A model generated the notes under the pieces. The model worked only from the letters and a program-made list of their open reading frames with translations. It ran no database searches and was not told the origin of the DNA. The position numbers and the translations under genes were made by a program. Positions 1-64,000 of a DNA stretch of 64,000 bases are shown here, piece by piece. Source of the DNA: a virus; the IMG/VR virus record IMGVR_UViG_3300050013_000165, positions 1-64,000 of that record; one strand, given 5' to 3'. How positions within the stretch are numbered: the first letter of the stretch is position 1; each line of letters starts with the position of its first letter.

Positions 1-294
1 GAAGGCTTATTTCCATGCCCCCATTATCCCAAATGGGTGTATCAATTCAGCCGTCCATATAGGGAATTACAGCGATGTCATTTAACCAAAACAACCCCGC
101 TGGGTCCGCTAAGTGGGGCATCACCAATCGAAAAGAAGACTAAAGAAAAGGCGCATCACAAAGACGCTTGGGTATGGCAAGTTACAACCCAAAACGACGT
201 TGTGCCTTTGTTGAAGCTCCTTGCGCCTCTTATGATGTCGCGCAGACAAGCACGGATTTACGAAATTCTCGATTTGCTCGGGGAGGCACACTAA
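1..294 (+). CDS. LAGLIDADG-like homing endonuclease, 5' partial and possibly degraded
   Basis: C-terminal HHKDAWVWQV...LLKLLAPLMMSRRQARI pattern resembles single-motif phage LAGLIDADG proteins; start lies outside the window. Confidence 0.5.
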   Translation, partial: EGLFPCPHYPKWVYQFSRPYRELQRCHLTKTTPLGPLSGASPIEKKTKEKAHHKDAWVWQVTTQNDVVPLLKLLAPLMMSRRQARIYEILDLLGEAH

Positions 295-836
295 TGGCGG
301 GATCAAATACGGGAGGAACGTCCTTCCAATCGATCATGTACAACCCGCCGATGCCCATCAATCCTGGTGCAATCGTCGGTTCGATGCCTCCCCAGCCGTG
401 GGTGCGTTCGGTGCTCGATGCGCGCCGAATGATGTACAACCGGACCCCGGAAAGCGAGTATCCGAGCGGATTCCTCGGCACGATTACCGACCGTCGCGGG
501 GATCGAGTTCTCGACTCCCTGAAGGCTCGGGTCAATCAACGGAGCTATCAACGAGGAGTCCACCTCGGGGAGCGCATTGACCCCGGCGACTATCTCTGGC
601 CGGAAGAGTACGACCCAATGGACGGGCTCATTAGAGAGGCCACCACCGGGCTGCGCTATGCGCCCAAGTTGGAGTTCTTCCAGCCGACGCCGTCAATTGA
701 GGGCAAGCTCGCTCCACGGGGCTCTGAGTCGGTTCTCACTATCGATCAGCACCGTGCCTCGCAACTCGCCATGCTCCGGCCGAAGGCGAACCTGCCGTCG
801 CGCCGTGAAGCTAACCAGCGGATGATCGCAGCATGA
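294..836 (+). CDS. conserved phage hypothetical protein
   Basis: ATG overlaps upstream TAA; RVNQRSYQRGVHLGERIDPGDYLWP motif recalled from actinobacterial myoviruses. Confidence 0.7.
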   Translation: MAGSNTGGTSFQSIMYNPPMPINPGAIVGSMPPQPWVRSVLDARRMMYNRTPESEYPSGFLGTITDRRGDRVLDSLKARVNQRSYQRGVHLGERIDPGDYLWPEEYDPMDGLIREATTGLRYAPKLEFFQPTPSIEGKLAPRGSESVLTIDQHRASQLAMLRPKANLPSRREANQRMIAA

Positions 837-894
837 ACGAGGGCACCAACACCGGGTCATTTGAGCCCAGTTATACGCTCACGTATTCGAACAT

Positions 895-1173
895 TTGGCC
901 GAACGATCCAAATCCGCCGATGGCGTCGATTTTCGCTTTTCCCGAACAGCCCCTGAGCCCAAGGGACCCACTGGCAGCAGCGGTCGCTCCCTAATGGCGT
1001 TCATTACGGGGCAAGGTGGATCAGCCCCAGTGAGTGCACCCGGTTATGACGAGCCCCCACGCTCGACCGGTAATCGCATGTTCACTGACTACTCGCCAAA
1101 TGACGACACTCGGTATCGTGTCTTCAAGGACAGAAGGGTGATCTCAAATGGGCTTCCAACAAGGCGAAAGTGA
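895..1173 (+). CDS. hypothetical protein
   Basis: ORF in co-directional run; start uncertain. Confidence 0.4.
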   Translation: MAERSKSADGVDFRFSRTAPEPKGPTGSSGRSLMAFITGQGGSAPVSAPGYDEPPRSTGNRMFTDYSPNDDTRYRVFKDRRVISNGLPTRRK

Positions 1174-1408
1174 AGGACTGGCAACACCTCGAAGCGGAGG
1201 TGACGCAGACGCCGACGATCAGTCGGCGATGGCGCTTGTCCGGCTCGAAGGCGACAATCGCCCGTGGAAGCTTGAAGCATGGTCGAAGAGCCCCGATCAA
1301 TTGCGTGAGGAAGCCAAGGCGATGAACGCCGCAGGCTTCAGCGGTGTCGTTGCGGCATCAACTCGCCATTCTGATTCTCCGGCATCGGCTGCGCTCAGGA
1401 ACTTCTAA
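1148..1408 (+). CDS. hypothetical protein
   Basis: Stop overlaps next ATG (TAATG); start uncertain. Confidence 0.45.
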   Translation: MGFQQGESEGLATPRSGGDADADDQSAMALVRLEGDNRPWKLEAWSKSPDQLREEAKAMNAAGFSGVVAASTRHSDSPASAALRNF

Positions 1409-1608
1409 TGGCGTCGTGGACAAGCGACGACGGGGTCAACGTCCTACCGAAAGGTGAGGAGCTTGATCGTGCGCTTGCCGAGAATCAATCAGTCCGACAC
1501 ACGAACGGTGAGCACTATTTGAGCCGTCGAGACGATTGTCCCAACTGCAATGCTGCCGTTGAAGCAATGACTCCAAAATTGTTTCGGGATCGAAGGGGAA
1601 CTCGGTAA
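1408..1608 (+). CDS. small hypothetical protein with CxxC
   Basis: TAATG coupling at both ends; H...CPNC. Confidence 0.6.
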   Translation: MASWTSDDGVNVLPKGEELDRALAENQSVRHTNGEHYLSRRDDCPNCNAAVEAMTPKLFRDRRGTR

Positions 1609-1961
1609 TGCTTCCAACCCAAGAGTTCAGCGAGAACGTCGGTCCTCCTTGGACCCCGCCTGTTTGGACGGAAGGACCTGACGGTCTAATCGCACAAGCG
1701 AAGTCCGATTTGTTCCAGACCGACGCCGACATCGGACGCATTCTGTCGGCGAACGAGGCAGCCATGTCCGGCACCAAGCAAGCTCCTCAAAACGAAAGCG
1801 ACCAAGTCATTCCTGCCGATGCCAGCTCGAACAACAGCCGTAGTGAATTTTGGCAGAGCACGCTCAACGAGCTTCGCAAGACTGCTCCACTGGCGGGGAT
1901 GGACAACCCCAACAAACCAGGCGGTCCTGAAGCGACGCCGACACCAAACCCAAATGCGTAA
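1608..1961 (+). CDS. hypothetical protein
   Basis: TAATG-coupled ORF. Confidence 0.6.
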   Translation: MLPTQEFSENVGPPWTPPVWTEGPDGLIAQAKSDLFQTDADIGRILSANEAAMSGTKQAPQNESDQVIPADASSNNSRSEFWQSTLNELRKTAPLAGMDNPNKPGGPEATPTPNPNA

Positions 1962-2442
1962 TTACACTCCTCGGAGCACGGTTCCATTTGACGAACGGAA
2001 GGTAAAAGTCTGTCCACGGTGTAATCGACGACGCCTTCGTAAAAGCTGGAACATTCGAAAGGATGGGTCCTTCACTTCGTATTGCAAATTTTGCGAGAGA
2101 AAGCGAGTTGGACCTCTCGTCAAGAAATACGATGAACGTGATCGAGTTCGGCTTCGAGCCACATCGCTGAAGAGACATCACGGCATTACATTCGAAGAGT
2201 ACGAGGCTTTGCTTGCAGAGCAGGATGGCAAATGTGCCATCTGTGGGTCAGAGGGTGAATTTCCAAAGGAGATTGGAAAGCCTCTACTAGATACTCACCA
2301 ATTGGTGGTTGATCACAATCACGTCACCGGCAAAATTCGTGGCCTGTTGTGCTGGCGTTGCAACCTCGGGCTTGGTCACTTGCAGGACAATTTGTCCACT
2401 CTGCGGAGTGCAGTTGAGTACTTGGAGAAGTCCGATTCGTAA
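1954..2442 (+). CDS. endonuclease VII-family homing endonuclease
   Basis: HGITFEEYEALLAEQDGKCAIC...VDHNHVTGKIRGLLCWRCNLGLG; N-terminal CxxC pairs. Confidence 0.9.
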   Translation: MRNYTPRSTVPFDERKVKVCPRCNRRRLRKSWNIRKDGSFTSYCKFCERKRVGPLVKKYDERDRVRLRATSLKRHHGITFEEYEALLAEQDGKCAICGSEGEFPKEIGKPLLDTHQLVVDHNHVTGKIRGLLCWRCNLGLGHLQDNLSTLRSAVEYLEKSDS

Positions 2443-2464
2443 GCGCGCCTACAATGCCGACACG

Positions 2465-2758
2465 ATGGCCGAAGGAATTCGACACATCAGCACGCTTCGA
2501 TCTCAAATGATCGACAGTGGCGCAATCACGCCGACACTGCCTGGTGCAAATGCTCCGGCGTCGGCCGAGCAAATTGAACAGCTCGAAGGTCACTGCGTGA
2601 AGTGTCGAGACGCAGACAACAAGCCGACGAAGAAAACCTTCAACGTCGAGGGTCGAGAAACCATGAGGCAGGGACATACTCGGGCATTTGGAAAGTGTCC
2701 TGATTGTGGAACGAGCATGAGCACCTTCGAAAAGAAGCAGGTAGCAAATGCCGCGTAG
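2465..2758 (+). CDS. zinc-ribbon protein (DUF5679-like)
   Basis: CVKCR...GKCPDCGTSMSTF. Confidence 0.65.
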   Translation: MAEGIRHISTLRSQMIDSGAITPTLPGANAPASAEQIEQLEGHCVKCRDADNKPTKKTFNVEGRETMRQGHTRAFGKCPDCGTSMSTFEKKQVANAA

Positions 2759-3689
2759 CAATTACGAAATGGACAAAGACCTGTTTTCCGAAGAGAACAT
2801 GCCGGACGAAGACGAACAAGAGTACATGCGCAAGAAGATGACGGCTGCGAACTATCCGCACGCCGACGTGACGAACCCCGAGCAGTTTCGTCGTGTTGCT
2901 GCCCGAAACATTGCGAATATGCACGGAGTAACGACGCCCCAAGAACGCGAAGCTGGACGAACTTGGTATCCGCAAGTTCACGACGCCGTTGCAAAAGGCA
3001 TTAGAGGATCGAGCCTCACACATCTCGCCGGTTCAGGTCTCGTTGCGGCAGTGAGCCCCAACATGGACTGGGAGACCAACAACATCCATGCGTTCCGAGA
3101 GCTGACGGGGTTGAAGTCAGAGCAGTGGGATGCCATTCACCGATCTGCGGAATCAAGCGGTGGTCCGACGCACATCCGCAGTGCTGAAGCTCAACACGCA
3201 TTGCGAGGGCTCTCGATTTCAGCAGCGCCGGATCACGGCTTGGTAAAGGCGCATCGAATTCTGCAAGGTGAAGACCCGAACGAAGTTCTGCGTCGGCAAA
3301 ACTCTCCAAAAACGAACTCGTTCATGTCGAACATTCACGATCCCGAGGGGTCGCCTCACGTCACCGTTGATAGTCGAGCGCACGACATAGCGAACAACAA
3401 GATGTATCCGTGGACCTACAGCGGTCGGGGAATTACGAGTGCTGATTTGCCGTCATCGCATCGCATCTTGAAGTCGGGGCTGCCAGCCAAGAGCTTTGGG
3501 CAAAAGACTCGCTACGAGCATTTCGAAGACGCCTATCGAGACGCAGCAGAAGCTGTTGGGGAGCACCCGACAGCGATGCAGGCGATTACGTGGCTTGGCG
3601 GGAAACGGGTTGAGCGCTCTGGTCTGACTAAGTCGGGTCAGCCGCGGAAGCAAGGTCCGGCTCGTCACGGCCAGCCATATGAGATTTGA
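2748..3689 (+). CDS. DUF7178-like protein, possible DNA glycosylase-like helical fold
   Basis: WY...AAVSPNMDWETN...KTNSFMSNI...VTVDSRA...YRDAA...QAITW pattern. Confidence 0.6.
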   Translation: MPRSNYEMDKDLFSEENMPDEDEQEYMRKKMTAANYPHADVTNPEQFRRVAARNIANMHGVTTPQEREAGRTWYPQVHDAVAKGIRGSSLTHLAGSGLVAAVSPNMDWETNNIHAFRELTGLKSEQWDAIHRSAESSGGPTHIRSAEAQHALRGLSISAAPDHGLVKAHRILQGEDPNEVLRRQNSPKTNSFMSNIHDPEGSPHVTVDSRAHDIANNKMYPWTYSGRGITSADLPSSHRILKSGLPAKSFGQKTRYEHFEDAYRDAAEAVGEHPTAMQAITWLGGKRVERSGLTKSGQPRKQGPARHGQPYEI

Positions 3690-3873
3690 TTGCCTTCAGG
3701 CGCTCCCAAATCTCGTTTTCGGCACGGATGGCGTTGGAGATGTGGCTGTCGTCTGAATAGACGCTCGTGAGGCTTTCGAACGTCTCATAGAAGAAGGCGA
3801 AGTCCGTTTTGGAGATGCAGACGACGTCGTGGTATTCACCGCTCTCGTCTTCGACAACCATAATTTTCTCCAT
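3628..3873 (-). CDS. hypothetical protein (solitary antisense gene)
   Basis: Fills the gap between + strand genes; plausible composition. Confidence 0.45.
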   Translation of the reverse strand: MEKIMVVEDESGEYHDVVCISKTDFAFFYETFESLTSVYSDDSHISNAIRAENEIWERLKAIKSHMAGRDEPDLASAADPT

Positions 3874-3918
3874 GAACTGATTATAGGGCTCGGGTGTCTC
3901 AGCGGTACGATTCCGATC

Positions 3919-4272
3919 ATGTTGGTGCGCCCTTTTGATCAGCCGTGGGAGACGAATTATCAGCGGCAGGCCGATGACGCATTTGCGCGAGCAAACGAGC
4001 TAACCGACGAACAGCTTCGAGACCTTGGGCCACCCCTCCCCCAAATCGTTTACCTTCCCCCTCGATTTGGTTACCCCCCCTATGCCGAGCGCCAGTGGAC
4101 CGTAATGGACGTCTTCGGCATTACAAGAACGTGGTCTGGTGCTATTCCTGGGTTCCCGAGACTGCACGGCAAGGATCGAGTTGATTTCAGTCGTTCGCAA
4201 TCGAGCGATCAAGGTTCCGAGCGCAACTCCAATTCAGGCGATCCGCTCGGCTTGGGTGGTGTCTCATGGTAG
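3919..4272 (+). CDS. conserved phage hypothetical protein
   Basis: ATG shortly after a TACGAT -10-like box; PPLPQIVYLPPRFGY. Confidence 0.6.
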   Translation: MLVRPFDQPWETNYQRQADDAFARANELTDEQLRDLGPPLPQIVYLPPRFGYPPYAERQWTVMDVFGITRTWSGAIPGFPRLHGKDRVDFSRSQSSDQGSERNSNSGDPLGLGGVSW

Positions 4273-4424
4273 CGAAGCACATCATTGGCGAACACATCAA
4301 TGTGTCGTGGGAACGCCTGTGGGCTGAAGTCGCCAAATGCGACGTTCGATGTGCTAATTGCCATCGGATCATTACTGAGGAGCGACACCAAAAGAAGACC
4401 CGACCTGTTAGGTCGGCGGCGTAA
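4266..4424 (+). pseudogene. C-terminal remnant of an HNH endonuclease (52 aa)
   Basis: Own translation MVAKHIIGEHINVSWERLWAEVAKCDVRCANCHRIIT...; N-terminal CxxC and DH motif are absent. Confidence 0.65.
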
Positions 4425-4434
4425 GTTGGTAGTC

Positions 4435-4713
4435 GTGGCCTTCCGTGATCTCTTACACCCCACCCAGTTCGCTAATAACGGGCCTGTTGAACAAGTGACG
4501 CCTCGTCACGCTCAACTGGGCTCGGCGTACTTTGGGACGACCCACCCGGCCGACAAGGCGCTCGGATTCTCTCGATATCTTTCTGAGCTTCACGACACGG
4601 CGTCGGGCAAGGCGGCAGCACCCACCAAGGCCACGCACAGCGTGGAAGAGGTGTCGTCGATCTTGCACCAAAGTCGCCAGCAGTCTCACATGATGGGAGG
4701 CCCACATGCCTAA
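4435..4713 (+). CDS. hypothetical His-rich protein
   Basis: GTG start; N-terminal LLHPTQF motif. Confidence 0.55.
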   Translation: MAFRDLLHPTQFANNGPVEQVTPRHAQLGSAYFGTTHPADKALGFSRYLSELHDTASGKAAAPTKATHSVEEVSSILHQSRQQSHMMGGPHA

Positions 4714-4969
4714 TGGTGGCGTGATCACCGCTGCTTCAGTCAACGGGAGCAATGGCGGCATGGAGGATCGCTCGGCGACGGGCCTTCAGTTCCAGCGATT
4801 TCAAATGGGCGTCAACGCCCGAGGAAGCACACTGGGGATCGGCCGTCGAAGCGCCGTCGATCCGAACGTGCTCTTTACTCACACGATGTCCGGCGCTCAA
4901 TTTGGCACCGGCACCAACCCTCGGTCAACGGCGGAAGCCTGGGACCAGAGTAATCAGGAGGAAGCGTAA
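4706..4969 (+). CDS. hypothetical protein
   Basis: Overlap-coupled ORF. Confidence 0.6.
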   Translation: MPNGGVITAASVNGSNGGMEDRSATGLQFQRFQMGVNARGSTLGIGRRSAVDPNVLFTHTMSGAQFGTGTNPRSTAEAWDQSNQEEA

Positions 4970-5181
4970 TGGTCGCCCGTAATCAACGGAACCTCACCGA
5001 GGAACTTCTCGAAGGAGCAACGGACGGGGCGCTGAAGAAGCCCGCACCGAACTGGGGCAATCGTGTTGACGATGACACCGACTCGGCACGGGCTCTTCTC
5101 AGCGACGTCGAGGGCGGCTTTGACTGGGACTCAACGCACCCAGGCAACCGCCGTTACACACGCGGCTACGTCCGCTCCTAG
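4969..5181 (+). CDS. conserved phage hypothetical protein
   Basis: GGAGGA RBS, TAATG coupling, EGATDG motif. Confidence 0.65.
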   Translation: MVARNQRNLTEELLEGATDGALKKPAPNWGNRVDDDTDSARALLSDVEGGFDWDSTHPGNRRYTRGYVRS

Positions 5182-5241
5182 ATCGCCCATCGGCGAATCA
5201 GGGCAGTCGGCTGCCGCATCTCGCGTCAACAGACGGCTGCC

Positions 5242-5673
5242 CTACTTTTTCGTTGGTTGCCAAATCACCTTCTTGATTTCAGCGAGCGGTATCGGCTTGC
5301 CTTGATTGAAAGCCCGAGTGAGTGCGCCCTTCTTTCGTACAGCGAGTTTGGCTATTGCTCGTTTGTGCTCGGCGATCTCCGCATCAATCTCGTCGAGAAT
5401 TTCCCGGTCTCGGGATGCAAGCTCTTTCACGACACTGTTGACGCTGGTTTGAGCTAGTGGGATGTACCGACTGTTCCCAGTTCCGCACCGAATTGAAATC
5501 CGTGTTTTGTCGTAATGGTCGTGTTCGACAAATCGAAACATCGTGTCAGTGCGAGCACCCTTTACTGGCCGGGTCACGGAGAGATAGAAGGCTCTTAATT
5601 CGCCGTCTTGATAGACACGGTACTTACCGTTCAATAGATATTTTGGTTGCATCGTCAGGTTCCTTTCGGTCAA
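5242..5673 (-). CDS. hypothetical protein with coiled-coil C-terminus
   Basis: 143-aa antisense ORF; true start uncertain. Confidence 0.55.
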   Translation of the reverse strand: MTERNLTMQPKYLLNGKYRVYQDGELRAFYLSVTRPVKGARTDTMFRFVEHDHYDKTRISIRCGTGNSRYIPLAQTSVNSVVKELASRDREILDEIDAEIAEHKRAIAKLAVRKKGALTRAFNQGKPIPLAEIKKVIWQPTKK

Positions 5674-5849
5674 TCAATTTGATTTGACAATGCAATTTTA
5701 CTCTTCTCGGTTTTGCGCTCTCCGATTAGAAACCGACTTTGCTGGGATTACGCGAACGACTAAAAACTGAAGGTGCTGGTAGATGAAAAGTTCAAATTTC
5801 TGCTTGACAAGGTTTTGGCACATTTCATGAGAAAGGGTTTGATGAGCCG

Positions 5850-6359
5850 ATGAGACTGCTTTTGTGTCGTGTTTGCAAGACACTGGAAGAGCTTCCCGAT
5901 TACACCGGAGATGCCAACGACGACCGCACTTTGAACGAGTTGGTGCGACGTCACAATGTGCTCAGTCTTGAAGACCACCAGCGCGACGGCGTGGCAAGTC
6001 TTATGCACGTTGAGGATCGAGACTGGGAATTACACCGAGGGCCAATCCTCGACAAGATGAAGCAGAAGAGCGACGAGTTCGGCGGGTTCGGTGAACCTTG
6101 GATCAAGGATGCTCAGAACACGTACATGGAAGATGCCATGAAGTGTTACCGGCAACACGGACGACCTCAGGAAGGTTGCACCGACTGGTGGTCAGAATCG
6201 AAGCGCATTGGACGTCCGACCGCTGAAGGGCGTGCTGTTGTTGAGAGCAAAGACTTTCGAAAGCTCGGGCAACTCGACCCACATCTTTGTCAGTGGTGTC
6301 CGGTGGCGAGCTACGTTCGCACACAAGTCAACTTGAAGCGAGGAGCATATGACCGCTGA
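5850..6359 (+). CDS. conserved Cys/His-rich phage protein
   Basis: RLLLCRVCKTLEELPDY...EDAMKCYRQHGRP..C...HLCQWCP. Confidence 0.75.
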   Translation: MRLLLCRVCKTLEELPDYTGDANDDRTLNELVRRHNVLSLEDHQRDGVASLMHVEDRDWELHRGPILDKMKQKSDEFGGFGEPWIKDAQNTYMEDAMKCYRQHGRPQEGCTDWWSESKRIGRPTAEGRAVVESKDFRKLGQLDPHLCQWCPVASYVRTQVNLKRGAYDR

Positions 6360-6376
6360 CGCAATGCAGAGGAATC

Positions 6377-6838
6377 ATGGCCGGTAATGCAGCCGGTACG
6401 TTGATTCCGGTAGCCCATCGCTTGGGGTTAACAGTTGATGAGTACTTGGCTCACAAAGAAGCTGGCTTGAAATGGTGTTCGGGGTGCAAGGACTGGCATC
6501 CTACAGAAGACTTCTTTCGCGACAGGCGCAGAGCCGATGGGCTCGGACCAGAGTGTCGCCGCTTCAAGCGGTCGCACACCGCAACAAGGGTGAGAAGCAA
6601 ACGTGTTTATGACGCTCACAACGCAGTCAGGAGAGCGGTAGCGAAAGGAGTCTTACTGCCTCCGAACCTTCTTGCCTGTGTTGATTGCGGGCATGTATGG
6701 ATTGAGAACGAACGTCGTCATGAATACGACCATTACCTCGGTTACGACAAAGAAAACTGGCTCGATGTTCAATCGGTATGCACGACTTGTCACGCTGATC
6801 GAGAGAAAGTGAGAAGGAACAATGCTTCAATTTCCTGA
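6377..6838 (+). CDS. HNH-type homing endonuclease
   Basis: KWCSGC..., CVDCG...HEYDHYLGY...VCTTCH. Confidence 0.8.
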   Translation: MAGNAAGTLIPVAHRLGLTVDEYLAHKEAGLKWCSGCKDWHPTEDFFRDRRRADGLGPECRRFKRSHTATRVRSKRVYDAHNAVRRAVAKGVLLPPNLLACVDCGHVWIENERRHEYDHYLGYDKENWLDVQSVCTTCHADREKVRRNNASIS

Positions 6839-7403
6839 CATCACCGGTCTTCAGGTAATGCTGGCACCAGAGCAAGGTCAGCAAATCCACGACACGTTGC
6901 TCGCTCGCATTACAGCGCTCACCGCTGACTGGGCTCTCTATGCGATGAACTACTCGATCACCGATGCCGACGTGTTGAACGCCATGCAAGTGGTCTCGTT
7001 GGCTAATCCGGCGAGCCTGTCGGTGTTCGATGAGTCACAGTTCTTCGGCACGTATGAGAACCCACTCGTGCTCGCTTTCTGTCACGCAGTCCCAGCGGCA
7101 CAGTGGGGAATTGGTCCGGCACCAGATGGACGCGACATCGTTCACAACAAGACGTTCGCCGCTATCAATTCGAAGGAGGGTCTTGGGTGGGTCTTCACGG
7201 GCTCGTTCAACATCACGGCATCCGCACAGAAAGAGTGCAACAACGCTCTAATCATCGACAGCCATTCGATGGCGCTCTTCTATGCGGCCGAGACGCAGTC
7301 GCAGCTCTCTCGAATCCAGCACAACTACCCGACCCAACCACCAGTCGCACGGACGGCTGATTTGCTCGGTGCGCAGTTTGAGGGGATCGAGAGCGAGAGT
7401 TAG
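6822..7403 (+). CDS. phospholipase D superfamily (Nuc-like) nuclease
   Basis: Single HxK motif HNKTFAAIN followed by TGSFNIT..A...N. Confidence 0.8.
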   Translation: MLQFPDITGLQVMLAPEQGQQIHDTLLARITALTADWALYAMNYSITDADVLNAMQVVSLANPASLSVFDESQFFGTYENPLVLAFCHAVPAAQWGIGPAPDGRDIVHNKTFAAINSKEGLGWVFTGSFNITASAQKECNNALIIDSHSMALFYAAETQSQLSRIQHNYPTQPPVARTADLLGAQFEGIESES

Positions 7404-7441
7404 CGGTACAATGTTCTTGTCGTGGTAATTACCGTGGCATA

Positions 7442-7480
7442 AGAAACCCCCTCGGATTAACGCCGAGGGGTTTTCTCTTT
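7442..7480. terminator. intrinsic terminator, probably bidirectional
   Basis: AGAAACCCCCTCGG-7 nt-CCGAGGGGTTTTCT with A and T tracts on the flanks. Confidence 0.8.
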
Positions 7481-7773
7481 CTCTGGTTAAAAGCGCATGG
7501 GCGCTCCTTTCGTCAATACGTTGCGGTCCTGCTGTTGTCGCTCGATCCTCCGAGTGACGTTTCGAATTCGTCTTGCGTGACTTCCTTGCTGACGTAGCAG
7601 CCGTTCTTGGCGTCGTACTCGGAAAGCCGAATGAGCTGGCGAGTGGTGATTGCGTGCATGATTTTGTACCTCCTGGTTGCGGGTCCTTCGCCCGATGAGG
7701 CCAGTATAGGCATGGGGAATGCAATCTGCAACTACATTGCATTTGCCCAGGTAGATAGCCGAATCCGAAGAAC

Positions 7774-7803
7774 TTGCACGATGATACAGGTTGTGATTAC
7801 ACT
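7774..7803 (+). promoter_or_regulatory. putative SigA-type promoter for the helicase operon
   Basis: TTGCAC-18 nt-TACACT, then GGAGG RBS. Confidence 0.45.
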
Positions 7804-7834
7804 GTCTCGTAGGAACTGACTTGGAGGTCACGAA

Positions 7835-9487
7835 ATGGCACGCACTATTCCGAACAAGTACCCAGGCAAGTGCTGGGACTGCAAGAACGACGTAGGTGCC
7901 GGACTCGGTACTGCTACGCAACCGGAAGTAAAAGGTAACCCGTGGAAGTTGCAGTGTCGCGTGTGTGCAAGCGGGGAAGTCCCCACACCTGAAGTTGCGA
8001 CACCGACTGCGACTCGTCCGACGTTTCCTCTCACCGATGAGCAAATCGCTGCGGTCGCTTTGTTCGAAGAGGGCGAATCGATTGCAATTCAAGCGGGCGC
8101 AGGAACCGGAAAGACGAGCACACTTGTTGCGATTGCAAAGTCAACAAATCGTCTCGGTCAATACCTTGCGTTCAACAAGCCGATTGCGCTCGACGCTGCG
8201 ATCAAGTTCGCCGGAACGAATTGCTCGGCGGCAACGATTCACTCGGTTGCGCTTCGTCAAGTTCGATCTATCTACAACGCACGTCTGAAGGCTGCAAAGC
8301 CACAGCGCTCGTCTGAGATCGCTCGCTTTCTTGGGATCGACCCGTTCTTTTACACTGTGAACGAAGAAGACAAAGTCGTGCAGACGCACACGCTCGCCGG
8401 TTACGTCAAGCAGGCGATCACGAACTTCTGCAACTCAGCAGACAAGGCTCCTGGGCTTCGTCACATCGCCTACATCGACGGGCTCGACAAGCCAGGTGAG
8501 TACACCAACAACCGCAAGGTTGCACAGCACCTTCTTCCCTACATCCAAGCGGCGTGGTCGGACATCATCAAGAGCGATGGTTACCTTCGCTTCACGTACG
8601 ACCATTACCTGAAGATTTGGGAACTTGGTATCCACGGCGCACCGATCATCCCAGGCGACTACATCCTCTTCGATGAGGCGCAGGACGCTTCGCCAGTTTT
8701 CACCTCGGCCATCGAGCAGCAGGGCAAGCAAGTCGTCTACGTGGGCGATGCACAGCAGGCCATCTATGAGTGGCGTGGTGCGGTAAATGCCCTCGATAAC
8801 GTAAACGCCGACGCAACGACCTACCTCACGAACAGCTTCCGATTTGGTGAAGACATTGCAGCGATTGCGAACAAGGTTCTCGGTCACATTCCGAGCGCTG
8901 TTCTTCGTCTCGTTGGTCGCGGCGCTGCGGGCAAGGTTGACTTCTGCTCGACACCTGACGCCATCTTGACTCGCTCGAACGCCGGAGCCATCACGGTCGT
9001 GTTGGACTACCTCTCGAAGAACAAGCGAGTCCACCTTGTTGGTGGCGGCGGCGAGGTTGAGAGCTTCGCAAAGGCGGCAAAGGAGCTTCAGACCAAAGGC
9101 TCGACGACTCACCCCGAGCTGTCACTCTTCGACTCGTGGAGTGAAGTTCAGGATTACGCAGAGAACGACCCATCGGGTGGCGACCTTGCTCGCCTCGTGA
9201 AGCTCATTGACGACAACGGCGTCGAGAACGTCGTTCGTGCGGTGTCCAACACGGTTTCCGAAGAAGATGCCGACATCGTCGTCTCCACGGCGCACAAGTC
9301 CAAGGGTCGTGAGTGGGACAGCGTGAAGATCGCTGGTGACTTCTCTGAGGCTCGCACAGACGACGGAGAGCTTCGCTTGCTCTACGTGGCAGTTACACGA
9401 GCCCGCTTGCACCTCGACATCGAGTCGTGCGCCCCAGCCGTAGCAATTCGAGACGGCCGTTTCGGCCAGAAAGGAAGTCAATCATGA
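7835..9487 (+). CDS. UvrD/Rep-like superfamily 1 helicase with N-terminal Zn finger
   Basis: AGAGTGKT, FDEAQD, VGDAQQAIYEWRGA, STAHKSKGREW, LLYVAVTRA. Confidence 0.95.
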   Translation: MARTIPNKYPGKCWDCKNDVGAGLGTATQPEVKGNPWKLQCRVCASGEVPTPEVATPTATRPTFPLTDEQIAAVALFEEGESIAIQAGAGTGKTSTLVAIAKSTNRLGQYLAFNKPIALDAAIKFAGTNCSAATIHSVALRQVRSIYNARLKAAKPQRSSEIARFLGIDPFFYTVNEEDKVVQTHTLAGYVKQAITNFCNSADKAPGLRHIAYIDGLDKPGEYTNNRKVAQHLLPYIQAAWSDIIKSDGYLRFTYDHYLKIWELGIHGAPIIPGDYILFDEAQDASPVFTSAIEQQGKQVVYVGDAQQAIYEWRGAVNALDNVNADATTYLTNSFRFGEDIAAIANKVLGHIPSAVLRLVGRGAAGKVDFCSTPDAILTRSNAGAITVVLDYLSKNKRVHLVGGGGEVESFAKAAKELQTKGSTTHPELSLFDSWSEVQDYAENDPSGGDLARLVKLIDDNGVENVVRAVSNTVSEEDADIVVSTAHKSKGREWDSVKIAGDFSEARTDDGELRLLYVAVTRARLHLDIESCAPAVAIRDGRFGQKGSQS

Positions 9488-9705
9488 GCAACCTCAACAA
9501 CCTTCATATCCACGATTACTCGACTGGCGAACTGCCAGAGAGTGACGACCCGCAATGGGACACAAAGCAGCTTCAAGAGGAGTTTGAAGTTCTCGGGTTC
9601 TCTGCTCCATTTGTTGTCGTCCGGCGCAAAGCAGACGGCAAGAAAGGCCTCATGCAGTTCAATCACTCGCCTCGTGTCTATTTTGGATTCGAGCCCGAGT
9701 CATGA
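9484..9705 (+). CDS. conserved phage hypothetical protein
   Basis: WDTKQLQEEFEVLGFSAPFVVVRRKADG...HSPRVYF; ATGA coupling. Confidence 0.7.
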   Translation: MSNLNNLHIHDYSTGELPESDDPQWDTKQLQEEFEVLGFSAPFVVVRRKADGKKGLMQFNHSPRVYFGFEPES

Positions 9706-9881
9706 AACTGCGTTGTCGCTTCGGTTGGCACCGTTGGACCAAATGGGAGGAGGTCGGCACCGCAAGTCGTTGGGTCTTTGCCGACAACAAAGAAAAACTT
9801 GACCGTGGACGTCTTCCGGTTCAAGGGCGAAATTGCGAAGACTGCAACAAGCTGCAATTGAGGGAGCTTCACCTTGACTGA
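9702..9881 (+). CDS. small CxxxxH/CxxC protein (59 aa, not in ORF track)
   Basis: MKLRCRFGWHRWTKW...CEDCN; ATGA overlap. Confidence 0.6.
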   Translation: MKLRCRFGWHRWTKWEEVGTASRWVFADNKEKLDRGRLPVQGRNCEDCNKLQLRELHLD

Positions 9882-9998
9882 CCAAGAGTTCTTGAACAAC
9901 TTTTGGCAGATCGAAAAAGTCGCCGAACAGCTCGACGGCAACATCAACAATTTTCCACAAGCATTTCGGGTAACTAGAGAAAGAGAAGGTAAAAACTG

Positions 9999-10994
9999 AT
10001 GGGCTTGGATGTCAACCTGAGCTACTACCCCGACTACGAGCGCTCCAAGGCGCTTGAAGCGGCATACGAAGAACGGACGGAAGGGCTCTATGACCTTCAC
10101 GTCGAACAACCGGTCAAGGCATTGTTGGACGCTGACTTCGATCTTGCACACAAGGTGCGAGCGTTAGAGGCCAAGGCCAACGACTACCGAGGCACGACGT
10201 GGGAAGAACGCGATTCGGCGTCAAAGAAGGTTCGTGAACTCACAGGTCACGACAAGTTCTACGACGCGTACCGTGCAGCCGAAGAGATCATCCAAAAAGA
10301 GATGGGCGTCGGCAAGTACGGTGAAGACCTCACCAAAAAGAGCATCGAGACCACCTCAGCTCTTCACCCCGACCACTACTTCAAGGTTGGATACTGGCGT
10401 AGCTCGCACAACGGCAGCGGATTCGATCACGTCGTCGGCGATCAGTGCGGCTGGCGTCTCGAAAACATCGCCTTCGGCCCTGAGGGGTTCGTCGAGAGCG
10501 AGGGCTATGACCGAGTGCTCGACTGGTCTGCCGCATTAGAGCGCTCCGGACAAGCGAAGGCAGCGTATAGCGCCGTCATTGCCGAGGAAGCCGTGTCGTG
10601 CTCGGAGCACACACCGTTCTACATGCCCGACCGGAAGTTCCCGAGAAGCCAGAAGGAAGCCATCGAGATTTACCGGCAGACCGTCTCCGAGCAAAAGGAT
10701 CGCAAGCCGTTCCCTGGCGAAGAGGATTCAAAGGCGAACTGGTTCAGCAACGGCTCGGGTGATTACTACCTTGGCGAGCCCGCAAAGCTCGTGGCGCTTC
10801 TTCCTGGTGAAGGATTCATGATGAACCCACAAGGCGGGTTCAAGGGACCAACGATGTATGCGATCTTCCAAACCGACAAAGAGGGCAGTCAGTGGTATCT
10901 CGATGCGATTGAAATCATCGAAGAGACCATTCAGTACGTTCTCGATCAGCCAGAAGAAGAGCGTTCCAAGTACCGCATGTATTGGAGTGGTTAG
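9999..10994 (+). CDS. hypothetical protein
   Basis: 331-aa ORF, MGLD start, GYWRSS motif. Confidence 0.8.
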   Translation: MGLDVNLSYYPDYERSKALEAAYEERTEGLYDLHVEQPVKALLDADFDLAHKVRALEAKANDYRGTTWEERDSASKKVRELTGHDKFYDAYRAAEEIIQKEMGVGKYGEDLTKKSIETTSALHPDHYFKVGYWRSSHNGSGFDHVVGDQCGWRLENIAFGPEGFVESEGYDRVLDWSAALERSGQAKAAYSAVIAEEAVSCSEHTPFYMPDRKFPRSQKEAIEIYRQTVSEQKDRKPFPGEEDSKANWFSNGSGDYYLGEPAKLVALLPGEGFMMNPQGGFKGPTMYAIFQTDKEGSQWYLDAIEIIEETIQYVLDQPEEERSKYRMYWSG

Positions 10995-10996
10995 TC

Positions 10997-11506
10997 GTGA
11001 GCGCATGGATGGTTTCAAAAGAGCACATCGACGTCTTGGTGACAGCCAGCATCGCCCTCGGAATTATCCCGAAGGACGAAGCCGACATGACCGGCATTCA
11101 GTTGTGGGACGAGAACTGGAAGAGCATTAACTCTCGATACCCCGACACGATTGACGATCACGAAAGCATCCCTGGTCCCATTTCGTTTCGACCGGAACAC
11201 ATCGCCGAGTACACGTTTGACCCTCGTCCAACCGAGGATTTGATTTACGTGTACAAGCAAGCTGGTTGCTACGGCTATCAATCGTGTGAGCACGATGAAT
11301 GGAAAGACAGCACTGCTTTCAGGATCACAGGGGAAATAGAGACTGAGATTTTGAAGCACACGGGGCTCACCGAAGCAAGCATTCAGAACCACCCCTTGTA
11401 CAAAAAGGCAACATGGGGCGTGCACATTAAAGAAGACGGTTCTCTCTGGCTCGACTCAAATGAGTTCTATGCCTGGTGCCGGATTCAGAACGGTGTGGAT
11501 CAGTAA
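10997..11506 (+). CDS. conserved phage/plasmid hypothetical protein
   Basis: SAWMVS..HID...ENWKSINSRY...CYGYQSCEH. Confidence 0.75.
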   Translation: MSAWMVSKEHIDVLVTASIALGIIPKDEADMTGIQLWDENWKSINSRYPDTIDDHESIPGPISFRPEHIAEYTFDPRPTEDLIYVYKQAGCYGYQSCEHDEWKDSTAFRITGEIETEILKHTGLTEASIQNHPLYKKATWGVHIKEDGSLWLDSNEFYAWCRIQNGVDQ

Positions 11507-11559
11507 CAACAATTCGCAAATAGCGAGAAATGCCATTTCATTTCAACAAGGAGAACCAA

Positions 11560-12135
11560 TTGAGTACAAGAGCAATTGTTGCAGAGCCGTATGGTGATTC
11601 GTGGCGAGGTCGTCACACTCACTCAGACGGATACCCGACATATCGAGCGCGCCATCTTTGGGCGCTCGTAAAGAGGGACGGCTTTGAGAAGGTCCGTAAG
11701 ACCATCTGTGAGGATCACTATGGATGGTCAGTGATCGACGCAGAGCAAGCGGACTTGACGGCTGTCAAAGTTCCGAAGAGCTACGAAGAGGCACAGAAGT
11801 TTGGTTACGGTTCGCCGGAATACGAAGCTTTTAACCTCGGTCCACAAGGCAGCTACGGCGACGGTCGTTTCGTGAATGTTCCAGGCTACGGCGTGGCATA
11901 CACGACGGAAAAAGGTCAAAGTGATGCTGATGACTGGATGACGCCAGAAGACACTCGCGATAGTGAGTGGGCTTACGTTGTTGCGGATAATGGGCTTTGG
12001 GTGTTCAAGACACACATGGGTCCTGGCTTCAACACAGTGACACCGCCGACGCTTCTCGGCATCTTCAACTGGAATGAAGATGAGCCGAATTGGGAAGCAG
12101 TCGAGAACTCGGCTTACGAGTCGGCCGAAGCATGA
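11560..12135 (+). CDS. conserved hypothetical protein (HxDGYP family)
   Basis: AAGGAG RBS, TTG start, STRAIV...HSDGYP...EWAYV. Confidence 0.75.
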   Translation: MSTRAIVAEPYGDSWRGRHTHSDGYPTYRARHLWALVKRDGFEKVRKTICEDHYGWSVIDAEQADLTAVKVPKSYEEAQKFGYGSPEYEAFNLGPQGSYGDGRFVNVPGYGVAYTTEKGQSDADDWMTPEDTRDSEWAYVVADNGLWVFKTHMGPGFNTVTPPTLLGIFNWNEDEPNWEAVENSAYESAEA

Positions 12136-12332
12136 CGACAACTCCTGCGCCTGTTGAAGACGACGGTAAGCGATACAAGATCATTCGGTTCCATCAATTT
12201 GGCGGGTTTGATGGAGACGGGTACAAGAAGACCATTGCCTACGGTCAAACGCGTGAAGAGGCGCAGGAGCACTGTCGTCGTGAAGACACACACGGTAATG
12301 GCTGGTTCGATGGATACGAGGAGCAGAGATGA
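12132..12332 (+). CDS. small conserved phage protein
   Basis: YKIIRF...TREEAQEHC...WFDGY. Confidence 0.7.
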   Translation: MTTTPAPVEDDGKRYKIIRFHQFGGFDGDGYKKTIAYGQTREEAQEHCRREDTHGNGWFDGYEEQR

Positions 12333-12913
12333 AGGCACCATTAGAAAAAGCAATAGCTCGTGCGGATTGTGTAGACCGACACGTCTATTACATCAAGTCA
12401 CGCAATCTCAACTGTGGTGTCTTTCGCGAAGCGACAGGTGGGTTCATCGGCATTCGTGAGAAGTTCGACAGTCTCTATTTGTTCGAGGAGTACCACTGGG
12501 AGACGAGCAACACGTTCGGAACCGTCCAACCTTTAATTGACATTGGCGTTCTGCCAGAAGGCATTGAGTTGTTGGAGACAGTCGATGGCGGGTGCACGGG
12601 GTGCGGCAACCCGATCACTTACGATAACGACGTCAAGGCTCGAATGACGGCAGCAGGCCTCACGCTCACTGATGATGCTTATGAATGGCCGTGGAAACAC
12701 GACAACCCCGAAGACGAGATCGCTTGCGCTGAGGAGAACCCAGGCGGATCGCGCCGGAGGTATCAACCGTTGTTCGATTACCTCACTCCGATCAATGCCG
12801 GGATAGCGGCAGAAGAAAGAACCAGTAGGGCATTTTGGGAGTCTTGGATCGAAGAGAACTATGTCTCGAAACAGGAGGCAGCGAAGAAAAAGCCCAGGTC
12901 GGGGAGTATTTGA
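12329..12913 (+). CDS. hypothetical protein
   Basis: ATGA coupling; SRNL..GVF...FIGIREKF. Confidence 0.7.
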   Translation: MKAPLEKAIARADCVDRHVYYIKSRNLNCGVFREATGGFIGIREKFDSLYLFEEYHWETSNTFGTVQPLIDIGVLPEGIELLETVDGGCTGCGNPITYDNDVKARMTAAGLTLTDDAYEWPWKHDNPEDEIACAEENPGGSRRRYQPLFDYLTPINAGIAAEERTSRAFWESWIEENYVSKQEAAKKKPRSGSI

Positions 12914-12938
12914 CATACCCGGTTGCTACTCTTACACT
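12910..12938 (+). promoter_or_regulatory. SigA/sigma70-type promoter
   Basis: TTGACA-17 nt-TACACT upstream of the DUF932 gene. Confidence 0.7.
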
Positions 12939-12993
12939 GAGTAGTGGCATATTGCATGTTGCAAGCCACATTCCAAAACAAGGGAGAATGGAA

Positions 12994-14109
12994 ATGTCCG
13001 CAGAAACAGCCGAATGGCTGAACCAGAACATCCTCATCGGGCTCACCGACAAGCGCGGGAAAGCGTGGCATTACAAGGAGAGCGCACAAGGCAACGAACC
13101 AAATCATTACCCAGGTTTCATTCCAATCGACGACGTTGTTCGTCGGCTCTTCAACTTCGAGGCCATTGAGCCCCAAGCTGCGTATCTGCTTCCAGTCGGA
13201 GCGGGTCAGACAATTTCAGACCTTCGGGCGCATGGAAAGCAGATTGTCACCATTGACGGCCTTAATTATGAGGTCGTTGTTGACAAAGAGCACAAGGCAA
13301 TCGTCGATGCAGAGACCGGCGTCGTGTTCAACTACCCCGGTGTCGAGTGGGCGCAGCACCCCTACACGGGATGGCTCGTTGACGGTGTCGCCAACATTCT
13401 CGACACGTCGCGTGGCGAGCTTGGTTGTTCAAGCGCCGGACTTCTGAAGCGTCGTGGGCAAGCGTGGGTCGAGTTCTCGATTCCCGAGAACATCTCGACT
13501 CCCGAAGGTGTCACTTTCCGACCGAACATTCTCGGCTGGACGAGCCTCGACAGCTCACTCGCAACCGGGTTCAAGACCACCGACGAGTTCACAGTGTGCG
13601 ACAACACGCTTCGCTTGCGTCAACGTGATTGCGAAGGCTCTTCGACGTTCTACGCCAAGCACACGTCGAACAGCGGTCTTCGAATCGGCGAGGCTCGCCA
13701 GGTCTTGAACATTTTGTTCAAGGATGCAGACGACACTGCAAAGGCAATTCATGACCTCTGCGCCACCACGGTGACTGAGACTCAATGGCGTGGCGTGCTC
13801 GACGCTATCTTCCCGTTGCCGGAAAAGGAGTCCAACGAGAAGCCAGGACGTTCGTTCTCCATTGCCAACAACAAGCGCGAAGTGATCGACGGGCTGTACC
13901 GCACCGACGAGCGCTGCGCTCCTTGGGTCGGCACGGCGTTCGGTGCTGTGCAAACCTTCAACACCTGGAAGCTTCACCACGCAACCGTTCGCAACACGAG
14001 CGGCGGCGGGCGTGTGGAGCGCAACAAGATCAACGTCATCAACGGGCAGCTCGACGCCTGGGACACCAAAGTCCTCGACGCTGTTGATGCAGTTCTGGCA
14101 GTCGCCTAA
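12994..14109 (+). CDS. DUF932 domain protein
   Basis: SAETAEWLNQNILIG...SAGLLKRRGQAW...SLDSSLAT...VCDNT...GTAFGAVQTFNTW. Confidence 0.85.
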   Translation: MSAETAEWLNQNILIGLTDKRGKAWHYKESAQGNEPNHYPGFIPIDDVVRRLFNFEAIEPQAAYLLPVGAGQTISDLRAHGKQIVTIDGLNYEVVVDKEHKAIVDAETGVVFNYPGVEWAQHPYTGWLVDGVANILDTSRGELGCSSAGLLKRRGQAWVEFSIPENISTPEGVTFRPNILGWTSLDSSLATGFKTTDEFTVCDNTLRLRQRDCEGSSTFYAKHTSNSGLRIGEARQVLNILFKDADDTAKAIHDLCATTVTETQWRGVLDAIFPLPEKESNEKPGRSFSIANNKREVIDGLYRTDERCAPWVGTAFGAVQTFNTWKLHHATVRNTSGGGRVERNKINVINGQLDAWDTKVLDAVDAVLAVA

Positions 14110-14140
14110 CGATTTGGACACACGCAGGGTCCTCTCACTA

Positions 14141-14170
14141 GCCTCCTGGCCTTCGGGTCGGGGGGCTTTT
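14141..14170 (+). terminator. intrinsic terminator
   Basis: 11-bp stem with G-U pairs, cUUCGg loop, then TTTT. Confidence 0.8.
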
Positions 14171-14191
14171 GGGGTGAGTGAAAGGAACTCA

Positions 14192-14437
14192 ATGCAAACC
14201 ATAACGTGGACCAAGCACTTGATTACCGTTGCCCAGTTTCGGTCGAAGCCGATTCACGTCAACGAAGCAAAAGTCAATAACGATGGTGTCACCAAGCGCG
14301 TGCTGTTGCTTGAACAAGAAGGTAGCGAGAGTATCGAAGTCGATACGGAGTGCCTTGATCTCCTAATTAGGAGCTTGCAGCCTCTTCAGCGAACGTACCC
14401 GCCTTCCAAATCGGAAAGGCTGTTGACGACTCTATAA
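14192..14437 (+). CDS. hypothetical protein
   Basis: AAAGGA RBS before ATG. Confidence 0.55.
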   Translation: MQTITWTKHLITVAQFRSKPIHVNEAKVNNDGVTKRVLLLEQEGSESIEVDTECLDLLIRSLQPLQRTYPPSKSERLLTTL

Positions 14438-14441
14438 GAGG

Positions 14442-14675
14442 TTGCTAATGCTGACGGACTGGGCCGAACCACACGACCTGCCCGAGGCATTAGATCGTCG
14501 GAGAGTCATCACGGCCGAGATCGAAGAGATTCAAGCTCAGCTTGGCGACAAGACCAAAGAGCAAGATGCTGAATGGCGCAAGAAGGCGATTTGGGCTCTC
14601 ACGAACCGACTACAGGAACTCCGATTGGTGAAGGCATGGGTCAGAGAAAATCGAATGATGAGTCTGACGGTTTAG
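14442..14675 (+). CDS. hypothetical coiled-coil protein
   Basis: Helical-hairpin-like composition. Confidence 0.55.
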   Translation: MLMLTDWAEPHDLPEALDRRRVITAEIEEIQAQLGDKTKEQDAEWRKKAIWALTNRLQELRLVKAWVRENRMMSLTV

Positions 14676-14843
14676 AAGCACGTCACCTTCAAGGCAATCT
14701 CAATGAGCCCCTTGACGCTGTTTACGCTGTAATCCGTGAGTACTTTCCACGGGCAAACAAAGAAACGTGTGACCAGTTGGCATTCGCAATCGTGTACCGA
14801 GTTCTGCAAATGCGATCTGTTGAAGGGAATCTTTGGGCCGCTA

Positions 14844-15380
14844 CTATCGACCAGCCCGATCCTTCTCGTCTGCCTCCAACGCTCGACGACCTCTAGCTTG
14901 GCGGTACGTGTTGGCGACATCTCGCTCGAACTTCGGGCGGTCAAACCCTTTTGGTTCTTCAAACGATTTTGGTTCTTGTCGGTAGACGTTTGGAATGGAG
15001 TGCTCGCCGCCTAATGGGTACATCGAGCGTTGGTTCTCCATGACCATTTCATCAGTGGCCTTATGGCGACTGTGGATTACCTGCGTGTTGTCGAGGAAGG
15101 TCTTCCCATGTTCGGGGTCATCTTTGTCGGGAGACCACGCACCCACATAGACGCCGCGACGCCCGAGAGATTCGTTATGCCGCTGTGAGTATTCCTCGAT
15201 GTCGTTGCCGGTGATGTCGGAGCGCTTCAGCTCCTTCTCCGAGCCCGCCAGAGACACGGCGTAGCCTTTCTTGGGGCTCTTGCCTGTGGTGTGCTTGACG
15301 GTGAATCCTGTCTCGCCTTCTCCGTGGGGTTCCAGGCCTTCAGCGAGACCTTGGAACTGTGCTTTCGAGAGTCCGGCCAT
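14844..15380 (-). CDS. conserved phage protein (GFT..G..P..GY.VS / G.W / LD / Q family)
   Basis: GFTVKHTTGKSPKKGYAVSL...YVGAW...FLDNT...NQRSMY. Confidence 0.7.
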   Translation of the reverse strand: MAGLSKAQFQGLAEGLEPHGEGETGFTVKHTTGKSPKKGYAVSLAGSEKELKRSDITGNDIEEYSQRHNESLGRRGVYVGAWSPDKDDPEHGKTFLDNTQVIHSRHKATDEMVMENQRSMYPLGGEHSIPNVYRQEPKSFEEPKGFDRPKFERDVANTYRQARGRRALEADEKDRAGR

Positions 15381-15381
15381 C

Positions 15382-15879
15382 TCAGTACTCGTAATCCATG
15401 TTGAGGCTGCCTCCGTCCTCGGGAAAGACATTTGGGTTTGGTGGGACGCCCGCAGCGCCCTGCATCGGTCCGTCGCCGAGCGGTCCGCGGTTGAGAGGGT
15501 TGTAATCGCCATAGGCAACCACAGGGGTCATGTCGTACTGCCCCGCAGCGAGCCCGTTGTTGTCCGCAGTCCAATCGGGGATGTGTCCCATGCCCTCGGC
15601 CGTCCACTCCCCTGGCTGCTCCACAAAGGCGCTCTTGGAGCCGTTCTGAGCCGTCCAGCCGATCTTTGGCAGGTTCGCCGGTCCACCGGGCTGCACGGCC
15701 CAGTTGATGTCGTTGGAGCCTCCCATGCACTCGGGAACGTGACCAGGAGCACTCGCTAGATCGATTGCCATTTGTGCGTATTTGGCTTGTAGATCGGCGA
15801 TCTGCTCCGGCGACGTTGCAGAGTCCGGCCGACCGAAGATGCCACCTTGGATTTGGGTGTGGTAGCCGAGGTCGCTCAT
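15382..15879 (-). CDS. hypothetical Gly/Pro-rich protein
   Basis: Repeated WTA and QPG motifs; abuts the next gene. Confidence 0.6.
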   Translation of the reverse strand: MSDLGYHTQIQGGIFGRPDSATSPEQIADLQAKYAQMAIDLASAPGHVPECMGGSNDINWAVQPGGPANLPKIGWTAQNGSKSAFVEQPGEWTAEGMGHIPDWTADNNGLAAGQYDMTPVVAYGDYNPLNRGPLGDGPMQGAAGVPPNPNVFPEDGGSLNMDYEY

Positions 15880-15962
15880 GGCTTAGATTCTACGACCAAT
15901 GAAGATTGTTGTTGGGTTCTAACTGACTTGTAGTTGGATTGCCGGTAACGCATACTCAGTAA

Positions 15963-16544
15963 ATGGCTGCAAAGAACATCAATACACCACAGGCTCTGAA
16001 GCGTCGAATACGAGAGCAAACAATTGTTGACGACAACGGCTGTTGGATTTTCCAAGGAGCCAAAGATCGAGCAGGGTATGGGCGCTTCTATATGGGGCTC
16101 GGGCAGACTCGACGCACTCATCGCCTCACTTATGAATTGTGGGTAGGGCCAATTCCTGAAGGATTAGAGCTAGACCATCTTTGTAATACTCCGGCTTGTT
16201 GTCGTCCATCACATTTAGAACCAGTTACCGGATTAGAAAATAGGCAACGGGGGACAAAACGTCGAAAGCGATGCGGGCGCGGACATTATTACTCAAAGCG
16301 AAATACCTACATTACGCCGCAAGGTGTTCGAATGTGTCGAGAATGTCGTCGAATCCACGGAAGGATCAATGACGCCAAACGACGTCCTTCTCATCTTCCA
16401 AAGCGAATTTCTCCTAATCATTGTTTTCGTGGGCATCTTTTGACTGAAGAGAACACCTATCGCATTGATGGGGAACGTCGGTGTCGAAAATGCAGTGCCG
16501 ACCGGCAAAGAGGTTACCGCCAAGCGAAGAAAGAAGTTGCATGA
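15963..16544 (+). CDS. HNH homing endonuclease
   Basis: GCWIFQG...GYG...HRLTYE...GPIPEGLELDHLC...HLEPVT..EN plus two CxRGH...CxxC modules. Confidence 0.9.
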   Translation: MAAKNINTPQALKRRIREQTIVDDNGCWIFQGAKDRAGYGRFYMGLGQTRRTHRLTYELWVGPIPEGLELDHLCNTPACCRPSHLEPVTGLENRQRGTKRRKRCGRGHYYSKRNTYITPQGVRMCRECRRIHGRINDAKRRPSHLPKRISPNHCFRGHLLTEENTYRIDGERRCRKCSADRQRGYRQAKKEVA

Positions 16545-17206
16545 AGATTGTCATTGGATTTCCTGTGAAGGATAGAGCTTGGGTTCTCCCACAGATGCTT
16601 CAAGCGCTCGAACAGCAAGACGTGACCTTCGAAGTCGTGGCGCTCTATACGGCGTCGGAAGACGATACGGAGCAAATCCTCAAAGACCACGGCGTCGAGA
16701 TTCACTATGACGAGAGCCCCGGCAGACCGCGGCACAAGATCGATGGGCACAACTGGGGGACACTCGATCAGTTCGAGTACATGGCGACACTGCGTAATCG
16801 CCTCGTGGACATCTGCATTGAGAAAGATGCCGATTATTTCTTCTCCCTAGACAGCGACATCATCTTGCCGCTGAACGCATTAGAGAGCCTGCTCGCCTTC
16901 TCTCAAAGCCATCCTGGTGTTGTTTCACCGGCCGTCAATATGACCATCAATCAGACGGCGTGGAACATGATGCGCTGGAACGGATTGATCGGTGTCGCTG
17001 ATCGAACCGGCAGAGCTGCGATAGGTGAGACGGGGCAAGCCGACGTAATCATGGCCGCAATGTTGCTCGACCGATTAGGGATGACAGCGCGCTGGCGACC
17101 AAATCCCAATGGTGAAGACATGGGTTTCTGCCATGATTGCGAAGAGAAGGGAGTCCCTAGATGGTGGGTTCGAGAGATCGTGTGTGACCATCTTATGTTC
17201 AGATAA
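16541..17206 (+). CDS. GT-A (family 2-like) glycosyltransferase
   Basis: IGFPVKDR, RNRL, FSLDSD (DxD), GED. Confidence 0.85.
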   Translation: MKIVIGFPVKDRAWVLPQMLQALEQQDVTFEVVALYTASEDDTEQILKDHGVEIHYDESPGRPRHKIDGHNWGTLDQFEYMATLRNRLVDICIEKDADYFFSLDSDIILPLNALESLLAFSQSHPGVVSPAVNMTINQTAWNMMRWNGLIGVADRTGRAAIGETGQADVIMAAMLLDRLGMTARWRPNPNGEDMGFCHDCEEKGVPRWWVREIVCDHLMFR

Positions 17207-17625
17207 TGGCTGCTCCATACACACCCGAACTGTTTTGGGCCAAAGTAGTTAAGACCGAAACATGTTGGATTTGGCAAGGAAATAGTGACAATGGTCGGGG
17301 TTACTTTTCGATCATGTGGGCTCAAAAACGACGTTACGTGCATCGCGTAGCATGGGAGTTGGTCAATGGTCCCATTCCAGACGGATTACAAATTGACCAT
17401 TTATGCAGAAACAAGCGCTGTGTCAATCCCACTCACCTCGAACCCGTTACAGGACGCATCAACAAATTGCGTGGAAATACAATCACTCGGAGAAATGCGG
17501 AGGTGACACATTGCGTTCGAGGCCATCCTTACGACAAAGAAAACACCATTGTGGGGACTACGCCCCTTGGAACTCCTCGGCGAGCTTGTCGGAAGTGTCG
17601 AAAGCTTTATCGGATGTTTCGTTGA
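17206..17625 (+). CDS. HNH homing endonuclease
   Basis: CWIWQG...HRVAWE..NGPIPDGLQIDHLCRNKRCVNPTHLEPVT. Confidence 0.92.
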   Translation: MAAPYTPELFWAKVVKTETCWIWQGNSDNGRGYFSIMWAQKRRYVHRVAWELVNGPIPDGLQIDHLCRNKRCVNPTHLEPVTGRINKLRGNTITRRNAEVTHCVRGHPYDKENTIVGTTPLGTPRRACRKCRKLYRMFR

Positions 17626-18595
17626 GCTGTTGCTCGATCCAGGTGTAAAGCATTGCGAGTCCGTATTCGAGAGAGACTTCCGGTTCCCATCCGCAGACTT
17701 CTTTGGCGAGAGAAATGTCCGCATTGCGTGCATCTACACCGATTGCTCCATCGACATAGCGGCGACTCAAACGAACACCGCCAATCTGTTCGACTATTGA
17801 AACAAGATCATCAACGGTGACCGAACGGTCGCTTCCGATGTTTACCGGCTTTGAGTAATCGGATTCCATCAAGGCGATGGTTCCTCGAACGCAATCCTCC
17901 ATGTGAAGGTAACTGCGGAGCTGCTTGCCGGTCCCCCAAATCTCGATCTCATGGTTCCCTGTCTTGACGGCCGTTGCTACTTTGCGGCACATCGCTGCCG
18001 GAGCCTTCTCCTTGCCGTCGTTCCACGTTGAGTGCTCGCCGAAGACGTTGTGGTATCGAGCGATGCGGACTTCGAGTCCTTGCTCTTCGGCGTAATGCTT
18101 CATTAGCTCTTCCATGTAGAGCTTCGAGAATCCGTAGCCTTCCTCGGGCTGTGCAGGCCATGCCATGTCTTCTGACATTTGCCAATCGTTTGACTGACCA
18201 GAACCACCAACCATGTACTTGGTGTTTTGTAGATTTGTGTTGTAAACACAAGCGCTCGACGAAAAGAAGACCCGTGGTACTCCGGCTTTGACTGCTTCCC
18301 GAAGGATCGCTATGCCAATTTCAATGCTCTCGGCACACGCCACTTTGTGGGTGGTGATGTAACCGATGCCGCCCATGTTCTCGGCAAGATCGTAGATGGC
18401 ATCAGCTCCTCGAAACGCCCCCGAACCGCCAACTTTGGTGCAGTCGAGTTGCACGTTCTGTGCCTGATTGTGTAATTGCCACCATTCGTTCTTTGGCTTG
18501 ATGTCGATGGCTCGAACTTCGTTTCCTCGGACCAATAGCTCCCTAACCAAATGTCCGCCAATGGCACCACCGGCCCCGCAAACAACGATCTTCAT
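17558..18595 (-). CDS. GDP-mannose 3,5-epimerase-like NAD-dependent epimerase
   Basis: GAGGAIG, LAENMGGIGYI, SSSACVY, YGFSK, EKAPAAMCRK match the GME signature. Confidence 0.9.
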   Translation of the reverse strand: MKIVVCGAGGAIGGHLVRELLVRGNEVRAIDIKPKNEWWQLHNQAQNVQLDCTKVGGSGAFRGADAIYDLAENMGGIGYITTHKVACAESIEIGIAILREAVKAGVPRVFFSSSACVYNTNLQNTKYMVGGSGQSNDWQMSEDMAWPAQPEEGYGFSKLYMEELMKHYAEEQGLEVRIARYHNVFGEHSTWNDGKEKAPAAMCRKVATAVKTGNHEIEIWGTGKQLRSYLHMEDCVRGTIALMESDYSKPVNIGSDRSVTVDDLVSIVEQIGGVRLSRRYVDGAIGVDARNADISLAKEVCGWEPEVSLEYGLAMLYTWIEQQLNETSDKAFDTSDKLAEEFQGA

Positions 18596-18681
18596 TAGAG
18601 GTTCCCTCCGAGTCGGAATTGAATTGAGATCGACGGTAGCTGGCAAGTAGAAAGGGGTCATAGTCAATTTCGGGAGATCAA

Positions 18682-19254
18682 ATGTCGTTCGCCGAGGAGT
18701 ATTTGAACGAGACCCGTGCGATTATCGATCAGCTCGATTACGAGCAAATCGAAGCAATCGCTCAGGGTATTGCCGGAGTTAGACGGCTTTTCATCCTCGG
18801 TGTTGGGGGCTCAGCAGCAACGGCTTCACATGCAGTGAACGACTTCCGAAAGATTTGTGGTGTCGAGGCCTACGCACCAACTGACAACGTGGCCGAGCTA
18901 ACAGCGCGCACGAACGACAACGGTTGGGGGACAACTTTCGTTGACTGGCTAAAGGTTTCGAAGCTCGACAGTGACGACGGTGTTCTAATCCTCTCGGTCG
19001 GCGGCGGGGACAGCCACGGAGCTTCACCCAATCTTGCTGAAGCGATTAAGTACGCTCGCCGGACATTGGGAATCGAGAAGGGTATCGGAGCAACAATCTT
19101 TGGCATCGTTAGTCGCGACGGGGGGTACACGAAACGATTTGGTGATCGTGTGCTAGTAATCCCTCCGCTTTACGAGAACCGGATTACACCTCACACGGAA
19201 GGATTGTGTTCAGTGATCTTGCACTTAATCGTTTCTCATCCGGCACTCTCATGA
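18682..19254 (+). CDS. gmhA: sedoheptulose-7-phosphate isomerase (SIS domain)
   Basis: GVGGSAATASHAVNDFRK, ELTARTND, SPNL, TPHTEG. Confidence 0.88.
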   Translation: MSFAEEYLNETRAIIDQLDYEQIEAIAQGIAGVRRLFILGVGGSAATASHAVNDFRKICGVEAYAPTDNVAELTARTNDNGWGTTFVDWLKVSKLDSDDGVLILSVGGGDSHGASPNLAEAIKYARRTLGIEKGIGATIFGIVSRDGGYTKRFGDRVLVIPPLYENRITPHTEGLCSVILHLIVSHPALS

Positions 19255-19940
19255 AGCTCTTTTGCGATGGTGCCGATTTGCGCTCAATGGAGCGTTATGC
19301 CGAGGAAGATTTCATTCACGGATTCACCACGAATCCGACCTTGATGGCGAAAGAAGGTGTGCGACAGTACGAAACCTTCGCCAAGGAAGCGCTACGACTC
19401 ACGGTCAAACCGATCTCGTTCGAAGTACTGGCCGACGAACCTTCCGAGATGGTGCGCCAAGCTCGAATCATCGGTAGCTGGGGCGAAAACGTCTTCATCA
19501 AGATTCCAATCCAAACGACCAAAGGTCGCCACACGACTGAGATCATCTCGACGCTCAGTAGGGAAGGGTTCAGGATCAATGTCACCGCAGTGTTCACCGA
19601 GGCGCAGGTTTCTCGTGCAGCGACGGCACTCACTGGTGGCATCAATCGAGGGATCATTTCGGTGTTCGCCGGACGAATTGCCGACACTGGCGTTGATCCA
19701 ATAAGGACGATACGTTACGCACGAGACTGGGCAGGCAGATGGTCCGAAGTTCTTTGGGCGAGCCCGCGTGCAGTGTGGGACTACTACGCAGCCGATTATG
19801 CGGGCGCACAGATCATCACCATGACACCAGAGCTGATCGAGAAGATGCGAGCAAGTGCGGGCAAAGACCTCACTCTGTTTTCGCTTGAAACGGTGGTGAT
19901 GTTTCACAACGACGCCAAGGCTTCTGGTCTCTCGCTTTGA
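19251..19940 (+). CDS. tal: transaldolase (short TalC/FSA type)
   Basis: LFCDGAD, GFTTNPTLM, SFEV, IKIP, INVTAVF, SVFAGRIADTG, LWASPR. Confidence 0.92.
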   Translation: MKLFCDGADLRSMERYAEEDFIHGFTTNPTLMAKEGVRQYETFAKEALRLTVKPISFEVLADEPSEMVRQARIIGSWGENVFIKIPIQTTKGRHTTEIISTLSREGFRINVTAVFTEAQVSRAATALTGGINRGIISVFAGRIADTGVDPIRTIRYARDWAGRWSEVLWASPRAVWDYYAADYAGAQIITMTPELIEKMRASAGKDLTLFSLETVVMFHNDAKASGLSL

Positions 19941-20890
19941 TCATTACTCAAACCCCGCTGCGCCTCACACTCGGCGGCGGGGGCACCGACGACCCAACCT
20001 TCGTAAAGGAACACGGAGGCTTTGCACTAACGGTGGCAATCGACAAACACGTCTTCGTGGGCATTCACAAAATGCTCGATCCTGGCTATCGTTTGAAATA
20101 TGCCAAGGAAGAGATCGTCAACGAACTCGATGAGATCAAGCACCCGATGTTTCGGGAAGCGCTCCGCTATTACCAAGTTCCTCCTGGCGTTGAGCTTGTC
20201 TCTCTTGCTGACATTCATTCTGGTAGTGGTCTTGGTTCTTCTGCTGCCTTCACAGTCAGTCTTTGTCGTGCTCTGGCTGCTTTCACGGGTCGCCACCCCA
20301 TTCACCGCTATGAGATAGCTCGGGTTGCTGCACACATCGAGCTAGAAGTTCTTGGTCGCGGTGGAGGTGTGCAAGATCACTGGGCGTGTGCGCTCGGGGA
20401 CCTTCAGGCGTTGACGTTTCGTCGTGACGGCTCAGTTGATTACGACTACATCCCAATGCAAGGACACGTCGTCAAAGAGCTTCAAGCAGGGCTCTGCATG
20501 TTCCTGGTCGGCTACTCACGCGATGCCGACACGGTGCTCGTCGAACAGTCTCAGGACGGGCTCGCCGAGATCAAAGCTCGGGGGTATGAGGCCTACGAAC
20601 TTCTCTGTCAAGGTGAGCTTCGGACGTGGGCCGAGAACATGAATTACCACTGGGAGGCCAAGAAGAAGCGCTCGAATTTGATCTCGTCAAACGAGGTCGA
20701 TGAGATGTACGCTTACGGTCTCGCCAATGGAGCCATAGGCGGCAAGCTCGTCGGTGCCGGAGGTGGGGGCTTCCTAATGTTCTATACCGAGGAGCCCGAG
20801 CGATTGTCGTCGGCGTTCCGAGGCAAACTTCAAGAGGTTCAATTTGAGTTCACAGGAGATGGAACCGAAACCATCACACGCACTCCCTAA
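19937..20890 (+). CDS. hddA: GHMP kinase, heptose-7-phosphate 1-kinase
   Basis: TPLRLTLGGGGTD, GSGLGSS, QD, GGKLVGAGGGGF. Confidence 0.9.
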   Translation: MIITQTPLRLTLGGGGTDDPTFVKEHGGFALTVAIDKHVFVGIHKMLDPGYRLKYAKEEIVNELDEIKHPMFREALRYYQVPPGVELVSLADIHSGSGLGSSAAFTVSLCRALAAFTGRHPIHRYEIARVAAHIELEVLGRGGGVQDHWACALGDLQALTFRRDGSVDYDYIPMQGHVVKELQAGLCMFLVGYSRDADTVLVEQSQDGLAEIKARGYEAYELLCQGELRTWAENMNYHWEAKKKRSNLISSNEVDEMYAYGLANGAIGGKLVGAGGGGFLMFYTEEPERLSSAFRGKLQEVQFEFTGDGTETITRTP

Positions 20891-21419
20891 GCAGTTGCAG
20901 TGTGTGGTGCTGGCCGGTGGGTATGGCACTCGATTGGCTCCCCTCACCGACAACTGCCCGAAGATCATGGTGCCTGTTCTTGGGCGTCCCTTTGCCTATT
21001 GGCAGCTTGATCTCATGAAGAAGTGGGGCGTCACTGAGGTTGTCTATTGCGTCAATCATCTCGCTCACAAAGTGAGAGAGCTGGGCGACGATTACAAAGG
21101 CATCCGCTTGCTCTACAGCGAAGAGAAGAACCGACCACCAGATGCATTGTGGAAGTTTGCTGTTCGCAACGCACTCCCGCTTCTCGATGAAGAGTTCTTG
21201 TTGATGTACGGCGACTCTTATTTGCCGGACGTGGACATTGACTCAGTGAAAGCGTTTGGTCCTTCACTCATCACGTCGTGGCAAGGGATCGACTACGGGT
21301 TGTGGCACTGCCATCGAAGCGAGTTCGCATTCGCCGAGCTTCAAATCATCGAGCGCTTTCACGAGATCGGTTCTCTCGAAGGGCTCGTCGAGCTAGAGGC
21401 GTATCTACAAAACCGGTAA
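20859..21419 (+). CDS. hddC: sugar-1-phosphate nucleotidyltransferase (HddC-like, compact)
   Basis: LAGGYGTRL...PKIMVPV.GRPF, YGDSY, FHEIGS. Confidence 0.8.
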   Translation: MEPKPSHALPKQLQCVVLAGGYGTRLAPLTDNCPKIMVPVLGRPFAYWQLDLMKKWGVTEVVYCVNHLAHKVRELGDDYKGIRLLYSEEKNRPPDALWKFAVRNALPLLDEEFLLMYGDSYLPDVDIDSVKAFGPSLITSWQGIDYGLWHCHRSEFAFAELQIIERFHEIGSLEGLVELEAYLQNR

Positions 21420-22169
21420 TGGTGGGCGGCGCATGAAGTCGATGTTGCACTCGTTCGAGCCCTCAGGGTCGATGCGCCAGTTCGCCAACGGGTTGTCGCT
21501 CTTGTAGTACATCAGCGTTTCAGTGATGAACTTGAAGCGTGGCCCAGCGAGTTCGAGCGCAGTCAAGGTGAACTGCACATCACAGCCCTTCTCGTACCAC
21601 GCACCTATCTTCGGTCCACCGTCGTAATGAAACTGATCCACGGGGACGTTGTTGAAGATGCGACCTTTCATCGTTCGAAGGTGGTTGAAGTACACAGCGC
21701 CGAACGCTCGATAGGAGCGGTTCGCTATCACTTCCGGCGGGTACTCGCGTGCCGGTGGGCAACCAGGCTCTGGTGGGTCCGGTAGGTAGCTCCCATACGT
21801 CGCCAGCGTGTCGTCGGCGTAATAGTCGAGCAAGTGCGCAAGAACATCGGGGTGTGCAAAGCGATCACCATCAAGGTCAAGAAAGATGATGATGTCGTCA
21901 TCGGCAGGCTCCATCTTCTGGATGCCTTCCCAACGCATTTGGGTGTCGAGCTTCCACGGAGCTTCATCGTTTCCGTTGAAGATGATTTTGTTGGGGTAAT
22001 CAAGAAGGGCGCACTCTATTTGGTGTCCAGCGGGATCAGTCGCCCAGTCTTCGGTCTCATAGGAGATGCAGAGTTGCCAGTCCTTGACAGTCTGCATTCC
22101 AACGGAGGAGATCGTTTGGTGAATCTGTTGTGGTGTGCACTTCCAACCGTTGCTGATGATTTTGAACAT
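21405..22169 (-). CDS. GT-A glycosyltransferase (paralog A)
   Basis: LDLDGDRFAH..VL, TYGSY, HLRTMK, LELAG, Y..DNP. Confidence 0.75.
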   Translation of the reverse strand: MFKIISNGWKCTPQQIHQTISSVGMQTVKDWQLCISYETEDWATDPAGHQIECALLDYPNKIIFNGNDEAPWKLDTQMRWEGIQKMEPADDDIIIFLDLDGDRFAHPDVLAHLLDYYADDTLATYGSYLPDPPEPGCPPAREYPPEVIANRSYRAFGAVYFNHLRTMKGRIFNNVPVDQFHYDGGPKIGAWYEKGCDVQFTLTALELAGPRFKFITETLMYYKSDNPLANWRIDPEGSNECNIDFMRRPPLPVL

Positions 22170-22978
22170 TAGAACTTCTTCTTTAGTGGCGGCTTTGCCC
22201 TGAAGTTGTCATCGCACTCTTTGTTCTCGTTGTTATTCATGCGCCACGCCGAGAACGGATTGAGTGAGTTGTAGACCATCAGCACCTCTTCGATGTAGCG
22301 ATGGCGGTAGCCGACCATTTCGAGCGCGGGGATCATCGAGGTGACGTCATCGACTTTCTTATACCACTCTCCCTTTTTGTGTGGGTACTTTTCAGCGCCG
22401 TTGCCGAGAACGTCTTCGGACCACTGGAACTGATCGAGTGGGATTGCGTTGAAGACCTCGAACTTCATGGTGCGCAAATCAGCAGCACGATAGGGGGCAG
22501 AGCGAAACGAGCGATCCACAATGACCTTGTTGTCGTAGGGAAGGGCTCGCAGTGGAGAACCGACAGGTGGCACGTTCTCGTAGTTCCCATACGTCAAGAG
22601 CGGAAAGCCGTCAGCGTAAGCGTCGTGCACTCTGTCCAACACTTGGTGGTGTGCAAACCGATCCCCGTCAAGGTTGAGCCAAATGATGACGTCTTCGTCG
22701 TCGGGCTCCATCGCCTGAATTGCCTCATAGCGAGCCTTCGTACCGTAAATGAAGTTCTCTTGGCCGGTGCGAATTGTGTACCTGAATTGCGTGTCGCGAT
22801 CAGATGCCGCTTTGATCCACCATTTGAGTCGGTAATCGACAGAGAAGGTTTCTTCTTCGTTCTCTGACTCGTAGGAGATCATGACCTCAAAGTCACGACG
22901 ACTCTGCAAATCGATTGAGTTGAGGGTCCACATCATGGAGTCGAAACAGCGCCACCCGGCGCACACAATCTTAAACAC
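22169..22978 (-). CDS. GT-A glycosyltransferase (paralog B)
   Basis: LNLDGDRFAH..VL, TYGNY, LRTMK, YNSLNP; homologous to the neighbour. Confidence 0.75.
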   Translation of the reverse strand: MFKIVCAGWRCFDSMMWTLNSIDLQSRRDFEVMISYESENEEETFSVDYRLKWWIKAASDRDTQFRYTIRTGQENFIYGTKARYEAIQAMEPDDEDVIIWLNLDGDRFAHHQVLDRVHDAYADGFPLLTYGNYENVPPVGSPLRALPYDNKVIVDRSFRSAPYRAADLRTMKFEVFNAIPLDQFQWSEDVLGNGAEKYPHKKGEWYKKVDDVTSMIPALEMVGYRHRYIEEVLMVYNSLNPFSAWRMNNNENKECDDNFRAKPPLKKKF

Positions 22979-23516
22979 GAGGCGTCAACCGAAAGATGTC
23001 GTCTTTGAGATCACAATCGAAATCGTTTTTGATTGCGGTCTCTGCCACCCACTCGTAATGGGGGTAGTCCTTGAACTCCTCTGTGTGCTCCGGCATACCA
23101 CCAAAGAGACGAGCATCGTCGATGAGGATCACGCTCCCCTTTGGTGCAGTTACTGCTGCTTCAAGTTCCGCAACGATGGGGGTGTCGCTGTCGGCAGCTT
23201 TGGCTGTGCCGTCGCCCGAGTAGTGGCCGTCCAACCAAAAGAGAATTGGTTGGTGATCAATGACGAGATGCTTCAGTAGCTCGCCGCTGTTTCCATGAAG
23301 ACAAGTCACATGGGCGAAGGGTGCAAATCGTGCGCGACAGTGATCGTAAAGCCCTTCATCAAGTTCAATGGTGATGATCTTGTCGAAGTCTTCAATCAAG
23401 CCACCGGGAGTGGTTCCATATCCACTTCCACTTTCGATGAGAACGTGGAGATCGTAGGAACGGGCATAGCCACGCATCATGTTCATGCGCTGCTCGAACT
23501 CTAAGATGTGTGACAT
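22971..23516 (-). CDS. class I SAM-dependent methyltransferase-like protein
   Basis: IESGSGYG, TIELD, GNSG, FWLDGH, ILIDD. Confidence 0.8.
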   Translation of the reverse strand: MSHILEFEQRMNMMRGYARSYDLHVLIESGSGYGTTPGGLIEDFDKIITIELDEGLYDHCRARFAPFAHVTCLHGNSGELLKHLVIDHQPILFWLDGHYSGDGTAKAADSDTPIVAELEAAVTAPKGSVILIDDARLFGGMPEHTEEFKDYPHYEWVAETAIKNDFDCDLKDDIFRLTPRV

Positions 23517-24163
23517 CAGTTGCTCCTTACTGCCAGATAGTTTCGGTATTCGTAATCGTCGCTTGCGTCTCGAATGGGGCGCATGTGTCCGTCTCGGTAC
23601 TCGTAGATGGTGAAAGCCGATGGAAGCCAATCAATGGCGTCTTGAAGACGCTCACTCCACGGAGAGCCAGGTCCCCATGTGCCGCCGTACTCGAACTGCA
23701 CGGCCTGGATCATCTCTTCAGCAAGTGCGTGTGTTGCACCTTTGATGACAGGGACTTCATAGCCCTCAGTATCGATCTTCAAGAAAATGTCGTCTTCAAC
23801 TTTGTAATTGAGTAAATAGTTGTCAATGGTTGTGACACTGACTTCTTCCCACTCCTCGCCCTCGAACACGCCACGCAAGTGCGATTGACAAATGTCGTCG
23901 GTGCCGAGTGTGAGCTTTGTGCGTTCGATGATGTTCCCAACAGCCGTGTTGATTACCGACGTTCTCAAATCACCCGAGTACTTTTCAGCGAGAAGCATTG
24001 CAGCACCTGAGCGAGGTTCGAATAGGTGCGCCTCAACGTGCCCGCAGTGCTCTCGAACGCAATCGGTGTAGGCACCTTCTGCTGCACCGACATCGAACAG
24101 GACGAACTCGTCGTGGAATAAGTTGAAGACCATCTCGATAATGGCGTGCTCGTCAGCCTGCAT
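23516..24163 (-). CDS. FkbM-family methyltransferase
   Basis: FDVGA..G, FEP, LKIDTEGYE..VIKGA, QFEY. Confidence 0.9.
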   Translation of the reverse strand: MQADEHAIIEMVFNLFHDEFVLFDVGAAEGAYTDCVREHCGHVEAHLFEPRSGAAMLLAEKYSGDLRTSVINTAVGNIIERTKLTLGTDDICQSHLRGVFEGEEWEEVSVTTIDNYLLNYKVEDDIFLKIDTEGYEVPVIKGATHALAEEMIQAVQFEYGGTWGPGSPWSERLQDAIDWLPSAFTIYEYRDGHMRPIRDASDDYEYRNYLAVRSN

Positions 24164-24788
24164 TGTTCTTCCGTGCATAGAGAGCATCGCCCCAACCCTG
24201 GCCTGGAACCCAGCACGTCTCGACGCGATCAAAGTCCTTCAGAATTCCATCGAGTTCCCAAACCTGATCGCAGTCGATGTAGACCGGTTGGTCGTTGACT
24301 TCGCTCATTACAAATTGAAGCGATGGCAGAAGGCGGGCTGCTCCACGAAGAGCGTGAGCTTCAACACCCTGGATATCCAGTACGAGCATGTTCACATTGG
24401 TGATGTCGAACATGTCCACGAGTGTGTCGATACGTCGGGTCTTCATTGGCTTGGTTTCAACAACGGTGATCTCGGGGGAGAACTGGACGTGTGTGCCAAA
24501 GGAGAGGATCGAAGAAGACATGCCGTCGAGGTTGGTGACATTGAAGTTGAACTCGACTTCGTCTTCATCCCACACAAGAGCGTGGATTACTTTGTGGCCT
24601 CGGTGCACGACGTTCTGTGCGAGTGTCACGAGGATGTTGTCGTTGGCTTCCACCCACCACACGTTGTCAATCCCAGCGCTCTGGTAGTAGTCGGCTTCCT
24701 CGCCGATGCGAGCCCCACAATGAATGACGCCAGTCACCTTGTTAGCCAGATCGTATTTGGCAGCAATGGTGTTCCAATCAAGCAGCAT
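24153..24788 (-). CDS. FkbM-family methyltransferase
   Basis: GVIHCGA..GEE, EAN, SSSIL, LDIQGVE..ALRGA, EVN, WGDALY. Confidence 0.9.
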   Translation of the reverse strand: MLLDWNTIAAKYDLANKVTGVIHCGARIGEEADYYQSAGIDNVWWVEANDNILVTLAQNVVHRGHKVIHALVWDEDEVEFNFNVTNLDGMSSSILSFGTHVQFSPEITVVETKPMKTRRIDTLVDMFDITNVNMLVLDIQGVEAHALRGAARLLPSLQFVMSEVNDQPVYIDCDQVWELDGILKDFDRVETCWVPGQGWGDALYARKNNAG

Positions 24789-25638
24789 CTACGACTCTCC
24801 ATCCGGCGGGGAACAAAATTGACTCATCAATGAAATCGTTCAGGGGACCGTACACCTTGCTCGGGCGTACAACATGGTCCGGCGGAACATTAGCGAGAAT
24901 GGCTCCCCAAATCCCAAACGTGGAGCCCGTTACGACGAGGTAATCACACGCCGCAAGCGTGAACAAATCGATCCAATCAGATGGTTCGGTTGTTCCATAG
25001 AGCGGGTCGTGTTCTTTGAAGTAGTCGCGCCCGTTGCCAAAGAAGCAGTTTGACTTCCAGTGTTGTTGGCACCAAATAACGTCGTCTGAGATGATGACGG
25101 TGGAGCGGACAAACTCATTTGCTTTGTCGTGAACTTCTCGTTCAGCGGTCTTGTAGTAACCAAGCGACATGCACAGGTGGTAATCGAGATTGTTTGGCAC
25201 ACCTGGGTCTGCTCCACCAACTTTGTCTGAACGACGCACATGGATACCGAGACTGGTTCCAGAAGCGGTGCCGATGTAATCAGGATTGCCTGCAAGCATT
25301 TGCACAGCATGGTTACTGGGGGCCAGGTACTCACGAATCTCGTCGATGCAGTGCCAGAACAAATTGACGTCTTGAAGATATGGCCGACAACGAGGGTCCA
25401 TGTGATGAGTGAGTTCCGAGTCCATAGGAGTAGTTGCTGTCCCTGCCGATATATAGCCTGCCATTACCAAATTGATGGCGAACATCTCATTTGGAATTGA
25501 GAAGTATGGTCGGTAAATCCAATCGGCAGGGAAGATTGGGCGTTCGCCAAGAGTGCGAGCAACACCGACAGTGGATGCGAATTCGAAGAGAGCGTTGCCT
25601 AGACGACCAAATCGTCCGAGATTTGGGTAGGCAATCAC
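24778..25638 (-). CDS. GT11 alpha-1,2-fucosyltransferase-like protein
   Basis: GRLGN.LF, YLQD, IHVRRSD, SDD..WC, STFGIWGA. Confidence 0.88.
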   Translation of the reverse strand: MIAYPNLGRFGRLGNALFEFASTVGVARTLGERPIFPADWIYRPYFSIPNEMFAINLVMAGYISAGTATTPMDSELTHHMDPRCRPYLQDVNLFWHCIDEIREYLAPSNHAVQMLAGNPDYIGTASGTSLGIHVRRSDKVGGADPGVPNNLDYHLCMSLGYYKTAEREVHDKANEFVRSTVIISDDVIWCQQHWKSNCFFGNGRDYFKEHDPLYGTTEPSDWIDLFTLAACDYLVVTGSTFGIWGAILANVPPDHVVRPSKVYGPLNDFIDESILFPAGWRVVDAA

Positions 25639-26159
25639 GAAGCTCTCTTTTTTCTCGGCTTCGTTTCAGCTACACCTTTTGGCCGACCAGTGGACGGCTG
25701 CCCAACAATGTGTAATCCGTATCGCTCTGTGGCGATCTTCCGACTCTTGTTGCGAGGTCCGCTGATCTCGTTGTTCTCAAATCGTTTGATGGTGTTGCAA
25801 TTGGCACACAACAGTTGGTAGTCATCAAGATTTGCGAGCACCTTGTTGTAGAAGCGCCTCGTGCAATTACCTAGCTCGCGTTGTTCAGCAGTTCCACCAC
25901 CATTGATGTGATCGATCTGAAGAGCCCGCCAATCGTCGAACTCGCAACGAACACATTTGCCGCCCATTAGGGCGAGCATTTCCAGACGTCTTTTCAGCAT
26001 GCTCTTTTTTGAAGCGAGTTTGTTGTGTTCGATACACAGAGATGAGAAGCCATCCCGACTGTTTTTGTGCGTGTAGAAGCTGCTTATGGGCAAATCTTCT
26101 TTGCACTGCGGGCACCACTTGGTTTGCAACTCATCTCCTCCCCACCCCACTTCTTTCAT
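25635..26159 (-). CDS. HNH-type homing endonuclease
   Basis: GGKCVRC..DDWRALQIDHINGGG...YQLLCANCN. Confidence 0.85.
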   Translation of the reverse strand: MKEVGWGGDELQTKWCPQCKEDLPISSFYTHKNSRDGFSSLCIEHNKLASKKSMLKRRLEMLALMGGKCVRCEFDDWRALQIDHINGGGTAEQRELGNCTRRFYNKVLANLDDYQLLCANCNTIKRFENNEISGPRNKSRKIATERYGLHIVGQPSTGRPKGVAETKPRKKRAS

Positions 26160-27660
26160 AGAAGGGGTTGGAATTCCAGACTTCCACTTCGCCGCCTTGT
26201 CCGAACTCTTTTGTCATCCAGCACGCAAGGGCCAAGGAGTCGAGGTAATCGTCGTGAGCGTTCTTCTCGTTCTTTGGTGCGCCGACCAAAAGGTAGCGCC
26301 CTTTGTATTCCTTTTCAACATTCAAAATCTGCTGGATAAATCGTTGGTGGGTCATTAGACGTTGAGTGCGAGGATGTGCAGGCCAGCCGAGCAATTTGCG
26401 TTGGATTAGCTGCATTAAATGCTGCCAGCGCTCGGACTGATCAATTGGATTCATAGCGCAGGCAACTACTTCGATGCTCGGGAGGAGGGTCTGAAGGCGC
26501 TCGGCCACCGGGCCTCCCATGCCCTGAGCATCCACGGCAATCCGCATGACGTAATACCGCGACACGAACTCACAAATCTGTCGGTACTGGGACTCCCAAT
26601 TCTCACCGTGCAGTTCGAGCCAGTTCAAGATGCGATGGTTGAAGAGCCCAAACTCATCGGGGTGTTCCCAGTCCACCCAAATCGCCGTGCACACCGTGGA
26701 GTCGTGCTTCGCTGCGACGTCAATGCCAATCACGATTGGTGATTCGGTGTAATAGGGAACAGTCATCATGTCGTAATCACTTAGTTCTTCGATGATGTCT
26801 TCGGTGACGAACATGCCTCTGTCGAGTAGCCATTTGAGGCAGTACGACATTTGGAACTCGTCCGAGTCTTCGCCGAGCCGTTCTTTTTCCTTCTTGATTG
26901 CCTGTGCGTAGAACTTTGACTCCTTTGCTGCGCGCCGCCAGTCATAGGCGAAATGGTTCTTCTTGCCATTAGACGGTGAGCGTCGCTTATTTCGTTGGAT
27001 CGCTTCGAGGAAGTCAGATGTGTGCGTAGTCGGTGTCCCAATCTTCACAATGGTGCCGGACACAGCAGTCATCATCGGGTGAATACGACGGCGCACTGTT
27101 TCAGAGTCAGCGTCTTGCGCCTCGTCGATAATGATTAGGTGATACGTCGTGGACTCGATCTTCGCCTTAGGGAATGCAGTCTGCTTCCGGCAGAACGAAT
27201 GGTTGTGTCGCATTTGAATGAGGTTCCCGTTCGGGTGAGCCTCATCGTCGATTTCAGGATCAGCGAGAAACTGCTTGGCGTGCTCTGACGTTAGATGCAT
27301 TTCAATGCGACTGAAGAGCGTATCGGCCTGGAAATCAATCGGGGCGAACAGACCAATCATTACACCGTATTTGAATTTCTGAAGCACCTCATCGGTGGGG
27401 AACATCTTGGCGAGTTGGGGCAGGATTACCATCGCCGTCGAAACGACACAGCTAATGGTCTCGGTCTTGCCGCCCTGACGTGTTGCCTCGACAGTGATTT
27501 CGTCGGCGTCGCCAAAGATGAGCGAGAAGAAAATGCGATCTGCCATTTCGAGCTGGTAACTGCGCAGGCTGATTTCACACAGCGATTCGAGCAAAATCAA
27601 ACACTTGTCAGTCAACCATTGCGCCCAGGCGATGCGAGGATTAACTGTTTTTGTTGGCAC
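26131..27660 (-). CDS. terL: terminase large subunit
   Basis: RQGGKTE Walker A, IIIDEAQ Walker B, GTP coupling motif, GIDVA and HDDYLDS nuclease motifs. Confidence 0.95.
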   Translation of the reverse strand: MPTKTVNPRIAWAQWLTDKCLILLESLCEISLRSYQLEMADRIFFSLIFGDADEITVEATRQGGKTETISCVVSTAMVILPQLAKMFPTDEVLQKFKYGVMIGLFAPIDFQADTLFSRIEMHLTSEHAKQFLADPEIDDEAHPNGNLIQMRHNHSFCRKQTAFPKAKIESTTYHLIIIDEAQDADSETVRRRIHPMMTAVSGTIVKIGTPTTHTSDFLEAIQRNKRRSPSNGKKNHFAYDWRRAAKESKFYAQAIKKEKERLGEDSDEFQMSYCLKWLLDRGMFVTEDIIEELSDYDMMTVPYYTESPIVIGIDVAAKHDSTVCTAIWVDWEHPDEFGLFNHRILNWLELHGENWESQYRQICEFVSRYYVMRIAVDAQGMGGPVAERLQTLLPSIEVVACAMNPIDQSERWQHLMQLIQRKLLGWPAHPRTQRLMTHQRFIQQILNVEKEYKGRYLLVGAPKNEKNAHDDYLDSLALACWMTKEFGQGGEVEVWNSNPFYERSGVGRR

Positions 27661-28042
27661 GACACTCCAAATAAGTAATCAAAATCTTCAGGCGTTCGAT
27701 GTCGTCATTCAAAAGTCCTAATGCAATGTTGCAATTACGGCAAAGCAATCCTCGGATGCATTTGCCACAAGAACTAGTACCTGGACAACAACTGTGGTCG
27801 TGATCAACACAGAATAATTTGTGCCCGCCTCCTGGTTCTCGTGCTCCACAGATGCAGGTTCCACCTTGTCGCTCTAACAGCTTTTGGTACTCCGCAAGAG
27901 TGATGCTGTAACGGCTCAGAGATCGATTAGCTGATTTTTCAGGGTCGAGGTTTTTACGTTTCGAGGATGCTTTGTAGGAACACATTTGGCAATACGACCG
28001 AGGTCTTCCTTGCGCCGTCTTGAACTCACCTATTGGTTTCAT
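27641..28042 (-). CDS. endonuclease VII-family homing endonuclease; probable true start at 28100 across a frameshift
   Basis: YSITLAEY...QGGTCIC...VDHDHSCC...CGKCIRGLLCRNCN; upstream in-frame CEKC is cut from its ATG by one extra A. Confidence 0.85.
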   Translation of the reverse strand: MKPIGEFKTAQGRPRSYCQMCSYKASSKRKNLDPEKSANRSLSRYSITLAEYQKLLERQGGTCICGAREPGGGHKLFCVDHDHSCCPGTSSCGKCIRGLLCRNCNIALGLLNDDIERLKILITYLECRANKNS

Positions 28043-28165
28043 GTGTCCGCACTTCTCACAGGGAATTTTTCACATCGGCTATTGCGGTTTGTGTAGGCAT
28101 TGACAGTGACAGTACGATTCGGCTAATCCTGATACCAGGCAGTAACTATTTTGAGGAGATTTCAA

Positions 28166-28696
28166 ATGGCCGATGGCGAAGAGACCGAGACCCATACAGT
28201 GCGCGACAAGCGTGCGAGTGCACAGCAGATACACAAGCCCGGTGTCGAACTCGAAGGCGGCACCGACATCCCCGAGGAAGAGGAAACGAACCACGAAGCT
28301 CGACTCGTGCGTCCTGAAGATGAACTCACCGATGAAGAGCGTGCCGCTGCTGGAATTTTCTCAGATTCAGTTGGTGATGCACCTGTTGTAATCAATACTC
28401 CCTGCGCCTTCGTTGTCTATATCGATGCCGCTGGCAAATGGGCAGCCGACAACGACATGACCAAGGTGATCATCGCCGAGCGTCAAGCGGTCTTCGATGA
28501 CTTCTATCTCGCTGCCGCAATGATCCAAAAGGACGTCATGGTGCGTGAGACAGCAAATCTTGCCGCTCAAATGACTGTCGGATTTCAGCAGGCCACAATG
28601 ATGCAGGCGATGGAGGCCCAAAAAAATGCTGAAATCGCACGAGCAGCAGGCATGACCGGCAGCCCTGCGGGTCGTTTCATTCCACCGCACCGCTAA
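28166..28696 (+). CDS. hypothetical protein
   Basis: GAGGAG RBS; acidic N-terminus. Confidence 0.7.
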   Translation: MADGEETETHTVRDKRASAQQIHKPGVELEGGTDIPEEEETNHEARLVRPEDELTDEERAAAGIFSDSVGDAPVVINTPCAFVVYIDAAGKWAADNDMTKVIIAERQAVFDDFYLAAAMIQKDVMVRETANLAAQMTVGFQQATMMQAMEAQKNAEIARAAGMTGSPAGRFIPPHR

Positions 28697-29172
28697 TGGC
28701 GGGAGTCCTTCTTATCGGTGCCGAGGATGTAATCCTTGTTCCGTCAGCCGCAAAGGTGTACGAAGCACCTCGGCCCATTAGAGAGGGCATTGAACTGGTC
28801 CGGCAGCTTCAGAACTTCCCGACGTCGCGCTGCGCTGTAATCGTTGGTGCCACAGGCACAGAAGGCGCAGAGCACTGGTGCAAAATGAACGGACTCCCGC
28901 AGGTCTCGGTCGTCCCCATTGCCGTCGAAGATGCTGATTTGAAGCTAGAGACGGCTCAGTGGCACGCCATTGAGCGTCAGCGGGCTGCCGGACCCGTGAA
29001 CATGGTCCTGACGGCTTACCCCTACGTCTTCGAGATGTGTTCGAGAACTCACCAGGCGGTGCTATTGTACGGGCGCAGGGGCGGCCTCGAAGACATTCCA
29101 AAGCCTGAGTCGTGGGATACTTTGCAGGAGCGCTCGCGCCAACGTCGCGAGGCCATTGCGGAGGCATCATGA
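28696..29172 (+). CDS. possible degenerate HAD-fold protein
   Basis: LLIGAEDVIL...P.PIREGIELVRQL layout resembles HAD but the DxD motif is missing. Confidence 0.45.
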   Translation: MAGVLLIGAEDVILVPSAAKVYEAPRPIREGIELVRQLQNFPTSRCAVIVGATGTEGAEHWCKMNGLPQVSVVPIAVEDADLKLETAQWHAIERQRAAGPVNMVLTAYPYVFEMCSRTHQAVLLYGRRGGLEDIPKPESWDTLQERSRQRREAIAEAS

Positions 29173-29384
29173 AGCCCAACGATGTGTCACAGTCCCCAGT
29201 TAATCCACAGTACCCATTAGGGGCTACCAGCGATGAAGCAGAAATGCATCAGCAGCTTGTGGACAGAGACTTGCCCGGTCCTGGCGACATCGTTGCGCGG
29301 CTTGGTCGGCAATTCCAAATACCTCGGGCGCAGCCGGACTCACAAATGAGCCAGCGGCCGGGGATCAACGTAGGAGAGAGCTAA
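29169..29384 (+). CDS. hypothetical protein
   Basis: GGAGG RBS; coupled at both ends. Confidence 0.55.
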   Translation: MKPNDVSQSPVNPQYPLGATSDEAEMHQQLVDRDLPGPGDIVARLGRQFQIPRAQPDSQMSQRPGINVGES

Positions 29385-29707
29385 TGCCAGCAACGCAAGA
29401 ACGATTAGATGCAATGGTTGTGATGTTTCGGGAACTCCCAATTAACGAAGGATGGCCGGACACAGACACCAATATCGAGGGTCGAGTACACCAGGGGTTC
29501 GCCGTCGAAGCAGGAGACGTCGGTGGTGGTAATGAGGAAGACGTTCGCTTCTCGGCATTGCGCTTGCTTGCACGCAATTGTGCACAGTACGAGGCCTATC
29601 GAATTGAGAAGGACCCGCATGCCGGTCGTTTCGAGAACCTTCAAATCTTCCATGACGGAAATAAGTGGTGCTGGTATTGCACCACGCCCGCTCTTGCGGC
29701 GGTGTAA
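29384..29707 (+). CDS. hypothetical protein
   Basis: TAATG coupling at both ends. Confidence 0.65.
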   Translation: MPATQERLDAMVVMFRELPINEGWPDTDTNIEGRVHQGFAVEAGDVGGGNEEDVRFSALRLLARNCAQYEAYRIEKDPHAGRFENLQIFHDGNKWCWYCTTPALAAV

Positions 29708-31080
29708 TGGATTTCTATTTCGCTGGGGCTGAGAACCCTCAGTACGCAAAGGTCCTTGCTCGATTAGGAGTGAAGCACGTAGCTATCTCATTCAACGAGT
29801 GGCGACGACGTCACGCCAACGACAACCTCGATCTTCATTTCGCTGAAGACGTGAAGGTGTGCATTACCGCCGGGGTCTCCAAGAAGAATGAAGACTTCGA
29901 TTGGGACGACTTCGCTGCCGACTACTGCTTCTTTGCCGAGCACAATCTCGACGCTCTGGTCTACGACATCGACGCCGATGGATGCCCGCTTCCGGTTCGA
30001 ACAGAGGTGCGTCGAATTCTTGGTGACTTCCCCAACTCAGTGATCTTCCCAATGGAGGGCGAAGACCTCGACGAACTTGCACGAGAGTACGAACACATCG
30101 GAATTAACGCCCGACTCAACAAATCGAAACACATCACCGATCTCCGGCGCATTCGATCAAAGCTCTACGCCTCCAACATCACGAGCCCAACCACGCTTCG
30201 GGACGGTCGATTTGTTGCCACCACATCATTTGCTTGGCTCTCTGCACGCAAATACGGAGAGTTGTGGATATGGTCGCGCAACAAGCTCGTGCACTATTCC
30301 GACGACAATCGAGCAAAAGGCGTCAAAGCACACACAAAGGAGATTGAGGCGCTTGGTGTCGATCCTCTTGCGTGTCTGCAAAACGACACGAATTCGCTGG
30401 TCACAGTGGCTGTTTCAAGCATGTTGATGATGGAACAGTTCGTCTCTGGTCGCACCCGAGACGTCAAAGCTGTGGCTGCTACATCTGAAAATATCGTGAG
30501 TGCCGATCCCTTGGCAAAAGAGCTTTTTGGACCTGCTATAACCGTCCAAAACTCTGACCTTGTACCTGTTCGAGAACGTCAACGCGTGACCCTACCGGTC
30601 ATATCAATAGAAGACCAGGATGGCAAGCAAATTGTTCGTTCAAACGCCGATTCTTTGCGCCAGTGCAATAGCTGCTACATCCGCAATGATTGCCCTCGTT
30701 TTGAGGACTCTGCGTCGTGCGCCTTCTCTTTGCCGGTCACGATCTCCACTGCAAGGGATTGGGAATTGGTCGGGGCAGCCCTATTGGAGATTCAGGCAAA
30801 GCGAATTATGTTTGGTCACTTCGCTGATGAAGTGAGTGGTGAGGGTCCATCAGCACGAGTTGGACAAGAGATGGATCGCTGGTTCAAAATGGTTGCCAAC
30901 CTGAAGGAATCAATGGTTCCGATTCCAATGGCTGGTGAAGGGGCACTGTCCAAGGCATTCGGAGAAATGCCCGCCGAGCTAATGGGAGGTTTTGGTGCCA
31001 CCGAAGAAGAAGGCTCATACGACGAAGAAGACGACTTCGAAGAAGGAGTCGTTGTCGATAGGGTTGCCAGCGTGGGATAA
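29707..31080 (+). CDS. conserved phage protein: possible degenerate TGT-like barrel plus Cys4 domain
   Basis: FYFAGAE..., TSFAWLSARKYG, LRQCNSCYIRNDCPRF....CAF. Confidence 0.6.
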   Translation: MDFYFAGAENPQYAKVLARLGVKHVAISFNEWRRRHANDNLDLHFAEDVKVCITAGVSKKNEDFDWDDFAADYCFFAEHNLDALVYDIDADGCPLPVRTEVRRILGDFPNSVIFPMEGEDLDELAREYEHIGINARLNKSKHITDLRRIRSKLYASNITSPTTLRDGRFVATTSFAWLSARKYGELWIWSRNKLVHYSDDNRAKGVKAHTKEIEALGVDPLACLQNDTNSLVTVAVSSMLMMEQFVSGRTRDVKAVAATSENIVSADPLAKELFGPAITVQNSDLVPVRERQRVTLPVISIEDQDGKQIVRSNADSLRQCNSCYIRNDCPRFEDSASCAFSLPVTISTARDWELVGAALLEIQAKRIMFGHFADEVSGEGPSARVGQEMDRWFKMVANLKESMVPIPMAGEGALSKAFGEMPAELMGGFGATEEEGSYDEEDDFEEGVVVDRVASVG

Positions 31081-31177
31081 GGAGCCCCCGCAACTTGAAA
31101 TAAAAAGAACGCGTGTCGTTCGAACGGGGCGTCAAAAGATGCCACGTAATTGGGACAGCCCAGGAGGGCCACTGTAA

Positions 31178-31453
31178 ATGCCTACTTCACTTCACGAGGA
31201 TTACCGCTGTTCTTGTCGCATCCCAGTGCCAAAGGTCTTCAGGACTCCTGAGCAAGTCGAGAAGGGTGAGCGCGGCGATGACTGGGGCGTGTGTGTCACA
31301 TGCAACAACGTGTTCGACGAACGTCTCTACGAAATGATGTGTCGCAAGCACATCAAGAACTGGAACTTCGAATCGGTGGGCGATTACATCGCCAACTTTG
31401 ATCCCCATTATCGAGAGTTGATGGGGCTCGCCCCCTTAGCCGCCGAGCAGTAG
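31178..31453 (+). CDS. small zinc-binding protein
   Basis: CSC...CVTC. Confidence 0.6.
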   Translation: MPTSLHEDYRCSCRIPVPKVFRTPEQVEKGERGDDWGVCVTCNNVFDERLYEMMCRKHIKNWNFESVGDYIANFDPHYRELMGLAPLAAEQ

Positions 31454-31816
31454 CCGGGACCGCCGTCCAAAGATGGTTGGCGGCTTCGGTGGCGTGTTCT
31501 CCACATTCCATGCGTCAATGCCCTTAATGACTTCCTTCATGGGCTCGATGGCAGCACGACGGACCTTCTCTTGTTCGAGCAGGATGTCATAGGCGGCTTC
31601 GAGTTGCCCTCGTGCACCGAGAGCGCTGCTCGGTGGGTGTCCCGGCGGGATTGAGAGCAGCGTCTTCATGACAAGGCGTTGATCGGCCTGCATTCGTTGT
31701 CCGGCATAGAGAAACGCCATCATCTGTGAGCGCCAATTGACCTCGCGCAACAACAGCCAAATCGTTAGCACCGTGAGTGCCAACGCAACGGCCAGAACAA
31801 TCACGAGAATTTTCAC
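31436..31816 (-). CDS. membrane-anchored hypothetical protein
   Basis: GGAGG RBS, GTG start, N-terminal TM helix. Confidence 0.6.
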   Translation of the reverse strand: MKILVIVLAVALALTVLTIWLLLREVNWRSQMMAFLYAGQRMQADQRLVMKTLLSIPPGHPPSSALGARGQLEAAYDILLEQEKVRRAAIEPMKEVIKGIDAWNVENTPPKPPTIFGRRSRLLLGG

Positions 31817-32439
31817 TTCACGCCTCCAAATTTCTGTAGCTCGTCCCACCAGTCATCAACTGATTTGTTCAAATCGTCGAGCGTCCCGTCATTACGGAAC
31901 ACACCACTGAAGTCGTCAATGCCAAGTGAGTGTTCGCTTGAATGATCATTGAGTGGCCCTTTATCGCCTCGTTGAATCCACAAATCCCACCCGCTGTGAT
32001 AATGAATTGCGTCAAGTTCTTGTGGGTAGCGCACCCCAGTGATGACAACATTCTTCTGTTCAATTCGTGCCGGTTGGACGACATTCTTGAACAACCAATC
32101 AATCCAAATCCTCTCGTTGCCGAGAAGGTTGCGTCCGACGTCGGTGCCAAGTGTCTGAAACAACCTACGCACTTCGGGATTCTCTTTGCTCGCTGCATAC
32201 CCAATACGAGCATGTAGGTCTTGATAGCGCTCCATGCCGTATCGACCATCGGTGAAGTCTTCACCAAGGAATTTTCCATCGGCAAAGGCGTGGCAAACGG
32301 GAACCCAAGGATTGAGAATGAGCAATGCCTTCTCTAATCCAGATGAGCAACCACAACGCACCCAACCGTGTTTGGTTTCAAGCCGTTCTGCGAATGCATC
32401 CTTGCCAGCTTCTGCAAATCCACCAAGACCAAGGATCAT
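31813..32439 (-). CDS. deoxynucleoside monophosphate kinase
   Basis: ILGLGGFAEAGKD, RRLFQTLGTDVGR, VVITGVRYPQE, HSSE, NDGT. Confidence 0.9.
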   Translation of the reverse strand: MILGLGGFAEAGKDAFAERLETKHGWVRCGCSSGLEKALLILNPWVPVCHAFADGKFLGEDFTDGRYGMERYQDLHARIGYAASKENPEVRRLFQTLGTDVGRNLLGNERIWIDWLFKNVVQPARIEQKNVVITGVRYPQELDAIHYHSGWDLWIQRGDKGPLNDHSSEHSLGIDDFSGVFRNDGTLDDLNKSVDDWWDELQKFGGVK

Positions 32440-33155
32440 GGGCTGACATATCCGTTCTTGACAAACGATGCCCATGTAATCGGCATCAGGGTTGAAAACG
32501 ACTCTTCCATTTTGTCCACGAGGATGTTGATTTCCTTCATGGGATGTGATGGGAACTTGGCCTCTTCTTCGGTGAGTTCTTTGCGTAATGAAAGAATTGC
32601 CATCAAGCTTCGAGCATTGACGGTGTAATACTGCGACGAGAAGATTGAGACCGGCAGACACATGCGTGCGACCTCTTTTGCAATGCCATGTTTTAAAAGG
32701 TCTCGGTAATCAGTCCAAGCATCAGTAAAACTGCCTTTTAAAACATTGCTCAATGTACGATATTGAGCATCATCGCCTGGTGAGAAAATGTAATGTCCGG
32801 CTTTGCCTGTTTGAATGAGGTTGCGCTCTCGTGCTGGTATGTAGAACTTCGGACGCATCTCTTTATAGCGTCCGCTCTCCTCATTGATTGAGATACCAAT
32901 GCGGTGTCGATGCAGCTCTCGATACACAAAGATTGGCGCATCAGTGAAGAACGTGAACTGATTGTGCTCGAACGGTGTACCGTGCCGGTTCTTCATCAAG
33001 AAGTTAATGAGCCCGGCCTTCTCACTGTTGTCTGCATCAACCGCATCAGGCCCGAGCACACTCACGCGAGCAGCCGCAACTACGTCTTCATCCCTCGCAA
33101 GCGAGCGCACGAGTTGGCAAGTGATCTCCGAAGTGAATTCAATTTCGTCAGGCAT
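32436..33155 (-). CDS. thyX: flavin-dependent thymidylate synthase
   Basis: AARVS, HGTPFEH, RELHRHR..SINEESGRY, EVARMCLP, NARSL. Confidence 0.97.
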   Translation of the reverse strand: MPDEIEFTSEITCQLVRSLARDEDVVAAARVSVLGPDAVDADNSEKAGLINFLMKNRHGTPFEHNQFTFFTDAPIFVYRELHRHRIGISINEESGRYKEMRPKFYIPARERNLIQTGKAGHYIFSPGDDAQYRTLSNVLKGSFTDAWTDYRDLLKHGIAKEVARMCLPVSIFSSQYYTVNARSLMAILSLRKELTEEEAKFPSHPMKEINILVDKMEESFSTLMPITWASFVKNGYVSP

Positions 33156-33630
33156 GGATCAACGCATGAACAACGTTCGAGAACAAGTGGTCTTTGATTT
33201 GCTGTGACTCCGGTAATGCTGAATAAGGAACAAGGAGTGGGTGCTCTTTCTTTTCCTCATCTTTGACCGGGCCGAACTTCCAACCATGTTCGAGCTTGAA
33301 TGCGACCCACCCTTCGTGTGATTGCTCGGGTGTGTTGCCGTCAATGATCCCTTGAACACCAGAGGTGGCCGACTCCTGAGTCTCTAAGTCGAGGTTTTCC
33401 CATAATGGCGAAACAGGAATGGTCGTTGGTGCTGAGGTCTTGATCGGGTGAGCGTCGTACCATTTGCGACGTTCTTCGGGATCGCAAATGATTTGGCTTG
33501 GTGATCCAAGAGCGTGCCCCATCATGCCTGTCACTGCTCCGCACTGAGCGCAGTGGTAATGAGACCCACCGAAATCTTGATCGCAACAACGTGACCGGTT
33601 TTGGTATTTGGCAAAATCTGCATCACTCAT
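33148..33630 (-). CDS. RyR-domain protein with Cys/His N-terminus
   Basis: PEQSHEGW...GWKFGPVKDEEKKEHPLLVPYSALP..QQIKD. Confidence 0.8.
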   Translation of the reverse strand: MSDADFAKYQNRSRCCDQDFGGSHYHCAQCGAVTGMMGHALGSPSQIICDPEERRKWYDAHPIKTSAPTTIPVSPLWENLDLETQESATSGVQGIIDGNTPEQSHEGWVAFKLEHGWKFGPVKDEEKKEHPLLVPYSALPESQQIKDHLFSNVVHALIHA

Positions 33631-33631
33631 G

Positions 33632-33931
33632 CTAAGAGTCACGTCTGAGTCTCGCTTCCTGTCCACATCCATCGCATTTGAAGTAATCCATGTGCCCACC
33701 ACCAGTGGGACGCGACTCAATAAACGTCATGATGTCTTTGCACGTACAGACGGCCACCAATTCAAATTGGAGCTTGTCCGCATCACTGATGTTGTGTTCG
33801 AGCAGGAAATGCCCAACGCTCACATCAGCCATTGAGAATTCATCGGGTGGTAGCCAATGGCACACACCACAGGCGAGCTTTAGCTCAGGCTTGATCACTC
33901 TGGTCACCAATGGGCTCAATGACCGCACCAT
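33632..33931 (-). CDS. small zinc-binding protein
   Basis: CGVC..HFLLEH, CTC, CDGC. Confidence 0.55.
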   Translation of the reverse strand: MVRSLSPLVTRVIKPELKLACGVCHWLPPDEFSMADVSVGHFLLEHNISDADKLQFELVAVCTCKDIMTFIESRPTGGGHMDYFKCDGCGQEARLRRDS

Positions 33932-34295
33932 CCATCAGTGGTCGTATCTTGTCCAGAAGGTCCGGCGCAAAGATGAATGCAGGAAAGAACCCAGTTGTTC
34001 CATCGGCATCACCTTGTGGACCTACCAAGGCAACTTCCATGTTGATGTCGTCGTTGATCTTCAAGGTGCCCTTCGCAACCCAAAGCTCGTCAGTGAGAGC
34101 TGCAATAAGAATGTCGTGAATCACGCACTGAAGTTCGGCTTCTTCGTGCTCATTGAAGTTCTCGGCATCCAACACGTTCACATCAAAGCCGCCGTCGTCT
34201 ACTTCAAACTGTGCGCGCATTTCCGCCAAATGAGCAAGGAAATCAAGAATTGGAATGTTGTCGTGCTTCTTGTGCTTGTGCTTCTTTTTCCCCAT
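33885..34295 (-). CDS. hypothetical protein
   Basis: TAATG coupling in leftward operon. Confidence 0.6.
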   Translation of the reverse strand: MGKKKHKHKKHDNIPILDFLAHLAEMRAQFEVDDGGFDVNVLDAENFNEHEEAELQCVIHDILIAALTDELWVAKGTLKINDDINMEVALVGPQGDADGTTGFFPAFIFAPDLLDKIRPLMDGAVIEPIGDQSDQA

Positions 34296-34504
34296 TAGAT
34301 CACCCTCATTCTGATCTTCCATTCGGACTTCAGGCCTTGTTCGACGTCATCAGCGTAGGACTTAGTGACACGTCGAAGCAAGGGTGTGATGTCCCCACAC
34401 CAATCTGTTTCACCTGTTGTGGTGTCTTCGATCTCGAAAACAAATCCAGGGCGTACCAGTGGCATCTGCATTGAGGTGTGACGAGTTGTCTTCTTGGATT
34501 GCAT
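34295..34504 (-). CDS. hypothetical protein
   Basis: AAGGGG RBS; coupled to the next gene. Confidence 0.55.
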   Translation of the reverse strand: MQSKKTTRHTSMQMPLVRPGFVFEIEDTTTGETDWCGDITPLLRRVTKSYADDVEQGLKSEWKIRMRVI

Positions 34505-34528
34505 TTGATTCCCCTTCTTGAAATGAAA

Positions 34529-34786
34529 TTAGGTGCTGTCTCGTAATCGTTGTTGAAGCTCCAATGTGTACTTCTGCACGAGAGCGAGCGGATCGGTATC
34601 ACCGATCTGCGCCAGCAAGTTGACCACACCGCTGTGGCTGCACGCAACAGCGAACAAGATGAGAACGAGATCATCGTGCTCGATGTCTTCAAAGAAGTCA
34701 AAGAACGGCTGAACTTCGGTCGTGGTGAGAGCCATTGTGATTGCTGCGGTGGCATTTGATGCCACCTCTTCTTCACTCAATCGCAT
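34529..34786 (-). CDS. hypothetical protein
   Basis: GAGGT RBS. Confidence 0.6.
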   Translation of the reverse strand: MRLSEEEVASNATAAITMALTTTEVQPFFDFFEDIEHDDLVLILFAVACSHSGVVNLLAQIGDTDPLALVQKYTLELQQRLRDST

Positions 34787-34798
34787 CGTGCGGCCACC

Positions 34799-35137
34799 TC
34801 AGTGATTGCTGTTGATCGTCATAGATGAGTCCACACGTACAGGGGACCCACTGGACCTCGGACTCTCCACCTTCGGGCATGACACTTTGGGGATCGTTTC
34901 CGTTACAGGTGTGCTGCACGTTGGCCTCCACTCTCGCCAGTTCCGAAAGTACAAGGCTACAAAGAACGGGCAGGCAAATGTTGCCGACCACTCGTGCAAC
35001 CAAATGAAGATACCAGCCCATAAGAACTCGCTTGAAATGGCAATGAGCCAACCAAAGCGTCTCTTCTTGCCGGTGAACCAAACAGCCGTGAGACCCCACA
35101 GAGTCAGCACCAAGCCAGGTATTTGGTGTTCAATCAA
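34799..35137 (-). CDS. small PnuC-like membrane protein
   Basis: Three TM helices; G.K.R.GW......LW pattern. Confidence 0.55.
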   Translation of the reverse strand: MIEHQIPGLVLTLWGLTAVWFTGKKRRFGWLIAISSEFLWAGIFIWLHEWSATFACPFFVALYFRNWREWRPTCSTPVTETIPKVSCPKVESPRSSGSPVRVDSSMTINSNH

Positions 35138-35578
35138 TCAGTTGTTGCCCGCATCTCTTTGTCCATATCTTCCTCGGTCGATGTTCCGAATTTGATCTTT
35201 ACAACGTGCACACAACGGTGGTTTTGGATCAGGAACTTCATGCTCATGACCACGTAGACCGGGAGTGCAAAACCAACACGATTCCTTCTTTTCTAATCTA
35301 ATGCGTGGAGCAGACTTTACCTGAACAGACGGTGCCGCTTGTTTCTTTGGACGGCCAGGAGTTCTTTGTACTCTCTTCTTCGGGCTCGCTTTATCCTGCG
35401 CTTGTATTGGTAATTGCGTAGGAGGAGCAATAAGTTCTTCATATCGTCGTGTTTCAGGCTCTGATAATGGATCACGATGACCTAGCCGAAAGCATGGCCG
35501 ACAGACCCCACCAATTGCGGCTGGATTCTCTCCGCATACTGAACAGGTTGGCCGGTCAATCGAGAGCACAATAGACAT
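35138..35578 (-). CDS. hypothetical Cys-rich basic protein
   Basis: Four CxxC pairs. Confidence 0.55.
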   Translation of the reverse strand: MSIVLSIDRPTCSVCGENPAAIGGVCRPCFRLGHRDPLSEPETRRYEELIAPPTQLPIQAQDKASPKKRVQRTPGRPKKQAAPSVQVKSAPRIRLEKKESCWFCTPGLRGHEHEVPDPKPPLCARCKDQIRNIDRGRYGQRDAGNN

Positions 35579-35686
35579 TCAATTCACCCCTTCTGGCAAG
35601 CAAGAACAGTCGATCAAACTCCACCTGGTGATTCTCGATGAGAACTTTGACCGCTTGACCTCTTGCCTGGTTGTAAGCCTTCTCAC

Positions 35687-35923
35687 TCACCATCCCGCTT
35701 CCTCGCCCATCTCGGCACGGCGGTGCTCGTTACTGATCCTGATTCTTTCTCGCTCACACCGTGATGGCTCTTCTCGTGTCCACGTTCCTTTTTGACAATG
35801 ATGGATTACGAGGTTGCCCTTCACAGTGAGGAACATTGGATCATTACAAAGGCTGGGCGACCAGAAAGAGAAGCACAGAGCGCATTCGTCATGAGGGGCG
35901 GCAACACGAGACACAACCATCAC
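35687..35923 (-). CDS. hypothetical protein
   Basis: Coupled ORF in leftward operon. Confidence 0.45.
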   Translation of the reverse strand: MMVVSRVAAPHDECALCFSFWSPSLCNDPMFLTVKGNLVIHHCQKGTWTREEPSRCERERIRISNEHRRAEMGEEAGW

Positions 35924-36192
35924 TCCGGCAAAGGATGAGCTTCAAAACGAGAGAACCGACACTCGTAACTGATGATCTCGTTTCGTGCTCGCACAATGCG
36001 GTCGATTAGATAGAACCACTGACCGGCAGTGTCGGTAATGACGATGAACTCAGTGAGGTGTTCACTTGTCCATCGCTTGATGTGTGGGCTCATCTCAACG
36101 AGCTGTGTATAGAAGGTCTCCCTGTCATGAGCCTTTGTGATCGTTACTTCCCCCGCCTCATTAGAACGAGCTTCCATTATCCAATCACTCAT
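35920..36192 (-). CDS. hypothetical protein
   Basis: GGAGG upstream; coupled ORF. Confidence 0.55.
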   Translation of the reverse strand: MSDWIMEARSNEAGEVTITKAHDRETFYTQLVEMSPHIKRWTSEHLTEFIVITDTAGQWFYLIDRIVRARNEIISYECRFSRFEAHPLPE

Positions 36193-36355
36193 CGGCTAAT
36201 CCCTCCACTTGGCCTGTGTGTTTGTATTCGTCCATTTGCTCATCAGTGAGCCCACGTAATCCCTCGCACTCGCTAATGGGGAAGTGCAGTGGCCGGAGAC
36301 ATCGTGGACAGCATTGTTCAATACGAAACACTTGTGCTGTCGCCTCATCGACCAT
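36185..36355 (-). CDS. small CxxC protein (56 aa, not in ORF track)
   Basis: MVDEATAQVFRIEQCCPRCLRPLHF...; overlaps next start. Confidence 0.5.
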   Translation of the reverse strand: MVDEATAQVFRIEQCCPRCLRPLHFPISECEGLRGLTDEQMDEYKHTGQVEGLADE

Positions 36356-36441
36356 TAGCTAATCCTTCGCCTTCTTGTAATCGCACAACGGGGCAGTAGA
36401 ACATAAACCAACACCAGAGACAACAGAGAGAGTAGATCAAC

Positions 36442-36588
36442 TCACTCCGGTAGACAAGGGTCGGTGTCCTTGGTGATCAACCATCGAATGTAATCCTCTA
36501 ATGGCATCTCCAATCGTTCTGCCTTCTTACGTGCACGAGCCATTAGCCAATTAGGGATGCGTATCTGATAACGAGTGGAGAAAGACAC
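36442..36588 (-). CDS. ribbon-helix-helix DNA-binding protein (48 aa, not in ORF track)
   Basis: RYQIRIP strand, NWLMARARKKAERL helix, PLEDYIRWLITKD helix. Confidence 0.7.
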   Translation of the reverse strand: MSFSTRYQIRIPNWLMARARKKAERLEMPLEDYIRWLITKDTDPCLPE

Positions 36589-36769
36589 GACACACTCATT
36601 AGCACTCACGCATTACACAGTCAATAGATATGACATGTCACGTTCCCTTCATATTCACTCCTTCGCTTGCCTACCCTCTCCCAACTCCTTATGCACTCAC
36701 CATTTGGTAACTCATAACTCCATTGTCGTAATAACCCATCTAATCAACAGATCATTTGGTTATTCATGT

Positions 36770-36960
36770 GTAATGCCCGCTCTAATGCGTAACACCATTT
36801 ATGCATAATCCAAATGTCAAGACCTTTGACATGCCTCTTTGTAATGCATAATGCATGCATGAATATGCAGCTCTAATGCATGTAACTCCATATGCAGGGA
36901 TTATGCAACAACATTACATAATGTACGTTATGAGCTGTAATGCGTATCAAATGCGTGATT
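36770..36960. repeat. AT-rich non-coding tract with about 13 ATGC motifs
   Basis: Counted by eye; includes inverted repeat ATGTCAA-5-TTGACAT (36814-36832). Confidence 0.7.
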
Positions 36961-37123
36961 ACGCTCCACGAATGGTCAATGGTCGATGACCCCCCCATCA
37001 TTAATCGTAAATAGGGTCCCATACAACGTGCCAAGCGACATGGACACACAACGTTGCTAATGGTGCAGTAACTCACACACCACAAGAAATTTTTTGATGG
37101 AAAGTTGCATTGGGCATAACACA

Positions 37124-37375
37124 ATGGGAGGATGGCGAGATGAATCGACGGGACATTTGGGAGTGGCGATTTGCGGTCGCCCTGAATCGGTGCATCGAAC
37201 AAGCGAGCTACCGAAAGAGGTTCGCGACAGGCTCACGGCTTCGTTGCCATCCGACCCTCGCGACTTGCTGACCGACGAAGACAAAGCGTTTCTTGCCGAT
37301 CAAGCCGAACGCAATCGTCTTCGTAAGGCCCAAATCTCAATGGAAACCGGCATCCCAACGAACGAGGTCGGCTGA
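37124..37375 (+). CDS. hypothetical protein
   Basis: First + strand ORF after the strand switch. Confidence 0.5.
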   Translation: MGGWRDESTGHLGVAICGRPESVHRTSELPKEVRDRLTASLPSDPRDLLTDEDKAFLADQAERNRLRKAQISMETGIPTNEVG

Positions 37376-37922
37376 GTAAATGTCCACTAATACGAAAAGA
37401 CCCCCAGCCGAAGCCGAGGGCCGATCCGTTCTCCCTAGAACTGGGAGGTTTGTTGGGAGATCAATGAGCTTCACTATCCCAAAAGGTAGGAGCGATACCG
37501 ACAAGGTGATCCATTGTGATGTTCTCCCCACGCAGGCGAGCGGCCTTACACATCTCGGCGGCTTCGCGTGTCTCAACAAACACGCCGAAACAGAATGAAT
37601 CGCTCATGGGACCGGAGCGAACGTGAAAACCTCGCACGCCGCGATATTCACCGGCTCGGATTCTGATTTGTTCGTGCGAGGGGCAATCGCAGAAAAGTGG
37701 GGTGCAAATACCAGCGCCGCAACTACAGCGACCACAAACTTGACAAGTCATCTTGAACCTCCCAGTTCATGTGTTGTTGTCAACATGATAACAGGGCTGT
37801 CAATAGCGGTTGACCAGGAGAATTAGATGGCGATTACTCCGGAGGTTTTCATAACATGAAAACAATACTCAGTGAGGACGAATTAGACCTGGGAGACTGC
37901 CCATACCTCGCGCGATGGAACA

Positions 37923-38387
37923 ATGAAGCTGGGCACGATCCCGAAGCTGTTGAAAAGGTCTGGGATGCGTATTGCCCAAACGTATGCAGGTGGTGGGAAG
38001 TCAAAGAAATACCTTGAAACCGTGCGAGCACGGCTAGAGCGTGAGTTCTGGCTCTCGATTTGGCCGTGGTGGATCATCCAGTGGTTCCACACACGTTTCG
38101 AGCGTCGTGGGCTCCGCAGATGTCATAACGGTGATCACTGCGACATCATCGAAGAGACGTCGAACTGGACGACACTGACGCTCCTCTACACCTATTGCAA
38201 GTACTGCGGGCGTCCCTCGATGTGCACCTATTCGCATTATCCATACGATGGTTGGGCTCACTGTCACGACAAACATCGCTTCGAGCACGACACAGTTGAG
38301 CGTGTTCGGACGCTAATCAAACCAGAGCACTGGCGATCCATGATGGAGCGAGAAAGGACTTGGTTGCAGCGATGGCCTACCGGTTGA
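37923..38387 (+). CDS. hypothetical protein
   Basis: 154-aa Trp/His/Cys-rich ORF. Confidence 0.55.
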   Translation: MKLGTIPKLLKRSGMRIAQTYAGGGKSKKYLETVRARLEREFWLSIWPWWIIQWFHTRFERRGLRRCHNGDHCDIIEETSNWTTLTLLYTYCKYCGRPSMCTYSHYPYDGWAHCHDKHRFEHDTVERVRTLIKPEHWRSMMERERTWLQRWPTG

Positions 38388-38601
38388 ACGAACGCAGCAC
38401 CGTCCACGATGGAACGCTCGTCTACAACACAGATACGGATGAACAAGGGAAGGCCACGCGCATACACAATCATCTCAACGTGACGTGGCAGAACGGCCGG
38501 AGCACGCTGCATCCCATCGACCAGTTTCGTCGGCGCAAAGATGCAAAAGATTTGGAGTATTTAGAGCTTGCGCCGTGAGAATTAGGCATTACAATTGCAA
38601 T

Positions 38602-38696
38602 GAAGCGGCGGCTGGGCAGGAGCGGCGACTGGTGACATCGTCGGACCTGAGACCTCCAAATCGATAGGTTCCTTTCCCTGACCCAGCCGCTGCCCC
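38602..38696 (-). ncRNA. candidate structured RNA (long closing stem, two inner hairpins)
   Basis: GCGGCTGGG-T-CAGG pairs with CCTG-CCCAGCCGC; intergenic. Confidence 0.4.
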
Positions 38697-38698
38697 AA

Positions 38699-38878
38699 TT
38701 AGGCCTTTCGGCGTCGATACTTCGTTGAGCCGACTGCGTTGCACGCTCCGAAGTGTGGAGCGTTGTAGCAAACAGGACAGTGTCCTTGTGTTTGCCGCTT
38801 GCCGTGGAAGATGCCTCGATTGCGTAAGTACGCCGCCATCTCACGGTCTTTGTTCTTTTGGACTTGATTAGAAGCCAT
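38699..38878 (-). CDS. small basic CxxC-H-C protein (59 aa, not in ORF track)
   Basis: AAGGAGGTG RBS; MASNQVQKNKDREMAAYLRNRGIF...CPVC....H...C. Confidence 0.7.
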   Translation of the reverse strand: MASNQVQKNKDREMAAYLRNRGIFHGKRQTQGHCPVCYNAPHFGACNAVGSTKYRRRKA

Positions 38879-39171
38879 GACGAAAAGTTCACCTCCTTCA
38901 GGTTTACCTAGTCGTCATGGCGCGACTCCTTAATCATTTGAATTCCTTTCGTTCCGAATTTCGGAAAGCCGATCAACGTAGCACGCGATAATGCCCCGAC
39001 GCAGAGCGAGGGCGACTCTCTCTGAATCAGGGCATCGTCGGGAGCTACCCAACACTCGCCTGCGCTTGGTGAGCCGGTCATCTTCGTCACGGCCGGAATT
39101 TGGACTCCGGCTTGCTCGTCGATGGGAGTGCGGACTTTCGGCGCGCAGACCGCAGCACTCGCATTAGCCAG

Positions 39172-39244
39172 CTCCCCCAGGAGGACTTGAACCTCCGACC
39201 CTCGGATTAACAATCCGGTGCTCTGCCGACTGAGCTACAGGGGA
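39172..39244 (-). tRNA. tRNA-Asn (GTT), CCA not encoded
   Basis: Cloverleaf TCCCCTG/TGGGGGA, D arm GCTC/GAGC, anticodon loop TTGTTAA, T arm GGAGG-TTCAAGT-CCTCC. Confidence 0.93.
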
Positions 39245-39299
39245 ATGATGCATCTTGATCTATTAGCACCATTGACTCTAATGCTCGACTGGTGCAACA

Positions 39300-39584
39300 T
39301 CAATAACGAGCCAGCCGGACGAACTTGCGAAGCGAATAAATCGTCAAATCGACGTCCCCAGGCCCGCTCGGTTGTCCCTCTGGCTGTGTGCGCCAGGTGT
39401 GATGCTCGAACTGCTTGGCTAATCCGCAACCCTCTGCGGCTGTTTCAAGCTTGACCCCCATGAGATCGAGATCGTCTGTACCGGCAACGTGTAATCCGTG
39501 GATAGTTGAACCGATGATTACCCGCAAAAACTCGCCGGGGTAAGCCCGAGGTGATCCATCGGCATTCAATTTGATTTCAGGCAT
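39300..39584 (-). pseudogene. truncated Pol-beta superfamily nucleotidyltransferase (RlaP/YcgL-like)
   Basis: GSTIHGL...DDLDLMGV...DLTIYSLRKFVRLA then stop, before the expected GNP motif. Confidence 0.75.
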
Positions 39585-39815
39585 AACGCTCCATCGTGCA
39601 AATCGGGGAGTCCCCGCAGCCATTATCCATTACACATTAAGTCATTAGATAAAGATTCTAATGACATTACGCAATACAAAGATTCCTAATCTCTACTTTT
39701 CCGGTGAAGCGAGCGAAGCGAGAAGAGATAAAGGGGAGGCTCGCCCGTTGGTCGGTCAACGTAGTGAGAAAATCAGACTCTTGTCAAATGCCGAGGCAGA
39801 CGCTACGTTTTTTCT

Positions 39816-40052
39816 GTGCCGCTTTTCGACAAGCTTCTTGAATCCCCACGTCGTCGCTATCTCGATTTGAACAACAAGTGGCGACCTTCTCGACAGTCAG
39901 TTCAAGGTGTGGCTTGCCCGCATTGTGGAAGTCTCCCCGGCAAAGCATGCGTTCGATGGAGTCGAAGCGAGAAGAGAACCGTATTACGTAAATCAAATCA
40001 CGAGGAACGATTAGCTGCTCTTTTGGACTGGTTAGAGGAGACCCTTGGATGA
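39816..40052 (+). CDS. small zinc-finger protein
   Basis: VACPHCGSLPGKAC...HEER. Confidence 0.6.
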   Translation: MPLFDKLLESPRRRYLDLNNKWRPSRQSVQGVACPHCGSLPGKACVRWSRSEKRTVLRKSNHEERLAALLDWLEETLG

Positions 40053-40318
40053 GCGAGCCCCAACTGGTGTTTACGAAGCACAGCTTGACCGACAAATGGA
40101 AGAGTCAGATTACGGAAGCCTTCGCCGCCTGCCGAACGAATCAGGACGCCAACCATTTGTACAAGCGAATTTTTCACTTCTACTTCATCCGCAAGTTTCA
40201 CGACCCTGGTTACAACGAGCCTGAGTACCAGACTTGGAAGCAAGTGCGGGATTACATCTCTGAGGCATTACGTCGCCGCTTTGCTACTTTCGCTGGCTAC
40301 AAAGATACCAACGTCTAA
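40049..40318 (+). CDS. hypothetical protein
   Basis: GAGGAG RBS, ATGA overlap. Confidence 0.6.
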   Translation: MSEPQLVFTKHSLTDKWKSQITEAFAACRTNQDANHLYKRIFHFYFIRKFHDPGYNEPEYQTWKQVRDYISEALRRRFATFAGYKDTNV

Positions 40319-40392
40319 CAGGACTTTTGTCATATGGGAAGCATTATGGCATTACCGGTGTTAGATTCATTAGATGGACAAGGAGGTCCAAG

Positions 40393-40782
40393 GTGAAAAG
40401 GAACAGGCTGCACATAGCGTTTTGGATGTGGATGCTGCTTATCGGCGGGTTCGCTGTTTTACTTGGTTCGTCTTCACACACTGTTGATGGCATTGCCACC
40501 GGCATGATCCTTGTTGCTCTTGCTGCTGCTCTGATTTGGTTTCTCCGTTGCGGGTGGTCGGCTGCCCATTATTTCAATCAGCAACTCACCGTCGCTGCGA
40601 CCCCGGTCATGTCTCCGCAGGAGATCAACCAACGCTTCATTAACGACCAGGGGCGTGAGCCAACTATCGAAGAGGTTGCTGCAATTCAGCAAATGCTTCG
40701 TAATGAGCACAACGACGCCTTGGTGCGTTCGGGGATTGGCATTGGAGCACTTCTCTTCATTGGGCGTAGCGCCAGGCTCTAA
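40393..40782 (+). CDS. membrane protein
   Basis: AGGAGG RBS; 2-3 TM helices. Confidence 0.7.
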   Translation: MKRNRLHIAFWMWMLLIGGFAVLLGSSSHTVDGIATGMILVALAAALIWFLRCGWSAAHYFNQQLTVAATPVMSPQEINQRFINDQGREPTIEEVAAIQQMLRNEHNDALVRSGIGIGALLFIGRSARL

Positions 40783-40791
40783 ACTGGGCTC

Positions 40792-41175
40792 ATGCCACGA
40801 CGCCCAGGCGGATTAGGTGACTACGGTCGCCGTCGAGTAGACGATCTTCTTTCTCCCTTTCTGAGCGTCGATCCGGTCGAGCCCGAAGGCAACCCGGCGG
40901 CGCTCACCATCTCAATTCCCGATGAGCGAGAGTTTGTCCCCGATTACTGGGACACCTTTGATTCTTCGCGGGTCCGCGAAGCTGTCTATGACCGAGAGCA
41001 CCAGCGGCTCTATGTTCGGTTCGTAAAACCCGAGCCAGTCGGGACGCCGTGGACCTATGAAGGAGTGCCAGAGAATGTTTGGCGCAATTTCAAAGCATCA
41101 AAGTCGCAAGGGAAATTCGTCAATCGAGTTCTCAACCAGTACTCCTACCACCAAGGGACCTGGAACTCTCGCTGA
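40792..41175 (+). CDS. KTSC domain protein
   Basis: SSRV..A.YD...QRLYVRF...YEGVP..VW..FKASKS.GKFVN. Confidence 0.85.
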   Translation: MPRRPGGLGDYGRRRVDDLLSPFLSVDPVEPEGNPAALTISIPDEREFVPDYWDTFDSSRVREAVYDREHQRLYVRFVKPEPVGTPWTYEGVPENVWRNFKASKSQGKFVNRVLNQYSYHQGTWNSR

Positions 41176-41187
41176 TCAGGTGATTGC

Positions 41188-41604
41188 GTGATCGCCTTCA
41201 TCCATGCGAGCTTGCGTTACGACCTAGACCACCTCCGGCATTTTTTCGCCTTCGCATTTAATCCAGACAACTGGATCACCAACGGGTCCGAACAAGTCAT
41301 TGCGGCTCTCGTCATCTTCGTCTTCAGTGCATTTTTCGTGAAGAAAATTTGGCCCAAATGGAAGGCTCGCCTCAGCGCTCGACTGAAGAAGGGCGACACC
41401 TTTCTTCACGAAATTGTCGGGCACCTCCTGAAGCCACATCTCGATGCACACCATGATCGAATGGTGCGCTCGATCCGAGGCGAACTTCGAGCAAAGCCTG
41501 TGTTGCCTAAAGCTCCGCAGCGCTCTGCTCCGAGGTTGCCGACCCCGGCAAAGAAAAGCTCTCCAAAGAGGAGATCACCGACACGAAGGAGTTCTAATTC
41601 ATGA
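41188..41604 (+). CDS. membrane protein with basic tail
   Basis: One TM helix; Lys/Arg/Pro-rich C-terminus. Confidence 0.55.
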   Translation: MIAFIHASLRYDLDHLRHFFAFAFNPDNWITNGSEQVIAALVIFVFSAFFVKKIWPKWKARLSARLKKGDTFLHEIVGHLLKPHLDAHHDRMVRSIRGELRAKPVLPKAPQRSAPRLPTPAKKSSPKRRSPTRRSSNS

Positions 41605-42581
41605 CACGTACCGCTGGACGAGTAGGTCCGCATCGCGAAAGTCACGAGGAGTCGCTTCTCGTAACCAACTTCTCAGCGGCGGGCGAGTCCAATGCATATG
41701 CCGACTGGGATGGGACGCACGGCATTACCGAATGGGGAATGGACAACAACGGTCCTGACCCGACCAATCCTCCGGCGTTTCCTGACGGACTTGGTTGTTG
41801 TGGAGGTGCTGCACCTGATCACGGCAACATGGCGAAGAAGGACGACGTCTCGTTGCTCGGCACGCTTGGTCAACCAAAATTTTCTGGCATGCTCGGCACA
41901 TATTTTGCATTTGGTGTGTCACAAGGTGAGGTCGGCCAACCTCCGGCACCAGAAGATGAGCCCGACCAAGGTGTTGCAAATGCTCCTTGGTTGAAGTTCC
42001 TTTTCGAGAACGGGATCCTCGACGAGTACGCCGAAGTTCCGCTCGATCAGCTAGACACCTATGCGCCGATTGGCAACGGTCTTTTGATTGGTGTGCAGCT
42101 CGATGCGCAGGCGCAGCAACAGTTCGAGAATCAGGAGCCGTGGGACGGAGCGCCGGACCCCGAGATGGGGCACGACGTTTGGCTCATCAAGCTCAATGCT
42201 GATGGTTCGGGTGAGGTGATTAGTTGGGGAGCGAACCAGGCGTTCACTCTCAACTTCCGACAGAACAACATCACCGACGCTTGGTTGATTGGTGACAACG
42301 ACGACCCGACCGTGGATCATGACGCACTGCATGCAGCAATCGTTGCGCTCGGTGGTGCATCGAACAACCAAACGCCGCCAGCAGACGACACGCCACCTCC
42401 TGCGCCTCCGGCGAAGGGGAAGTCGAAGATCAAGGACGTGCTCGAATCCGTTGAACACGACATCGAAGAAGCTGTGCACGATGTTGATGAAGAAGCAAAG
42501 CGACTCGCCAGTGACGTCAGTAAGGGCGTTTTCGGTCGAAGCAATGCGGACGTTTCAAACGGGCCTGGTCCAAGACGGTGA
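41601..42581 (+). CDS. papain-like cysteine peptidase
   Basis: WGMDNN...GCC..A..H, D.G, GHDV, ISWG. Confidence 0.6.
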   Translation: MTRTAGRVGPHRESHEESLLVTNFSAAGESNAYADWDGTHGITEWGMDNNGPDPTNPPAFPDGLGCCGGAAPDHGNMAKKDDVSLLGTLGQPKFSGMLGTYFAFGVSQGEVGQPPAPEDEPDQGVANAPWLKFLFENGILDEYAEVPLDQLDTYAPIGNGLLIGVQLDAQAQQQFENQEPWDGAPDPEMGHDVWLIKLNADGSGEVISWGANQAFTLNFRQNNITDAWLIGDNDDPTVDHDALHAAIVALGGASNNQTPPADDTPPPAPPAKGKSKIKDVLESVEHDIEEAVHDVDEEAKRLASDVSKGVFGRSNADVSNGPGPRR

Positions 42582-42585
42582 CCTA

Positions 42586-42909
42586 ATGCCGCCAGGAGAC
42601 ATCACTGATGCTCGCCGCGTCTTCTCGTTTGATGAGATCGAGAAGGCTGGTGACTACTTCCTCGGTCAGATCGACGATGGAGGAGTTATCAAACCGATGG
42701 TTTGGTTTTTGTTACCTACTCACAAGGGAACAGACAAATTTGATCGGCCTGACGAGCACAGTGGTCTCCACGGTTTGACCGAACCACCGTGGACCATTCG
42801 AGAGTGTGGAGATGGTTCGATTGAAGTCAGAGCATCAATAGGATGCGGGCCAGAGCCTTACTATTGGCACGGCTACCTCGATGAGGGTAATCATTGGCGG
42901 GAAGTCTGA
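42586..42909 (+). CDS. DUF6527-like protein
   Basis: WTI...DGSIEVRASI.C...WHGYL..G.W. Confidence 0.55.
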   Translation: MPPGDITDARRVFSFDEIEKAGDYFLGQIDDGGVIKPMVWFLLPTHKGTDKFDRPDEHSGLHGLTEPPWTIRECGDGSIEVRASIGCGPEPYYWHGYLDEGNHWREV

Positions 42910-42985
42910 TGAAGGACTGCTCGCAACTGAAGGCTCGAATTGACGAAGTTGCGAACACCATTGATCAAGTTTTGGAGGAAAACGA

Positions 42986-43354
42986 GTGGCAGTTAACGAA
43001 GTCTCAATTAGGGCGCTCTACACCGCCATCGTCAAGCTCGAAAAAGGTGCCCCCCTTGTCCACGTCTCGGGGTGCATCCAACAGCACCCCCCGTTCCGTC
43101 GAGGAAAGGTCCTTATAGTCAAGGTTCTTCCCCGACGAGGCATTGCAGTTGGTGTGTGGACACGGAGAAAAGTTCCTGACTGGATGCCGGATTGGATGGC
43201 CGACGAACTCTGGATTTTGCCGGAGTCGTGGGATAACCTCCCTCCTGAAGATTTGACCAAATTCAAGGACATTGCAAATTGGTTTGCCGATGATGCTGAG
43301 ACGCCGAACAACAGCGAAACAGAACGAGACACCAAACCAGTCGAAGCTGGCTGA
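42986..43354 (+). CDS. hypothetical protein
   Basis: GGAGG RBS, GTG start; PPFRRGK motif. Confidence 0.55.
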   Translation: MAVNEVSIRALYTAIVKLEKGAPLVHVSGCIQQHPPFRRGKVLIVKVLPRRGIAVGVWTRRKVPDWMPDWMADELWILPESWDNLPPEDLTKFKDIANWFADDAETPNNSETERDTKPVEAG

Positions 43355-43574
43355 GCGCGCCTCGAACCTCGGTGACGATGAGTTAGTGAAGCTCCTCGAA
43401 GCGTCCATCGCATCTATGTCGAGCTACGTCCCCGAGTACCGCTCGACGAGAGATGTTGCTTTTCTCGGGGAGATTCGACTGTCGGCTGAAATGGCCTACT
43501 CACTTGCTGATGAACTATTCAGTCGAGGGCAAGACTCCGCAGTCAAGCGCACTCGACAGTTCTTGGGCCGCTAA
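43293..43574 (+). CDS. conserved helical phage protein
   Basis: TAATG-coupled to the GT gene. Confidence 0.6.
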   Translation: MLRRRTTAKQNETPNQSKLAERASNLGDDELVKLLEASIASMSSYVPEYRSTRDVAFLGEIRLSAEMAYSLADELFSRGQDSAVKRTRQFLGR

Positions 43575-44347
43575 TGCCTGTCGATGTTGTTGTCGTGAAC
43601 TACAAGACACCGGATTTGCTTCAAGACTTCATTCGTTCTTATGAAGCCTTGGAACTACCGGGTTGCACGCTCACTATTGTTGAAGTTGAAGCGAACATTC
43701 CTGAAGATTGGCTTCGTGCTGAAGAATCCAATTCAAGGCAAACTCTCTTCTTTCGGGAAAACATTGGATATGGAAAAGCGTGCAACGAAGGGGCAGCTCT
43801 CGGGCACAATTCCATAATTCTCTTCGCTAACGCTGACACCCTTTTGAGTGATGGGTTCAGGGAATGCCATGACGCTTTAAGAGACCATCCGAATTGGGGA
43901 GTTCTCGGACCTCGACAAGTGAACGAGTTCAACTGCTTTACTGCGGGCGGCATCCCTGGTGGACCTCACGGCCATGTTCAACGTGGTTGGAACCAAACCG
44001 ATGTTGGTCAGTGCAGCGATGTGCTTGAAGACGTCTACTCGGTTTCGGGTTCGCTTTATTTCATCAAACGCTCTGTGTGGAAAGAACTGACTGAGTGTCC
44101 GGTTTGGAAAGAGTATGCACCCAATGCTGTTGGAGCCTTCTTGGAGACGCGGCACTACTTCGAAGAGACGACGTGTTCTCGGCATCTCACTGCTCACGGG
44201 CACATCAATGTGTTCTACGGACCCGTGAAGATGACACACCTCTTTCATCGTTCATCAGATCACGGGGGTTGGCAGGATCGAGAGGTCACCAACAGCAAAA
44301 CGATGCACAGAGAATTTCTTGCGCTACACGGCATTGAACATGAGTAA
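43574..44347 (+). CDS. GT2 glycosyltransferase
   Basis: VVVVNYKT, NIGYGKACNEGA, NADT, VSGS, YFEE. Confidence 0.92.
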   Translation: MPVDVVVVNYKTPDLLQDFIRSYEALELPGCTLTIVEVEANIPEDWLRAEESNSRQTLFFRENIGYGKACNEGAALGHNSIILFANADTLLSDGFRECHDALRDHPNWGVLGPRQVNEFNCFTAGGIPGGPHGHVQRGWNQTDVGQCSDVLEDVYSVSGSLYFIKRSVWKELTECPVWKEYAPNAVGAFLETRHYFEETTCSRHLTAHGHINVFYGPVKMTHLFHRSSDHGGWQDREVTNSKTMHREFLALHGIEHE

Positions 44348-44777
44348 CAAACTTCGGTGTAGTGCTTGTCGGCTGAATAAGGGTGAAGCAGAGTTTGCAC
44401 TGAATTCCCGAACTAAGACTGGGCATCAAAATCAATGCCGTAGTTGCATGAAGAAGCACAACTCTCGTTATACAACTGATGATTACCGCTGGAAGAAAAT
44501 CCTTTGGATGTATCATCTGACCCGAGCGCAATTTGAAGCCCTCTTGAAAAAGCAGGGCGGTCGTTGCGCCATTTGTCGGACGAAACGCCCAGGAGGTCGG
44601 TACAACCGTTGGGTAATCGATCACGATCACAAGTGTTGCGACGGCCCTTATTCCTGCGGTAAGTGTGTTCGAGGATTGCTGTGCAATCGATGTAATCACG
44701 GTTTAGGAAACTTTGCAGATAATCAAAAAGCTCTTCAGCGTGCTGTCATCTATCTTGAACGAATCGAGCACGAGTGA
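44340..44777 (+). CDS. endonuclease VII-family homing endonuclease
   Basis: QGGRCAIC...IDHDHKCC...CGKCVRGLLCNRCNHGLG. Confidence 0.92.
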   Translation: MSNKLRCSACRLNKGEAEFALNSRTKTGHQNQCRSCMKKHNSRYTTDDYRWKKILWMYHLTRAQFEALLKKQGGRCAICRTKRPGGRYNRWVIDHDHKCCDGPYSCGKCVRGLLCNRCNHGLGNFADNQKALQRAVIYLERIEHE

Positions 44778-44880
44778 TGGAAGACATTCGAGATCGAGAC
44801 TGGTGTGCTTGTGTTGATCCACTTCTCAATCAGTGCAAGGAGCGTCACTGTCCGTGGAAGAGAAAGCGACTTGAAGAAGA

Positions 44881-45612
44881 ATGAGACTTTTTGCTTTTAC
44901 GGTTGGAAAGAACGAGGAGAGTCGATACCTGTCTTCCATGATTCGCAATCTTGATGGCTTTGTCGATGATCACTTTTTTTACGACGATCAATCGACAGAT
45001 CGAACATTGGATATTGCTGACGTTTTGGGTTGTGTCGCTATCCGGCGTCCTGATGGGGTGGCCTCTTTTTCAGAAGATGAGGGAATGTTTCGCGAAGCCG
45101 CTTGGAAGTCTTTTGAGCTTCATATGCATCCCCGGCTTGGTGATTGGGTTCTCGTAATTGACTGTGACGAGTTTCTTTCCATCAAAGGTCAGGGTGTCGA
45201 GTTCAACGACATCATGCGTGGTGGAACGGCCGTCAATCTGAGTATCCCCGAAGTTTTCGGCTTTGATACAGATGGGTGCCCTCTTGTTCGCACGGATCGA
45301 AAGTGGGGAACAATTTTTGCTCCCCGACTTTTCGCCTATCAAGAAAATGGTGGCTTCGCTCGGGGCAAGGTTGGTGTTCCTGCTGTTCCGAGTTACGTCA
45401 TGGCGACCCCGAATCGGGTCTCGACGGACGATGTCGTTTTGATGCACTTGGGGTACGCACGGTTTGAAGATCAAGAGATCAAATACGCTCGATACAACGG
45501 CGTCGATGGTCATTCTGACGAACACGTTCAGTCAATTGTGTCACCGGACAAGACGCTTGTTCGGTGCGAAGAGTGGAAGTGCAGGATTCCGTGGAAACAG
45601 TTGATGTCATAG
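44881..45612 (+). CDS. GT2-like glycosyltransferase
   Basis: KNEE.RYL, DDQSTD.T, IDCDE, HLGY. Confidence 0.88.
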   Translation: MRLFAFTVGKNEESRYLSSMIRNLDGFVDDHFFYDDQSTDRTLDIADVLGCVAIRRPDGVASFSEDEGMFREAAWKSFELHMHPRLGDWVLVIDCDEFLSIKGQGVEFNDIMRGGTAVNLSIPEVFGFDTDGCPLVRTDRKWGTIFAPRLFAYQENGGFARGKVGVPAVPSYVMATPNRVSTDDVVLMHLGYARFEDQEIKYARYNGVDGHSDEHVQSIVSPDKTLVRCEEWKCRIPWKQLMS

Positions 45613-46223
45613 TTCCAACCTGTGGCGATATCGATGTATGGAAGCCGTTGGCCGAGCGTGCTCAACAGTCGGCCTTCAACCAAGTTGTCAAAGCGAATCG
45701 AGTGATCTGGTCACACAAGGCGACGGTTTCCGAAGCTCGGAACTTCGGAGCTTCACTCAGCACCGGAGATTGGCTGATCTTTCTTGACGCCGACGATGAA
45801 CTTGACCCACGGTATATCGAGCACATGATCGCGGGGAGTGGAGATATACGGCAACCTTCGACGCTCGGGGTCGTTAATGGCGTCGAGGATGATTTTCCAG
45901 TTCTTATCGAGCAGAAGAGCCTCATCATAGGTAACTATCTGATAATCGGCTCGATGGTCCGGCGGAAGTTGTTCTTGTCGGTAGGGGGTTTCCGTGACTT
46001 CCCGATTCTTGAAGATTGGGATTTATTTATTCGCCTCGCACTGGCTGGGGCTAAAATTGGCAAATGCCCTGATGCCATTTATCGGGTGCATGTACTTCCC
46101 GATAGTCGAAATAAACAGGGAGACTCAATTCATGGCAGCGTCTACAGTCAAATCCAAAGGGAACACGAAGCCGCTTGGTTCGCAAAGTTCCACCGTGACG
46201 AGTCATCCTTGTACGTTGTGTAA
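45591..46223 (+). CDS. GT2 glycosyltransferase
   Basis: ARNFGA, FLDADDEL, GGF, EDWDL. Confidence 0.9.
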   Translation: METVDVIVPTCGDIDVWKPLAERAQQSAFNQVVKANRVIWSHKATVSEARNFGASLSTGDWLIFLDADDELDPRYIEHMIAGSGDIRQPSTLGVVNGVEDDFPVLIEQKSLIIGNYLIIGSMVRRKLFLSVGGFRDFPILEDWDLFIRLALAGAKIGKCPDAIYRVHVLPDSRNKQGDSIHGSVYSQIQREHEAAWFAKFHRDESSLYVV

Positions 46224-46608
46224 GCGACCAATTAAGAGCAAATACAAGCGTTGCAGTAACTGTCGTCAAGGTCAACGAGAGGATTATTACGCCAATCACG
46301 ACCGCTTATTGAAGAAAATGCGTGAGCGTGATCCAGAAGGACGATTTGCTTACAACATAAAGCGTTGGTACGGAATCACGCTTGACGAGTACAACTCTTT
46401 GTTGAAAGAGCAGGGCGGGGGGTGCGCCATTTGCCATTCGACAGAACCGGCAGGCAAAAGAGTCAAGCGGTTTTCTGTTGACCATGACCACCGGACCGGA
46501 AAAGTTCGAGGTCTGCTTTGTAATCTTTGCAATCACTTGCTTGGCTGTGCTCGGGATGATTTGCAGCTTTTAGTAAATGCCGTTGCGTATTTGGAGCGGG
46601 TGGCATGA
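46132..46608 (+). CDS. endonuclease VII-family homing endonuclease
   Basis: YGITLDEY...QGGGCAIC...VDHDHRTGKVRGLLCNLCN. Confidence 0.92.
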   Translation: MAASTVKSKGNTKPLGSQSSTVTSHPCTLCKRPIKSKYKRCSNCRQGQREDYYANHDRLLKKMRERDPEGRFAYNIKRWYGITLDEYNSLLKEQGGGCAICHSTEPAGKRVKRFSVDHDHRTGKVRGLLCNLCNHLLGCARDDLQLLVNAVAYLERVA

Positions 46609-46889
46609 CCAATAAAATTTATCTAAATACTAACGAAATTATCTTTCTAAACGCCGACCATCAATTAGTTGATGGAAGTGCTGTTCATCCTCTGATGTGT
46701 GAACAGACAATGGAGCACATGAGAGAAGTCCACGGTGTTACAGACGGTTATACCGAAGGTGCAATTTTGGACTTGTCGTGGTGGCTGCAACAACACTTGA
46801 AACTTCACCCACCAATTACTCGGAAGTGGCCTGACCTTAATGAGCCTGGGTATGGTCGTCCAATAAAAATGAAACCTGTAAAACGATGA
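46605..46889 (+). CDS. hypothetical passenger protein
   Basis: ATGA-coupled to the endonuclease; AT-rich. Confidence 0.6.
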   Translation: MTNKIYLNTNEIIFLNADHQLVDGSAVHPLMCEQTMEHMREVHGVTDGYTEGAILDLSWWLQQHLKLHPPITRKWPDLNEPGYGRPIKMKPVKR

Positions 46890-47071
46890 GTTTGTGGATT
46901 AGGTGCAAAATGGCCGGGGCTGTAATTTCGGCAGTACCCGAAGCCATCTATCGCGTTCATGTGAACGAGGGTAGTCGCAACAAACAGCCGCCAGAGTTGC
47001 ACGGTCAGACCTATATGCAGATTCAGCAGGAACACCAAATGGAATACATGCGAATGTTCGGTCGAACATGA
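46886..47071 (+). pseudogene. displaced duplicate C-terminus of the 45591-46223 GT
   Basis: 28 of 48 residues identical by manual alignment (AIYRVHV, SRNKQ, HG..Y.QIQ.EH). Confidence 0.85.
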
Positions 47072-47787
47072 TCTCGTTCCTGATCCCTTATCTCCCAAAT
47101 GGTGACGAATACCGAGAACGTGCGTGCAAGTACATTTTGGGGGCGTTGGCAATCGATTGGCATGAGCCAGATGCCGAAATCATCATTGGAGGAATCGAGC
47201 CGTTTAATCGGTCGGCAGCGCGCAACCAGGCGGCAAAGCGTGCCGATGGGGACATTCTCGTTTTTGTCGATGCCGACTCTTTTGTTCCAAAGCATCAAAT
47301 TCGTGAAGCCCTTTCTCTGGCCGAGGAACGAGGGTGGGCATTTCCTTACGATCACTATTGCTCTATGACGGAGATGGGGACCGAGAACTTCATTGCTGGG
47401 GCTGCTCTTCCTGATCCATTGAGCTGGGGAACTGACATGTTTGATCGTGACTATTACGAGTTCATTTTTCCCTCGAAGGACACTCCTGAGCCCGCAGTCG
47501 GCGGGTGTGTTGTTGTGACTAGAGCTGCTTTCGAAACGGTAGGCGGATACGACGAGCGCTTCATTGGCTGGGGAGAAGAGGATCGAGCCTTCATGCTCGC
47601 ATTAGACACGCTCGTGAATGCAGAGCATCGGGTGAGCGGCAACATCTTTCACCTATGGCACGAGCACCCCGAAGAGGAGTGTTTCGCTCAACCGAACTTC
47701 AGTGATAACCGGAAGCTCTGTAATCGCTACCGGGAAGCTTGCGGCAACCTTCAAATGATGCGGGAGTTGATCGCCGAACGAAACTGA
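47068..47787 (+). CDS. GT2/GT7C-like glycosyltransferase
   Basis: FNRSAARN, VDAD, GGYDERFIGWGEED, HLWH. Confidence 0.92.
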   Translation: MISFLIPYLPNGDEYRERACKYILGALAIDWHEPDAEIIIGGIEPFNRSAARNQAAKRADGDILVFVDADSFVPKHQIREALSLAEERGWAFPYDHYCSMTEMGTENFIAGAALPDPLSWGTDMFDRDYYEFIFPSKDTPEPAVGGCVVVTRAAFETVGGYDERFIGWGEEDRAFMLALDTLVNAEHRVSGNIFHLWHEHPEEECFAQPNFSDNRKLCNRYREACGNLQMMRELIAERN

Positions 47788-47853
47788 CTCGCTTTTGATT
47801 AGGGCCGTGCGGTACAACAGGCACAAAGCTCTGATCAAGAGGAGAGCCAGAAA

Positions 47854-48249
47854 ATGACAATTGCACCTTCGAACATTCCGCCGGAGCGGACGCCGCAGTC
47901 GTACCCGCGCTCAATGGGTCCCGACATGGCGGGTCGCACCGGTCCCTTGCGTTTCGAGGAGGGGCTTGCCACCGACACCGATGTGCCGGACTCGTACACC
48001 CACGGGATGCGGGACGGCTATGCGACCGGGCCTGGTTCACCGAACCACAACAACCCCGACTCGCAGTACAAGCACGCCGACGAGACAATGGCCGAGCGTG
48101 CCCACGTCGGTTCGGCTTCATGGACGGACGCCCCGAGCATGCTCCGGTCGTTCGTTGATGGCGTCACCGAGCCCCCGGTCACCTTCCCCGACGTCATGCG
48201 CTCAGGCAGTCGCTATGAGCGAATGAGTCCAGAAACGGTGACGGACTAA
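47854..48249 (+). CDS. conserved putative virion protein
   Basis: GPLRFEEGLATDTDVP...ERAHVGSASW; GAGGAG RBS. Confidence 0.7.
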   Translation: MTIAPSNIPPERTPQSYPRSMGPDMAGRTGPLRFEEGLATDTDVPDSYTHGMRDGYATGPGSPNHNNPDSQYKHADETMAERAHVGSASWTDAPSMLRSFVDGVTEPPVTFPDVMRSGSRYERMSPETVTD

Positions 48250-48269
48250 ATTTAGCCCTCGGGCTAAAT
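48250..48269. terminator. perfect hairpin (terminator or operator)
   Basis: ATTTAGCCC-TC-GGGCTAAAT right after the stop. Confidence 0.5.
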
Positions 48270-48361
48270 GCTTCTTGTAGTTGTGCATTTCAATCGGAGA
48301 ACGAATCGTGCTCCCAGGTAATGGCTGGGATTCCTTATGACTCTCACAGGAGGAGAGATAT

Positions 48362-48997
48362 ATGTCCGGCCTTTATCCGAGCACCGTTCTTGTCGAACGA
48401 TTTCTTGCATCCGTTTCCGCGGAAACGATGGCTCAGAAGTTCATTGCTCCGTGTGACCTCGAAATCCTCGGGATGCTTCTTGTCCTTGGGACTGCCGCAG
48501 GTGCTGGCGACGGCGTAACCGTCAATGTCAGCAACAACCCGGTGGCTCAGGCCAACGTCGCCAGCACGCAGTTGTCTCCTAACCCCTACAACCTTTGGAC
48601 GGCAGCAAACGTCCCCTCGGTTGCGGGTTCGGCGACGAGCAACATCACGTCGGGAACGATCACCACGAACGCCTACTTGGGAGCGTTGCTTGAAAACAAG
48701 CCTTACGCTCTCGAATACCCGTTCCCTGGTCCGCCGGGAACCGTTGGGTTCGAGACGGCGCAACAGACGTCGCAAATCACGTCGGCTCCGGTGACGACTC
48801 CTCCGACGATTGTCAAGTTCGGCATCACGGCGGGGCTCGTTGCTCCCGACAACACCTACACTGACGCGAACGGCTTCACAAGCACGCCAACGTCAACGGT
48901 GCACGAAGGTGACATTCTCTCCTTCGTGATCGGTGCCATCAGTTCCGTCGGGGCTGCCGCCAACTTGGAGATCGTGCTCTACGGCCAAGTTCGGTAA
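48362..48997 (+). CDS. Thr-rich putative virion structural protein
   Basis: AGGAGG RBS; beta-rich, Thr/Ser/Ala-rich. Confidence 0.65.
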   Translation: MSGLYPSTVLVERFLASVSAETMAQKFIAPCDLEILGMLLVLGTAAGAGDGVTVNVSNNPVAQANVASTQLSPNPYNLWTAANVPSVAGSATSNITSGTITTNAYLGALLENKPYALEYPFPGPPGTVGFETAQQTSQITSAPVTTPPTIVKFGITAGLVAPDNTYTDANGFTSTPTSTVHEGDILSFVIGAISSVGAAANLEIVLYGQVR

Positions 48998-49248
48998 TGA
49001 ACCAAGAAGACGCTCGACTGCCGCAACGGCCTAGAGCTATTCAGGTTTGCGGTGTGTGTAATCCTCCATTTCGGACTCTTTCGAAATCCGAAATGGAGGA
49101 TCACATCGAGAATTACCACGGCACGAATTGGGCTCCTGGCTCCCTGGTGCGTTCCAAAGATCAGTTGGAATTCCGACCACATCTGATGGACACACCTTGG
49201 GGCTCAGAGTTCAAGGAAGGACCGCTGAATCGTCGAAGGAGACGGTAA
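48997..49248 (+). CDS. small C2H2-like protein
   Basis: CGVC...HIENYH. Confidence 0.55.
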   Translation: MNQEDARLPQRPRAIQVCGVCNPPFRTLSKSEMEDHIENYHGTNWAPGSLVRSKDQLEFRPHLMDTPWGSEFKEGPLNRRRRR

Positions 49249-50103
49249 ATGTCAATTGTCAATTTGCGTGGTATCGATGCAGCAGGCCACCCATCCGCAG
49301 CAGCAGTAAAGGCCGCAGGGTGCAATGTGGTTGGCTTCTATTTGACCGGTAAGTTCGCTCCGACGTCCGCACTGATCGAGAGCTACTTGGCCGCTGGGCT
49401 CGGGTTGATATCGATCTTCGAGACCGGCGCACAGAACGCTCTCGGCGCAGCCGCACAAGCCACGACCGATGCTCACGCCGCATTAGCTGCAATGGCGTCC
49501 TTCAAGCAGCCCACGGGAACCGCAGCCGTCTTCACAGTGGACTTCGACCCGACCGCTGCGCAACTCGCTGCTGTTGGTGAGTACGCCCAAACTTTCGCTG
49601 GCTTTTTGCGCGCAGCCAAGAACCTCGTCACCGGTTACGGAGGGACGGCCACTCTTCAAGAAGTAGTGAGCCGTGTTGATTACACCTGGCAAGCAGCCGG
49701 TTGGTCAAATGGTGTGCTCTTCCCCGCAAACATTCGCCAGGAGATCACGCAAATCACTGTTGGTGGCGTGCAGTGCGACCAAGACGCCATCCTGAAGCTC
49801 CCGTTTGGTGCGTGGTGTTCGAAGGGCGTTTATCCACCGACGCCGGTTCCAATGACTGCCGACGAATACTGCACCGTGCACGGCATGGTCATTATCGATT
49901 ACGCCGAAGCAGAGATGTGCGTGTTTCCGGCAAAGCGAACGACGGCAAAAGGTAAGGCGTTGCCGGAGATCGGCTGGTATCAGTGGAACAATACGACCCA
50001 CGACATGATGCCGCACAGTGATGCCAACATCCCAAAGACAGGGACCCTTTATGCATTCAAGGCAAATTTGGACGCAGCGGTCATTCCGCACGCCGGGACA
50101 TGA
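49249..50103 (+). CDS. endolysin, DUF1906/Rv2525c-like glycoside hydrolase
   Basis: GIDAA, YL, IFE, FTVDFD, GYGG, WQAAGWS, D.D. Confidence 0.85.
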   Translation: MSIVNLRGIDAAGHPSAAAVKAAGCNVVGFYLTGKFAPTSALIESYLAAGLGLISIFETGAQNALGAAAQATTDAHAALAAMASFKQPTGTAAVFTVDFDPTAAQLAAVGEYAQTFAGFLRAAKNLVTGYGGTATLQEVVSRVDYTWQAAGWSNGVLFPANIRQEITQITVGGVQCDQDAILKLPFGAWCSKGVYPPTPVPMTADEYCTVHGMVIIDYAEAEMCVFPAKRTTAKGKALPEIGWYQWNNTTHDMMPHSDANIPKTGTLYAFKANLDAAVIPHAGT

Positions 50104-50109
50104 TTGGAG

Positions 50110-50592
50110 ATGTTTGCTGTTACAGGGCCGTTGGTAGGGAACGACTCGGGGACAATAATTCTCGTGGTTGTGTGTTCTCTTATTTCTGGATTAGGCGCTA
50201 CAGGGATAAGTGCCTTGGTTCACCGTCGCTCTGATGATCAGGCCAATCAAAGGTTCAATGCTGAACTGCGCGGGCGCAAGGACGTCCCAGGACTCCCCGA
50301 CGAGGAGAGCATTATCGAGCGCATAGCGAGCGTTGAGAAGATGCTGAAACCTGGAACGAACGGGGTTAGGACTCTGTATGACAAGGTTGATTCCATCGAG
50401 AAGGTGACAGCGGCTGCCGGTTTGGGAGCAGAGCACGCAGCCCAAGCAGTTACCGAGGCTGCAATGCATGCAGCTATGCGAGTTGAAGCCGTTGCCGAGG
50501 CGGCAGCCCGACGACTTGATGATGCAGCACAAGCTGCGGCGACTCGACTAGCAGATGCTGAGACAAAAAAAACTGAAACTGAAAGGGATTGA
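50110..50592 (+). CDS. membrane protein of the lysis cassette
   Basis: N-terminal TM plus Ala-rich coiled coil, next to the lysin. Confidence 0.6.
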   Translation: MFAVTGPLVGNDSGTIILVVVCSLISGLGATGISALVHRRSDDQANQRFNAELRGRKDVPGLPDEESIIERIASVEKMLKPGTNGVRTLYDKVDSIEKVTAAAGLGAEHAAQAVTEAAMHAAMRVEAVAEAAARRLDDAAQAAATRLADAETKKTETERD

Positions 50593-50596
50593 ATAA

Positions 50597-50785
50597 ATGG
50601 GACCAGTGAGCGCAGTTGCAATTTTCATCTTTTTGTTTCTCTATGGCCTGAATGAAGGCAAATGGATTACGGCCAGCGGCAGATTGCTCGGCGTTATTGC
50701 GATCATTGTTGGACTCGTGATCTTGATTGACACGTTCTGGTATCAGTCGAGTGCTCGTTGGGCTGCAAGACATCCCAACGGCTAA
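50597..50785 (+). CDS. putative holin (2 TM)
   Basis: 62 aa, two hydrophobic helices, lysis context. Confidence 0.5.
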   Translation: MGPVSAVAIFIFLFLYGLNEGKWITASGRLLGVIAIIVGLVILIDTFWYQSSARWAARHPNG

Positions 50786-50837
50786 TGTCGGGAAAGTGAC
50801 TAACCAGTTCTAATCGCCTCTTGTTACCTTTGATGGC

Positions 50838-51551
50838 GTGTCTGAGCAGCAAGCATTCTTCGATCCAAAGAAGCTCAATCCTCATCAGTTTGAGCCTGTC
50901 GGCAGTGCTCTTGAAGGAGCATCGCAGTACACACACGGGCGACACACGATTGAGGGATTAGACGACCGCATCAATGACCGGCACGCCGGTTACCGGACCC
51001 AGCTTGATTATCGCATGGCCGAGAAGCAGCCCGAGTCACCAAACATTCGCCGGAGTTATGGCGCATTTCGAGGTGCGGTCAACAAGCAATACGACTTCAT
51101 GACAAAGCCTCGCGAAGAAGGCGGCATGGGACTCCGTCACGAAGCGGTCAATTTTGACCCATATGAGCCTAGCGCTGAGGGTGCGAAGGCAATGGGCGAG
51201 GATGTCAAGCGTGGTGTAATTCGCACGCACGCCACGACTCCTGAAGAGTCGCACGCCTATTTGAGCCCCGAGGAGAACGACAAGTTCCGAGCGGTGCACG
51301 ACGTCTTCGGTCACGCAGCCACCGGTCGTGGGTTTGATCGTTATGGCGAAGACGTTGCGTACCTCAGTCACCGGCAGATGTTTCCGAAGAAGGCTGTTCA
51401 AGCACTCACCTCAGAGACTCGCGGGCAGAACACCTATTTGAATTACGGACCTGGGGGACACGGGGCAGGAACTTTCCCCGATCAGTCCAACAAGCTCATC
51501 GGGCTTCCTGCTCGGGCTAGTCGTGTCCGGCGTCCACGGAGAAGTGTGTAA
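50838..51551 (+). CDS. conserved phage protein with HDxxGH (zincin-like) motif
   Basis: ENDKFRAVHDVFGH...F...GE..A...H...ALTSETRGQN. Confidence 0.65.
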   Translation: MSEQQAFFDPKKLNPHQFEPVGSALEGASQYTHGRHTIEGLDDRINDRHAGYRTQLDYRMAEKQPESPNIRRSYGAFRGAVNKQYDFMTKPREEGGMGLRHEAVNFDPYEPSAEGAKAMGEDVKRGVIRTHATTPEESHAYLSPEENDKFRAVHDVFGHAATGRGFDRYGEDVAYLSHRQMFPKKAVQALTSETRGQNTYLNYGPGGHGAGTFPDQSNKLIGLPARASRVRRPRRSV

Positions 51552-53309
51552 ATGGCGATTAGCTTCGTTTCTAATTCTTACCGAGCGTCGTCATCAGACC
51601 TCACGATTGCGATTAGTCCGCTCGGGCTCGTTGAGCTTGCCGACGAAGAGTTCGAGGTTCACGGGCCACGCCTCAATCGGTACGCATCCAACTGGGCCTT
51701 CTACCTTGGGCACCACTGGTCGTATCGGCGCGAGATCGGCGAGCCCCAACTCACGTTCAACTGGTGTAAGACGTTCAGTGATTACCTCACGAACTTCGCA
51801 CTCACCAACGGAGTCAATTTCTCGTCCCCCGAAGCGACGTCGGCGATTGTGCCGGAGCTGTTGCGCCAGGTTTGGGAAGAGCACCAGCCAATGGGCAAGA
51901 TGGCTGTGATGTGGGAGATCATGCAGCAAGGCTCGGTCTCCGGCGACTCGTTTGTCAAGGTTGCATTTGAAGAGGCCTACGACGACCCGGCGGGCAACTT
52001 CCACCCACCGAAGATTCGCATCCTTCCGCTCAACAGTGCCTTCTGTTTTCCTGAGTACCACCCCCACGACATGTCGCGCCTAATCCGCTTCAAGATGAAG
52101 TACCGCTTTTGGGGAACGGCGCTCGAAGGCACTCGACAGGTGTTCTCATATACCGAGCTTTGGACTGAAGACGCCTTCCAGTCGTTCATCAATGATGAGC
52201 TAATCGAGAGCCAAGAAAACCCGCTCGGGGTAATCCCGTTCATCCATGTCTCGAACACGAAGGTGCCGTCGTCGCCGTGGGGCTTGTCTGACATTCAAGA
52301 CGTCACGGACCTCAACCGGCAGTACAACGAGACGGCCACATTGATTACTGACATCGTGAACTACTACGCATCGCCGGTCACGATCATTACCGGCGCGAAA
52401 TCGAACAACCTCGAACGCGGCCCCCGCAAGGTATGGGCAATTCCGAATAAGGATGCTCGTGTTGCCAACCTCGAAATTAACTCACAGCTCGATGGACCTT
52501 TGAAGTTCCTCGAAACGCTGAAAGAGAAGATGCACGAGATTGTCAACATTCCGATGAATGCTTTTGGGCAGGAGTTGCAGATCAGCAACACCTCGGGCGT
52601 CGCACTTCAAATCACGTTGCTGCCATTGATGCAGAAGTTCCGACAGAAGTCGATTCAGTACGAGTCGGGGCTTGTTCGAGTTAATGAGCTAATCATCCGT
52701 GTCGCTTCGGTCTATATGCCGGAGCTTTTGCAGTTCGATCCATCTCGGGATGTCTTGCCTGAACCCGGTCAGCTTTCCGTGCTCGATCCGCTTGATCCTT
52801 TGACGTTTCGAAATAGTGTCGAATTTGCCAACCCGATGCCCATTGACAAGACGTTGGCTCTTCAGGAAATCCAAATGGAGATGGCACTCGGGCTCTTGTC
52901 GAAGCGTGGCGCTCTTCGCCGTCTTGGCGAGGCTTACCCCGCAGAAAAGCTCGAAGAGCTGTATAACGAATTGCACCTCGACCAACTCGAACAAGGTGCG
53001 CTCGATTTGCAAAGCGCACAGCTTCAGGTACTCATTCCGTTTCTCACCGGCATTTCCCCGACAACTGGGGAGCCGGTTGGAGAGGAAGGAGGGTCCGCAT
53101 CTACGACCAGTGCCGGTCCTGCTGTTCAGTCTGCCGGTGGCCCAGGTGTCAACACGGCGACTGCAACACAACCAGGCTCGGCGATGCCAAACATTTTCGA
53201 CAATCCAGAGACGAAGGATTTGCTCACTCGGCTCTCCACACTGGCGGCGGGAACCAAAGTTCCGCAAGTTCGGAATCCACTTCATGATCCAGAGGACGAC
53301 AATTCCTGA
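51552..53309 (+). CDS. portal protein
   Basis: 585 aa; FYLGHHW, GDSFVKV, NPLGVIPFIH, WGLSDI, SNTSGVAL; precedes scaffold and capsid. Confidence 0.92.
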   Translation: MAISFVSNSYRASSSDLTIAISPLGLVELADEEFEVHGPRLNRYASNWAFYLGHHWSYRREIGEPQLTFNWCKTFSDYLTNFALTNGVNFSSPEATSAIVPELLRQVWEEHQPMGKMAVMWEIMQQGSVSGDSFVKVAFEEAYDDPAGNFHPPKIRILPLNSAFCFPEYHPHDMSRLIRFKMKYRFWGTALEGTRQVFSYTELWTEDAFQSFINDELIESQENPLGVIPFIHVSNTKVPSSPWGLSDIQDVTDLNRQYNETATLITDIVNYYASPVTIITGAKSNNLERGPRKVWAIPNKDARVANLEINSQLDGPLKFLETLKEKMHEIVNIPMNAFGQELQISNTSGVALQITLLPLMQKFRQKSIQYESGLVRVNELIIRVASVYMPELLQFDPSRDVLPEPGQLSVLDPLDPLTFRNSVEFANPMPIDKTLALQEIQMEMALGLLSKRGALRRLGEAYPAEKLEELYNELHLDQLEQGALDLQSAQLQVLIPFLTGISPTTGEPVGEEGGSASTTSAGPAVQSAGGPGVNTATATQPGSAMPNIFDNPETKDLLTRLSTLAAGTKVPQVRNPLHDPEDDNS

Positions 53310-53869
53310 TGGCATTGACGTCAGTTGAAAGACGACGGCTGTACGTCCAACGCCATCCCGAACGTGTTGCTGCTTCCAAGAAGTCCTATGGCGCAACCGA
53401 ACGAGGCAAGACGACAAAGAGGAATTACAACCGTCGATATTACGAAGAGCATGGCGAAGAAATTCGCTCCCAGGCGAGAGATTGGTGTAAACAAAATCTT
53501 GATCGCAAGCGGCAACTGAACCATGTTTGGCGTGATGCCAATAGAGAGCATTACAACGACACCCAGCGAAGTTGGTATAAGACCAATCGAGAACAAAACC
53601 TATTGCAGCGCCGTGCTTACGACGCTCTGGTTGCAGCCCAAAGGCGTGCTCGAAAGCGTGGGGCTCAAATTGGTGCGGTCACTATCGAGCTTCTTCAGGA
53701 GAAGTGGAATTATTGGTTTGGGCGTTGCTGGATGTGCGGAAAACAAGCTGAAGCTTGGGATCACGTAAAACCTCTAGCTAAGGGCGGTGCTCATTGCCTC
53801 GCAAACCTTCGTCCGGCATGCAAACCATGCAACAGCCGAAAACGAGATCGTTGGCCGTTTCGTAACTGA
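53309..53869 (+). CDS. HNH homing endonuclease
   Basis: CWMCG....WDHVKPLAKGGAH...NLRPACKPCNSRK. Confidence 0.92.
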   Translation: MALTSVERRRLYVQRHPERVAASKKSYGATERGKTTKRNYNRRYYEEHGEEIRSQARDWCKQNLDRKRQLNHVWRDANREHYNDTQRSWYKTNREQNLLQRRAYDALVAAQRRARKRGAQIGAVTIELLQEKWNYWFGRCWMCGKQAEAWDHVKPLAKGGAHCLANLRPACKPCNSRKRDRWPFRN

Positions 53870-53950
53870 CTTCCGGTCGGCATTAGCCATTAACTACTGT
53901 CGCCGACGTAACACTGTGGCCTTAATCGGAGAATTAGAAGGAGAGTTGTA

Positions 53951-54754
53951 ATGACACTCGATCCAGCAGCGGTAGTTCCTGGCGGAACTCCGCTTCACCT
54001 CCACATCGACCCGCGTGCTTCCGCAGTGCCGGATGGCTATATGTCAGCAGCGCAGGTCGAAGAGCTGCTAAATCGTGAGCGCGAGCGCGTTCGTCAGGAA
54101 GAGAAGAACAAGCTCTACCCTGAACTTGAACAGGTTCGAACCGAATTTCGTTCAGCGCAAGAGACGCTTGCAACGCTCACGACTGAGCGAGAGCAGCAGA
54201 TCGCCGAGCAGACTCGGATTGCCCAGGAAGCCGAAGCGGAAGCCGAGCGCCTTCGGCAAGAAGGACTCAGTGCAAACCAGCGCCTCGAAGAGTATCAATC
54301 TTCGATGGATCAACGATTTGCCCAAATCGAAGCCGAGCGTTCCGCCGAGCGAGCATTACTCGCAAAGGAATCGCGTTTGCGTGAACTCGACAACTACGCA
54401 TCACGGCGTGTGCAAGAAGTGACGCAGGCGGAAGAGATCATGCCGGAACTTGCCACCTTCATTCGTGGGAACAACGAAGACGAGATTGAGCAGAACATCG
54501 AAATCGCCAAGGCGAAGAGCGCCGAAATCGCAGCTCAGATCAGTGCGCGGTTCAACAGTGCGCCTCCACGTCGAGTGATGATGCCTCCGACCGGAGCGCC
54601 GCCCATCGACGTCGCCGCCTTCACCGGCAACGACCGTCAAATCACTGCACAAGAGATCGCCGACATGCCGATGGAGGATTACCGGCAAATGCGGGGGGCT
54701 CTTCTCGGTGCCGCAAGCGAGCGTGTTCGCACTCTTGGGGCGTATGCGCCGTAA
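53951..54754 (+). CDS. capsid scaffolding protein
   Basis: Coiled-coil, Glu/Arg-rich, directly upstream of the capsid gene. Confidence 0.8.
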   Translation: MTLDPAAVVPGGTPLHLHIDPRASAVPDGYMSAAQVEELLNRERERVRQEEKNKLYPELEQVRTEFRSAQETLATLTTEREQQIAEQTRIAQEAEAEAERLRQEGLSANQRLEEYQSSMDQRFAQIEAERSAERALLAKESRLRELDNYASRRVQEVTQAEEIMPELATFIRGNNEDEIEQNIEIAKAKSAEIAAQISARFNSAPPRRVMMPPTGAPPIDVAAFTGNDRQITAQEIADMPMEDYRQMRGALLGAASERVRTLGAYAP

Positions 54755-54888
54755 TAGTGCCTTGCATTGCATTAGTGAAATGCACTTTGATGTTTGATTA
54801 GCGGATTTTCTTTTGTAGAACCAAATCGTGGCTGCCAGAGTCAGGCATTAGAGGCTCGAATCATTATTGAGTAAAGGAGACTCAAAGC

Positions 54889-55881
54889 ATGGCCTCTGCA
54901 ATTACCGGCTCGCCTTATCTGGCCGCTTCGCCGACTGGATATGCGGGCGCAAACTCAACGCTTGGGCAGGCAATCCAGACGATTTGGTCCAAGGAAATCC
55001 TGTTCCAGGCAATGCCCATTCTGCGCTTCGAGCAGTTTGCGGTCAAAAAGACGGAGCTTGGTGTTCAGCCTGGTCTGACCATCAACTTCATGCGATACAA
55101 CAACCTGCCAAATGCTTCGCAGTTGGTGGAAGGTGTTCGCATGCAGACCGTCGCTTTGACGGCGAGCCAGTTCTCGATCACGGTTGCAGAACAGGGCTTC
55201 GCTGTGTCGGTCACGGAGCTGTTGCTCAATGCCTCGTTCGACGACGTCATGGCTTCGGCCTCCCGTCTGCTCGGACGAAACATGGCGCAGTACCTCGACT
55301 ACAGCGCTCGGAACACACTGCTTTTGGCGTCGTCAGTGATCTTCGGATACAACTACCTCGCCACCGACAACCCGCGGACCACGCAGTCGCCGTATGACCA
55401 CGGCTCCGCTGCAACGTCCACCAACGGGTTGACGGGGAACTACTACTTCACCCCGGCTTTGGTGAAGGATGCAGTATTGACCCTTGCTTCGAAGAACGTT
55501 CCTCGCCTCGGTGAGACCTACGTCTGCTTCGTGGCACCGACCCAGTCCCGAGAGCTTCGAGACTGCCCTGAGTTCATCGAGGTTACGAAGTACGCCGCCC
55601 CCGGCAACTTCGCCCTTGGCGAGATCGGTCGGCTTTGGGACTGCGTGTTCATTGAGACCACGCAGGTCAACCAAGCGCAGACCACGGCCGCTACTCCGGC
55701 CACGTACTACCAGGCGATCTTCATCGGCGACAATGCTTTCGGGCATGCGATTTCGTTGCCGGTCGAGCTTCGTGACGGTGGCGTTCTCGACTTCGGTCGA
55801 GAGCACGCTCTGGCATGGTACGCGATTTGGGGTCTTGGATTGATTACAGATTGGTCGGTCGTGATCGCAAATACCAACTAG
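54889..55881 (+). CDS. major capsid protein (N4-gp56-like)
   Basis: IWSKEILFQAMPILRFEQFAVKKTELG, GEIGR, DFGREHALAWY; AAGGAG RBS. Confidence 0.93.
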   Translation: MASAITGSPYLAASPTGYAGANSTLGQAIQTIWSKEILFQAMPILRFEQFAVKKTELGVQPGLTINFMRYNNLPNASQLVEGVRMQTVALTASQFSITVAEQGFAVSVTELLLNASFDDVMASASRLLGRNMAQYLDYSARNTLLLASSVIFGYNYLATDNPRTTQSPYDHGSAATSTNGLTGNYYFTPALVKDAVLTLASKNVPRLGETYVCFVAPTQSRELRDCPEFIEVTKYAAPGNFALGEIGRLWDCVFIETTQVNQAQTTAATPATYYQAIFIGDNAFGHAISLPVELRDGGVLDFGREHALAWYAIWGLGLITDWSVVIANTN

Positions 55882-55915
55882 TTGAACTCCCCAGTAGTTG
55901 TGTTAAACTGCTGGG

Positions 55916-56659
55916 ATGACAATCAGAACGTGTGCTCTGTGCCCAGCACAGAAAGCTCCATACAAACATCCAGAAGACCCTGAGCTTCGTATCTGTCAGG
56001 CGTGCAAGCGTCGATTAGAACGACAAGCTCGGGGTCTTTTGCTGCCAGGACCAAAGCCTGATCCAACACGACCAAGGTCACGATATGGAACACAACGGGA
56101 AGGAAGCCCAAATCGAATATCACGTCGTCAATTTGCGACTGAAACTCGCTGTGCCAACAATCACCTGTTTACCAATGAGAGCACGTATTGGCGCAAAGAC
56201 CCAAATGATGGAGTAGAGCGTCGAATCTGCCGAATTTGTTTGCGAGCAGCACAGCGCAAATCAAAAGGGCTTCCAGCAATTCCAGATGACACTCCGTTTG
56301 GACCACGCAATAAAGACAAGACGCATTGTCCACAAAATCATGAGTACACGCCAGAGAACACTTACACCTATAAGAGCGGTCTTCGTCGATGCCGAAAATG
56401 TATGCGAGCGCAGCAAATACGACACGATTATGGGATTGAGCCGGAGCAGTTTGACTTTTTTATCGAGAAGCAAGGAAATGCTTGTGCGATTTGTGAGCGG
56501 TCGTTTGAGGTGGAAACACCGCACGTTGACCACGATCACGCTGACGGGCATGTACGAGGCATTCTCTGTCGTCCTTGTAACTCGGGCCTCGGGTTCTTTG
56601 AGGATTCCCTGACGATGCTCAGGCGGGCCGTTCGCTACTTGGATAGGATTTCAGCATGA
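55916..56659 (+). CDS. endonuclease VII-family homing endonuclease with Zn modules
   Basis: YGI...QGNACAIC...HVDHDHADGHVRGILCRPCNSGLG. Confidence 0.9.
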   Translation: MTIRTCALCPAQKAPYKHPEDPELRICQACKRRLERQARGLLLPGPKPDPTRPRSRYGTQREGSPNRISRRQFATETRCANNHLFTNESTYWRKDPNDGVERRICRICLRAAQRKSKGLPAIPDDTPFGPRNKDKTHCPQNHEYTPENTYTYKSGLRRCRKCMRAQQIRHDYGIEPEQFDFFIEKQGNACAICERSFEVETPHVDHDHADGHVRGILCRPCNSGLGFFEDSLTMLRRAVRYLDRISA

Positions 56660-57078
56660 GCAGGATTTCACCGCAGGCTCAACGACTAAAGGACGCCGCC
56701 GCCAATGTCACCGGCCACCCAAAAAGCTTTTTTACGGTTCGCACCGAGAAGAACCGTTATGGCGAATACGGTGATGCTCATCTCGATTTGAACATCCGAA
56801 ATATCGTTCGAAAAGGAAATGGGCTGACGCATAGAGATGTTCACGAGAATCTTGCGGATCACGCCGATGATCTTGCAAAGCAAGGCTTGACCGTGAATGT
56901 GATTCACTCTTTGGACGGTCGCCGGAGCACCCATGTCTCGTCTACTCACAACCCTCGGCAAGAGGTGGCGGAATATCAAAATGGCAAGTGGAACACCCGT
57001 TCTCTGTTTCACGACCGTCGTCAATTGAGCGCCCAGGAACTTCGAACACTTCAAAAGCCGGATTCGGAGTGGAACTAA
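56656..57078 (+). CDS. hypothetical passenger protein
   Basis: ATGA-coupled to the endonuclease. Confidence 0.65.
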   Translation: MSRISPQAQRLKDAAANVTGHPKSFFTVRTEKNRYGEYGDAHLDLNIRNIVRKGNGLTHRDVHENLADHADDLAKQGLTVNVIHSLDGRRSTHVSSTHNPRQEVAEYQNGKWNTRSLFHDRRQLSAQELRTLQKPDSEWN

Positions 57079-57113
57079 CCGACTGGTCGGTGGTTGTGGC
57101 GAATACGAACTAA
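57078..57113 (+). pseudogene. orphan copy of the capsid gene 3' end (TDWSVVVANTN*)
   Basis: Matches MCP end TDWSVVIANTN* at 55846-55881 with mostly third-position differences. Confidence 0.9.
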
Positions 57114-57142
57114 CGTCTCCAATCGAGACGTCTGCAAGGCTG

Positions 57143-57168
57143 AGGCCCGCCCTTCGGGGCGGGTCTTT
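57143..57168 (+). terminator. intrinsic terminator
   Basis: AGGCCCGCCC-TTCG-GGGCGGGTCT-TT. Confidence 0.85.
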
Positions 57169-57169
57169 G

Positions 57170-57370
57170 CTATTCGAGGGCTTCTGTAATGAGGAAGCTC
57201 ACTCGTTCGTCGTCGCGCCATCGCACATAGAGATCGACCATTTCGTCAATCGCTTCCCACGTTGTGACGAATCCACAACGGGCGGCTTCTCGGGCAGCGG
57301 AATTGCGCAGACGAACACGCACCTCATCGTTGCTGATTGTCGTCCAGTACGGAACGAATCCGCCGAGCAT
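57170..57370 (-). CDS. hypothetical protein (solitary antisense gene)
   Basis: 66-aa ORF ending at the terminator. Confidence 0.45.
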   Translation of the reverse strand: MLGGFVPYWTTISNDEVRVRLRNSAAREAARCGFVTTWEAIDEMVDLYVRWRDDERVSFLITEALE

Positions 57371-57469
57371 TAGAGCAGCCTAACTGACGTGAAGTGGGAT
57401 TAGGCCGCATGGCAAGCTCTTTCTCATTGGGAACCCGGGACTAACCATGTCCCAAAAAGGAGAATTCAA

Positions 57470-58048
57470 ATGGCGCAGCCAAAAGGTAATCGAGGTCCAG
57501 ACCGGGCGAGTGCGGGAAGCCGTCGCTCTGCTCGTTCCCCCGGCGACATGACCGGGCGAGTAAAGGACCAACAGGCGAAGGCAGCCAAGGCTGATCTTGA
57601 AGAGCGCGGAGCAGAACTCACAATGATGAACTCAGCGCAGGCCGACGACGAAGAGCACGGTGTCTTCGACGGCCAGTCCGGTGACCGTGTTGATTTGCGT
57701 GATGCACAAAACCGTCACGTTGTAATCGATGACGAAGGCGATGACGATGAGAGCTTCCGATTCGCTCCTCAATTTGCCGAGGAAGAGCCCACTTTGACTG
57801 GTAAGGAAAGCGCCGAAACGCTTGCGCCAATCATCGCCGCCCGACGACAGCACGCAGCGCCTCCGGCGCACGCAGTTCGTTCGTCGATGGCAACCATTCG
57901 CGTCGATCAAGACATCGAGGATATGACCTACGGAGTCGTGAACGGCCGACCAAATAACTTCACACTCCGTGAGGGGTTGAAGTATCGATTGCCGCTTCCC
58001 GTGGCCGAGCATTTGAACGATCTCGGGTTGGTTCGCCAATGGTTCTAA
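57470..58048 (+). CDS. conserved head-region protein
   Basis: AAGGAG RBS; IEDMTYG...G.KY.LP..VAEHL...G. Confidence 0.75.
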   Translation: MAQPKGNRGPDRASAGSRRSARSPGDMTGRVKDQQAKAAKADLEERGAELTMMNSAQADDEEHGVFDGQSGDRVDLRDAQNRHVVIDDEGDDDESFRFAPQFAEEEPTLTGKESAETLAPIIAARRQHAAPPAHAVRSSMATIRVDQDIEDMTYGVVNGRPNNFTLREGLKYRLPLPVAEHLNDLGLVRQWF

Positions 58049-58061
58049 CGAGGAGAACACT

Positions 58062-58370
58062 ATGCCGTCCGTCCAACAGACGTTGGTCCCCAATCAGTTC
58101 TTTCGGTACACCATTACCGATGCAATTTGTCGCGGGGTCACTGTTTATCAAGTAGCCAACGTTGCAGAATGTTGGGCGACGGCAAATGGGCAGGACCCCG
58201 TTGTGCCCTCCGGTGGTGTTGAAGTGACCGATGGTCAAACGACTCTTTCGGGAGTTCTCGGATTGGCGGGTGCACGGGTCCTGCATCCTCCGTATCCGGC
58301 GGGCCAACCTGTTCAACCAAACATTCGAATTCTCTCGCAAGGATCGCCAACAATCGTAATCGAGTGGTGA
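58062..58370 (+). CDS. putative virion protein
   Basis: GAGGAG RBS; structural block. Confidence 0.65.
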   Translation: MPSVQQTLVPNQFFRYTITDAICRGVTVYQVANVAECWATANGQDPVVPSGGVEVTDGQTTLSGVLGLAGARVLHPPYPAGQPVQPNIRILSQGSPTIVIEW

Positions 58371-58374
58371 TCAA

Positions 58375-59214
58375 ATGGCGCTCGATAACCTAGTCAACCT
58401 TGCTTATTCGCTTGTAACTGGCGCACCGTCGCCGCCAACGTCGGGAACGGCGTGCACGGTTCAAGCGGGCATCACCTGGCCGACCGGCAACTTCGACATG
58501 TTGTTCTGGCCTCCCGGTGACATCCCTCTGCTTTCGAACGCAGAGATTTGTCGTTGTTCGGCGGTTGGCAACACAATCACGATGACTCGCGGTGCATATG
58601 GCACTACCGAGCAAGCCATCGCCATTGGTTGGCAGTGTGCTCAGGTCATTACGGCCGATCTCTTCACCGAGATTGTGGCTTTGATTAACGCCACTGTGAC
58701 GAGCTTCAATACTCGAACTGGTGCCGTGACCCTTGCTGCGGCAGACATCGAGGGGTTGTTCACCGCTGCGGGTCAGTTGTTTGTTGGAACTGGTTCAGGA
58801 ACTGGTTCGCTCCTTGCCGGTGGAGCAACTGGCACATTCCTTGGCGCTAATACCGGCGGGGCTCCCACTTGGAAGGCCGTCACGAGCAGTGTTGCTGCTA
58901 CGGCAAGTGAGGTTGAGTGCACCACCACCGGGGCTACTCAAATTGTCACCTATACGCCAAGCGGTGACGGAAACTTTCACATCAGTGTTTACTTTCGAGT
59001 CGTCACGGCAACGACCGTTGTCACCATTACGGTGACTTGGACAGACGCCACTGGTTCGCAAACAATGACGTTGATAAATGCTGTTTCGTGTGCAACTGGT
59101 TCGTACTCACTCACCGATTTCATGATCAACGCAGAAGCAGATGCGATAACCGTTTCAATGACCGCTGGAACCTCAAATCAGGTCTACGGTTCCGCTTCGA
59201 TACTCGTGGGTTAG
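58375..59214 (+). CDS. Thr/Gly-rich fibre or decoration protein
   Basis: VTSFNTRTGAVTL and LFVGTGSGT fibre-type motifs. Confidence 0.7.
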   Translation: MALDNLVNLAYSLVTGAPSPPTSGTACTVQAGITWPTGNFDMLFWPPGDIPLLSNAEICRCSAVGNTITMTRGAYGTTEQAIAIGWQCAQVITADLFTEIVALINATVTSFNTRTGAVTLAAADIEGLFTAAGQLFVGTGSGTGSLLAGGATGTFLGANTGGAPTWKAVTSSVAATASEVECTTTGATQIVTYTPSGDGNFHISVYFRVVTATTVVTITVTWTDATGSQTMTLINAVSCATGSYSLTDFMINAEADAITVSMTAGTSNQVYGSASILVG

Positions 59215-59225
59215 GAAGAATAAAA

Positions 59226-60080
59226 ATGGATACAAGGGGCGCAATCGATCTCGACGAAGAATTTCTTGGTCGTAAGTATCACGACAAGAGTTTGATTCGA
59301 CCGGCATTAATTGCTGCTCGTCGAAATATGGGCATGATGGCAACTGCAACTTTGCTCAATGGTGGATTGCAGGGAACAGCACTTACATCGCACGTTGCTC
59401 ACGGTAAGACGTTTAGTTCGGCTTCGGCCGGATTCAATCAAACTGGTTCGCTGTTTTGGGCCGCATCACCAGTGAATGGGGCGGTTTACAACGGCTCCCT
59501 TTACAACAACACCCTTAGTGTTCCATACAACGGATGCCCGATTTTTTTGGCAGGAGCTATTGGTAACAGTCTCACGGCGACGACAATCACGGATACGTTT
59601 AGTAGTAGTTATACGTGGACTTTGATTGATTCTGTTGCAATTGGTGCGGGAATCCAAAACAATTACATATGGATTGGGCAGGGCGGCTCAGGATTATCGG
59701 GAACTGTCGCCATCAATTTTTCCGGTAGCACAGACTGCATGGGATTCGCTGTTCCGATTATTGGATGTTCTCAGGCATCCGGCACCGGAGCCGTTGATGT
59801 GCACGGTCATAACAGCGGAAGTTCGTCAACCGCCTCTGGTCCTTCGTTGACACCATCCGTTGCGGGGGAAGTTGGACTTTGGTTTGCGGCCGCTCTCATG
59901 AACACCGACGCATTTACTAATGGCAATTACAAAAGCGGGGCTATGGCGATGTATGGGCCTTCTGTTGCTGGCATTTTAGAGACTGCTTGTGCGCTGCCAA
60001 CGTCTGCTCAAAATCCAAGTTGGGGGCTTAACGGATCAAATTATTGGGGCACGATGGGTGCAATTTTCAAGGGCGCATGA
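59226..60080 (+). CDS. Ser/Gly-rich fibre or decoration protein
   Basis: Beta-rich composition; structural block. Confidence 0.65.
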   Translation: MDTRGAIDLDEEFLGRKYHDKSLIRPALIAARRNMGMMATATLLNGGLQGTALTSHVAHGKTFSSASAGFNQTGSLFWAASPVNGAVYNGSLYNNTLSVPYNGCPIFLAGAIGNSLTATTITDTFSSSYTWTLIDSVAIGAGIQNNYIWIGQGGSGLSGTVAINFSGSTDCMGFAVPIIGCSQASGTGAVDVHGHNSGSSSTASGPSLTPSVAGEVGLWFAAALMNTDAFTNGNYKSGAMAMYGPSVAGILETACALPTSAQNPSWGLNGSNYWGTMGAIFKGA

Positions 60081-60084
60081 GCTT

Positions 60085-60231
60085 GTGACTACCATCGGAC
60101 GTCAATCATTACAACTCGTTGTGCAACCGGCACTCGTCGGAGATCAAGAAAATCTCGGCTTAGTTGTACAACCGGCAATGAAGCCGGATCAGGAATCACT
60201 TGACTTAACAGTGCAGCCCGCTCTTCAATAG
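60085..60231 (+). CDS. 48-aa peptide with three 15-aa repeats
   Basis: QSLQLVVQPA / ENLGLVVQPA / ESLDLTVQPA. Confidence 0.55.
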   Translation: MTTIGRQSLQLVVQPALVGDQENLGLVVQPAMKPDQESLDLTVQPALQ

Positions 60232-60241
60232 GATTTCTTCC

Positions 60242-61276
60242 ATGTCCACAGCGTCAATCACATTGAGAACTCGGTTCGAGATTCAGGACACCGGCATGCC
60301 TTTCGCGTGCGCTGTGGTGCTCGATGGCGTCTCGACTGTTTACGATTTGCCGGTTGAGTCAATTTCTTCGACGGCGACGCCTCCGACCGTAATCATTGAT
60401 GGCGCTGTTGTTCCGGCCAATCAAGCGACACCGGCTTACACATTTGATTACAAGCACGGGATCATCGTCTTTCCGACACCCCCACAACCGCAAGGTGGAT
60501 CGCTTCAAGTATCCGGTATTACCTACGACTACTTCATTGATGCGGAAGTCTCCCAAGCCGTAACCGACGCATTCAACTTGCACGTTGCTGACGAAGAACC
60601 GTTGCCGGTAATCGACCCGGTCTCCGGCGAACTGGGGATCAACTCGAACAATCAATATCTCGTGTCCCTTATGGCGGCTGTCGAGCTGCTTTGGTTTCGC
60701 GCAACGGATGCTTCGAAGGACATTGACATTCATACGCCCGAGGGAGTCTCGCTTCCTCGTGCGCAGCGTTATCGTCAAATCCTTCAACAAATTCAGGGAT
60801 TGCAGCAACAGTACAAAGACTTGTGTGCCGCACTCGGTGTCGGTATCTGGCGCATTCAAATCCTCAATCAGCGCCGAGTTAGTTACACGACAAACCGCCT
60901 CATCCCGATCTTTCGAGAGCAGAATTACAACGAGCCCTATACCGGGTTCTTTCCGACCACGGGGTTGGTTGGAGCACTTATTACGATCAATGGCAAATAC
61001 TTCAATAGAACAACTCAGGTCACCTTTGGTGGTGTTCCGGCACTCACGTCCGTGCCGTATCCATACTCGACTCCGTTGGTCGCCGGACAGTTCTCTGTCG
61101 TCAACGATGGGCAACTTCAGGTAGCTGTTCCTGTGGGAGCCATGACGGGCCAAATCGGGGTTGTCACGCCCTATGGCGTTGTGCTTTCGACGGCGCAGTT
61201 CGTTGTGGGGCAACCTGCTCCGTTCGTTGACTATGGACCAGAGCTGGTCCCGATCCCAATTCCTCCTGGTCATTGA
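60242..61276 (+). CDS. head-tail adaptor-like protein with IPT/TIG domain
   Basis: DIDIHTPEGVSLPRAQRY; ITINGKYF...VTFGG...VPVGA.TG.I.V.TP.G. Confidence 0.7.
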   Translation: MSTASITLRTRFEIQDTGMPFACAVVLDGVSTVYDLPVESISSTATPPTVIIDGAVVPANQATPAYTFDYKHGIIVFPTPPQPQGGSLQVSGITYDYFIDAEVSQAVTDAFNLHVADEEPLPVIDPVSGELGINSNNQYLVSLMAAVELLWFRATDASKDIDIHTPEGVSLPRAQRYRQILQQIQGLQQQYKDLCAALGVGIWRIQILNQRRVSYTTNRLIPIFREQNYNEPYTGFFPTTGLVGALITINGKYFNRTTQVTFGGVPALTSVPYPYSTPLVAGQFSVVNDGQLQVAVPVGAMTGQIGVVTPYGVVLSTAQFVVGQPAPFVDYGPELVPIPIPPGH

Positions 61277-61305
61277 TCGTGAAAAAAGTTCCGGTGGAGC
61301 ACTAA

Positions 61306-61821
61306 ATGCCGAACGCTAATGGTCCTTCAGATCGCCGGTTATGGCGAGAGATTTGGGGAGCGCGTCAAGCCTTCAAGGACTACCAACTCGAAGCTGGTCA
61401 ATGGGTCCAGTGGTTCCGTTTCAACAAGCCGGGGACCACAGCTAATCCGATCTATGACACCGGGCCTCAGCGTGTGTGGTATCCGGCGATCACTCTGCCG
61501 GTAATGCTGGCTGAGCAAACCCGAGCATCGCAGAACTTCGACGACGATGGGTTGTACCTCGTTTCTCGACTGCATTTGATCTTCAGCTACTACGCCTTCT
61601 TTCAAACTACGATGCCGGACCCTGACCCCTACGGACAGGATCACGTCAACGACCGTGTGGGCTTCGATACCACCCTCTTTTCGGTGGATTCGTTCATTCC
61701 TCACGGTCGCGTGGCGGGACAATGGTTGACGGTCTCGTGTGATTTGACTGAGGTCGCTTCCGAGGATTTGGCAGAAGACGTTCCCGCTCCGATGTTCGCT
61801 CCGTATGTGGTTGCCTCCTAA
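61306..61821 (+). CDS. head closure/stopper-like protein
   Basis: Position; PIYD.G...W, DRV.FD..LF.V. Confidence 0.6.
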   Translation: MPNANGPSDRRLWREIWGARQAFKDYQLEAGQWVQWFRFNKPGTTANPIYDTGPQRVWYPAITLPVMLAEQTRASQNFDDDGLYLVSRLHLIFSYYAFFQTTMPDPDPYGQDHVNDRVGFDTTLFSVDSFIPHGRVAGQWLTVSCDLTEVASEDLAEDVPAPMFAPYVVAS

Positions 61822-62297
61822 CTTGGAAAATTGAGCTTCGGGAACTCGCTTCCGTAATGCTTGATGGTTTCCCTATCCCTCGCAATTGCTGCTTCTTTTG
61901 GCGTGCCAAAGCCTCCGATATAGGTGTTTTTCTTATTCACTTTGAGCATTGCGATCCACATACCTCGGCGTGAGTCATAGTGGACCCCGATGAACCCTGA
62001 TTTGTTGTCAGACCTGATGTTGTTGTTCAGATTGTTTTGAGTTTTGGTTGCTAGTCGAAGGTTCTTTCGGCGGTTGTCCAATCCGTTGCCGTTGACGTGA
62101 TCTACATCGAACTCGCTTGGGGCTTGCAAGATCAGCCGGTGCATGAGGTGCGGCGATTTTCCGATGTTGCGTCTCGCGTAATACCGTCCTGGTTCGGATT
62201 CAAGTGTGGTCCAGTGCCATTGATTGAGGTAATCAAAATCTTCGTCATCGATCAATGCAAGTTTGCTTCTTGTTAGCTCGATTTGCGCCATTGACAA
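61818..62297 (-). CDS. HNH-AP2 homing endonuclease
   Basis: MHRLIL...VDHVNGNGLDNRRKNLR, SGFIGV, W.A, EAAIARD. Confidence 0.93.
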   Translation of the reverse strand: MSMAQIELTRSKLALIDDEDFDYLNQWHWTTLESEPGRYYARRNIGKSPHLMHRLILQAPSEFDVDHVNGNGLDNRRKNLRLATKTQNNLNNNIRSDNKSGFIGVHYDSRRGMWIAMLKVNKKNTYIGGFGTPKEAAIARDRETIKHYGSEFPKLNFPS

Positions 62298-62417
62298 ATC
62301 ATAGTCAGTTAGTGACTTCCATTTCGCTCTCCGCTTTTGGGATCATCGTTTCGACGGATCGCAGTGTCCGTTGAAGTACATGCGAAGTGCAATTGCCTAT
62401 ACGGAGGTGGTGGCGGA

Positions 62418-62822
62418 ATGTTCCGTCTAATCGATAACGCCATTAGCCCCCGTAAGCACTCGTTCGAAACCGCCGTCAAGCGCCTTCCTTCGGCTCACCG
62501 GGAGGCCCAGCACGCTGCGGTCACTCACCTTCACGGGCGTGCGATTGAAGCTCTCGACTCTGCTGGGCTCAGTCAGCACCGGAGAGCCATCGACGTATTC
62601 ACAGATCGACCAGAGCCCTACGTCGGAATCGTTGGCGGCCCGAGTGGTGACGAGATTTCCGATATTGAATTCGGGCGGCCACAACGAACCCTCGACAAAG
62701 AAGGGCGAGAACTCGACAGCGGGGCTCCAAACCCCGTTCTTCGAACCGCCCTGCATCGAGCACGACCAGAGGCTGAGACTGTCTACAACTCGGTCCTTGT
62801 TGATCGATTGGGGCTCGGATGA
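62418..62822 (+). CDS. neck/tail completion protein (putative)
   Basis: GGAGG RBS; DIEFG...P.P.LR. Confidence 0.55.
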   Translation: MFRLIDNAISPRKHSFETAVKRLPSAHREAQHAAVTHLHGRAIEALDSAGLSQHRRAIDVFTDRPEPYVGIVGGPSGDEISDIEFGRPQRTLDKEGRELDSGAPNPVLRTALHRARPEAETVYNSVLVDRLGLG

Positions 62823-63460
62823 CTCTGATTCCTACCCCTCAGACGGGAATGTGGCTGCGGGATGAAGACAACGCCCTGAAGACAAAACTCTCGGGTTTTG
62901 CCGTCTCGAACTACGGCCAAGGAGGTCCTGGCGGCGTTCCGAAAGAGAACATCGCTGTGTACTTCCGCTTCCCTGATCCCGAAGAGCGCACACGCACATT
63001 TCCCCACATCGCCATCGATCTAATCGACGTCGAGTACGACCAGACACGCGCCCACCGAGCCGGTGGCTACATCGTGCAGTATCCGTTGGAAATGGCAACT
63101 CCTCCGGTGGGAACCAACTTGGTCTCGGACGACATGCCTTGGCCCTCGACGCTCGTTTACCAACTGGCTGCATATTCACGTCAGCCGTGGCACGACCGTC
63201 AATTGTCATTGATGCTGTATCAATTTTTCCCCGAGCAGTTTGGGTTTCTCGATATGACTACGTGGGACGGCACTGTCCGTCGCGCCGATCTGCGTGGGGT
63301 TGCTCGACGAGACATCATCGATGCAAATCGCAAGCGAACGTTTAGAAATGTTTTCACGATTGGCGTTTCATCCGAACTTTACCTGTACCAAATCCAAGAC
63401 ATCATGCAAGTTCTTTCGGTTTCCGCTGACGTCGAAGTCAGCATTAACTCACCACTCTAA
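62819..63460 (+). CDS. tail terminator-like protein
   Basis: Precedes sheath; VYFRFPDPE...FPHI.IDL, YQ...YSRQPWHDR, DGTVRR. Confidence 0.65.
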   Translation: MTLIPTPQTGMWLRDEDNALKTKLSGFAVSNYGQGGPGGVPKENIAVYFRFPDPEERTRTFPHIAIDLIDVEYDQTRAHRAGGYIVQYPLEMATPPVGTNLVSDDMPWPSTLVYQLAAYSRQPWHDRQLSLMLYQFFPEQFGFLDMTTWDGTVRRADLRGVARRDIIDANRKRTFRNVFTIGVSSELYLYQIQDIMQVLSVSADVEVSINSPL

Positions 63461-63483
63461 GAACGTAAAGGTAAGGAGACGAA

Positions 63484-64000
63484 ATGCCTACACCAACCAC
63501 TGGGGCTCCCGGCGTCACTGTTGTCGAGAACCTGAGTCCTGCGTCGCCGCCACCCCCAGCCGCATCTCCTTCAGTTTGCGGCTTTATGGGAGAGCACTGG
63601 GCTGGCCCGGTCAACGAGGCTATCTTGTGCAATTCGTGGCAAGACTTCCAGAAGTATTTTCAGGGGTTCAACCCGAATTCTATTCCGACGCTTGCCAATC
63701 CATATCTGGCATATGCCGTGTCGAAGTTCTTCCAGAACGGCGGGACGATGTGTTACATCGTTCGTGTCATGTCGTCGGCGTCACCGGGCGCATCTGCATC
63801 AGCGACTCTTGTTGATGGCACTGCAACTCCTCAACAGACGTTGAAGCTGACGGCTGGTTCACTTGGGGTCATTGGTAACCCAGGCACGTGGGGCAATGGG
63901 CTCTTCTTTGCCGTTACACAGACGACAACGGCTAATCGATTCAATGTTGCCATCTACAACGGGGCATTGAACCAGGCGAATCTCGTTGAGACTTGGTACG
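63484..64000 (+). CDS. tail sheath protein, 3' partial (not in ORF track)
   Basis: Own translation: PGVTVVE...GP...SWQDF..YF.G...AV..FFQNGG..CYIVRV...NPGTWGN. Confidence 0.9.
   Translation, partial: MPTPTTGAPGVTVVENLSPASPPPPAASPSVCGFMGEHWAGPVNEAILCNSWQDFQKYFQGFNPNSIPTLANPYLAYAVSKFFQNGGTMCYIVRVMSSASPGASASATLVDGTATPQQTLKLTAGSLGVIGNPGTWGNGLFFAVTQTTTANRFNVAIYNGALNQANLVETWY

Follow-up and report, generated by a model that had tools for sequence, protein, structure and literature searches.

Genes in which an endonuclease follows a duplicated C-terminus have been described from fungal mitochondria, as the mORF gene hybrids of Allomyces macrogynus atp6 and Glomus sp. atp6, atp9, cox2, and nad3 (PMC3630166) and as cob and atp6 genes with duplicated C-termini in Endoconidiophora (PMC6279837). 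In T4-like phages, intronless homing is carried out by free-standing endonucleases such as those encoded by the seg and mob genes (PMC2988022), including mobE (PMC2790892). In T4, intron homing is known to involve one-sided illegitimate double-strand break repair (Parker et al. 1999, summarised in PMC2988022), and one-sided repair with microhomology junctions has been proposed as a route to new sites (likewise summarised in PMC2988022). F-CphI of cyanophage S-PM2 founded the group of free-standing homing endonucleases that have an Endo VII catalytic motif (PMC6083498).

The window analyzed here is the first 64 kb of the 101-kb IMG/VR record of a BRock-like phage, the source being a soil phage. 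Free-standing Endonuclease VII or HNH_3 genes in this genome are flanked on either side by a copy of the C-terminus of the preceding gene, and the two copies differ mainly at synonymous sites. Five such nuclease cassettes (three Endonuclease VII type and two HNH_3 type) were detected, four in the window (Table 1) and the fifth outside it. The first-pass annotation had described four genes with recoded duplicate ends; the coordinates of all four held when the sequence was rechecked, and three of the duplications are solid, and the remaining one, case 1, is a weak match of three amino acids (MFR-stop). We consider it probable that these are free-standing homing endonuclease cassettes lodged in the 3' ends of host genes, each bringing a substitute end. 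The architecture is best read as the phage counterpart of the mORF "gene hybrids" of fungal mitochondria (atp6 in Allomyces; atp6, atp9, cox2, and nad3 in Glomus). Earlier doubt about its novelty was justified, as fungal mitochondria are well known to harbour it (PMC3630166, PMC6279837); the same arrangement was not found reported for phages in our literature search.

Table 1. Features of the four nuclease cassettes located in the 64-kb window
Feature	Coordinates	Strand	Remarks
GT1, family-2 glycosyltransferase, case 1 host gene	16541..17206	+	Ends ...HLMFR-stop; TAA overlaps nuclease ATG by 1 nt
HNH_3 endonuclease gene, case 1	17206..17625	+	Pfam HNH_3, E = 2e-18
GT2, case 2 host gene	43574..44347	+	Substitute end 44333-44347 (IEHE-stop)
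Endonuclease VII-type HEG, case 2	44340..44777	+	Pfam PF02945, E = 2e-22
GT3, case 3 host gene	45591..46223	+	Substitute tail ~46020 to 46223
Endonuclease VII-type HEG, case 3	46132..46608	+	PF02945, E = 1.6e-27; phrog endonuclease VII
Passenger ORF, case 3, 94 aa	46605..46889	+	No family match; ATGA overlaps at both ends
Putative remnant of original GT3 end	46886..47071	+	Homology from 46892 (LWIR...); frame still open
N4-gp56-type major capsid protein (MCP), case 4 host gene	54889..55881	+	Substitute end 55846-55881; phrog major head protein
10-bp hairpin between substitute MCP stop and HEG ATG	55890..55915	+	dG -17.6, z -3.8
Endonuclease VII-type HEG, case 4	55916..56659	+	Pfam PF02945, E = 1e-21; long N-terminal Zn-finger-like region
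Passenger ORF, case 4, 140 aa	56656..57078	+	No family match; stop abuts remnant
Putative remnant of original MCP end, TDWSVVVANTN-stop	57078..57113	+	Not in a credible ORF
Two hairpins after MCP remnant	57113..57171	+	Second GC-rich, then U-rich run; dG -36.9, z -5.6

The nucleases are free-standing and carry domains of homing endonuclease gene (HEG) families (PF02945, E = 1e-21 to 2e-27; PF13392, E = 3e-9 to 2e-18), as had been proposed. The catalytic D/H/H/N columns are invariant among the five EndoVII paralogs, and in all five of these genes the PF02945 match occupies the C-terminal 80 to 90 residues, behind an N-terminal DNA-binding region. Nucleases and passengers were absent from the syntenic relatives at every locus that could be compared: the MCP HEG from L004-L006 and BRock-like phages, both HEGs of the glycosyltransferase (GT) operon from L084-L089, and both the tail-gene and GT1 nucleases from G001. 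The case 3 passenger is missing from the loci of all relatives, and the case 4 passenger had no tblastn match in any of 83 MCP loci. The passenger ORFs, which no relative has, therefore belong to the inserts, in agreement with the first-pass annotation.

The longest duplication was found at GT3, whose last 60 codons recur at 46892-47071 with 30 of 60 amino acids identical and 53% nucleotide identity (tblastn E = 2e-8 in a search of the whole genome). The downstream copy is 48 to 58% identical in amino acid sequence to the GT3 tails of relatives. Its stop overlaps the start of the GT at 47068-47787 by ATGA, exactly as the GT3 stop of relatives overlaps the start of the 'ISFLIPY' gene. The HEG likely starts at an ATG inside the substitute GT3 tail, with AGGGAG approximately 10 nt upstream, giving a 92-nt out-of-frame overlap. 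The GC3 of the substitute tail (0.46) groups it with the HEG (0.41) and the passenger (0.37), while that of the remnant (0.57) agrees with the host genes (GT3 core, 0.58; GT4, 0.57).

These observations bear on the reverse polarity, in which the upstream end is native and the downstream copy was imported with the nuclease. We regard this as quite unlikely, as the ancestral link to the following native gene or terminator is found at the downstream copies, and one would still have to account for a donor in which a nuclease precedes a gene tail. Furthermore, the upstream GT3 tail, which grouped with the cassette by GC3, is about 8 amino acids longer than the ends of all relatives and contains the nuclease start codon. 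Both copies of the MCP end, however, fall in one sub-clade (TDWSVV[IV]ANTN), and similarity alone cannot separate the two polarities there.

The MCP of case 4 shares 71% amino acid identity with the MCP of Streptomyces phage BRock and 92 to 93% with those of the IMG/VR relatives L004-L006, all of which lack the HEG. The two MCP ends match at 10 of 11 amino acids, with seven synonymous codon differences and one non-synonymous difference. The two hairpins that follow the downstream copy are the original MCP terminator, and relatives have hairpins at the same place. The hairpin preceding the HEG aligns with the post-MCP terminator hairpin of relatives and would occlude the ribosome-binding region. 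HEGs that are 34 to 43% identical to the case 4 HEG directly follow the MCP gene in L018, L026, L038, L044, and L066. As four of the six nuclease-bearing genomes lack a remnant at the MCP site, the remnant is not an obligatory part of the element; the junctions differ between the two remnants that are present.

Target-site duplication classically leaves direct repeats around an insert, and a staggered cut or replication slippage could have doubled the gene end at insertion, with divergence in place and no foreign donor. Such a local duplication is very unlikely here. The copies span 12 to 180 nt and are just 53 to 75% identical, with differences concentrated at synonymous positions. Selection does not maintain the host protein sequence in a dead stump or in a tail that has become part of a nuclease, and decay in place should lack a synonymous bias; moreover, the composition of the substitute tail is unlike that of the host gene. 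The mostly synonymous differences instead suggest that the copies diverged as working genes in separate genomes.

In case 2, the nuclease ATG sits within the CAT GAG codons of the substitute GT2 end, and the final four codons and stop of the HEG (44763-44777) again read IEHE-stop. Four of five codons differ between the copies, comprising four synonymous and no non-synonymous differences. GT2 of seven relatives ends HGI-x-x-E/D-stop, overlapping the next start, and adjoins the next GT with no HEG between them. Four paralogous HEGs end in YLE/D-R/K plus two to five residues, without EHE. The IEHE residues thus belong to the GT, on the evidence of both the relatives' GT2 ends and the paralogous nuclease ends (YLERxx-stop), and 44763-44777 is the original GT2 end. 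The HEG stop forms a GTGA overlap with a small ORF (44774-44884), which in turn overlaps the GT at 44881 by ATGA. The claim that operon punctuation is kept downstream was hence borne out by the GTGA overlap in case 2, the ATGA overlap in case 3, and the two hairpins in case 4.

Case 1 is less distinct. The last three codons and stop of its HNH_3 gene (17614-17625; ATG TTT CGT TGA) encode the same three amino acids as the end of GT1 (ATG TTC AGA TAA) and are possibly a remnant of the original GT1 end, this three-residue match being backed by statistics only. The GC3 of the nuclease gene is 0.44 versus 0.64 for GT1, and its final 68 nt overlap, on the opposite strand, the tail of a convergent epimerase ORF (17558-18667). 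The GT1 ortholog in G001, the sole relative available for case 1 (50% identical), ends ...RVRKMT-stop and has no nuclease after it.

The fifth case, beyond the window, has copies that differ at six synonymous and three non-synonymous sites. The tail-gene end in one or more relatives (...AFANAGLNG-stop) corresponds to the downstream copy. Across the genome, the displaced end persists either as a stump (60 codons in GT3, 11 in the MCP) or as a terminal stretch of three to nine codons in the nuclease ORF. In cases 2, 3, and 5, the nuclease starts within the substitute end, in a frame that differs from that of the host gene.

Matches of three to four residues mean little in themselves, and the short ones could be coincidental: MFR-stop certainly and IEHE-stop possibly, so that only the two long duplications would be real. 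In addition to the different end of the lone case 1 relative, one unrelated neighbouring ORF pair in the genome also has a common three-residue suffix (LPE). Chance was assessed with crude ORF calls over the whole 101-kb genome, scoring exact C-terminal suffixes of at least 3 aa. Such suffixes occurred in 4 of 514 same-strand pairs less than 2 kb apart versus 6 of 19,187 other pairs; approximately 0.16 near pairs were expected (Poisson P ~2e-5, our own arithmetic), and a nuclease gene was involved in three of the four near pairs. The background is approximately 3e-4 per pair for suffixes of at least 3 aa, while suffixes of at least 4 aa occurred in 0 of ~11,000 mismatched control pairs. As each of the five nucleases of this genome with a directly adjoining same-strand gene upstream also showed a terminal match, and the IEHE residues are assigned to the GT by the ends compared above, coincidence is an unlikely explanation, plausible for case 1 alone.

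The suggestion that the pattern is general gained support from the fifth case and from a survey of in-frame terminal matches at 149 nuclease loci in other viral contigs. Four of these loci matched (L137, ATVVK-stop; L038, an MCP relative, VETN-stop; L142, 6 of 10; L275, YPSLDN-stop), compared with none of the mismatched controls (suffix of at least 4 aa). No further stand-alone long remnant was found among the 149 loci.

Group I introns or inteins would make the downstream copy the true last exon or extein, with the product restored by splicing, and intron-borne HNH genes are indeed common in phages (PMC7344957). Moreover, the relative L007 has an ORF-less group I intron at codon ~34 of the same MCP gene (E = 7e-9), which was recovered as the positive control of our Rfam search. 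The same search detected no group I intron in or around any cassette, either at the gathering threshold or at E <= 1, and no Hint or intein domain was found with Pfam, in keeping with the earlier statement that splicing elements are absent. The upstream genes are complete and stop at the length seen in relatives, and the nuclease frames of cases 2, 3, and 5 are unlike those of their hosts. Splicing is thus extremely improbable.

Returning to the cassette reading, comparison with relatives supports the downstream copies as the putative original gene ends in place, with the stop/start overlap or terminator seen in relatives. The first-pass annotation predicted that empty alleles would end in the downstream copy. 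This is correct for the junctions (GT3/GT4 overlap, GT2 end, tail-gene end, and MCP hairpin), and base for base no empty allele was found, the closest relatives sharing ~80% nucleotide identity (MCP, 92% amino acid identity) or 55 to 60% amino acid identity (GTs). Composition and junction logic suggest that the upstream ends are foreign, GC3 being supportive in case 3 only.

A cassette would comprise a foreign but functional copy of the last codons of the gene with its own stop, followed by the nuclease gene, the start codon of which would usually lie within the substitute end; a passenger ORF follows in two cases. The recipient's own end would be pushed downstream, keeping its original stop and its link to what follows (start-codon overlap or terminator). 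Such cassettes could have originated when the nuclease cleaved, close to the end of the gene, an allele that lacked the nuclease, and the break was repaired by copying a nuclease-bearing co-infecting phage, with a homologous crossover inside the gene and a downstream join that was non-homologous or formed by microhomology. Because this repair would be one-sided, the recipient's end beyond the break would stay in place. The finished cassette would be flanked by homologous sequence at both ends, which could allow precise homing. Since the upstream gene is contiguous and complete, the synonymous differences would shield it from the cassette's own nuclease, and they may also prevent loss of the cassette by recombination between the copies.

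Given the remnant-free MCP genomes and the differing junctions, the arrangement may be a by-product of one-sided illegitimate repair rather than an evolved strategy. We offer only tentatively, as a rather doubtful proposal, that the cassettes are a regular and heritable third mode, alongside introns and inteins, in which phage homing endonucleases occupy coding sequence. This mode would be favoured in operons that are tightly coupled and leave no intergenic space, with the native stump maintaining translational coupling to the gene that follows. The pattern's presence at five of five abutting nucleases here, compared with ~3% in other viral contigs, suggests a lineage-specific cause, which may lie in the break-repair machinery of the phage or in a nuclease lineage that has specialised in gene ends.

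Among the known systems, F-CphI resembles the phage nucleases by architecture, having a C-terminal Endo VII-type motif behind an N-terminal DNA-binding region and being free-standing beside a conserved target gene. Unlike the cassettes, it reportedly lies beside psbA without a duplicated gene end. The T4 seg and mob genes are likewise free-standing neighbours of conserved genes and occur sporadically in relatives; by analogy, the nuclease-bearing allele would be protected by differences in the target sequence, and flanking markers may be co-converted. However, both flanks recombine homologously in T4, and the nuclease lies between intact genes with no displaced end left. The one-sided route reported for Parker et al. 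1999 would give exactly the phage architecture, with microhomology presumed at the phage junctions; that work, in contrast, concerned a laboratory system with an intron-borne nuclease. The closest likeness is to the mORF hybrids, which share the order of gene core, inserted foreign C-terminus, endonuclease ORF, and native C-terminus remnant (case 1 fitting weakly), mostly synonymous differences between the inserted and native ends, some inserts that keep the phase of the host gene, and several affected genes per genome (four in Glomus, five in the phage). They differ in that the phage cassettes reside in a double-stranded DNA phage rather than a mitochondrion and encode EndoVII-motif and HNH_3 rather than LAGLIDADG or GIY-YIG enzymes. 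In three phage cases, the native remnant forms the C-terminus of the nuclease itself, with a start/stop overlap to the next gene, and two cassettes carry an extra ORF without a family match. The phage cassettes thus work like the mORF hybrids but are not members of those lineages.

The C-terminus of an upstream gene recurs, with different codons, at or beyond the end of a free-standing nuclease gene in five places in this genome. We refer to the upstream copy as the substitute end and to the downstream copy as the stump. The four duplicated ends reported for the window by the first-pass annotation (cases 1 to 4) held at their coordinates when the sequence was re-checked. GT1 and the following HNH_3 (PF13392) gene share one terminus and GT2 and an EndoVII (PF02945) gene another, the latter spelled ATT GAA CAT GAG TAA in GT2 and ATC GAG CAC GAG TGA in the nuclease. 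The final 60 codons of GT3 are repeated with 30/60 amino acids identical and 53% nucleotide identity (tblastn against the genome, E = 2e-8), and the identical residues comprise 13 unchanged codons and 17 synonymous variants. The repeated MCP end matches at 10 of 11 amino acids, with seven synonymous codon differences and one nonsynonymous. With crude ORF calls across the whole genome, an exact C-terminal suffix of at least 3 amino acids was shared by 4/514 same-strand neighbour pairs compared with 6/19,187 other pairs, and a nuclease was involved in three of those four neighbour pairs. The same scan revealed case 5, outside the window, where 9 of 11 codons (stop included) are spelled differently between a tail gene and an HNH_3 gene. 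The observation itself is confirmed, and its interpretation in terms of homing nucleases is largely supported.

Positions of the features discussed (source record, unless a contig locus is named)
Feature	Position	Strand	Remarks
GT1, case 1	16541-17206		ends MFR*
HNH_3, case 1	17206-17625		ends MFR*
GT2, case 2	43574-44347		ends IEHE*
EndoVII, case 2	44340-44777		ends IEHE*
GT3, case 3	45591-46223
EndoVII, case 3	46132-46608
Passenger ORF, case 3	46605-46889		94 aa
GT3 stump, case 3	46892-47071
MCP, case 4	54889-55881
Hairpin, case 4	55890-55915		10 bp
EndoVII, case 4	55916-56659
Passenger ORF, case 4	56656-57078		140 aa
MCP stump, case 4	57078-57113
Tail gene, case 5	74896-77406		836 aa, ends RAFTNVNEIG*; locus L110, 897-3912, spans the whole case
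HNH_3, case 5	77393-77911		ends KAFANVSEIG*; ATG inside upstream copy
Second HNH_3 gene	15963-16544		directly 5' of GT1, ATGA overlap; not in G001
EndoVII, HNH_3+AP2 and HNH genes	1819-2442 (+), 27641-28042 (-), 53309-53869 (+), 61818-62297 (-), 85109-85276		no flanking duplicates
Epimerase ORF	17558-18667	-	NAD-dependent
Tandem paralogous gene pair	21405-22978	-	
Zn-finger-like repeats	16270-16500, 17500-17600, 56120-56420		H-C-x-x-G/N-H ... N-T-Y ... C-R-x-C
tRNA gene	39172-39244	-	sole Rfam match in the window at gathering score
Insert in MCP of L007	4094-4317		~258 nt, MCP codon ~34
Nuclease locus L137	3330-3848		shares ATVVK*; nuclease stop keeps TAATG overlap with next gene
Nuclease locus L038	2750-3391		shares VETN*; MCP relative, same MCP site as window, different junction
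Nuclease locus L142	3280-3827		6 of last 10 residues match; all last 9 codons (stop included) spelled differently
Nuclease locus L275	1840-2220		shares YPSLDN*; 8/10 match

Nuclease-free relatives had been expected to end in the downstream copy. This comparison was informative at four loci (GT3, GT2, tail gene and MCP), and at these the relatives' ends and junctions do correspond to the downstream copies. As queries against viral contigs, GT2, GT1, the epimerase and the C-terminal domain of the tail gene recovered no relatives; relatives were reached through the flanks of the GT3 loci and the genome records behind earlier loci. Six contigs with synteny to the window (L084-L087, L089 and the more distant L088) carry a full-length GT3 with neither nuclease nor passenger after it. 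The GT3 stop forms a GTGA overlap with the start of a following glycosyltransferase, whose product opens with ISFLIPY or a similar sequence, in every contig but L088. The corresponding overlap in the window (ATGA) links the stump to the GT at 47068. The upstream GT3 copy runs about 8 residues beyond the usual end and stops within cassette DNA. The stump and the next GT both have a third-position G+C of 0.57, and the GT3 core has 0.58; on the cassette side the values are 0.46 (substitute tail), 0.41 (nuclease) and 0.37 (passenger).

GT2 terminates in HGI-x-x-E/D* in seven relatives, with its stop overlapping the next gene's start in the two closest, and the other four EndoVII paralogs terminate in YL(E/D)(R/K) plus 2-5 residues. 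The EHE* on the case 2 nuclease therefore belongs to GT2. The stop of this nuclease retains a GTGA overlap with the ORF at 44774. In the relative genome G001, the tail-gene ortholog ends in ...SAFANAGLNG*, and the next gene encodes a membrane protein rather than a nuclease. The relatives' MCP ends in TDWSVV(V/I)(A/G)NTN* followed by a hairpin, and folding placed two strong hairpins, missed by a consensus terminator scan, directly after the MCP stump in the window. Operon punctuation, noted at the outset to stay with the downstream copy in three cases, is found there as overlaps in cases 2 and 3 and as hairpins in case 4. The reverse polarity, with the upstream end native and the downstream copy imported, was rejected, as the downstream copies hold the relatives' junctions. 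Sliding identity against three nuclease-free MCP relatives (L004-L006) showed no conversion-tract boundary in MCP.

For case 1, the shared terminus is present, but its origin was not confirmed by comparison, as GT1 ends differently in the single relative; this relative also lacks the sugar-nucleotide module that follows GT1 in the window. A homolog of the tandem paralogous genes (~40% identity at both ends) converges on GT1 in G001, where the module (17558-21400) is missing. The convergent epimerase ORF lies with 21-22 codons antisense to the 3' end of the case 1 HNH_3 gene. Pfam homology of the epimerase ends near the stop codon of this nuclease, so the original stop and tail of the epimerase may have been replaced when the nuclease gene inserted.

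Insertion as an intron or intein was rejected, since each upstream gene is intact and has a stop of its own, and the cassettes gave no intron match; the claim that genes are invaded without a splicing element stands. Rfam matched no group I intron in the window at gathering score, and relaxing the filters and raising the threshold to E <= 1 gave none in the cassettes; the nuclease proteins matched nuclease and DNA-binding families only. As a positive control, the same approach detects a group I intron without an ORF in the MCP gene of L007, a relative 89% identical (E = 7e-9, below gathering). Several database MCPs of 288-295 aa (P0048-P0051, P0058, P0089) may likewise represent the second exon of intron-split genes. 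Target-site duplication was also rejected, because divergence between the copies is synonymous-biased; for the same reason, the two copies appear to have evolved in separate genomes, each as a functional gene end.

Judged from their arrangement, substitute end, nuclease and any passenger are one putative unit. The nuclease start codon lies within the substitute end in cases 2, 5 and 3, with overlaps of 8, 14 and 92 nt, respectively, and in case 3 AGGGAG is found ~10 nt 5' of the nuclease ATG. ATGA/GTGA overlaps chain consecutive genes, giving the case 3 order nuclease, passenger, stump and next GT. The suggestion that a passenger ORF is sometimes carried was borne out in two cassettes, and both passengers are missing from all relatives' loci. 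Neither these ORFs nor a 36-aa ORF matched a family in Pfam or PHROGs. The case 4 hairpin ends exactly at the nuclease ATG and would bury the ribosome-binding region, recalling hairpin control of T4 endonuclease translation.

The source record, an IMG/VR virus sequence of which the window covers bases 1-64,000, is linear, 101,468 bp and 53% G+C, with an estimated completeness of 68%. Its MCP shares 71% identity with the MCP of Streptomyces phage BRock and related phages and 92-93% with those of the uncultivated relatives L004-L006; no match above 92% amino acid identity was present in a collection of 5.8 billion proteins. The genome encodes 11 HNH-superfamily genes (five EndoVII, four HNH_3 and two classical HNH). 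The flanks of the second HNH_3 gene yielded no duplicated gene start or end, and no N-terminal (5'-end) duplicates were found around the genome's other nucleases. The Zn-finger-like repeat occupies the C-terminal part of the second and case 1 HNH_3 proteins and the N-terminal part of the case 4 EndoVII, which suggests DNA-binding modules common to different nuclease families.

Recurrence elsewhere was surveyed in 80 EndoVII-type and 80 HNH_3 loci from viral contigs, 149 of which had an abutting upstream same-strand ORF. Shared C-termini, predicted to exceed a control, occurred in frame at 4/149 nuclease loci and in none of ~11,000 mismatched pairs (0/4,970 and 0/6,006 reaching a 4-residue suffix). 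At these four independent instances (L038, L137, L142 and L275), the nuclease ORF ends in the upstream gene's last 4-9 residues with other codons. When upstream tails were compared by tblastn with the DNA beyond each nuclease, none of the 149 loci showed a long stand-alone stump, and scanning the MCP loci of 82 relatives in 12-aa windows yielded no other long MCP-end duplicates. At the MCP site, the nuclease is cleanly intergenic, with no stump, in four further relatives that carry one, and the two known MCP stumps (11 codons in the window, 4 in L038) differ in their junctions. Sporadic independent joining events would therefore fit better than a single fixed element.

The simplest path to this architecture, we infer, is a four-step one-sided repair. 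The nuclease would cleave a nuclease-free allele close to the gene end, and the left end would invade a co-infecting nuclease-bearing genome inside the gene. Synthesis would then extend through the end of the donor gene, the nuclease and, where present, the passenger, and the new strand would be joined nonhomologously to the sequence right of the break. Such one-sided illegitimate repair is on record for intron homing in T4 (Parker et al. 1999, outlined in PMC2988022). Escape from the cassette's own enzyme would require sequence differences in the contiguous upstream gene, divergence of the repeats would resist cassette deletion, and keeping the native stop would preserve downstream gene coupling.

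Such cassettes would give selfish nucleases a route into essential phage genes that leave little space between them, here those for capsid and tail and the glycosylation operon, with no intron or intein and with the gene unbroken. In many phage proteins annotated as "HNH/endonuclease VII", the final residues may derive from the neighbouring gene, and gene stumps may explain short orphan ORFs 3' of such nuclease genes. Foreign 3' ends are possible in core genes such as MCP, which matters for phylogenies and mosaic-boundary mapping. Because the displaced stump would lie close to the point at which the break was rejoined, nuclease target sites might be predicted from sequence alone.

Previous research on Glomus sp. 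mitochondrial atp6, atp9, cox2 and nad3 has described an inserted C-terminus, a mobile endonuclease ORF (mORF) and the native C*-terminus, with largely synonymous differences between inserted and native ends and with in-phase variants; the nuclease of the Allomyces atp6 element is biochemically active (PMC3630166). Similar C-terminal duplications are known from Endoconidiophora (PMC6279837). For phages, this architecture was not found described in Barth et al. 2023, the review of T4 mobile elements, the Skunavirus HNH survey, the Xanthomonas phage comparison or the Certrevirus CB7 paper, and a search of the Allomyces atp6 literature returned no paper about phages. The phage cassettes share the architecture of the mitochondrial mORF "gene hybrids." They differ in that the host is a phage, the stump is often fused to the nuclease ORF, passengers are carried, and the nuclease families are HNH_3 and the Endo VII motif (the latter as in F-CphI; PMC6083498). 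In contrast to classical T4 intronless homing, the recipient's gene end is left behind. What is unusual is mainly the occurrence of five instances in one genome, together with a measurable background frequency in other contigs.

Follow-up and report, generated by a model that had tools for sequence, protein, structure and literature searches.

A glycosyltransferase and methyltransferase cassette between the terminase and head genes of an uncultured soil phage, with a virion protein as the favoured target

The IMG/VR record IMGVR_UViG_3300050013_000165 comes from an uncultured soil phage that is kin to Streptomyces phage BRock. The window analysed here (positions 1 to 64,000 of that record) carries eight glycosyltransferase (GT) and three methyltransferase (MT) genes near the packaging and head genes, which raises the question of what glycan these enzymes build and on which acceptor. 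The large terminase (TerL) of this phage shows 45% identity with BRock TerL and 66% with TerL of G004, another IMG/VR phage, and its major capsid protein is 71% identical to the BRock counterpart. A megablast search of 24 kb against phages gave no match and thus no close isolate. We compared the locus with other IMG/VR phages (G001, G002, G003, G004, and G005), among which G001 and G003 are 96–100% complete, and with 80 relatives gathered via the major capsid protein. The record itself is ca. 68% complete, and absences from it refer to that share of the genome only. The phage is a lytic-type myovirus, and the GT and MT genes are in its late and structural operons.

Eleven soluble enzymes in one cassette

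The preliminary description of this DNA had claimed eight GTs and three MTs (two FkbM-type and one other), and Pfam, profile, and ESM Atlas evidence bore out all 11 at the positions given below. Hydrophobic or transmembrane-like segments were absent from every one of them. Judged from their sequences, these 11 are real, soluble enzymes.

The first gene (16541–17206, plus strand) encodes a GT-A fold GT of GT25/GT2-like type. Its single sequence matched Pfam GT2 weakly (E 1.6e-4), while the family profile built from five cassette homologues matched the GT-A domain of procollagen galactosyltransferase 1 (COLGALT1) in the PDB with E 6e-11, and an S-x-D-S-D motif is conserved in the family. This gene lies between two HNH homing endonuclease genes (15963–16544 and 17206–17625), and its homologue opens a contiguous cassette in the loci L003–L005.

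The remaining genes form two blocks. On the minus strand, two GT2 paralogues (21405–22169 and 22169–22978) are 37% identical to each other, and most of their homologues with 40–47% identity carry PF00535. Both contain an L-D-G-D-R-F motif, in which D100, G101, and D102 are invariant across the family alignment. The adjacent gene (22971–23519, minus strand) encodes a class I SAM-dependent MT, assigned by its similarity to class I/O-methyltransferase clusters of the ESM Atlas (features 0.97, structure TM 0.89), and is kept beside the 21405-type GT in L003–L007. Two FkbM-family MTs (23516–24232 and 24153–24788, minus strand) matched PF05050 with E 4.6e-11 and 1e-12, respectively; the latter is conserved in relatives, and no homologue of the former was found in the relatives compared. 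The block includes a GT of the alpha-1,2-fucosyltransferase family GT11 (24778–25638, minus strand), which matched phrog_2644 (E 4.6e-26) and passed PF01531 (E 3.6e-13; 49.9 bits, the cut-off being 23.9). Its sequence H-V-R-R-S-D matches the HxRRxD donor motif of fucosyltransferases.

The second block, on the plus strand (43574–47787), consists of a GT2-like GT (43574–44347) and three members of the Pfam GT2 family (44881–45612, 45564–46223, and 47068–47787). The GT2-like enzyme had no Pfam match and was assigned by ESM Atlas GT2/COG1216 clusters (score 0.98, TM 0.84). The block also contains two EndoVII homing endonuclease genes (44319–44777 and 45994–46608), an orphan GT tail (46892–47071, plus strand; 50% identity with the GT 45564 C-terminus), and a passenger ORF.

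In G001, G002, and G003, one contiguous cassette unites homologues of seven GT families with those of an FkbM MT, of the third MT, and of a GDP-mannose 3,5-epimerase (GME)-like enzyme, and in G003 and G001 the 21405-type GT is fused to a class I MT. Since GT 16541 and both blocks form a contiguous set in other phages, they make up one co-functioning glycan-building system. At least ten other viral contigs repeat these genes and their order, which rules out chance. The co-occurrence analysis in relatives that the preliminary description had suggested showed that GT, MT, and GME genes recur together. For the 21405 GT, the single protein found nothing in the viral-contig scan or by tblastn against 50,697 phage records, and an alignment-based query of the viral contigs recovered relatives. 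G004 and four further contigs keep the four GTs of the second block in unchanged order ahead of their head genes, and TerL of G004 is likewise followed by a GT11 gene. Splitting of one cassette by a single simple inversion does not wholly fit G004, where the blocks have the same orientation and are ca. 25 kb apart.

As described earlier, one block comes after the terminase on the minus strand and the other lies ahead of lysis and head genes on the plus strand. The minus-strand run is headed by genes for an EndoVII homing endonuclease (27641–28042), TerL (26131–27660; Terminase_6C in Pfam), and an HNH endonuclease (25635–26159). Downstream of the second block are a BRock gp155 homologue (47854–48249, plus strand; 44% identical to the BRock ORF right after TerL) and, on the same strand, the PHROGs-assigned endolysin (49249–50103), portal (51552–53309), and major capsid protein (54889–55881) genes. 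In GT-free relatives, the gp155 homologue comes right after the terminase, and it marks the ancestral junction: 35 loci among the 80 capsid-found relatives have the order terminase, gp155 homologue, and portal with no GT. GTs are confined to the subclade with capsid identity of at least 89%; there, one block lies after the terminase and the second ahead of the gp155 homologue. This gene order indicates that the cassette was inserted at the TerL/gp155 junction of the clade, between the terminase and head genes. In two lineages the cassette lies beside TerL; the second lineage comprises G001, G003, and GX15bay. It is directly upstream of the packaging module in G001 and GX15bay, and in G003 it is upstream of an ORF that is only probably a terminase. 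Promoter and terminator scans were uninformative.

Sugar-donor genes

Between GT 16541 and the minus-strand block, a GME-like SDR enzyme is encoded at 17558–18667 (minus strand; Pfam Epimerase, E 4.5e-36), which matched the plant GDP-mannose-3',5'-epimerase 2c59 in the PDB (E 3.4e-65). GME homologues close the cassette in L003–L006, L008, and L009, and GME and GT11 homologues share loci in other contigs. The GME match and this sharing of loci support the earlier claim of GDP-type donors.

A four-gene operon (18682–21419, plus strand) encodes a GmhA-like isomerase, a transaldolase, an HddA-like kinase, and an HddC-like nucleotidyltransferase. The GDP-D-glycero-alpha-D-manno-heptose pathway (GmhA, HddA, GmhB, and HddC) serves S-layer and capsule glycans. 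In Pfam/NCBIfam searches, the best matches were transaldolase (4.5e-74), HddA (1.1e-40), and a weak GmhA, and HddC was among the top nucleotidyltransferase matches; all scores are under the curated NCBIfam equivalog cut-offs. Three of the four pathway genes (GmhA, HddA, and HddC) are therefore present as best matches below these cut-offs, and the operon is a putative GDP-D-glycero-D-manno-heptose pathway. It resembles the known pathway in gathering GmhA-, HddA-, and HddC-like genes, but differs from it in having a transaldolase within the operon, a GME-type epimerase as its partner, and no GmhB, which was not found in the ca. 68% of the genome covered by the record. HddA homologues were absent from G001–G005, and among the phages compared the GDP-heptose/transaldolase block was seen in this phage only. 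The earlier proposal that the glycan contains heptose is therefore only tentative, the heptose-type genes being confined to this phage among those compared and GmhB missing from the record.

The target of the glycan

One possible target is DNA. The cassette might build an oligosaccharide on a modified base before packaging and so protect the genome from restriction, which we consider improbable. GT-A/GT-B enzymes of phages decorate 5hmC with one to three sugars, heptose among them, and their clusters lie near terminases (10.1101/2023.12.21.572611), as the present cassette does in both lineages. Additionally, a T4-gp1-type dNMP kinase (31813–32661) is common to this phage (G000) and the cassette-bearing G001 and G003, and missing from the GT-free BRock and LuckySocke. 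Both the terminase linkage and the kinase favour DNA and count against a virion target. The region 29665–31080 gave a partial match to a PHROG named queuine tRNA-ribosyltransferase. A DpdA/7-deazaguanine role for it was rejected on the grounds of this one partial match, the lack of Pfam TGT and QueC matches anywhere searched, and the lack of co-variation with the cassette: this PHROG-887-like gene occurs in the GT-free BRock and LuckySocke but not in G001 or G003, and so does not travel with the cassette.

DNA sugar-modification clusters depend on a C5-methylase with 5mYOX or on a thymidylate-synthase homologue (10.1101/2023.12.21.572611). However, the thymidylate-synthase family PF00303 was absent from G000–G004, including the two 96–100% complete genomes, the C5-methylase family PF00145 was absent from the ca. 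68% complete record of this phage, and ParB (PF02195) was absent from seven records with a positive control. PF12851 (Tet_JBP/TET) was unmatched in G000–G004 in a search whose positive control never gave a signal. As for the hydroxymethylase that the preliminary description did not see, family searches with working controls agreed. The DNA glycans reported in 10.1101/2023.12.21.572611 reach at most three sugars. We know of no DNA glycan that involves eight GTs plus O-methylation. If the sugars were on DNA, the modification route would lack a known acceptor-forming enzyme.

The host envelope is another conceivable target. Clusters for O-antigen, capsule, and S-layer glycans typically feature soluble GT2 and GT11 enzymes, FkbM MTs, and GDP-heptose, and the gene content here resembles them. 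GT11 homologues occur in cyanomyophage GT/epimerase clusters. It is unlikely, in our estimate, that the soluble GTs extend a lipid- or wall-linked glycan of the host using its priming transferase and exporter; the consequence would be receptors altered during infection, leading for example to superinfection exclusion or to progeny freed from debris. PF02397, PF00953, PF01943, and PF04932, and with them a priming transferase, Wzx, and Wzy/ligase, as well as GT4, were absent from six records in which controls were positive, two of them 96–100% complete; the earlier observation that no flippase or polymerase is visible therefore stands. Furthermore, the 21405-type GT had no relative in a contig scan of 185,579 bacterial and archaeal species genomes, the ESM Atlas clusters nearest to GT 43574 are 100% viral, and the genes belong to late and structural operons rather than to a lysogenic-conversion module, the phage being a lytic-type myovirus.

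Because the acceptor-hydroxyl, ParB, priming-transferase, flippase, and polymerase families searched were not found, even in two near-complete cassette-bearing genomes, virion glycosylation is favoured. A methylated sugar chain on a virion protein is the reading we prefer over DNA or host-envelope targets, with a probability of roughly 0.5. It gains further support from the homology of GT 47068 to Che8 gp109 and Corndog gp37, from the position of the cassette at the terminase/head-gene junction of the clade, and from a virion-type jelly-roll protein that was gained together with the GTs. The same homology to Che8 and Corndog and the placement at the head and packaging genes argue against a free methylated oligosaccharide or glycoside in the cytoplasm, comparable to the polymethylated polysaccharides of actinobacteria. 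All the enzymes are soluble, MTs are many, and the acceptor is only a candidate, as such a product would have it; we know of no phage precedent, and regard it as very improbable.

The jelly-roll (TNF/C1q-like) protein of 211 aa, encoded at 48362–48997 (plus strand), is proposed as the best candidate acceptor; its AF2 model has a pLDDT of 80. A conserved Ser/Thr/Pro-rich loop (ca. residues 105–148; consensus TAQSTSQTTxxPVTxPPT) has low pLDDT although its sequence is conserved. The fold matched phage fibre tips and capsid cement proteins with middling Z of 7–8.8, and likewise BFVD collagen-fibre heads. The protein is limited to the GT-bearing subclade, always directly after the GT block, with no homologue in BRock and no tblastn match in 50,697 phage records. 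Against this candidate, it was gained with the GTs in one evolutionary event only, a homologue is missing from lineage 2 (G001, G003, and GX15bay), and the fold Z is 8.8 at most. In this phage, an Asp-Thr-Gly sequon was not enriched (4 observed against 8.5 expected).

For a virion target, the system would work as a phage-encoded, membrane-independent glycan assembly line. By homology, the transaldolase and the GmhA-, HddA-, and HddC-like enzymes may produce GDP-D-glycero-D-manno-heptose, with the host supplying the missing 7-phosphatase, and the GME-like epimerase may turn GDP-mannose and/or GDP-heptose into L-configured GDP-sugars. Each of the eight soluble GT-A/GT11 enzymes would attach one sugar to a cytoplasmic acceptor, GT11 24778 probably taking the L-configured GDP-sugar, and the three SAM-dependent MTs would O-methylate the chain. 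The acceptor is most likely a late-made virion protein, with jelly-roll 48362 as the best candidate via its Ser/Thr/Pro loop and surface loops of the major capsid protein as an alternative; the particle would then bear a coat of methylated sugars. Only tentatively do we suggest the most specific form, in which an O-methylated chain of ca. eight sugars, with phage-made heptose and L-galacto sugars, sits on the loop of a trimeric jelly-roll 48362 as a sugar-coated fibre or capsid decoration. Neither a virion glycan with heptose nor a protein dedicated to carrying glycans would have a precedent among tailed phages.

With 11 tailoring enzymes, a GDP-sugar supply of its own, a clear contrast between gain and absence within one clade, and a concrete candidate acceptor, the locus makes the question testable without culturing the phage. 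If the virion target is confirmed, soil phages spend ca. 10% of the genome on a complex methylated sugar coat, and heptose and L-galacto-type sugars join the chemistry of phage particles.

Comparison with known systems

Among tailed phages, glycosylated virions have to our knowledge been demonstrated only in a few mycobacteriophages, whose GT sets are small. According to reports that cite Freeman 2023, Che8 gp108–110 and Corndog gp35–38 are proven virion-glycosylation sets in which gp110/gp38 are essential (PMC12363180, PMC11256854, PMC12619734), virions of both phages are glycosylated (PMC12363180, citing Freeman 2023), and mycobacteriophage glycans sit on the C-termini of capsid and tail-tube subunits. 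GT 47068 is homologous over its full length to Che8 gp109 and Corndog gp37 (hhalign 99.8%, E 2e-27, 219 columns; blastp 1.3e-19 and 7e-17, respectively), and it matched 344 Mycobacterium phage records. As here, soluble GTs are phage-encoded in an actinophage-type genome, and the Corndog set lies in the head module between portal and capsid protease, beside an HNH endonuclease and the terminase. In contrast, this phage has eight GTs and three MTs, compared with three GTs for Che8 and the four-gene set gp35–38 for Corndog, and makes its own donors (GME and the putative GDP-heptose pathway). It also has no homologue of Che8 gp108/Corndog gp35 or of the essential gp110/gp38: comparison of the latter two with ten enzyme profiles or sequences (seven GTs and three MTs) gave hhalign probabilities of at most 0.3% and no blastp match. 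Its major capsid protein has no Che8-type C-terminal extension relative to that of GT-free BRock. These absences count against a virion target, as does the ca. 68% completeness of the record. The virion glycan proposed in the preliminary description thus gains from the single system, GDP donors, O-methylation, and linkage to late and structural genes, and loses by the missing capsid extension and gp110/gp38 homologue.

Similar to the DNA-hypermodification clusters of Pyle et al., which are sometimes near the terminase and have heptose among their sugars, the locus joins GTs with sugar-activating enzymes, but acceptor-forming enzymes were not found here (the TET control being silent) or in complete cassette-bearing relatives. 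In chlorovirus PBCV-1 (A064R, A111/114R), several soluble GT domains and an MT serve capsid glycosylation (PMC7826918, PMC9614988); A064R is a GT-GT-MT fusion, recalling the GT-MT fusion of G003 and G001. PBCV-1 differs in being a giant virus of eukaryotes whose Vp54 carries N-linked glycans, whereas the genes here are single-domain genes in a tailed phage, and the likeness drawn is one of architecture.

The phage and its glycan enzymes

The record is 101,468 bases long and ca. 68% complete (CheckV estimate), and the window is its first 64 kb. Streptomyces phage BRock, a myovirus of 112 kb, shares 45% identity with the window phage in the large terminase (26131-27660, minus strand) and 71% in the major capsid protein (54889-55881). 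The portal, the endolysin, and the start of the tail sheath gene were also identified in the window with PHROGs, and no close isolate was found among phages. At least nine homing endonuclease genes (HNH or EndoVII; 1819-2442, 15963-16544, 17206-17625, 25635-26159, 27641-28042, 44319-44777, 45994-46608, 53309-53869, and 55916-56659) lie within the 64 kb, several of them wedged among the glycan genes or flanking the terminase, portal, and capsid genes. In G004, a close relative whose capsid protein shows 89% identity, the capsid gene (L032/L033, G004:C1:33553-34806) matches as two pieces, residues 1-35 and 33-330, ca. 255 bases apart, which may reflect an intron or other insertion. The portal-bearing ORF of G004 (G004:C1:36416-39742) is 1108 aa versus 585 aa in the window phage and may contain an intein or a fused endonuclease.

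Every one of the eight glycosyltransferases (GTs) and three methyltransferases (MTs) counted in the preliminary description was found by Pfam, through homologues, or by ESM Atlas features and structure. Pfam identified a GT11 enzyme (24778-25638), two FkbM methyltransferases (23516-24232 and 24153-24788), and three GT2-type enzymes (44881-45612, 45564-46223, and 47068-47787). The GT11 sequence contains H-V-R-R-S-D, which we take to fit the GDP-fucose-binding motif of that family. The GTs at 21405-22169 and 22169-22978, paralogues with 37% identity, were missed by Pfam directly; PF00535 is present in most of their homologues (40-47% identity). The GT at 43574-44347 groups with viral GT2/COG1216 clusters in the Atlas (language-model features, 0.98; predicted structure, TM 0.84), and Atlas evidence likewise identified the third MT (22971-23519) as a class I SAM enzyme. 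The GT at 16541-17206 alone gave only a weak GT2 match, and a profile of five homologues matched the GT-A domain of procollagen galactosyltransferase 1 (E = 6e-11). None of the 11 GT and MT enzymes has a membrane-spanning segment. The C-terminal 58 residues of the GT at 45564 are duplicated as an orphan ORF (46892-47071, 50% identity).

One cassette across phage lineages

IMG/VR was scanned with an alignment, and all window proteins were then searched by tblastn. The homologues proved to be contiguous, as a single cassette, in three further phage records: G001 (137.5 kb, 100% complete), G003 (136.6 kb, 96%), and G002 (partial). The cassette order is 16541-type GT, 43574, 44881, 45564, 47068, GT11, FkbM, 21405-type GT, class I MT, and GDP-mannose 3,5-epimerase (GME). 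The 21405-type GT and the class I MT are fused into a single protein in G003 and G001, and the G003 cassette additionally holds a UDP-glucose/GDP-mannose dehydrogenase, another GT2, and a CmcI-type O-methyltransferase. All PF00535 matches in these three genomes fall inside the cassettes. The capsid proteins of the three phages are unrelated to that of the window phage, indicating that the cassette is common to separate lineages. The single glycan system of the preliminary description is thus borne out by co-occurrence in other phages, and there is good support for assigning these genes to one assembly system for a methylated glycan.

In G004, the 16541-type and 21405-type GTs are immediate neighbours. 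Therefore, the block 17206-21419, comprising an HNH endonuclease, the GME, and a heptose operon, is an insertion/deletion difference specific to the window phage. The epimerase (17558-18667) is clearly homologous to plant GME (E = 3e-65); a GME was also found elsewhere in another member of the subclade (L063). Four enzymes are encoded by the operon (18682-21419): a transaldolase, and an isomerase, a kinase, and a nucleotidyltransferase that resemble GmhA, HddA, and HddC, respectively. These assignments are best matches that all fall below equivalog cut-offs. No GmhB phosphatase was found in the ca. 68% complete record, and the heptose kinase is absent from G001, G002, and G003. Heptose incorporation, which the preliminary description had included, is plausible for the window phage only.

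To place the cassette, window proteins were mapped onto 80 of at least 598 capsid-protein relatives. In 35 loci with 66-81% capsid identity, BRock included, the terminase is followed by a homologue of gp155 (window gene 47854-48249) and then by the portal and capsid protein; no GT was found in these loci. Among the 80 relatives, GTs occurred only in a subclade with at least 89% capsid identity (six contigs, including that of the window). In this subclade, the gp155 homologue is immediately preceded by a four-GT block, and the other block, seen only in the window and G004, directly follows the terminase, which is relocated in the genome. From these positions, the glycan genes occupy both sides of the ancestral terminase/gp155 junction. 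The stretch 40327-42581, ahead of the second GT block, encodes two small membrane proteins (40327-40782 and 41188-41604) and a 326-aa protein whose tail is Pro-rich; these genes, kept across the subclade, may form a second lysis-type module.

G001, G003, and the GenBank phage GX15bay represent a second lineage, with the cassette placed directly upstream of a packaging module common to the three. GX15bay (L056, GenBank MK557849), a published member of Caudovirales from mangrove soil, has a seven-gene GT/MT cassette (11824-16947 of the locus) directly upstream of the terminase, with homologues of the GTs at 43574, 44881, and 45564. Just after the G003 cassette, a 1234-aa ORF (L005:16167-19871) contains a LAGLIDADG domain and matches terminase PHROGs. 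This ORF probably represents a large terminase with an intein, a call based on matches to the intein-bearing part of the ORF.

Possible targets of the glycan and a candidate acceptor

The enzymes could glycosylate the DNA of the phage. NEB work shows that phage GTs can put up to three sugars, including heptose, on 5hmC, and that such clusters occur near terminases; they depend either on a homologue of thymidylate synthase or on TET together with a C5-methylase (10.1101/2023.12.21.572611). No thymidylate-synthase homologue was found in G001 and G003, both near-complete, or in the window phage's own record, no C5-methylase in its own record (the one record searched for it), and no TET match in its own record, G001, or G003 in a search run without a positive control. 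A ParB-like gene was not found either. A T4-gp1-type dNMP kinase (31813-32661, minus strand) has homologues in the cassette-bearing G001 and G003 and none in the GT-free relatives BRock and LuckySocke, which favors DNA as the target; however, such kinases are also present in phages with ordinary DNA. A 471-aa protein (29665-31080) gave a partial match (ca. 90 residues) to phrog_887, named "queuine tRNA-ribosyltransferase". With this single partial match and no Pfam TGT or QueC backing, a DpdA-like role is unproven; moreover, the gene is found in BRock and LuckySocke (annotated hypothetical) and missing from G001 and G003. DNA glycosylation is considered quite improbable.

Remodelling of the host envelope by the cassette enzymes is somewhat less remote, though still unlikely. 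It would need priming and export functions of the host because no phage-encoded priming transferase, flippase, polymerase, or ligase was found in six records, and the GT families involved look virus-specific.

Virion proteins are the most likely target, with a probability of about one half. No C-terminal extension is present on the window capsid protein. Right after the gp155 homologue, a 211-aa protein (48362-48997) occurs only in the GT-bearing subclade; GenBank phages and the BRock head-module proteins gave no match to it, and metagenomes contain ca. 70 homologues. Its AlphaFold model (pLDDT 80) is a jelly-roll with a loop of ca. 45 residues, modelled with low confidence, strongly conserved in sequence, and rich in Ser, Thr, and Pro. 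Middling fold matches (Z 7-8.8) were to phage fibre tips, baseplate parts, and trimeric capsid cement proteins, and the fold also matches TNF/C1q-like heads of collagen-like phage fibres. From one evolutionary co-gain and adjacency, we hypothesize that this protein carries the glycan. Downstream of the capsid gene lies a fibre-like protein of 279 aa (58375-59214; 25% Ser/Thr), to which neither G004 nor any other genome in the comparison has a homologue. It could likewise accept glycan or else act in host range.

Comparison with mycobacteriophage virion glycosylation

Virion proteins of Che8, Corndog, and Myrna are glycosylated, and Che8 gp110/Corndog gp38 is essential for this, according to PMC12363180. 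Over its full length, the GT at 47068 is homologous to Che8 gp109 and Corndog gp37. In contrast, no window enzyme is related to Che8 gp110/Corndog gp38 or to gp108/gp35; therefore, the window set is not a member of the Che8/Corndog set but only a partial relative. Corndog, a phage with glycosylated virions, carries its glycosylation genes between the portal and the capsid protease. Four features set the window cassette apart: its large size, a donor supply of its own (GDP-heptose/transaldolase/GME), the clean contrast between clades, and a named candidate acceptor.

Follow-up and report, generated by a model that had tools for sequence, protein, structure and literature searches.

The IMG/VR virus record IMGVR_UViG_3300050013_000165, a 101,468-bp record of an uncultured phage of which positions 1 to 64,000 form the window analysed here, includes a set of genes of bacterial kind, encoding an isomerase, a transaldolase, a kinase, a nucleotidyltransferase and an epimerase-like enzyme, that was acquired as a single inserted block. 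As judged from the encoded sequences, the set's probable product is an activated sugar of seven or eight carbons, intended for the many glycosyltransferases that the phage itself encodes. In the preferred explanation, to which a probability of about 0.6 is given, the block at positions 17206-21419 was gained horizontally and inserted into a glycosyltransferase/methyltransferase island already carried by the lineage. It would comprise an HNH endonuclease gene, a gene for a GDP-mannose 3,5-epimerase (GME)-like enzyme and a phosphatase-less copy of a sugar-activation cassette, together serving the seven-step route proposed below.

Genomic context of the block

Genes for a terminase, portal, major head protein and helicase were found in the record, and the terminase and lysin domains are actinophage-like. 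The CheckV completeness estimate is 68%, and synteny across the contig ends with a sister phage (L050, terminases 66% identical) suggests that the genome is nearly complete. The GT11, methyltransferase and GT2-like genes, as well as the flanking GT2 gene, are collinear between the two phages. L050 has a gene for an NDP-sugar 6-dehydrogenase in place of the cassette block. Given that L050 retains the island and lacks the block, the 17206-21419 segment is considered an insertion, with the HNH endonuclease gene lying first.

The five genes of the preliminary description are all present as it placed them, with the epimerase gene divergent from a four-gene operon at 18682-21419 (Table 1). The open reading frame of the epimerase extends over 17558-18667, and the real start is the ATG at 18595, which is preceded by GGAGGG. 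All three junctions in the operon overlap, as was also described: the isomerase and transaldolase genes share ATGA, the transaldolase and kinase genes share TTGA, and the third overlap would be 32 nt if the nucleotidyltransferase starts at the ATG at 20859. A consensus scan of the 86-bp divergent region gave no sigma-70-type promoter.

Table 1. Features of the inserted block and the adjoining island (window coordinates).
Feature	Position	Strand	Basis
GT2-like glycosyltransferase, left border of block	16481..17206	+	weak PF00535; 50% identical to syntenic L050 gene
HNH homing endonuclease, first gene of block	17206..17625	+	PF13392 66 bits; no L050 counterpart
GDP-mannose-3,5-epimerase-like extended SDR, 345 aa	17558..18595	-	PDB 2c59 E 3e-65; conserved catalytic residues
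Divergent intergenic region, 86 bp, epimerase gene/operon	18596..18681	.	sequence read
SIS' isomerase, GmhA-fold subfamily, active-site insertion RITPHTE	18682..19254	+	profiles, alignment, AlphaFold model
Transaldolase, TIGR02134 type	19251..19940	+	TIGR02134 249 bits; coupled to isomerase gene via ATGA
GHMP sugar-phosphate kinase, HddA/WcbL-like	19937..20890	+	PDB WcbL/HddA E 3e-35; coupled to transaldolase gene via TTGA
Compact sugar-1-phosphate nucleotidyltransferase, about 186 aa	about 20859..21419	+	GGxGTRLxPLT motif
GT-A glycosyltransferase, paralogue of next gene	21405..22169	-	37% identity to next gene, DxD motif
Viral GT2-type glycosyltransferase	22169..22978	-	viral GT2 clusters in ESM Atlas (feature score 0.96; TM 0.85 by structure)
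Conserved island protein, possibly methyltransferase	22971..23630	-	weak Erm-type match; 51% identical to syntenic L050 gene
FkbM-family methyltransferase	23516..24232	-	PF05050 43.6 bits; TIGR01444 60 bits
Methyltransferase	24153..24788	-	phrog_8156 E 1.5e-15; 39% identical to L050 gene
GT11 (fucosyltransferase-family) glycosyltransferase	24778..25638	-	PF01531 49.9 bits; phrog_2644 E 5e-26; 49% to L050 gene

Isomerase, kinase and nucleotidyltransferase

GDP-D-glycero-alpha-D-manno-heptose is formed by GmhA, HddA, GmhB and HddC in Campylobacter, Burkholderia, Yersinia and Aneurinibacillus. The phage set shows the same logical succession of superfamilies, from SIS isomerase through GHMP kinase to NTP_transferase, and among solved structures its closest relatives are GmhA and the heptose kinases WcbL/HddA. 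The cassette differs from that pathway in having a built-in transaldolase and, in this phage, no phosphatase, in its isomerase, which forms a separate subfamily with the RITPHTE insertion, and in its coexistence with canonical sets in bacterial clusters. The preliminary assignment to a GDP-heptose pathway named the right gene families, but against the NCBIfam equivalog profiles for GmhA, HddA and HddC the scores of the isomerase, kinase and nucleotidyltransferase all lie far under the cut-offs.

The SIS' isomerase reaches 29.6 bits against TIGR00441 (cut-off 209), and its match to GmhA in the PDB is weak (E 2.5e-5). An AlphaFold model (pLDDT 87.9) has GmhA as its best structural matches (TM 0.70-0.74), and the fold and residues H50, D54 and H181 are common to SIS' and GmhA. 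With the SIS' profile, members of SIS' score at least 296 bits and canonical GmhA at most 104 bits; on these scores, SIS' is a subfamily apart from canonical GmhA and cleanly separated from it. Designation of the phage isomerase as a GmhA orthologue was rejected on the TIGR00441 score and the separation seen with the SIS' profile.

The kinase, for which the heptose kinases WcbL/HddA are the best PDB matches, scores 140 bits against NF049969 (HddA; cut-off 600), for which the canonical HddA of the Spirochaetia cluster L030 scores 454. The nucleotidyltransferase is short and generic; it scores 57.9 bits against NF049965 (HddC; cut-off 300), and generic NTP_transferase matches have equal or better scores. 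The preliminary description saw no gmhB in the window, and this absence extends to the whole record, as a GmhB-type phosphatase (HAD-IIIA) had no match anywhere in the 101,468 bp.

Transaldolase

The transaldolase (Tal) falls slightly below the TIGR02134 cut-off of 282 bits, against which its L037 orthologue scores 285. FIKIP contains the Schiff-base Lys, and SVFAGR has a Phe of the Tal type in place of the Tyr of aldolases. Tal is encoded in 15 of the 21 well-flanked metagenome cassette loci and absent from the other six; three otherwise complete cassettes (L073, L095 and L122) are without it, and one proteobacterial lineage has SIS' with no Tal beside it. Tal is a frequent but facultative cassette member.

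The proposal that tal supplies a precursor is plausible, with the gene embedded in most loci though lacking in the three complete cassettes named above. Their lack of Tal fits an optional supply enzyme, and a facultative Tal would fit supply of a heptose precursor, which has somewhat favourable odds, better than an obligatory octose route of the lincomycin kind, for which the odds are distinctly poorer. A supply role is not forced, since further Tal-family genes occur in all five cassette-bearing genomes checked, where the cassette Tal is an extra copy.

Among phage transaldolases, cyanophage TalC is the most familiar, and 371 phage records give low-identity matches. Like the protein described here, it is a small (about 220-240 aa), phage-encoded member of the transaldolase family. 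That Tal might be a general pentose-phosphate auxiliary metabolic gene of this sort, lying in the cassette only incidentally, is nevertheless very improbable. The cassette Tal is 34% identical to cyanophage TalC and 45-53% identical to cassette and bacterial Tal, in line with the earlier distinction between tal and talC. Moreover, the phage gene is translationally coupled to both neighbours inside a sugar-activation operon, Tal adjoins SIS' in 37/37 viral loci covering the region, and a HAD-Tal fusion protein exists (P0040). The pentose-phosphate role of talC was inferred from a context other than a sugar-activation operon. The transaldolase in some metagenomic phage contigs is a cassette member, which could be mistaken for a pentose-phosphate auxiliary gene. 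Automated pipelines label cassette genes 'D-sedoheptulose 7-phosphate isomerase' or 'transaldolase'.

Distribution of the cassette

The SIS'-Tal-kinase cassette is present in at least 37 contigs of IMG/VR, in hundreds of metagenome contigs and in several bacterial phyla. The three genes are linked in 27 viral contigs found via Tal and in 10 found via SIS', and HAD and nucleotidyltransferase genes join them in many loci. The same linkage was found in bacterial MAGs of Gamma- and Deltaproteobacteria and Spirochaetia, and a relative of SIS' is encoded on at least 563 metagenome stretches. The phage survey suggested in the preliminary description encountered the cassette among the IMG/VR contigs but found it in none of 50,697 deposited phage genomes. 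No paper describing the cassette, and none pairing a transaldolase with hddA or hddC, was found in the literature searched.

Related cassettes, such as those of L037, L030 and L042, include all five enzyme classes with the phosphatase, as compared with four of the five in the phage. In L030, a full canonical GmhA/HddA/HddC-GmhB set lies beside the cassette, and in L037 the cassette adjoins canonical GmhA and GmhB. This coexistence makes plain redundancy with GDP-D,D-heptose synthesis unlikely and indicates that the product may differ from GDP-D-glycero-D-manno-heptose. Compared at the sequence level, the cassette is a distinct, widespread gene set, apparently not orthologous to the textbook GmhA/HddA/HddC set, and it may make something other than the textbook D-glycero-D-manno-heptose.

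GME-like epimerase

Along its whole length, the epimerase is homologous to GDP-mannose 3,5-epimerase of Arabidopsis (2c59). Its SSAC, YGFSK and EKAP segments align with SSAC, YGLEK and EKAP of 2c59, so that the SSAC cysteine, YxxxK and EKAP lysine noted at the outset are indeed conserved. Full-length homology, the catalytic Cys/Lys and the Ser-Tyr-Lys triad are shared with plant GME (PDB 2c59, 8sg0) and bacterial homologues, from which the phage enzyme differs in having 9 inserted residues behind SSAC and in being phage-encoded, by a gene head-to-head with a higher-sugar cassette.

Epimerase and cassette genes are adjacent or co-located in three loci: this phage, L037, where the epimerase gene directly follows Tal within the operon, and L046, where a GME-like gene, GT11, GT10 and the cassette lie together. 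The evidence for a functional link is circumstantial. GDP-mannose or the cassette product could be the substrate; the latter as substrate, and GDP as the nucleotide, are suggested by gene context.

Proposed route and nature of the product

We infer every step of the sugar chemistry, which would run as follows. Starting from fructose-6-P, the transaldolase would build a ketose phosphate, most likely sedoheptulose-7-P with erythrose-4-P as the acceptor, and SIS' would convert it to the aldose phosphate. The kinase would then add a phosphate at C1, a host phosphatase would remove the distal phosphate, and the nucleotidyltransferase would activate the sugar, probably with GTP. Inversion at C3 and C5 by the epimerase would give an L-galacto or L-gulo ring. 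GT11 and GT2-type transferases would attach the sugar, and FkbM-type methyltransferases would decorate the resulting glycan, for which virion proteins or the host envelope are the probable targets. Seven carbons are the slightly favoured chain length; eight are clearly less likely, and any other length is less likely again.

It is doubtful that canonical GmhA, HddA and HddC make GDP-D-glycero-alpha-D-manno-heptose here, with Tal boosting sedoheptulose-7-P and the epimerase forming a GDP-L-galacto-heptose. The isomerase and kinase have heptose enzymes as their closest characterised relatives, Tal is facultative, and GT11 here and GT10 in L046 suggest that the donor is a GDP-sugar resembling L-fucose; against this stand the scores far under the equivalog cut-offs, the complete canonical set next to the cassette in L030 and the failure to find GmhB in the record. 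To our knowledge, the lincosamide pathway is the only characterised route that unites a transaldolase, isomerase, kinase, phosphatase and nucleotidyltransferase. A route of that type is equally doubtful, and octoses are, as far as we know, seldom reported in bacterial glycans, which counts against it. The lincosamide GDP-octose enzymes are the transaldolase LmbR, isomerase LmbN, kinase LmbP, phosphatase LmbK and nucleotidyltransferase LmbO (PMC12945683, Table 1), and the likeness to the cassette considered here is one of enzyme class. By analogy with LmbR, Tal would form octulose-8-P by adding a C3 unit to ribose-5-P, and SIS', the kinase and the nucleotidyltransferase, in the roles of LmbN, LmbP and LmbO, would yield an NDP-octose to be reshaped by the epimerase. 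The distinct subfamily of SIS' with its altered active-site segment, the coexistence with canonical heptose genes, the extra copy of Tal in every genome checked and the occurrence of the five enzyme classes together in the lincosamide pathway argue for this route. The incomplete distribution of Tal, which is missing from complete cassettes, well-flanked loci and one proteobacterial lineage, argues against it. The lincosamide genes lie in a Streptomyces antibiotic gene cluster, not in a phage or surface-glycan locus, and differ from the cassette family, where Tal is facultative, and from the phage, which has no phosphatase. The fuller version, in which the cassette would make a GDP-octose by lincomycin logic and the GME-like enzyme would turn it into an L-octose of a methylated virion glycan, is a little less probable still. 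If it were true, a whole class of surface sugars, the octoses, would have been overlooked although widespread among microbes and viruses.

Host GDP-mannose may simply be the substrate of the epimerase, given that three viral contigs (L059-L061) have GME-like genes and no cassette and that such genes accompany none of the 21 well-flanked metagenome cassettes. The epimerase would then supply GDP-L-galactose or GDP-L-gulose to GT11, and the cassette product would pass unepimerised to a GT2-type transferase. Such independence is somewhat less doubtful than either route above, though it too is tentative. The match to plant GME is about as good as that to the in-operon epimerase of L037 (44% identity), and L050, which has neither gene set, carries GT11. 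These points are countered by the arrival of epimerase and cassette in one block in the phage, by their adjacency in L037 and by their co-location in L046.

Were the cassette to work as proposed, phages would make their own rare activated sugars besides carrying glycosyltransferases, and a very common environmental gene set may make a sugar not yet described.

Glycosyltransferase/methyltransferase island

Clustered GT2 glycosyltransferases and methyltransferases lie near the structural genes of the phage. Actinobacteriophage virion glycosylation loci, reportedly the subject of work by Freeman et al. in Cell Host Microbe in 2023, are alike in this respect; the phage differs in adding its own sugar-nucleotide synthesis genes, and its virion glycosylation is putative. 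With about eight glycosyltransferases and three methyltransferases, the glycan toolkit is unusually large, and, presumably fed by the cassette, it makes the phage a good system for studying what phages glycosylate and why. The GT11 enzyme belongs to its family by a PF01531 score of 49.9 bits (gathering threshold 23.9), the match covering profile positions 129-266 of 298.

Phage and gene layout

The 101,468-bp record carries genes for a large terminase, portal, major head protein and helicase and is therefore that of a tailed phage; its terminase and that of the Streptomyces phage BRock group share 45% identity. Although CheckV estimates its completeness at 68%, the record is probably close to complete, as homologues of the genes at its two ends (99794-100249 and 168-836) are adjacent in the sister phage L050.

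The five sugar genes named in the preliminary description are all real, as confirmed by open reading frames (ORFs) and family matches. Within the operon, the isomerase and transaldolase genes overlap at ATGA and the transaldolase and kinase genes at TTGA. Scans for promoters and terminators gave no signal exceeding shuffled controls. The DpdA-type protein encoded further downstream may hint, from its family match, at 7-deazaguanine DNA modification in the phage.

Features of the phage sequence
Feature	Position	Strand	Remarks
GME-like epimerase (GDP-mannose 3,5-epimerase type)	ORF 17558-18667, start ATG 18595	-	ATG 8 nt past GGAGGG
SIS-domain isomerase	18682-19254	+	first operon gene, 86 bases from epimerase
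Transaldolase	19251-19940	+	second operon gene
GHMP kinase	19937-20890	+	third operon gene
Short nucleotidyltransferase	about 20859-21419	+	fourth operon gene
Four HNH/endonuclease VII homing-endonuclease genes	15963-16544, 17206-17625, 25635-26159, 44319-44777		in or beside both glycan islands
Queuine tRNA-ribosyltransferase-like (DpdA-type) protein	29665-31080	+	471 aa; phrog_887, E 1e-12
ThyX thymidylate synthase and deoxynucleotide monophosphate kinase	31813-33155	-	adjoining genes
Second glycan island	43574-47787	+	Pfam matches at 44881, 45564, 47068
Lysin-like Rv2525c-domain gene	49249-50103		just downstream of second island

Individual enzymes

The epimerase matched Arabidopsis GDP-mannose 3,5-epimerase (PDB 2c59) over its full length (E 3e-65), and the residues noted earlier, namely the SSAC cysteine, Tyr-x3-Lys and the EKAP lysine, are all kept in this alignment. 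The transaldolase has the Schiff-base lysine and, at the residue by which transaldolases and fructose-6-phosphate aldolases can be told apart, the phenylalanine of the transaldolase type; it scored 249 bits on TIGR02134 against a cut-off of 282. The closest solved structures to the kinase are the heptose-7-phosphate kinases WcbL/HddA (E 3e-35). In sequence, the isomerase is distantly GmhA-like (29.6 bits on TIGR00441, cut-off 209), and GmhA structures were the top matches of its AlphaFold model (17 homologues, pLDDT 87.9; TM 0.70-0.74). The nucleotidyltransferase is compact, with a GGxGTRLxPLT motif, and was matched by HddC models no better than by those of other sugar-1-phosphate nucleotidyltransferases.

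The absence of gmhB from the window was borne out, and a search for an HAD/GmhB phosphatase extended to the remainder of the 101,468-bp record again found none. As the record is probably near complete, this absence is probably real. ORFs 21405 and 22169, considered as hidden phosphatases, were ruled out, both being GT-A glycosyltransferases, paralogous and with a DxD motif. A weak PF13242 match (E 0.0135) within the GT11 gene is noise.

Distribution of the cassette

As judged by sequence comparison, the phage genes can be regarded as members of a widespread cassette and not as textbook heptose genes. With the transaldolase as query, IMG/VR yielded 27 contigs, in which, where covered, it is flanked by a GHMP kinase and the same divergent isomerase at 42-51% identity; in viral contig L011, annotated in detail, a nucleotidyltransferase and a GmhB-like HAD phosphatase are encoded as well. 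The isomerase retrieved 10 further contigs, all with an adjoining transaldolase. The survey of phages envisaged in the preliminary description thus recovered the cassette from IMG/VR, but the isomerase was absent from all 50,697 deposited phage genomes, and megablast with the region as query matched no deposited phage. Bacterial copies are located in surface-glycan loci. In the gammaproteobacterial MAG L037, the kinase, nucleotidyltransferase and HAD genes form one operon with those for the isomerase, the transaldolase and a GME-like epimerase (44% identity to the phage enzyme), and a WcaI-type glycosyltransferase gene follows. The phage transaldolase is distant from cyanophage TalC (only 34% identity), and no paper joining a transaldolase with hddA or hddC was found in the literature. 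The copy in this phage is distinctive in that no phosphatase gene was found, a GME-type epimerase is coupled to it, and it is clearly inserted into an existing phage glycan island.

The cassette isomerases form a GmhA-fold subfamily apart from canonical GmhA, here called SIS'. This family is very large (at least 8,000 clusters at E below 1e-5), with top matches 57-72% identical. When its profile was run over 301 Pseudomonadota genomes, seven scored at least 296 bits and everything else, canonical GmhA included, at most 104; six of the seven have extra matches at the canonical-GmhA score level. SIS' retains equivalents of the GmhA residues His61, Glu65 (as Asp) and His180 (E. coli numbering), and an invariant insertion, R-I-T-P-H-T-E, occupies the site of the GmhA Gln-Glu. 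In one proteobacterial lineage, the same SIS' occurs with a reversed-domain HldE-like enzyme and without a cassette-type transaldolase. This 513-aa enzyme, encoded next to SIS' in loci L066 (10631-12172), L067 and L013 (12571-14022), is cytidylyltransferase-like at its N-terminus and PfkB heptose-kinase-like at its C-terminus, the opposite of the domain order in HldE. The arrangement resembles that of Coxiella CBU0678; in papers on the Coxiella O-antigen, the phosphoheptose isomerase CBU0674 is named alongside CBU0678, with its reversed domains, but a transaldolase is not. In viral contig L046 (7668-8561), SIS' carries an N-terminal extension of ~110 residues with a weak HAD (PNK3P) match, and this putative phosphatase-isomerase fusion may stand in for a separate HAD gene.

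Role of the transaldolase and nature of the sugar

SIS' and the transaldolase occur together in 37/37 viral loci. However, the view that they are an obligate pair was dropped, as complete cassettes lacking the transaldolase exist among the samples used, 301 Pseudomonadota genomes (unbiased) and 80 metagenome loci. Of the metagenome loci, 21 extend 3 kb or more beyond the isomerase in both directions; the transaldolase is present in 15 of these, and three of the 21 (L073, L095 and L122) have the complete set of kinase, nucleotidyltransferase, isomerase and phosphatase without it. It is a frequent but facultative member, which fits the supply of a normal metabolite (e.g. sedoheptulose-7-P) better than the making of an otherwise unavailable substrate. 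Additional transaldolase-family genes were present in all five cassette-bearing genomes first examined.

Among characterised routes, only the lincosamide sugar pathway is known to combine these enzyme classes. There, the transaldolase LmbR, isomerase LmbN, kinase LmbP, phosphatase LmbK and nucleotidyltransferase LmbO lead to GDP-octose (PMC12945683). An eight-carbon product formed by a similar route would therefore be a serious alternative, though the supply role favoured by a facultative transaldolase speaks against it. A seven-carbon sugar is preferred (about 55%); an octose is distinctly less probable, and any other chain length would be less probable still.

A seven-carbon product need not be the textbook one. 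In the glycan cluster of the Spirochaetia genome L030, the cassette is followed 2 kb on by canonical HddA (454 bits), canonical GmhA (145 bits) and an HddC-GmhB fusion, and in L037 a canonical-type GmhA and a GmhB fusion adjoin the cassette, which argues that its product is not simply GDP-D-glycero-alpha-D-manno-heptose. The preliminary description is thus borne out in its observation and partly supported in its interpretation: of the GDP-heptose pathway first proposed, the enzyme families and the GME residues stand, whereas the exact product may be another, as the cassette coexists with canonical GmhA and HddA. The L030 cassette isomerase (9412-9982), 65% identical to the phage protein, has a single G-run frameshift and is otherwise intact; the frameshift is either an artefact of sequencing or a sign of recent pseudogene formation.

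Possible link between epimerase and cassette

The obvious alternative to a joint pathway is that the epimerase acts on host GDP-mannose. A GME-like gene occurs without the cassette in three viral contigs and is missing from all 21 metagenome cassettes that are well flanked, which speaks against a link. In favour of one, the epimerase lies by the cassette head-to-head in this phage, within the L037 operon, and in L046, at a locus that also includes GT11 and GT10 fucosyltransferase-family genes. These two families use GDP-beta-L-fucose, and the L046 locus is hence consistent with a GDP-linked, L-galacto-configured donor, as had been suggested. A link between epimerase and cassette is plausible from this gene neighbourhood.

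Insertion and glycan islands

In L050, the closest relative found (terminase 66% identical), GT11, a methyltransferase, the 22971-type gene, a single GT2-like gene and the flanking GT2 follow one another as they do here, and there is one extra GT2. None of the four cassette genes is present in L050, nor is the epimerase or the HNH gene. The lineage therefore possessed the glycosyltransferase/methyltransferase island already, and 17206-21419 is an insertion with an HNH endonuclease as its first gene. Directly after its terminase, L050 encodes an NDP-sugar 6-dehydrogenase (11037-12176; UDP-glucose/GDP-mannose dehydrogenase family, E 1e-28). Related phages would thus supply the glycosyltransferase island that they have in common from different sets of sugar-nucleotide genes.

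With both islands counted, the phage has genes for about eight glycosyltransferases and three methyltransferases. Virion-protein glycosylation occurs in some mycobacteriophages, and virion proteins are our first guess for the glycan acceptor, with the host envelope second and DNA least likely. At least three GT2-type genes make up the second island (43.5-47.8 kb), which lies just upstream of the lysin-like gene and structural genes; ORF 43574 was counted in the preliminary description as a further GT2-type gene.
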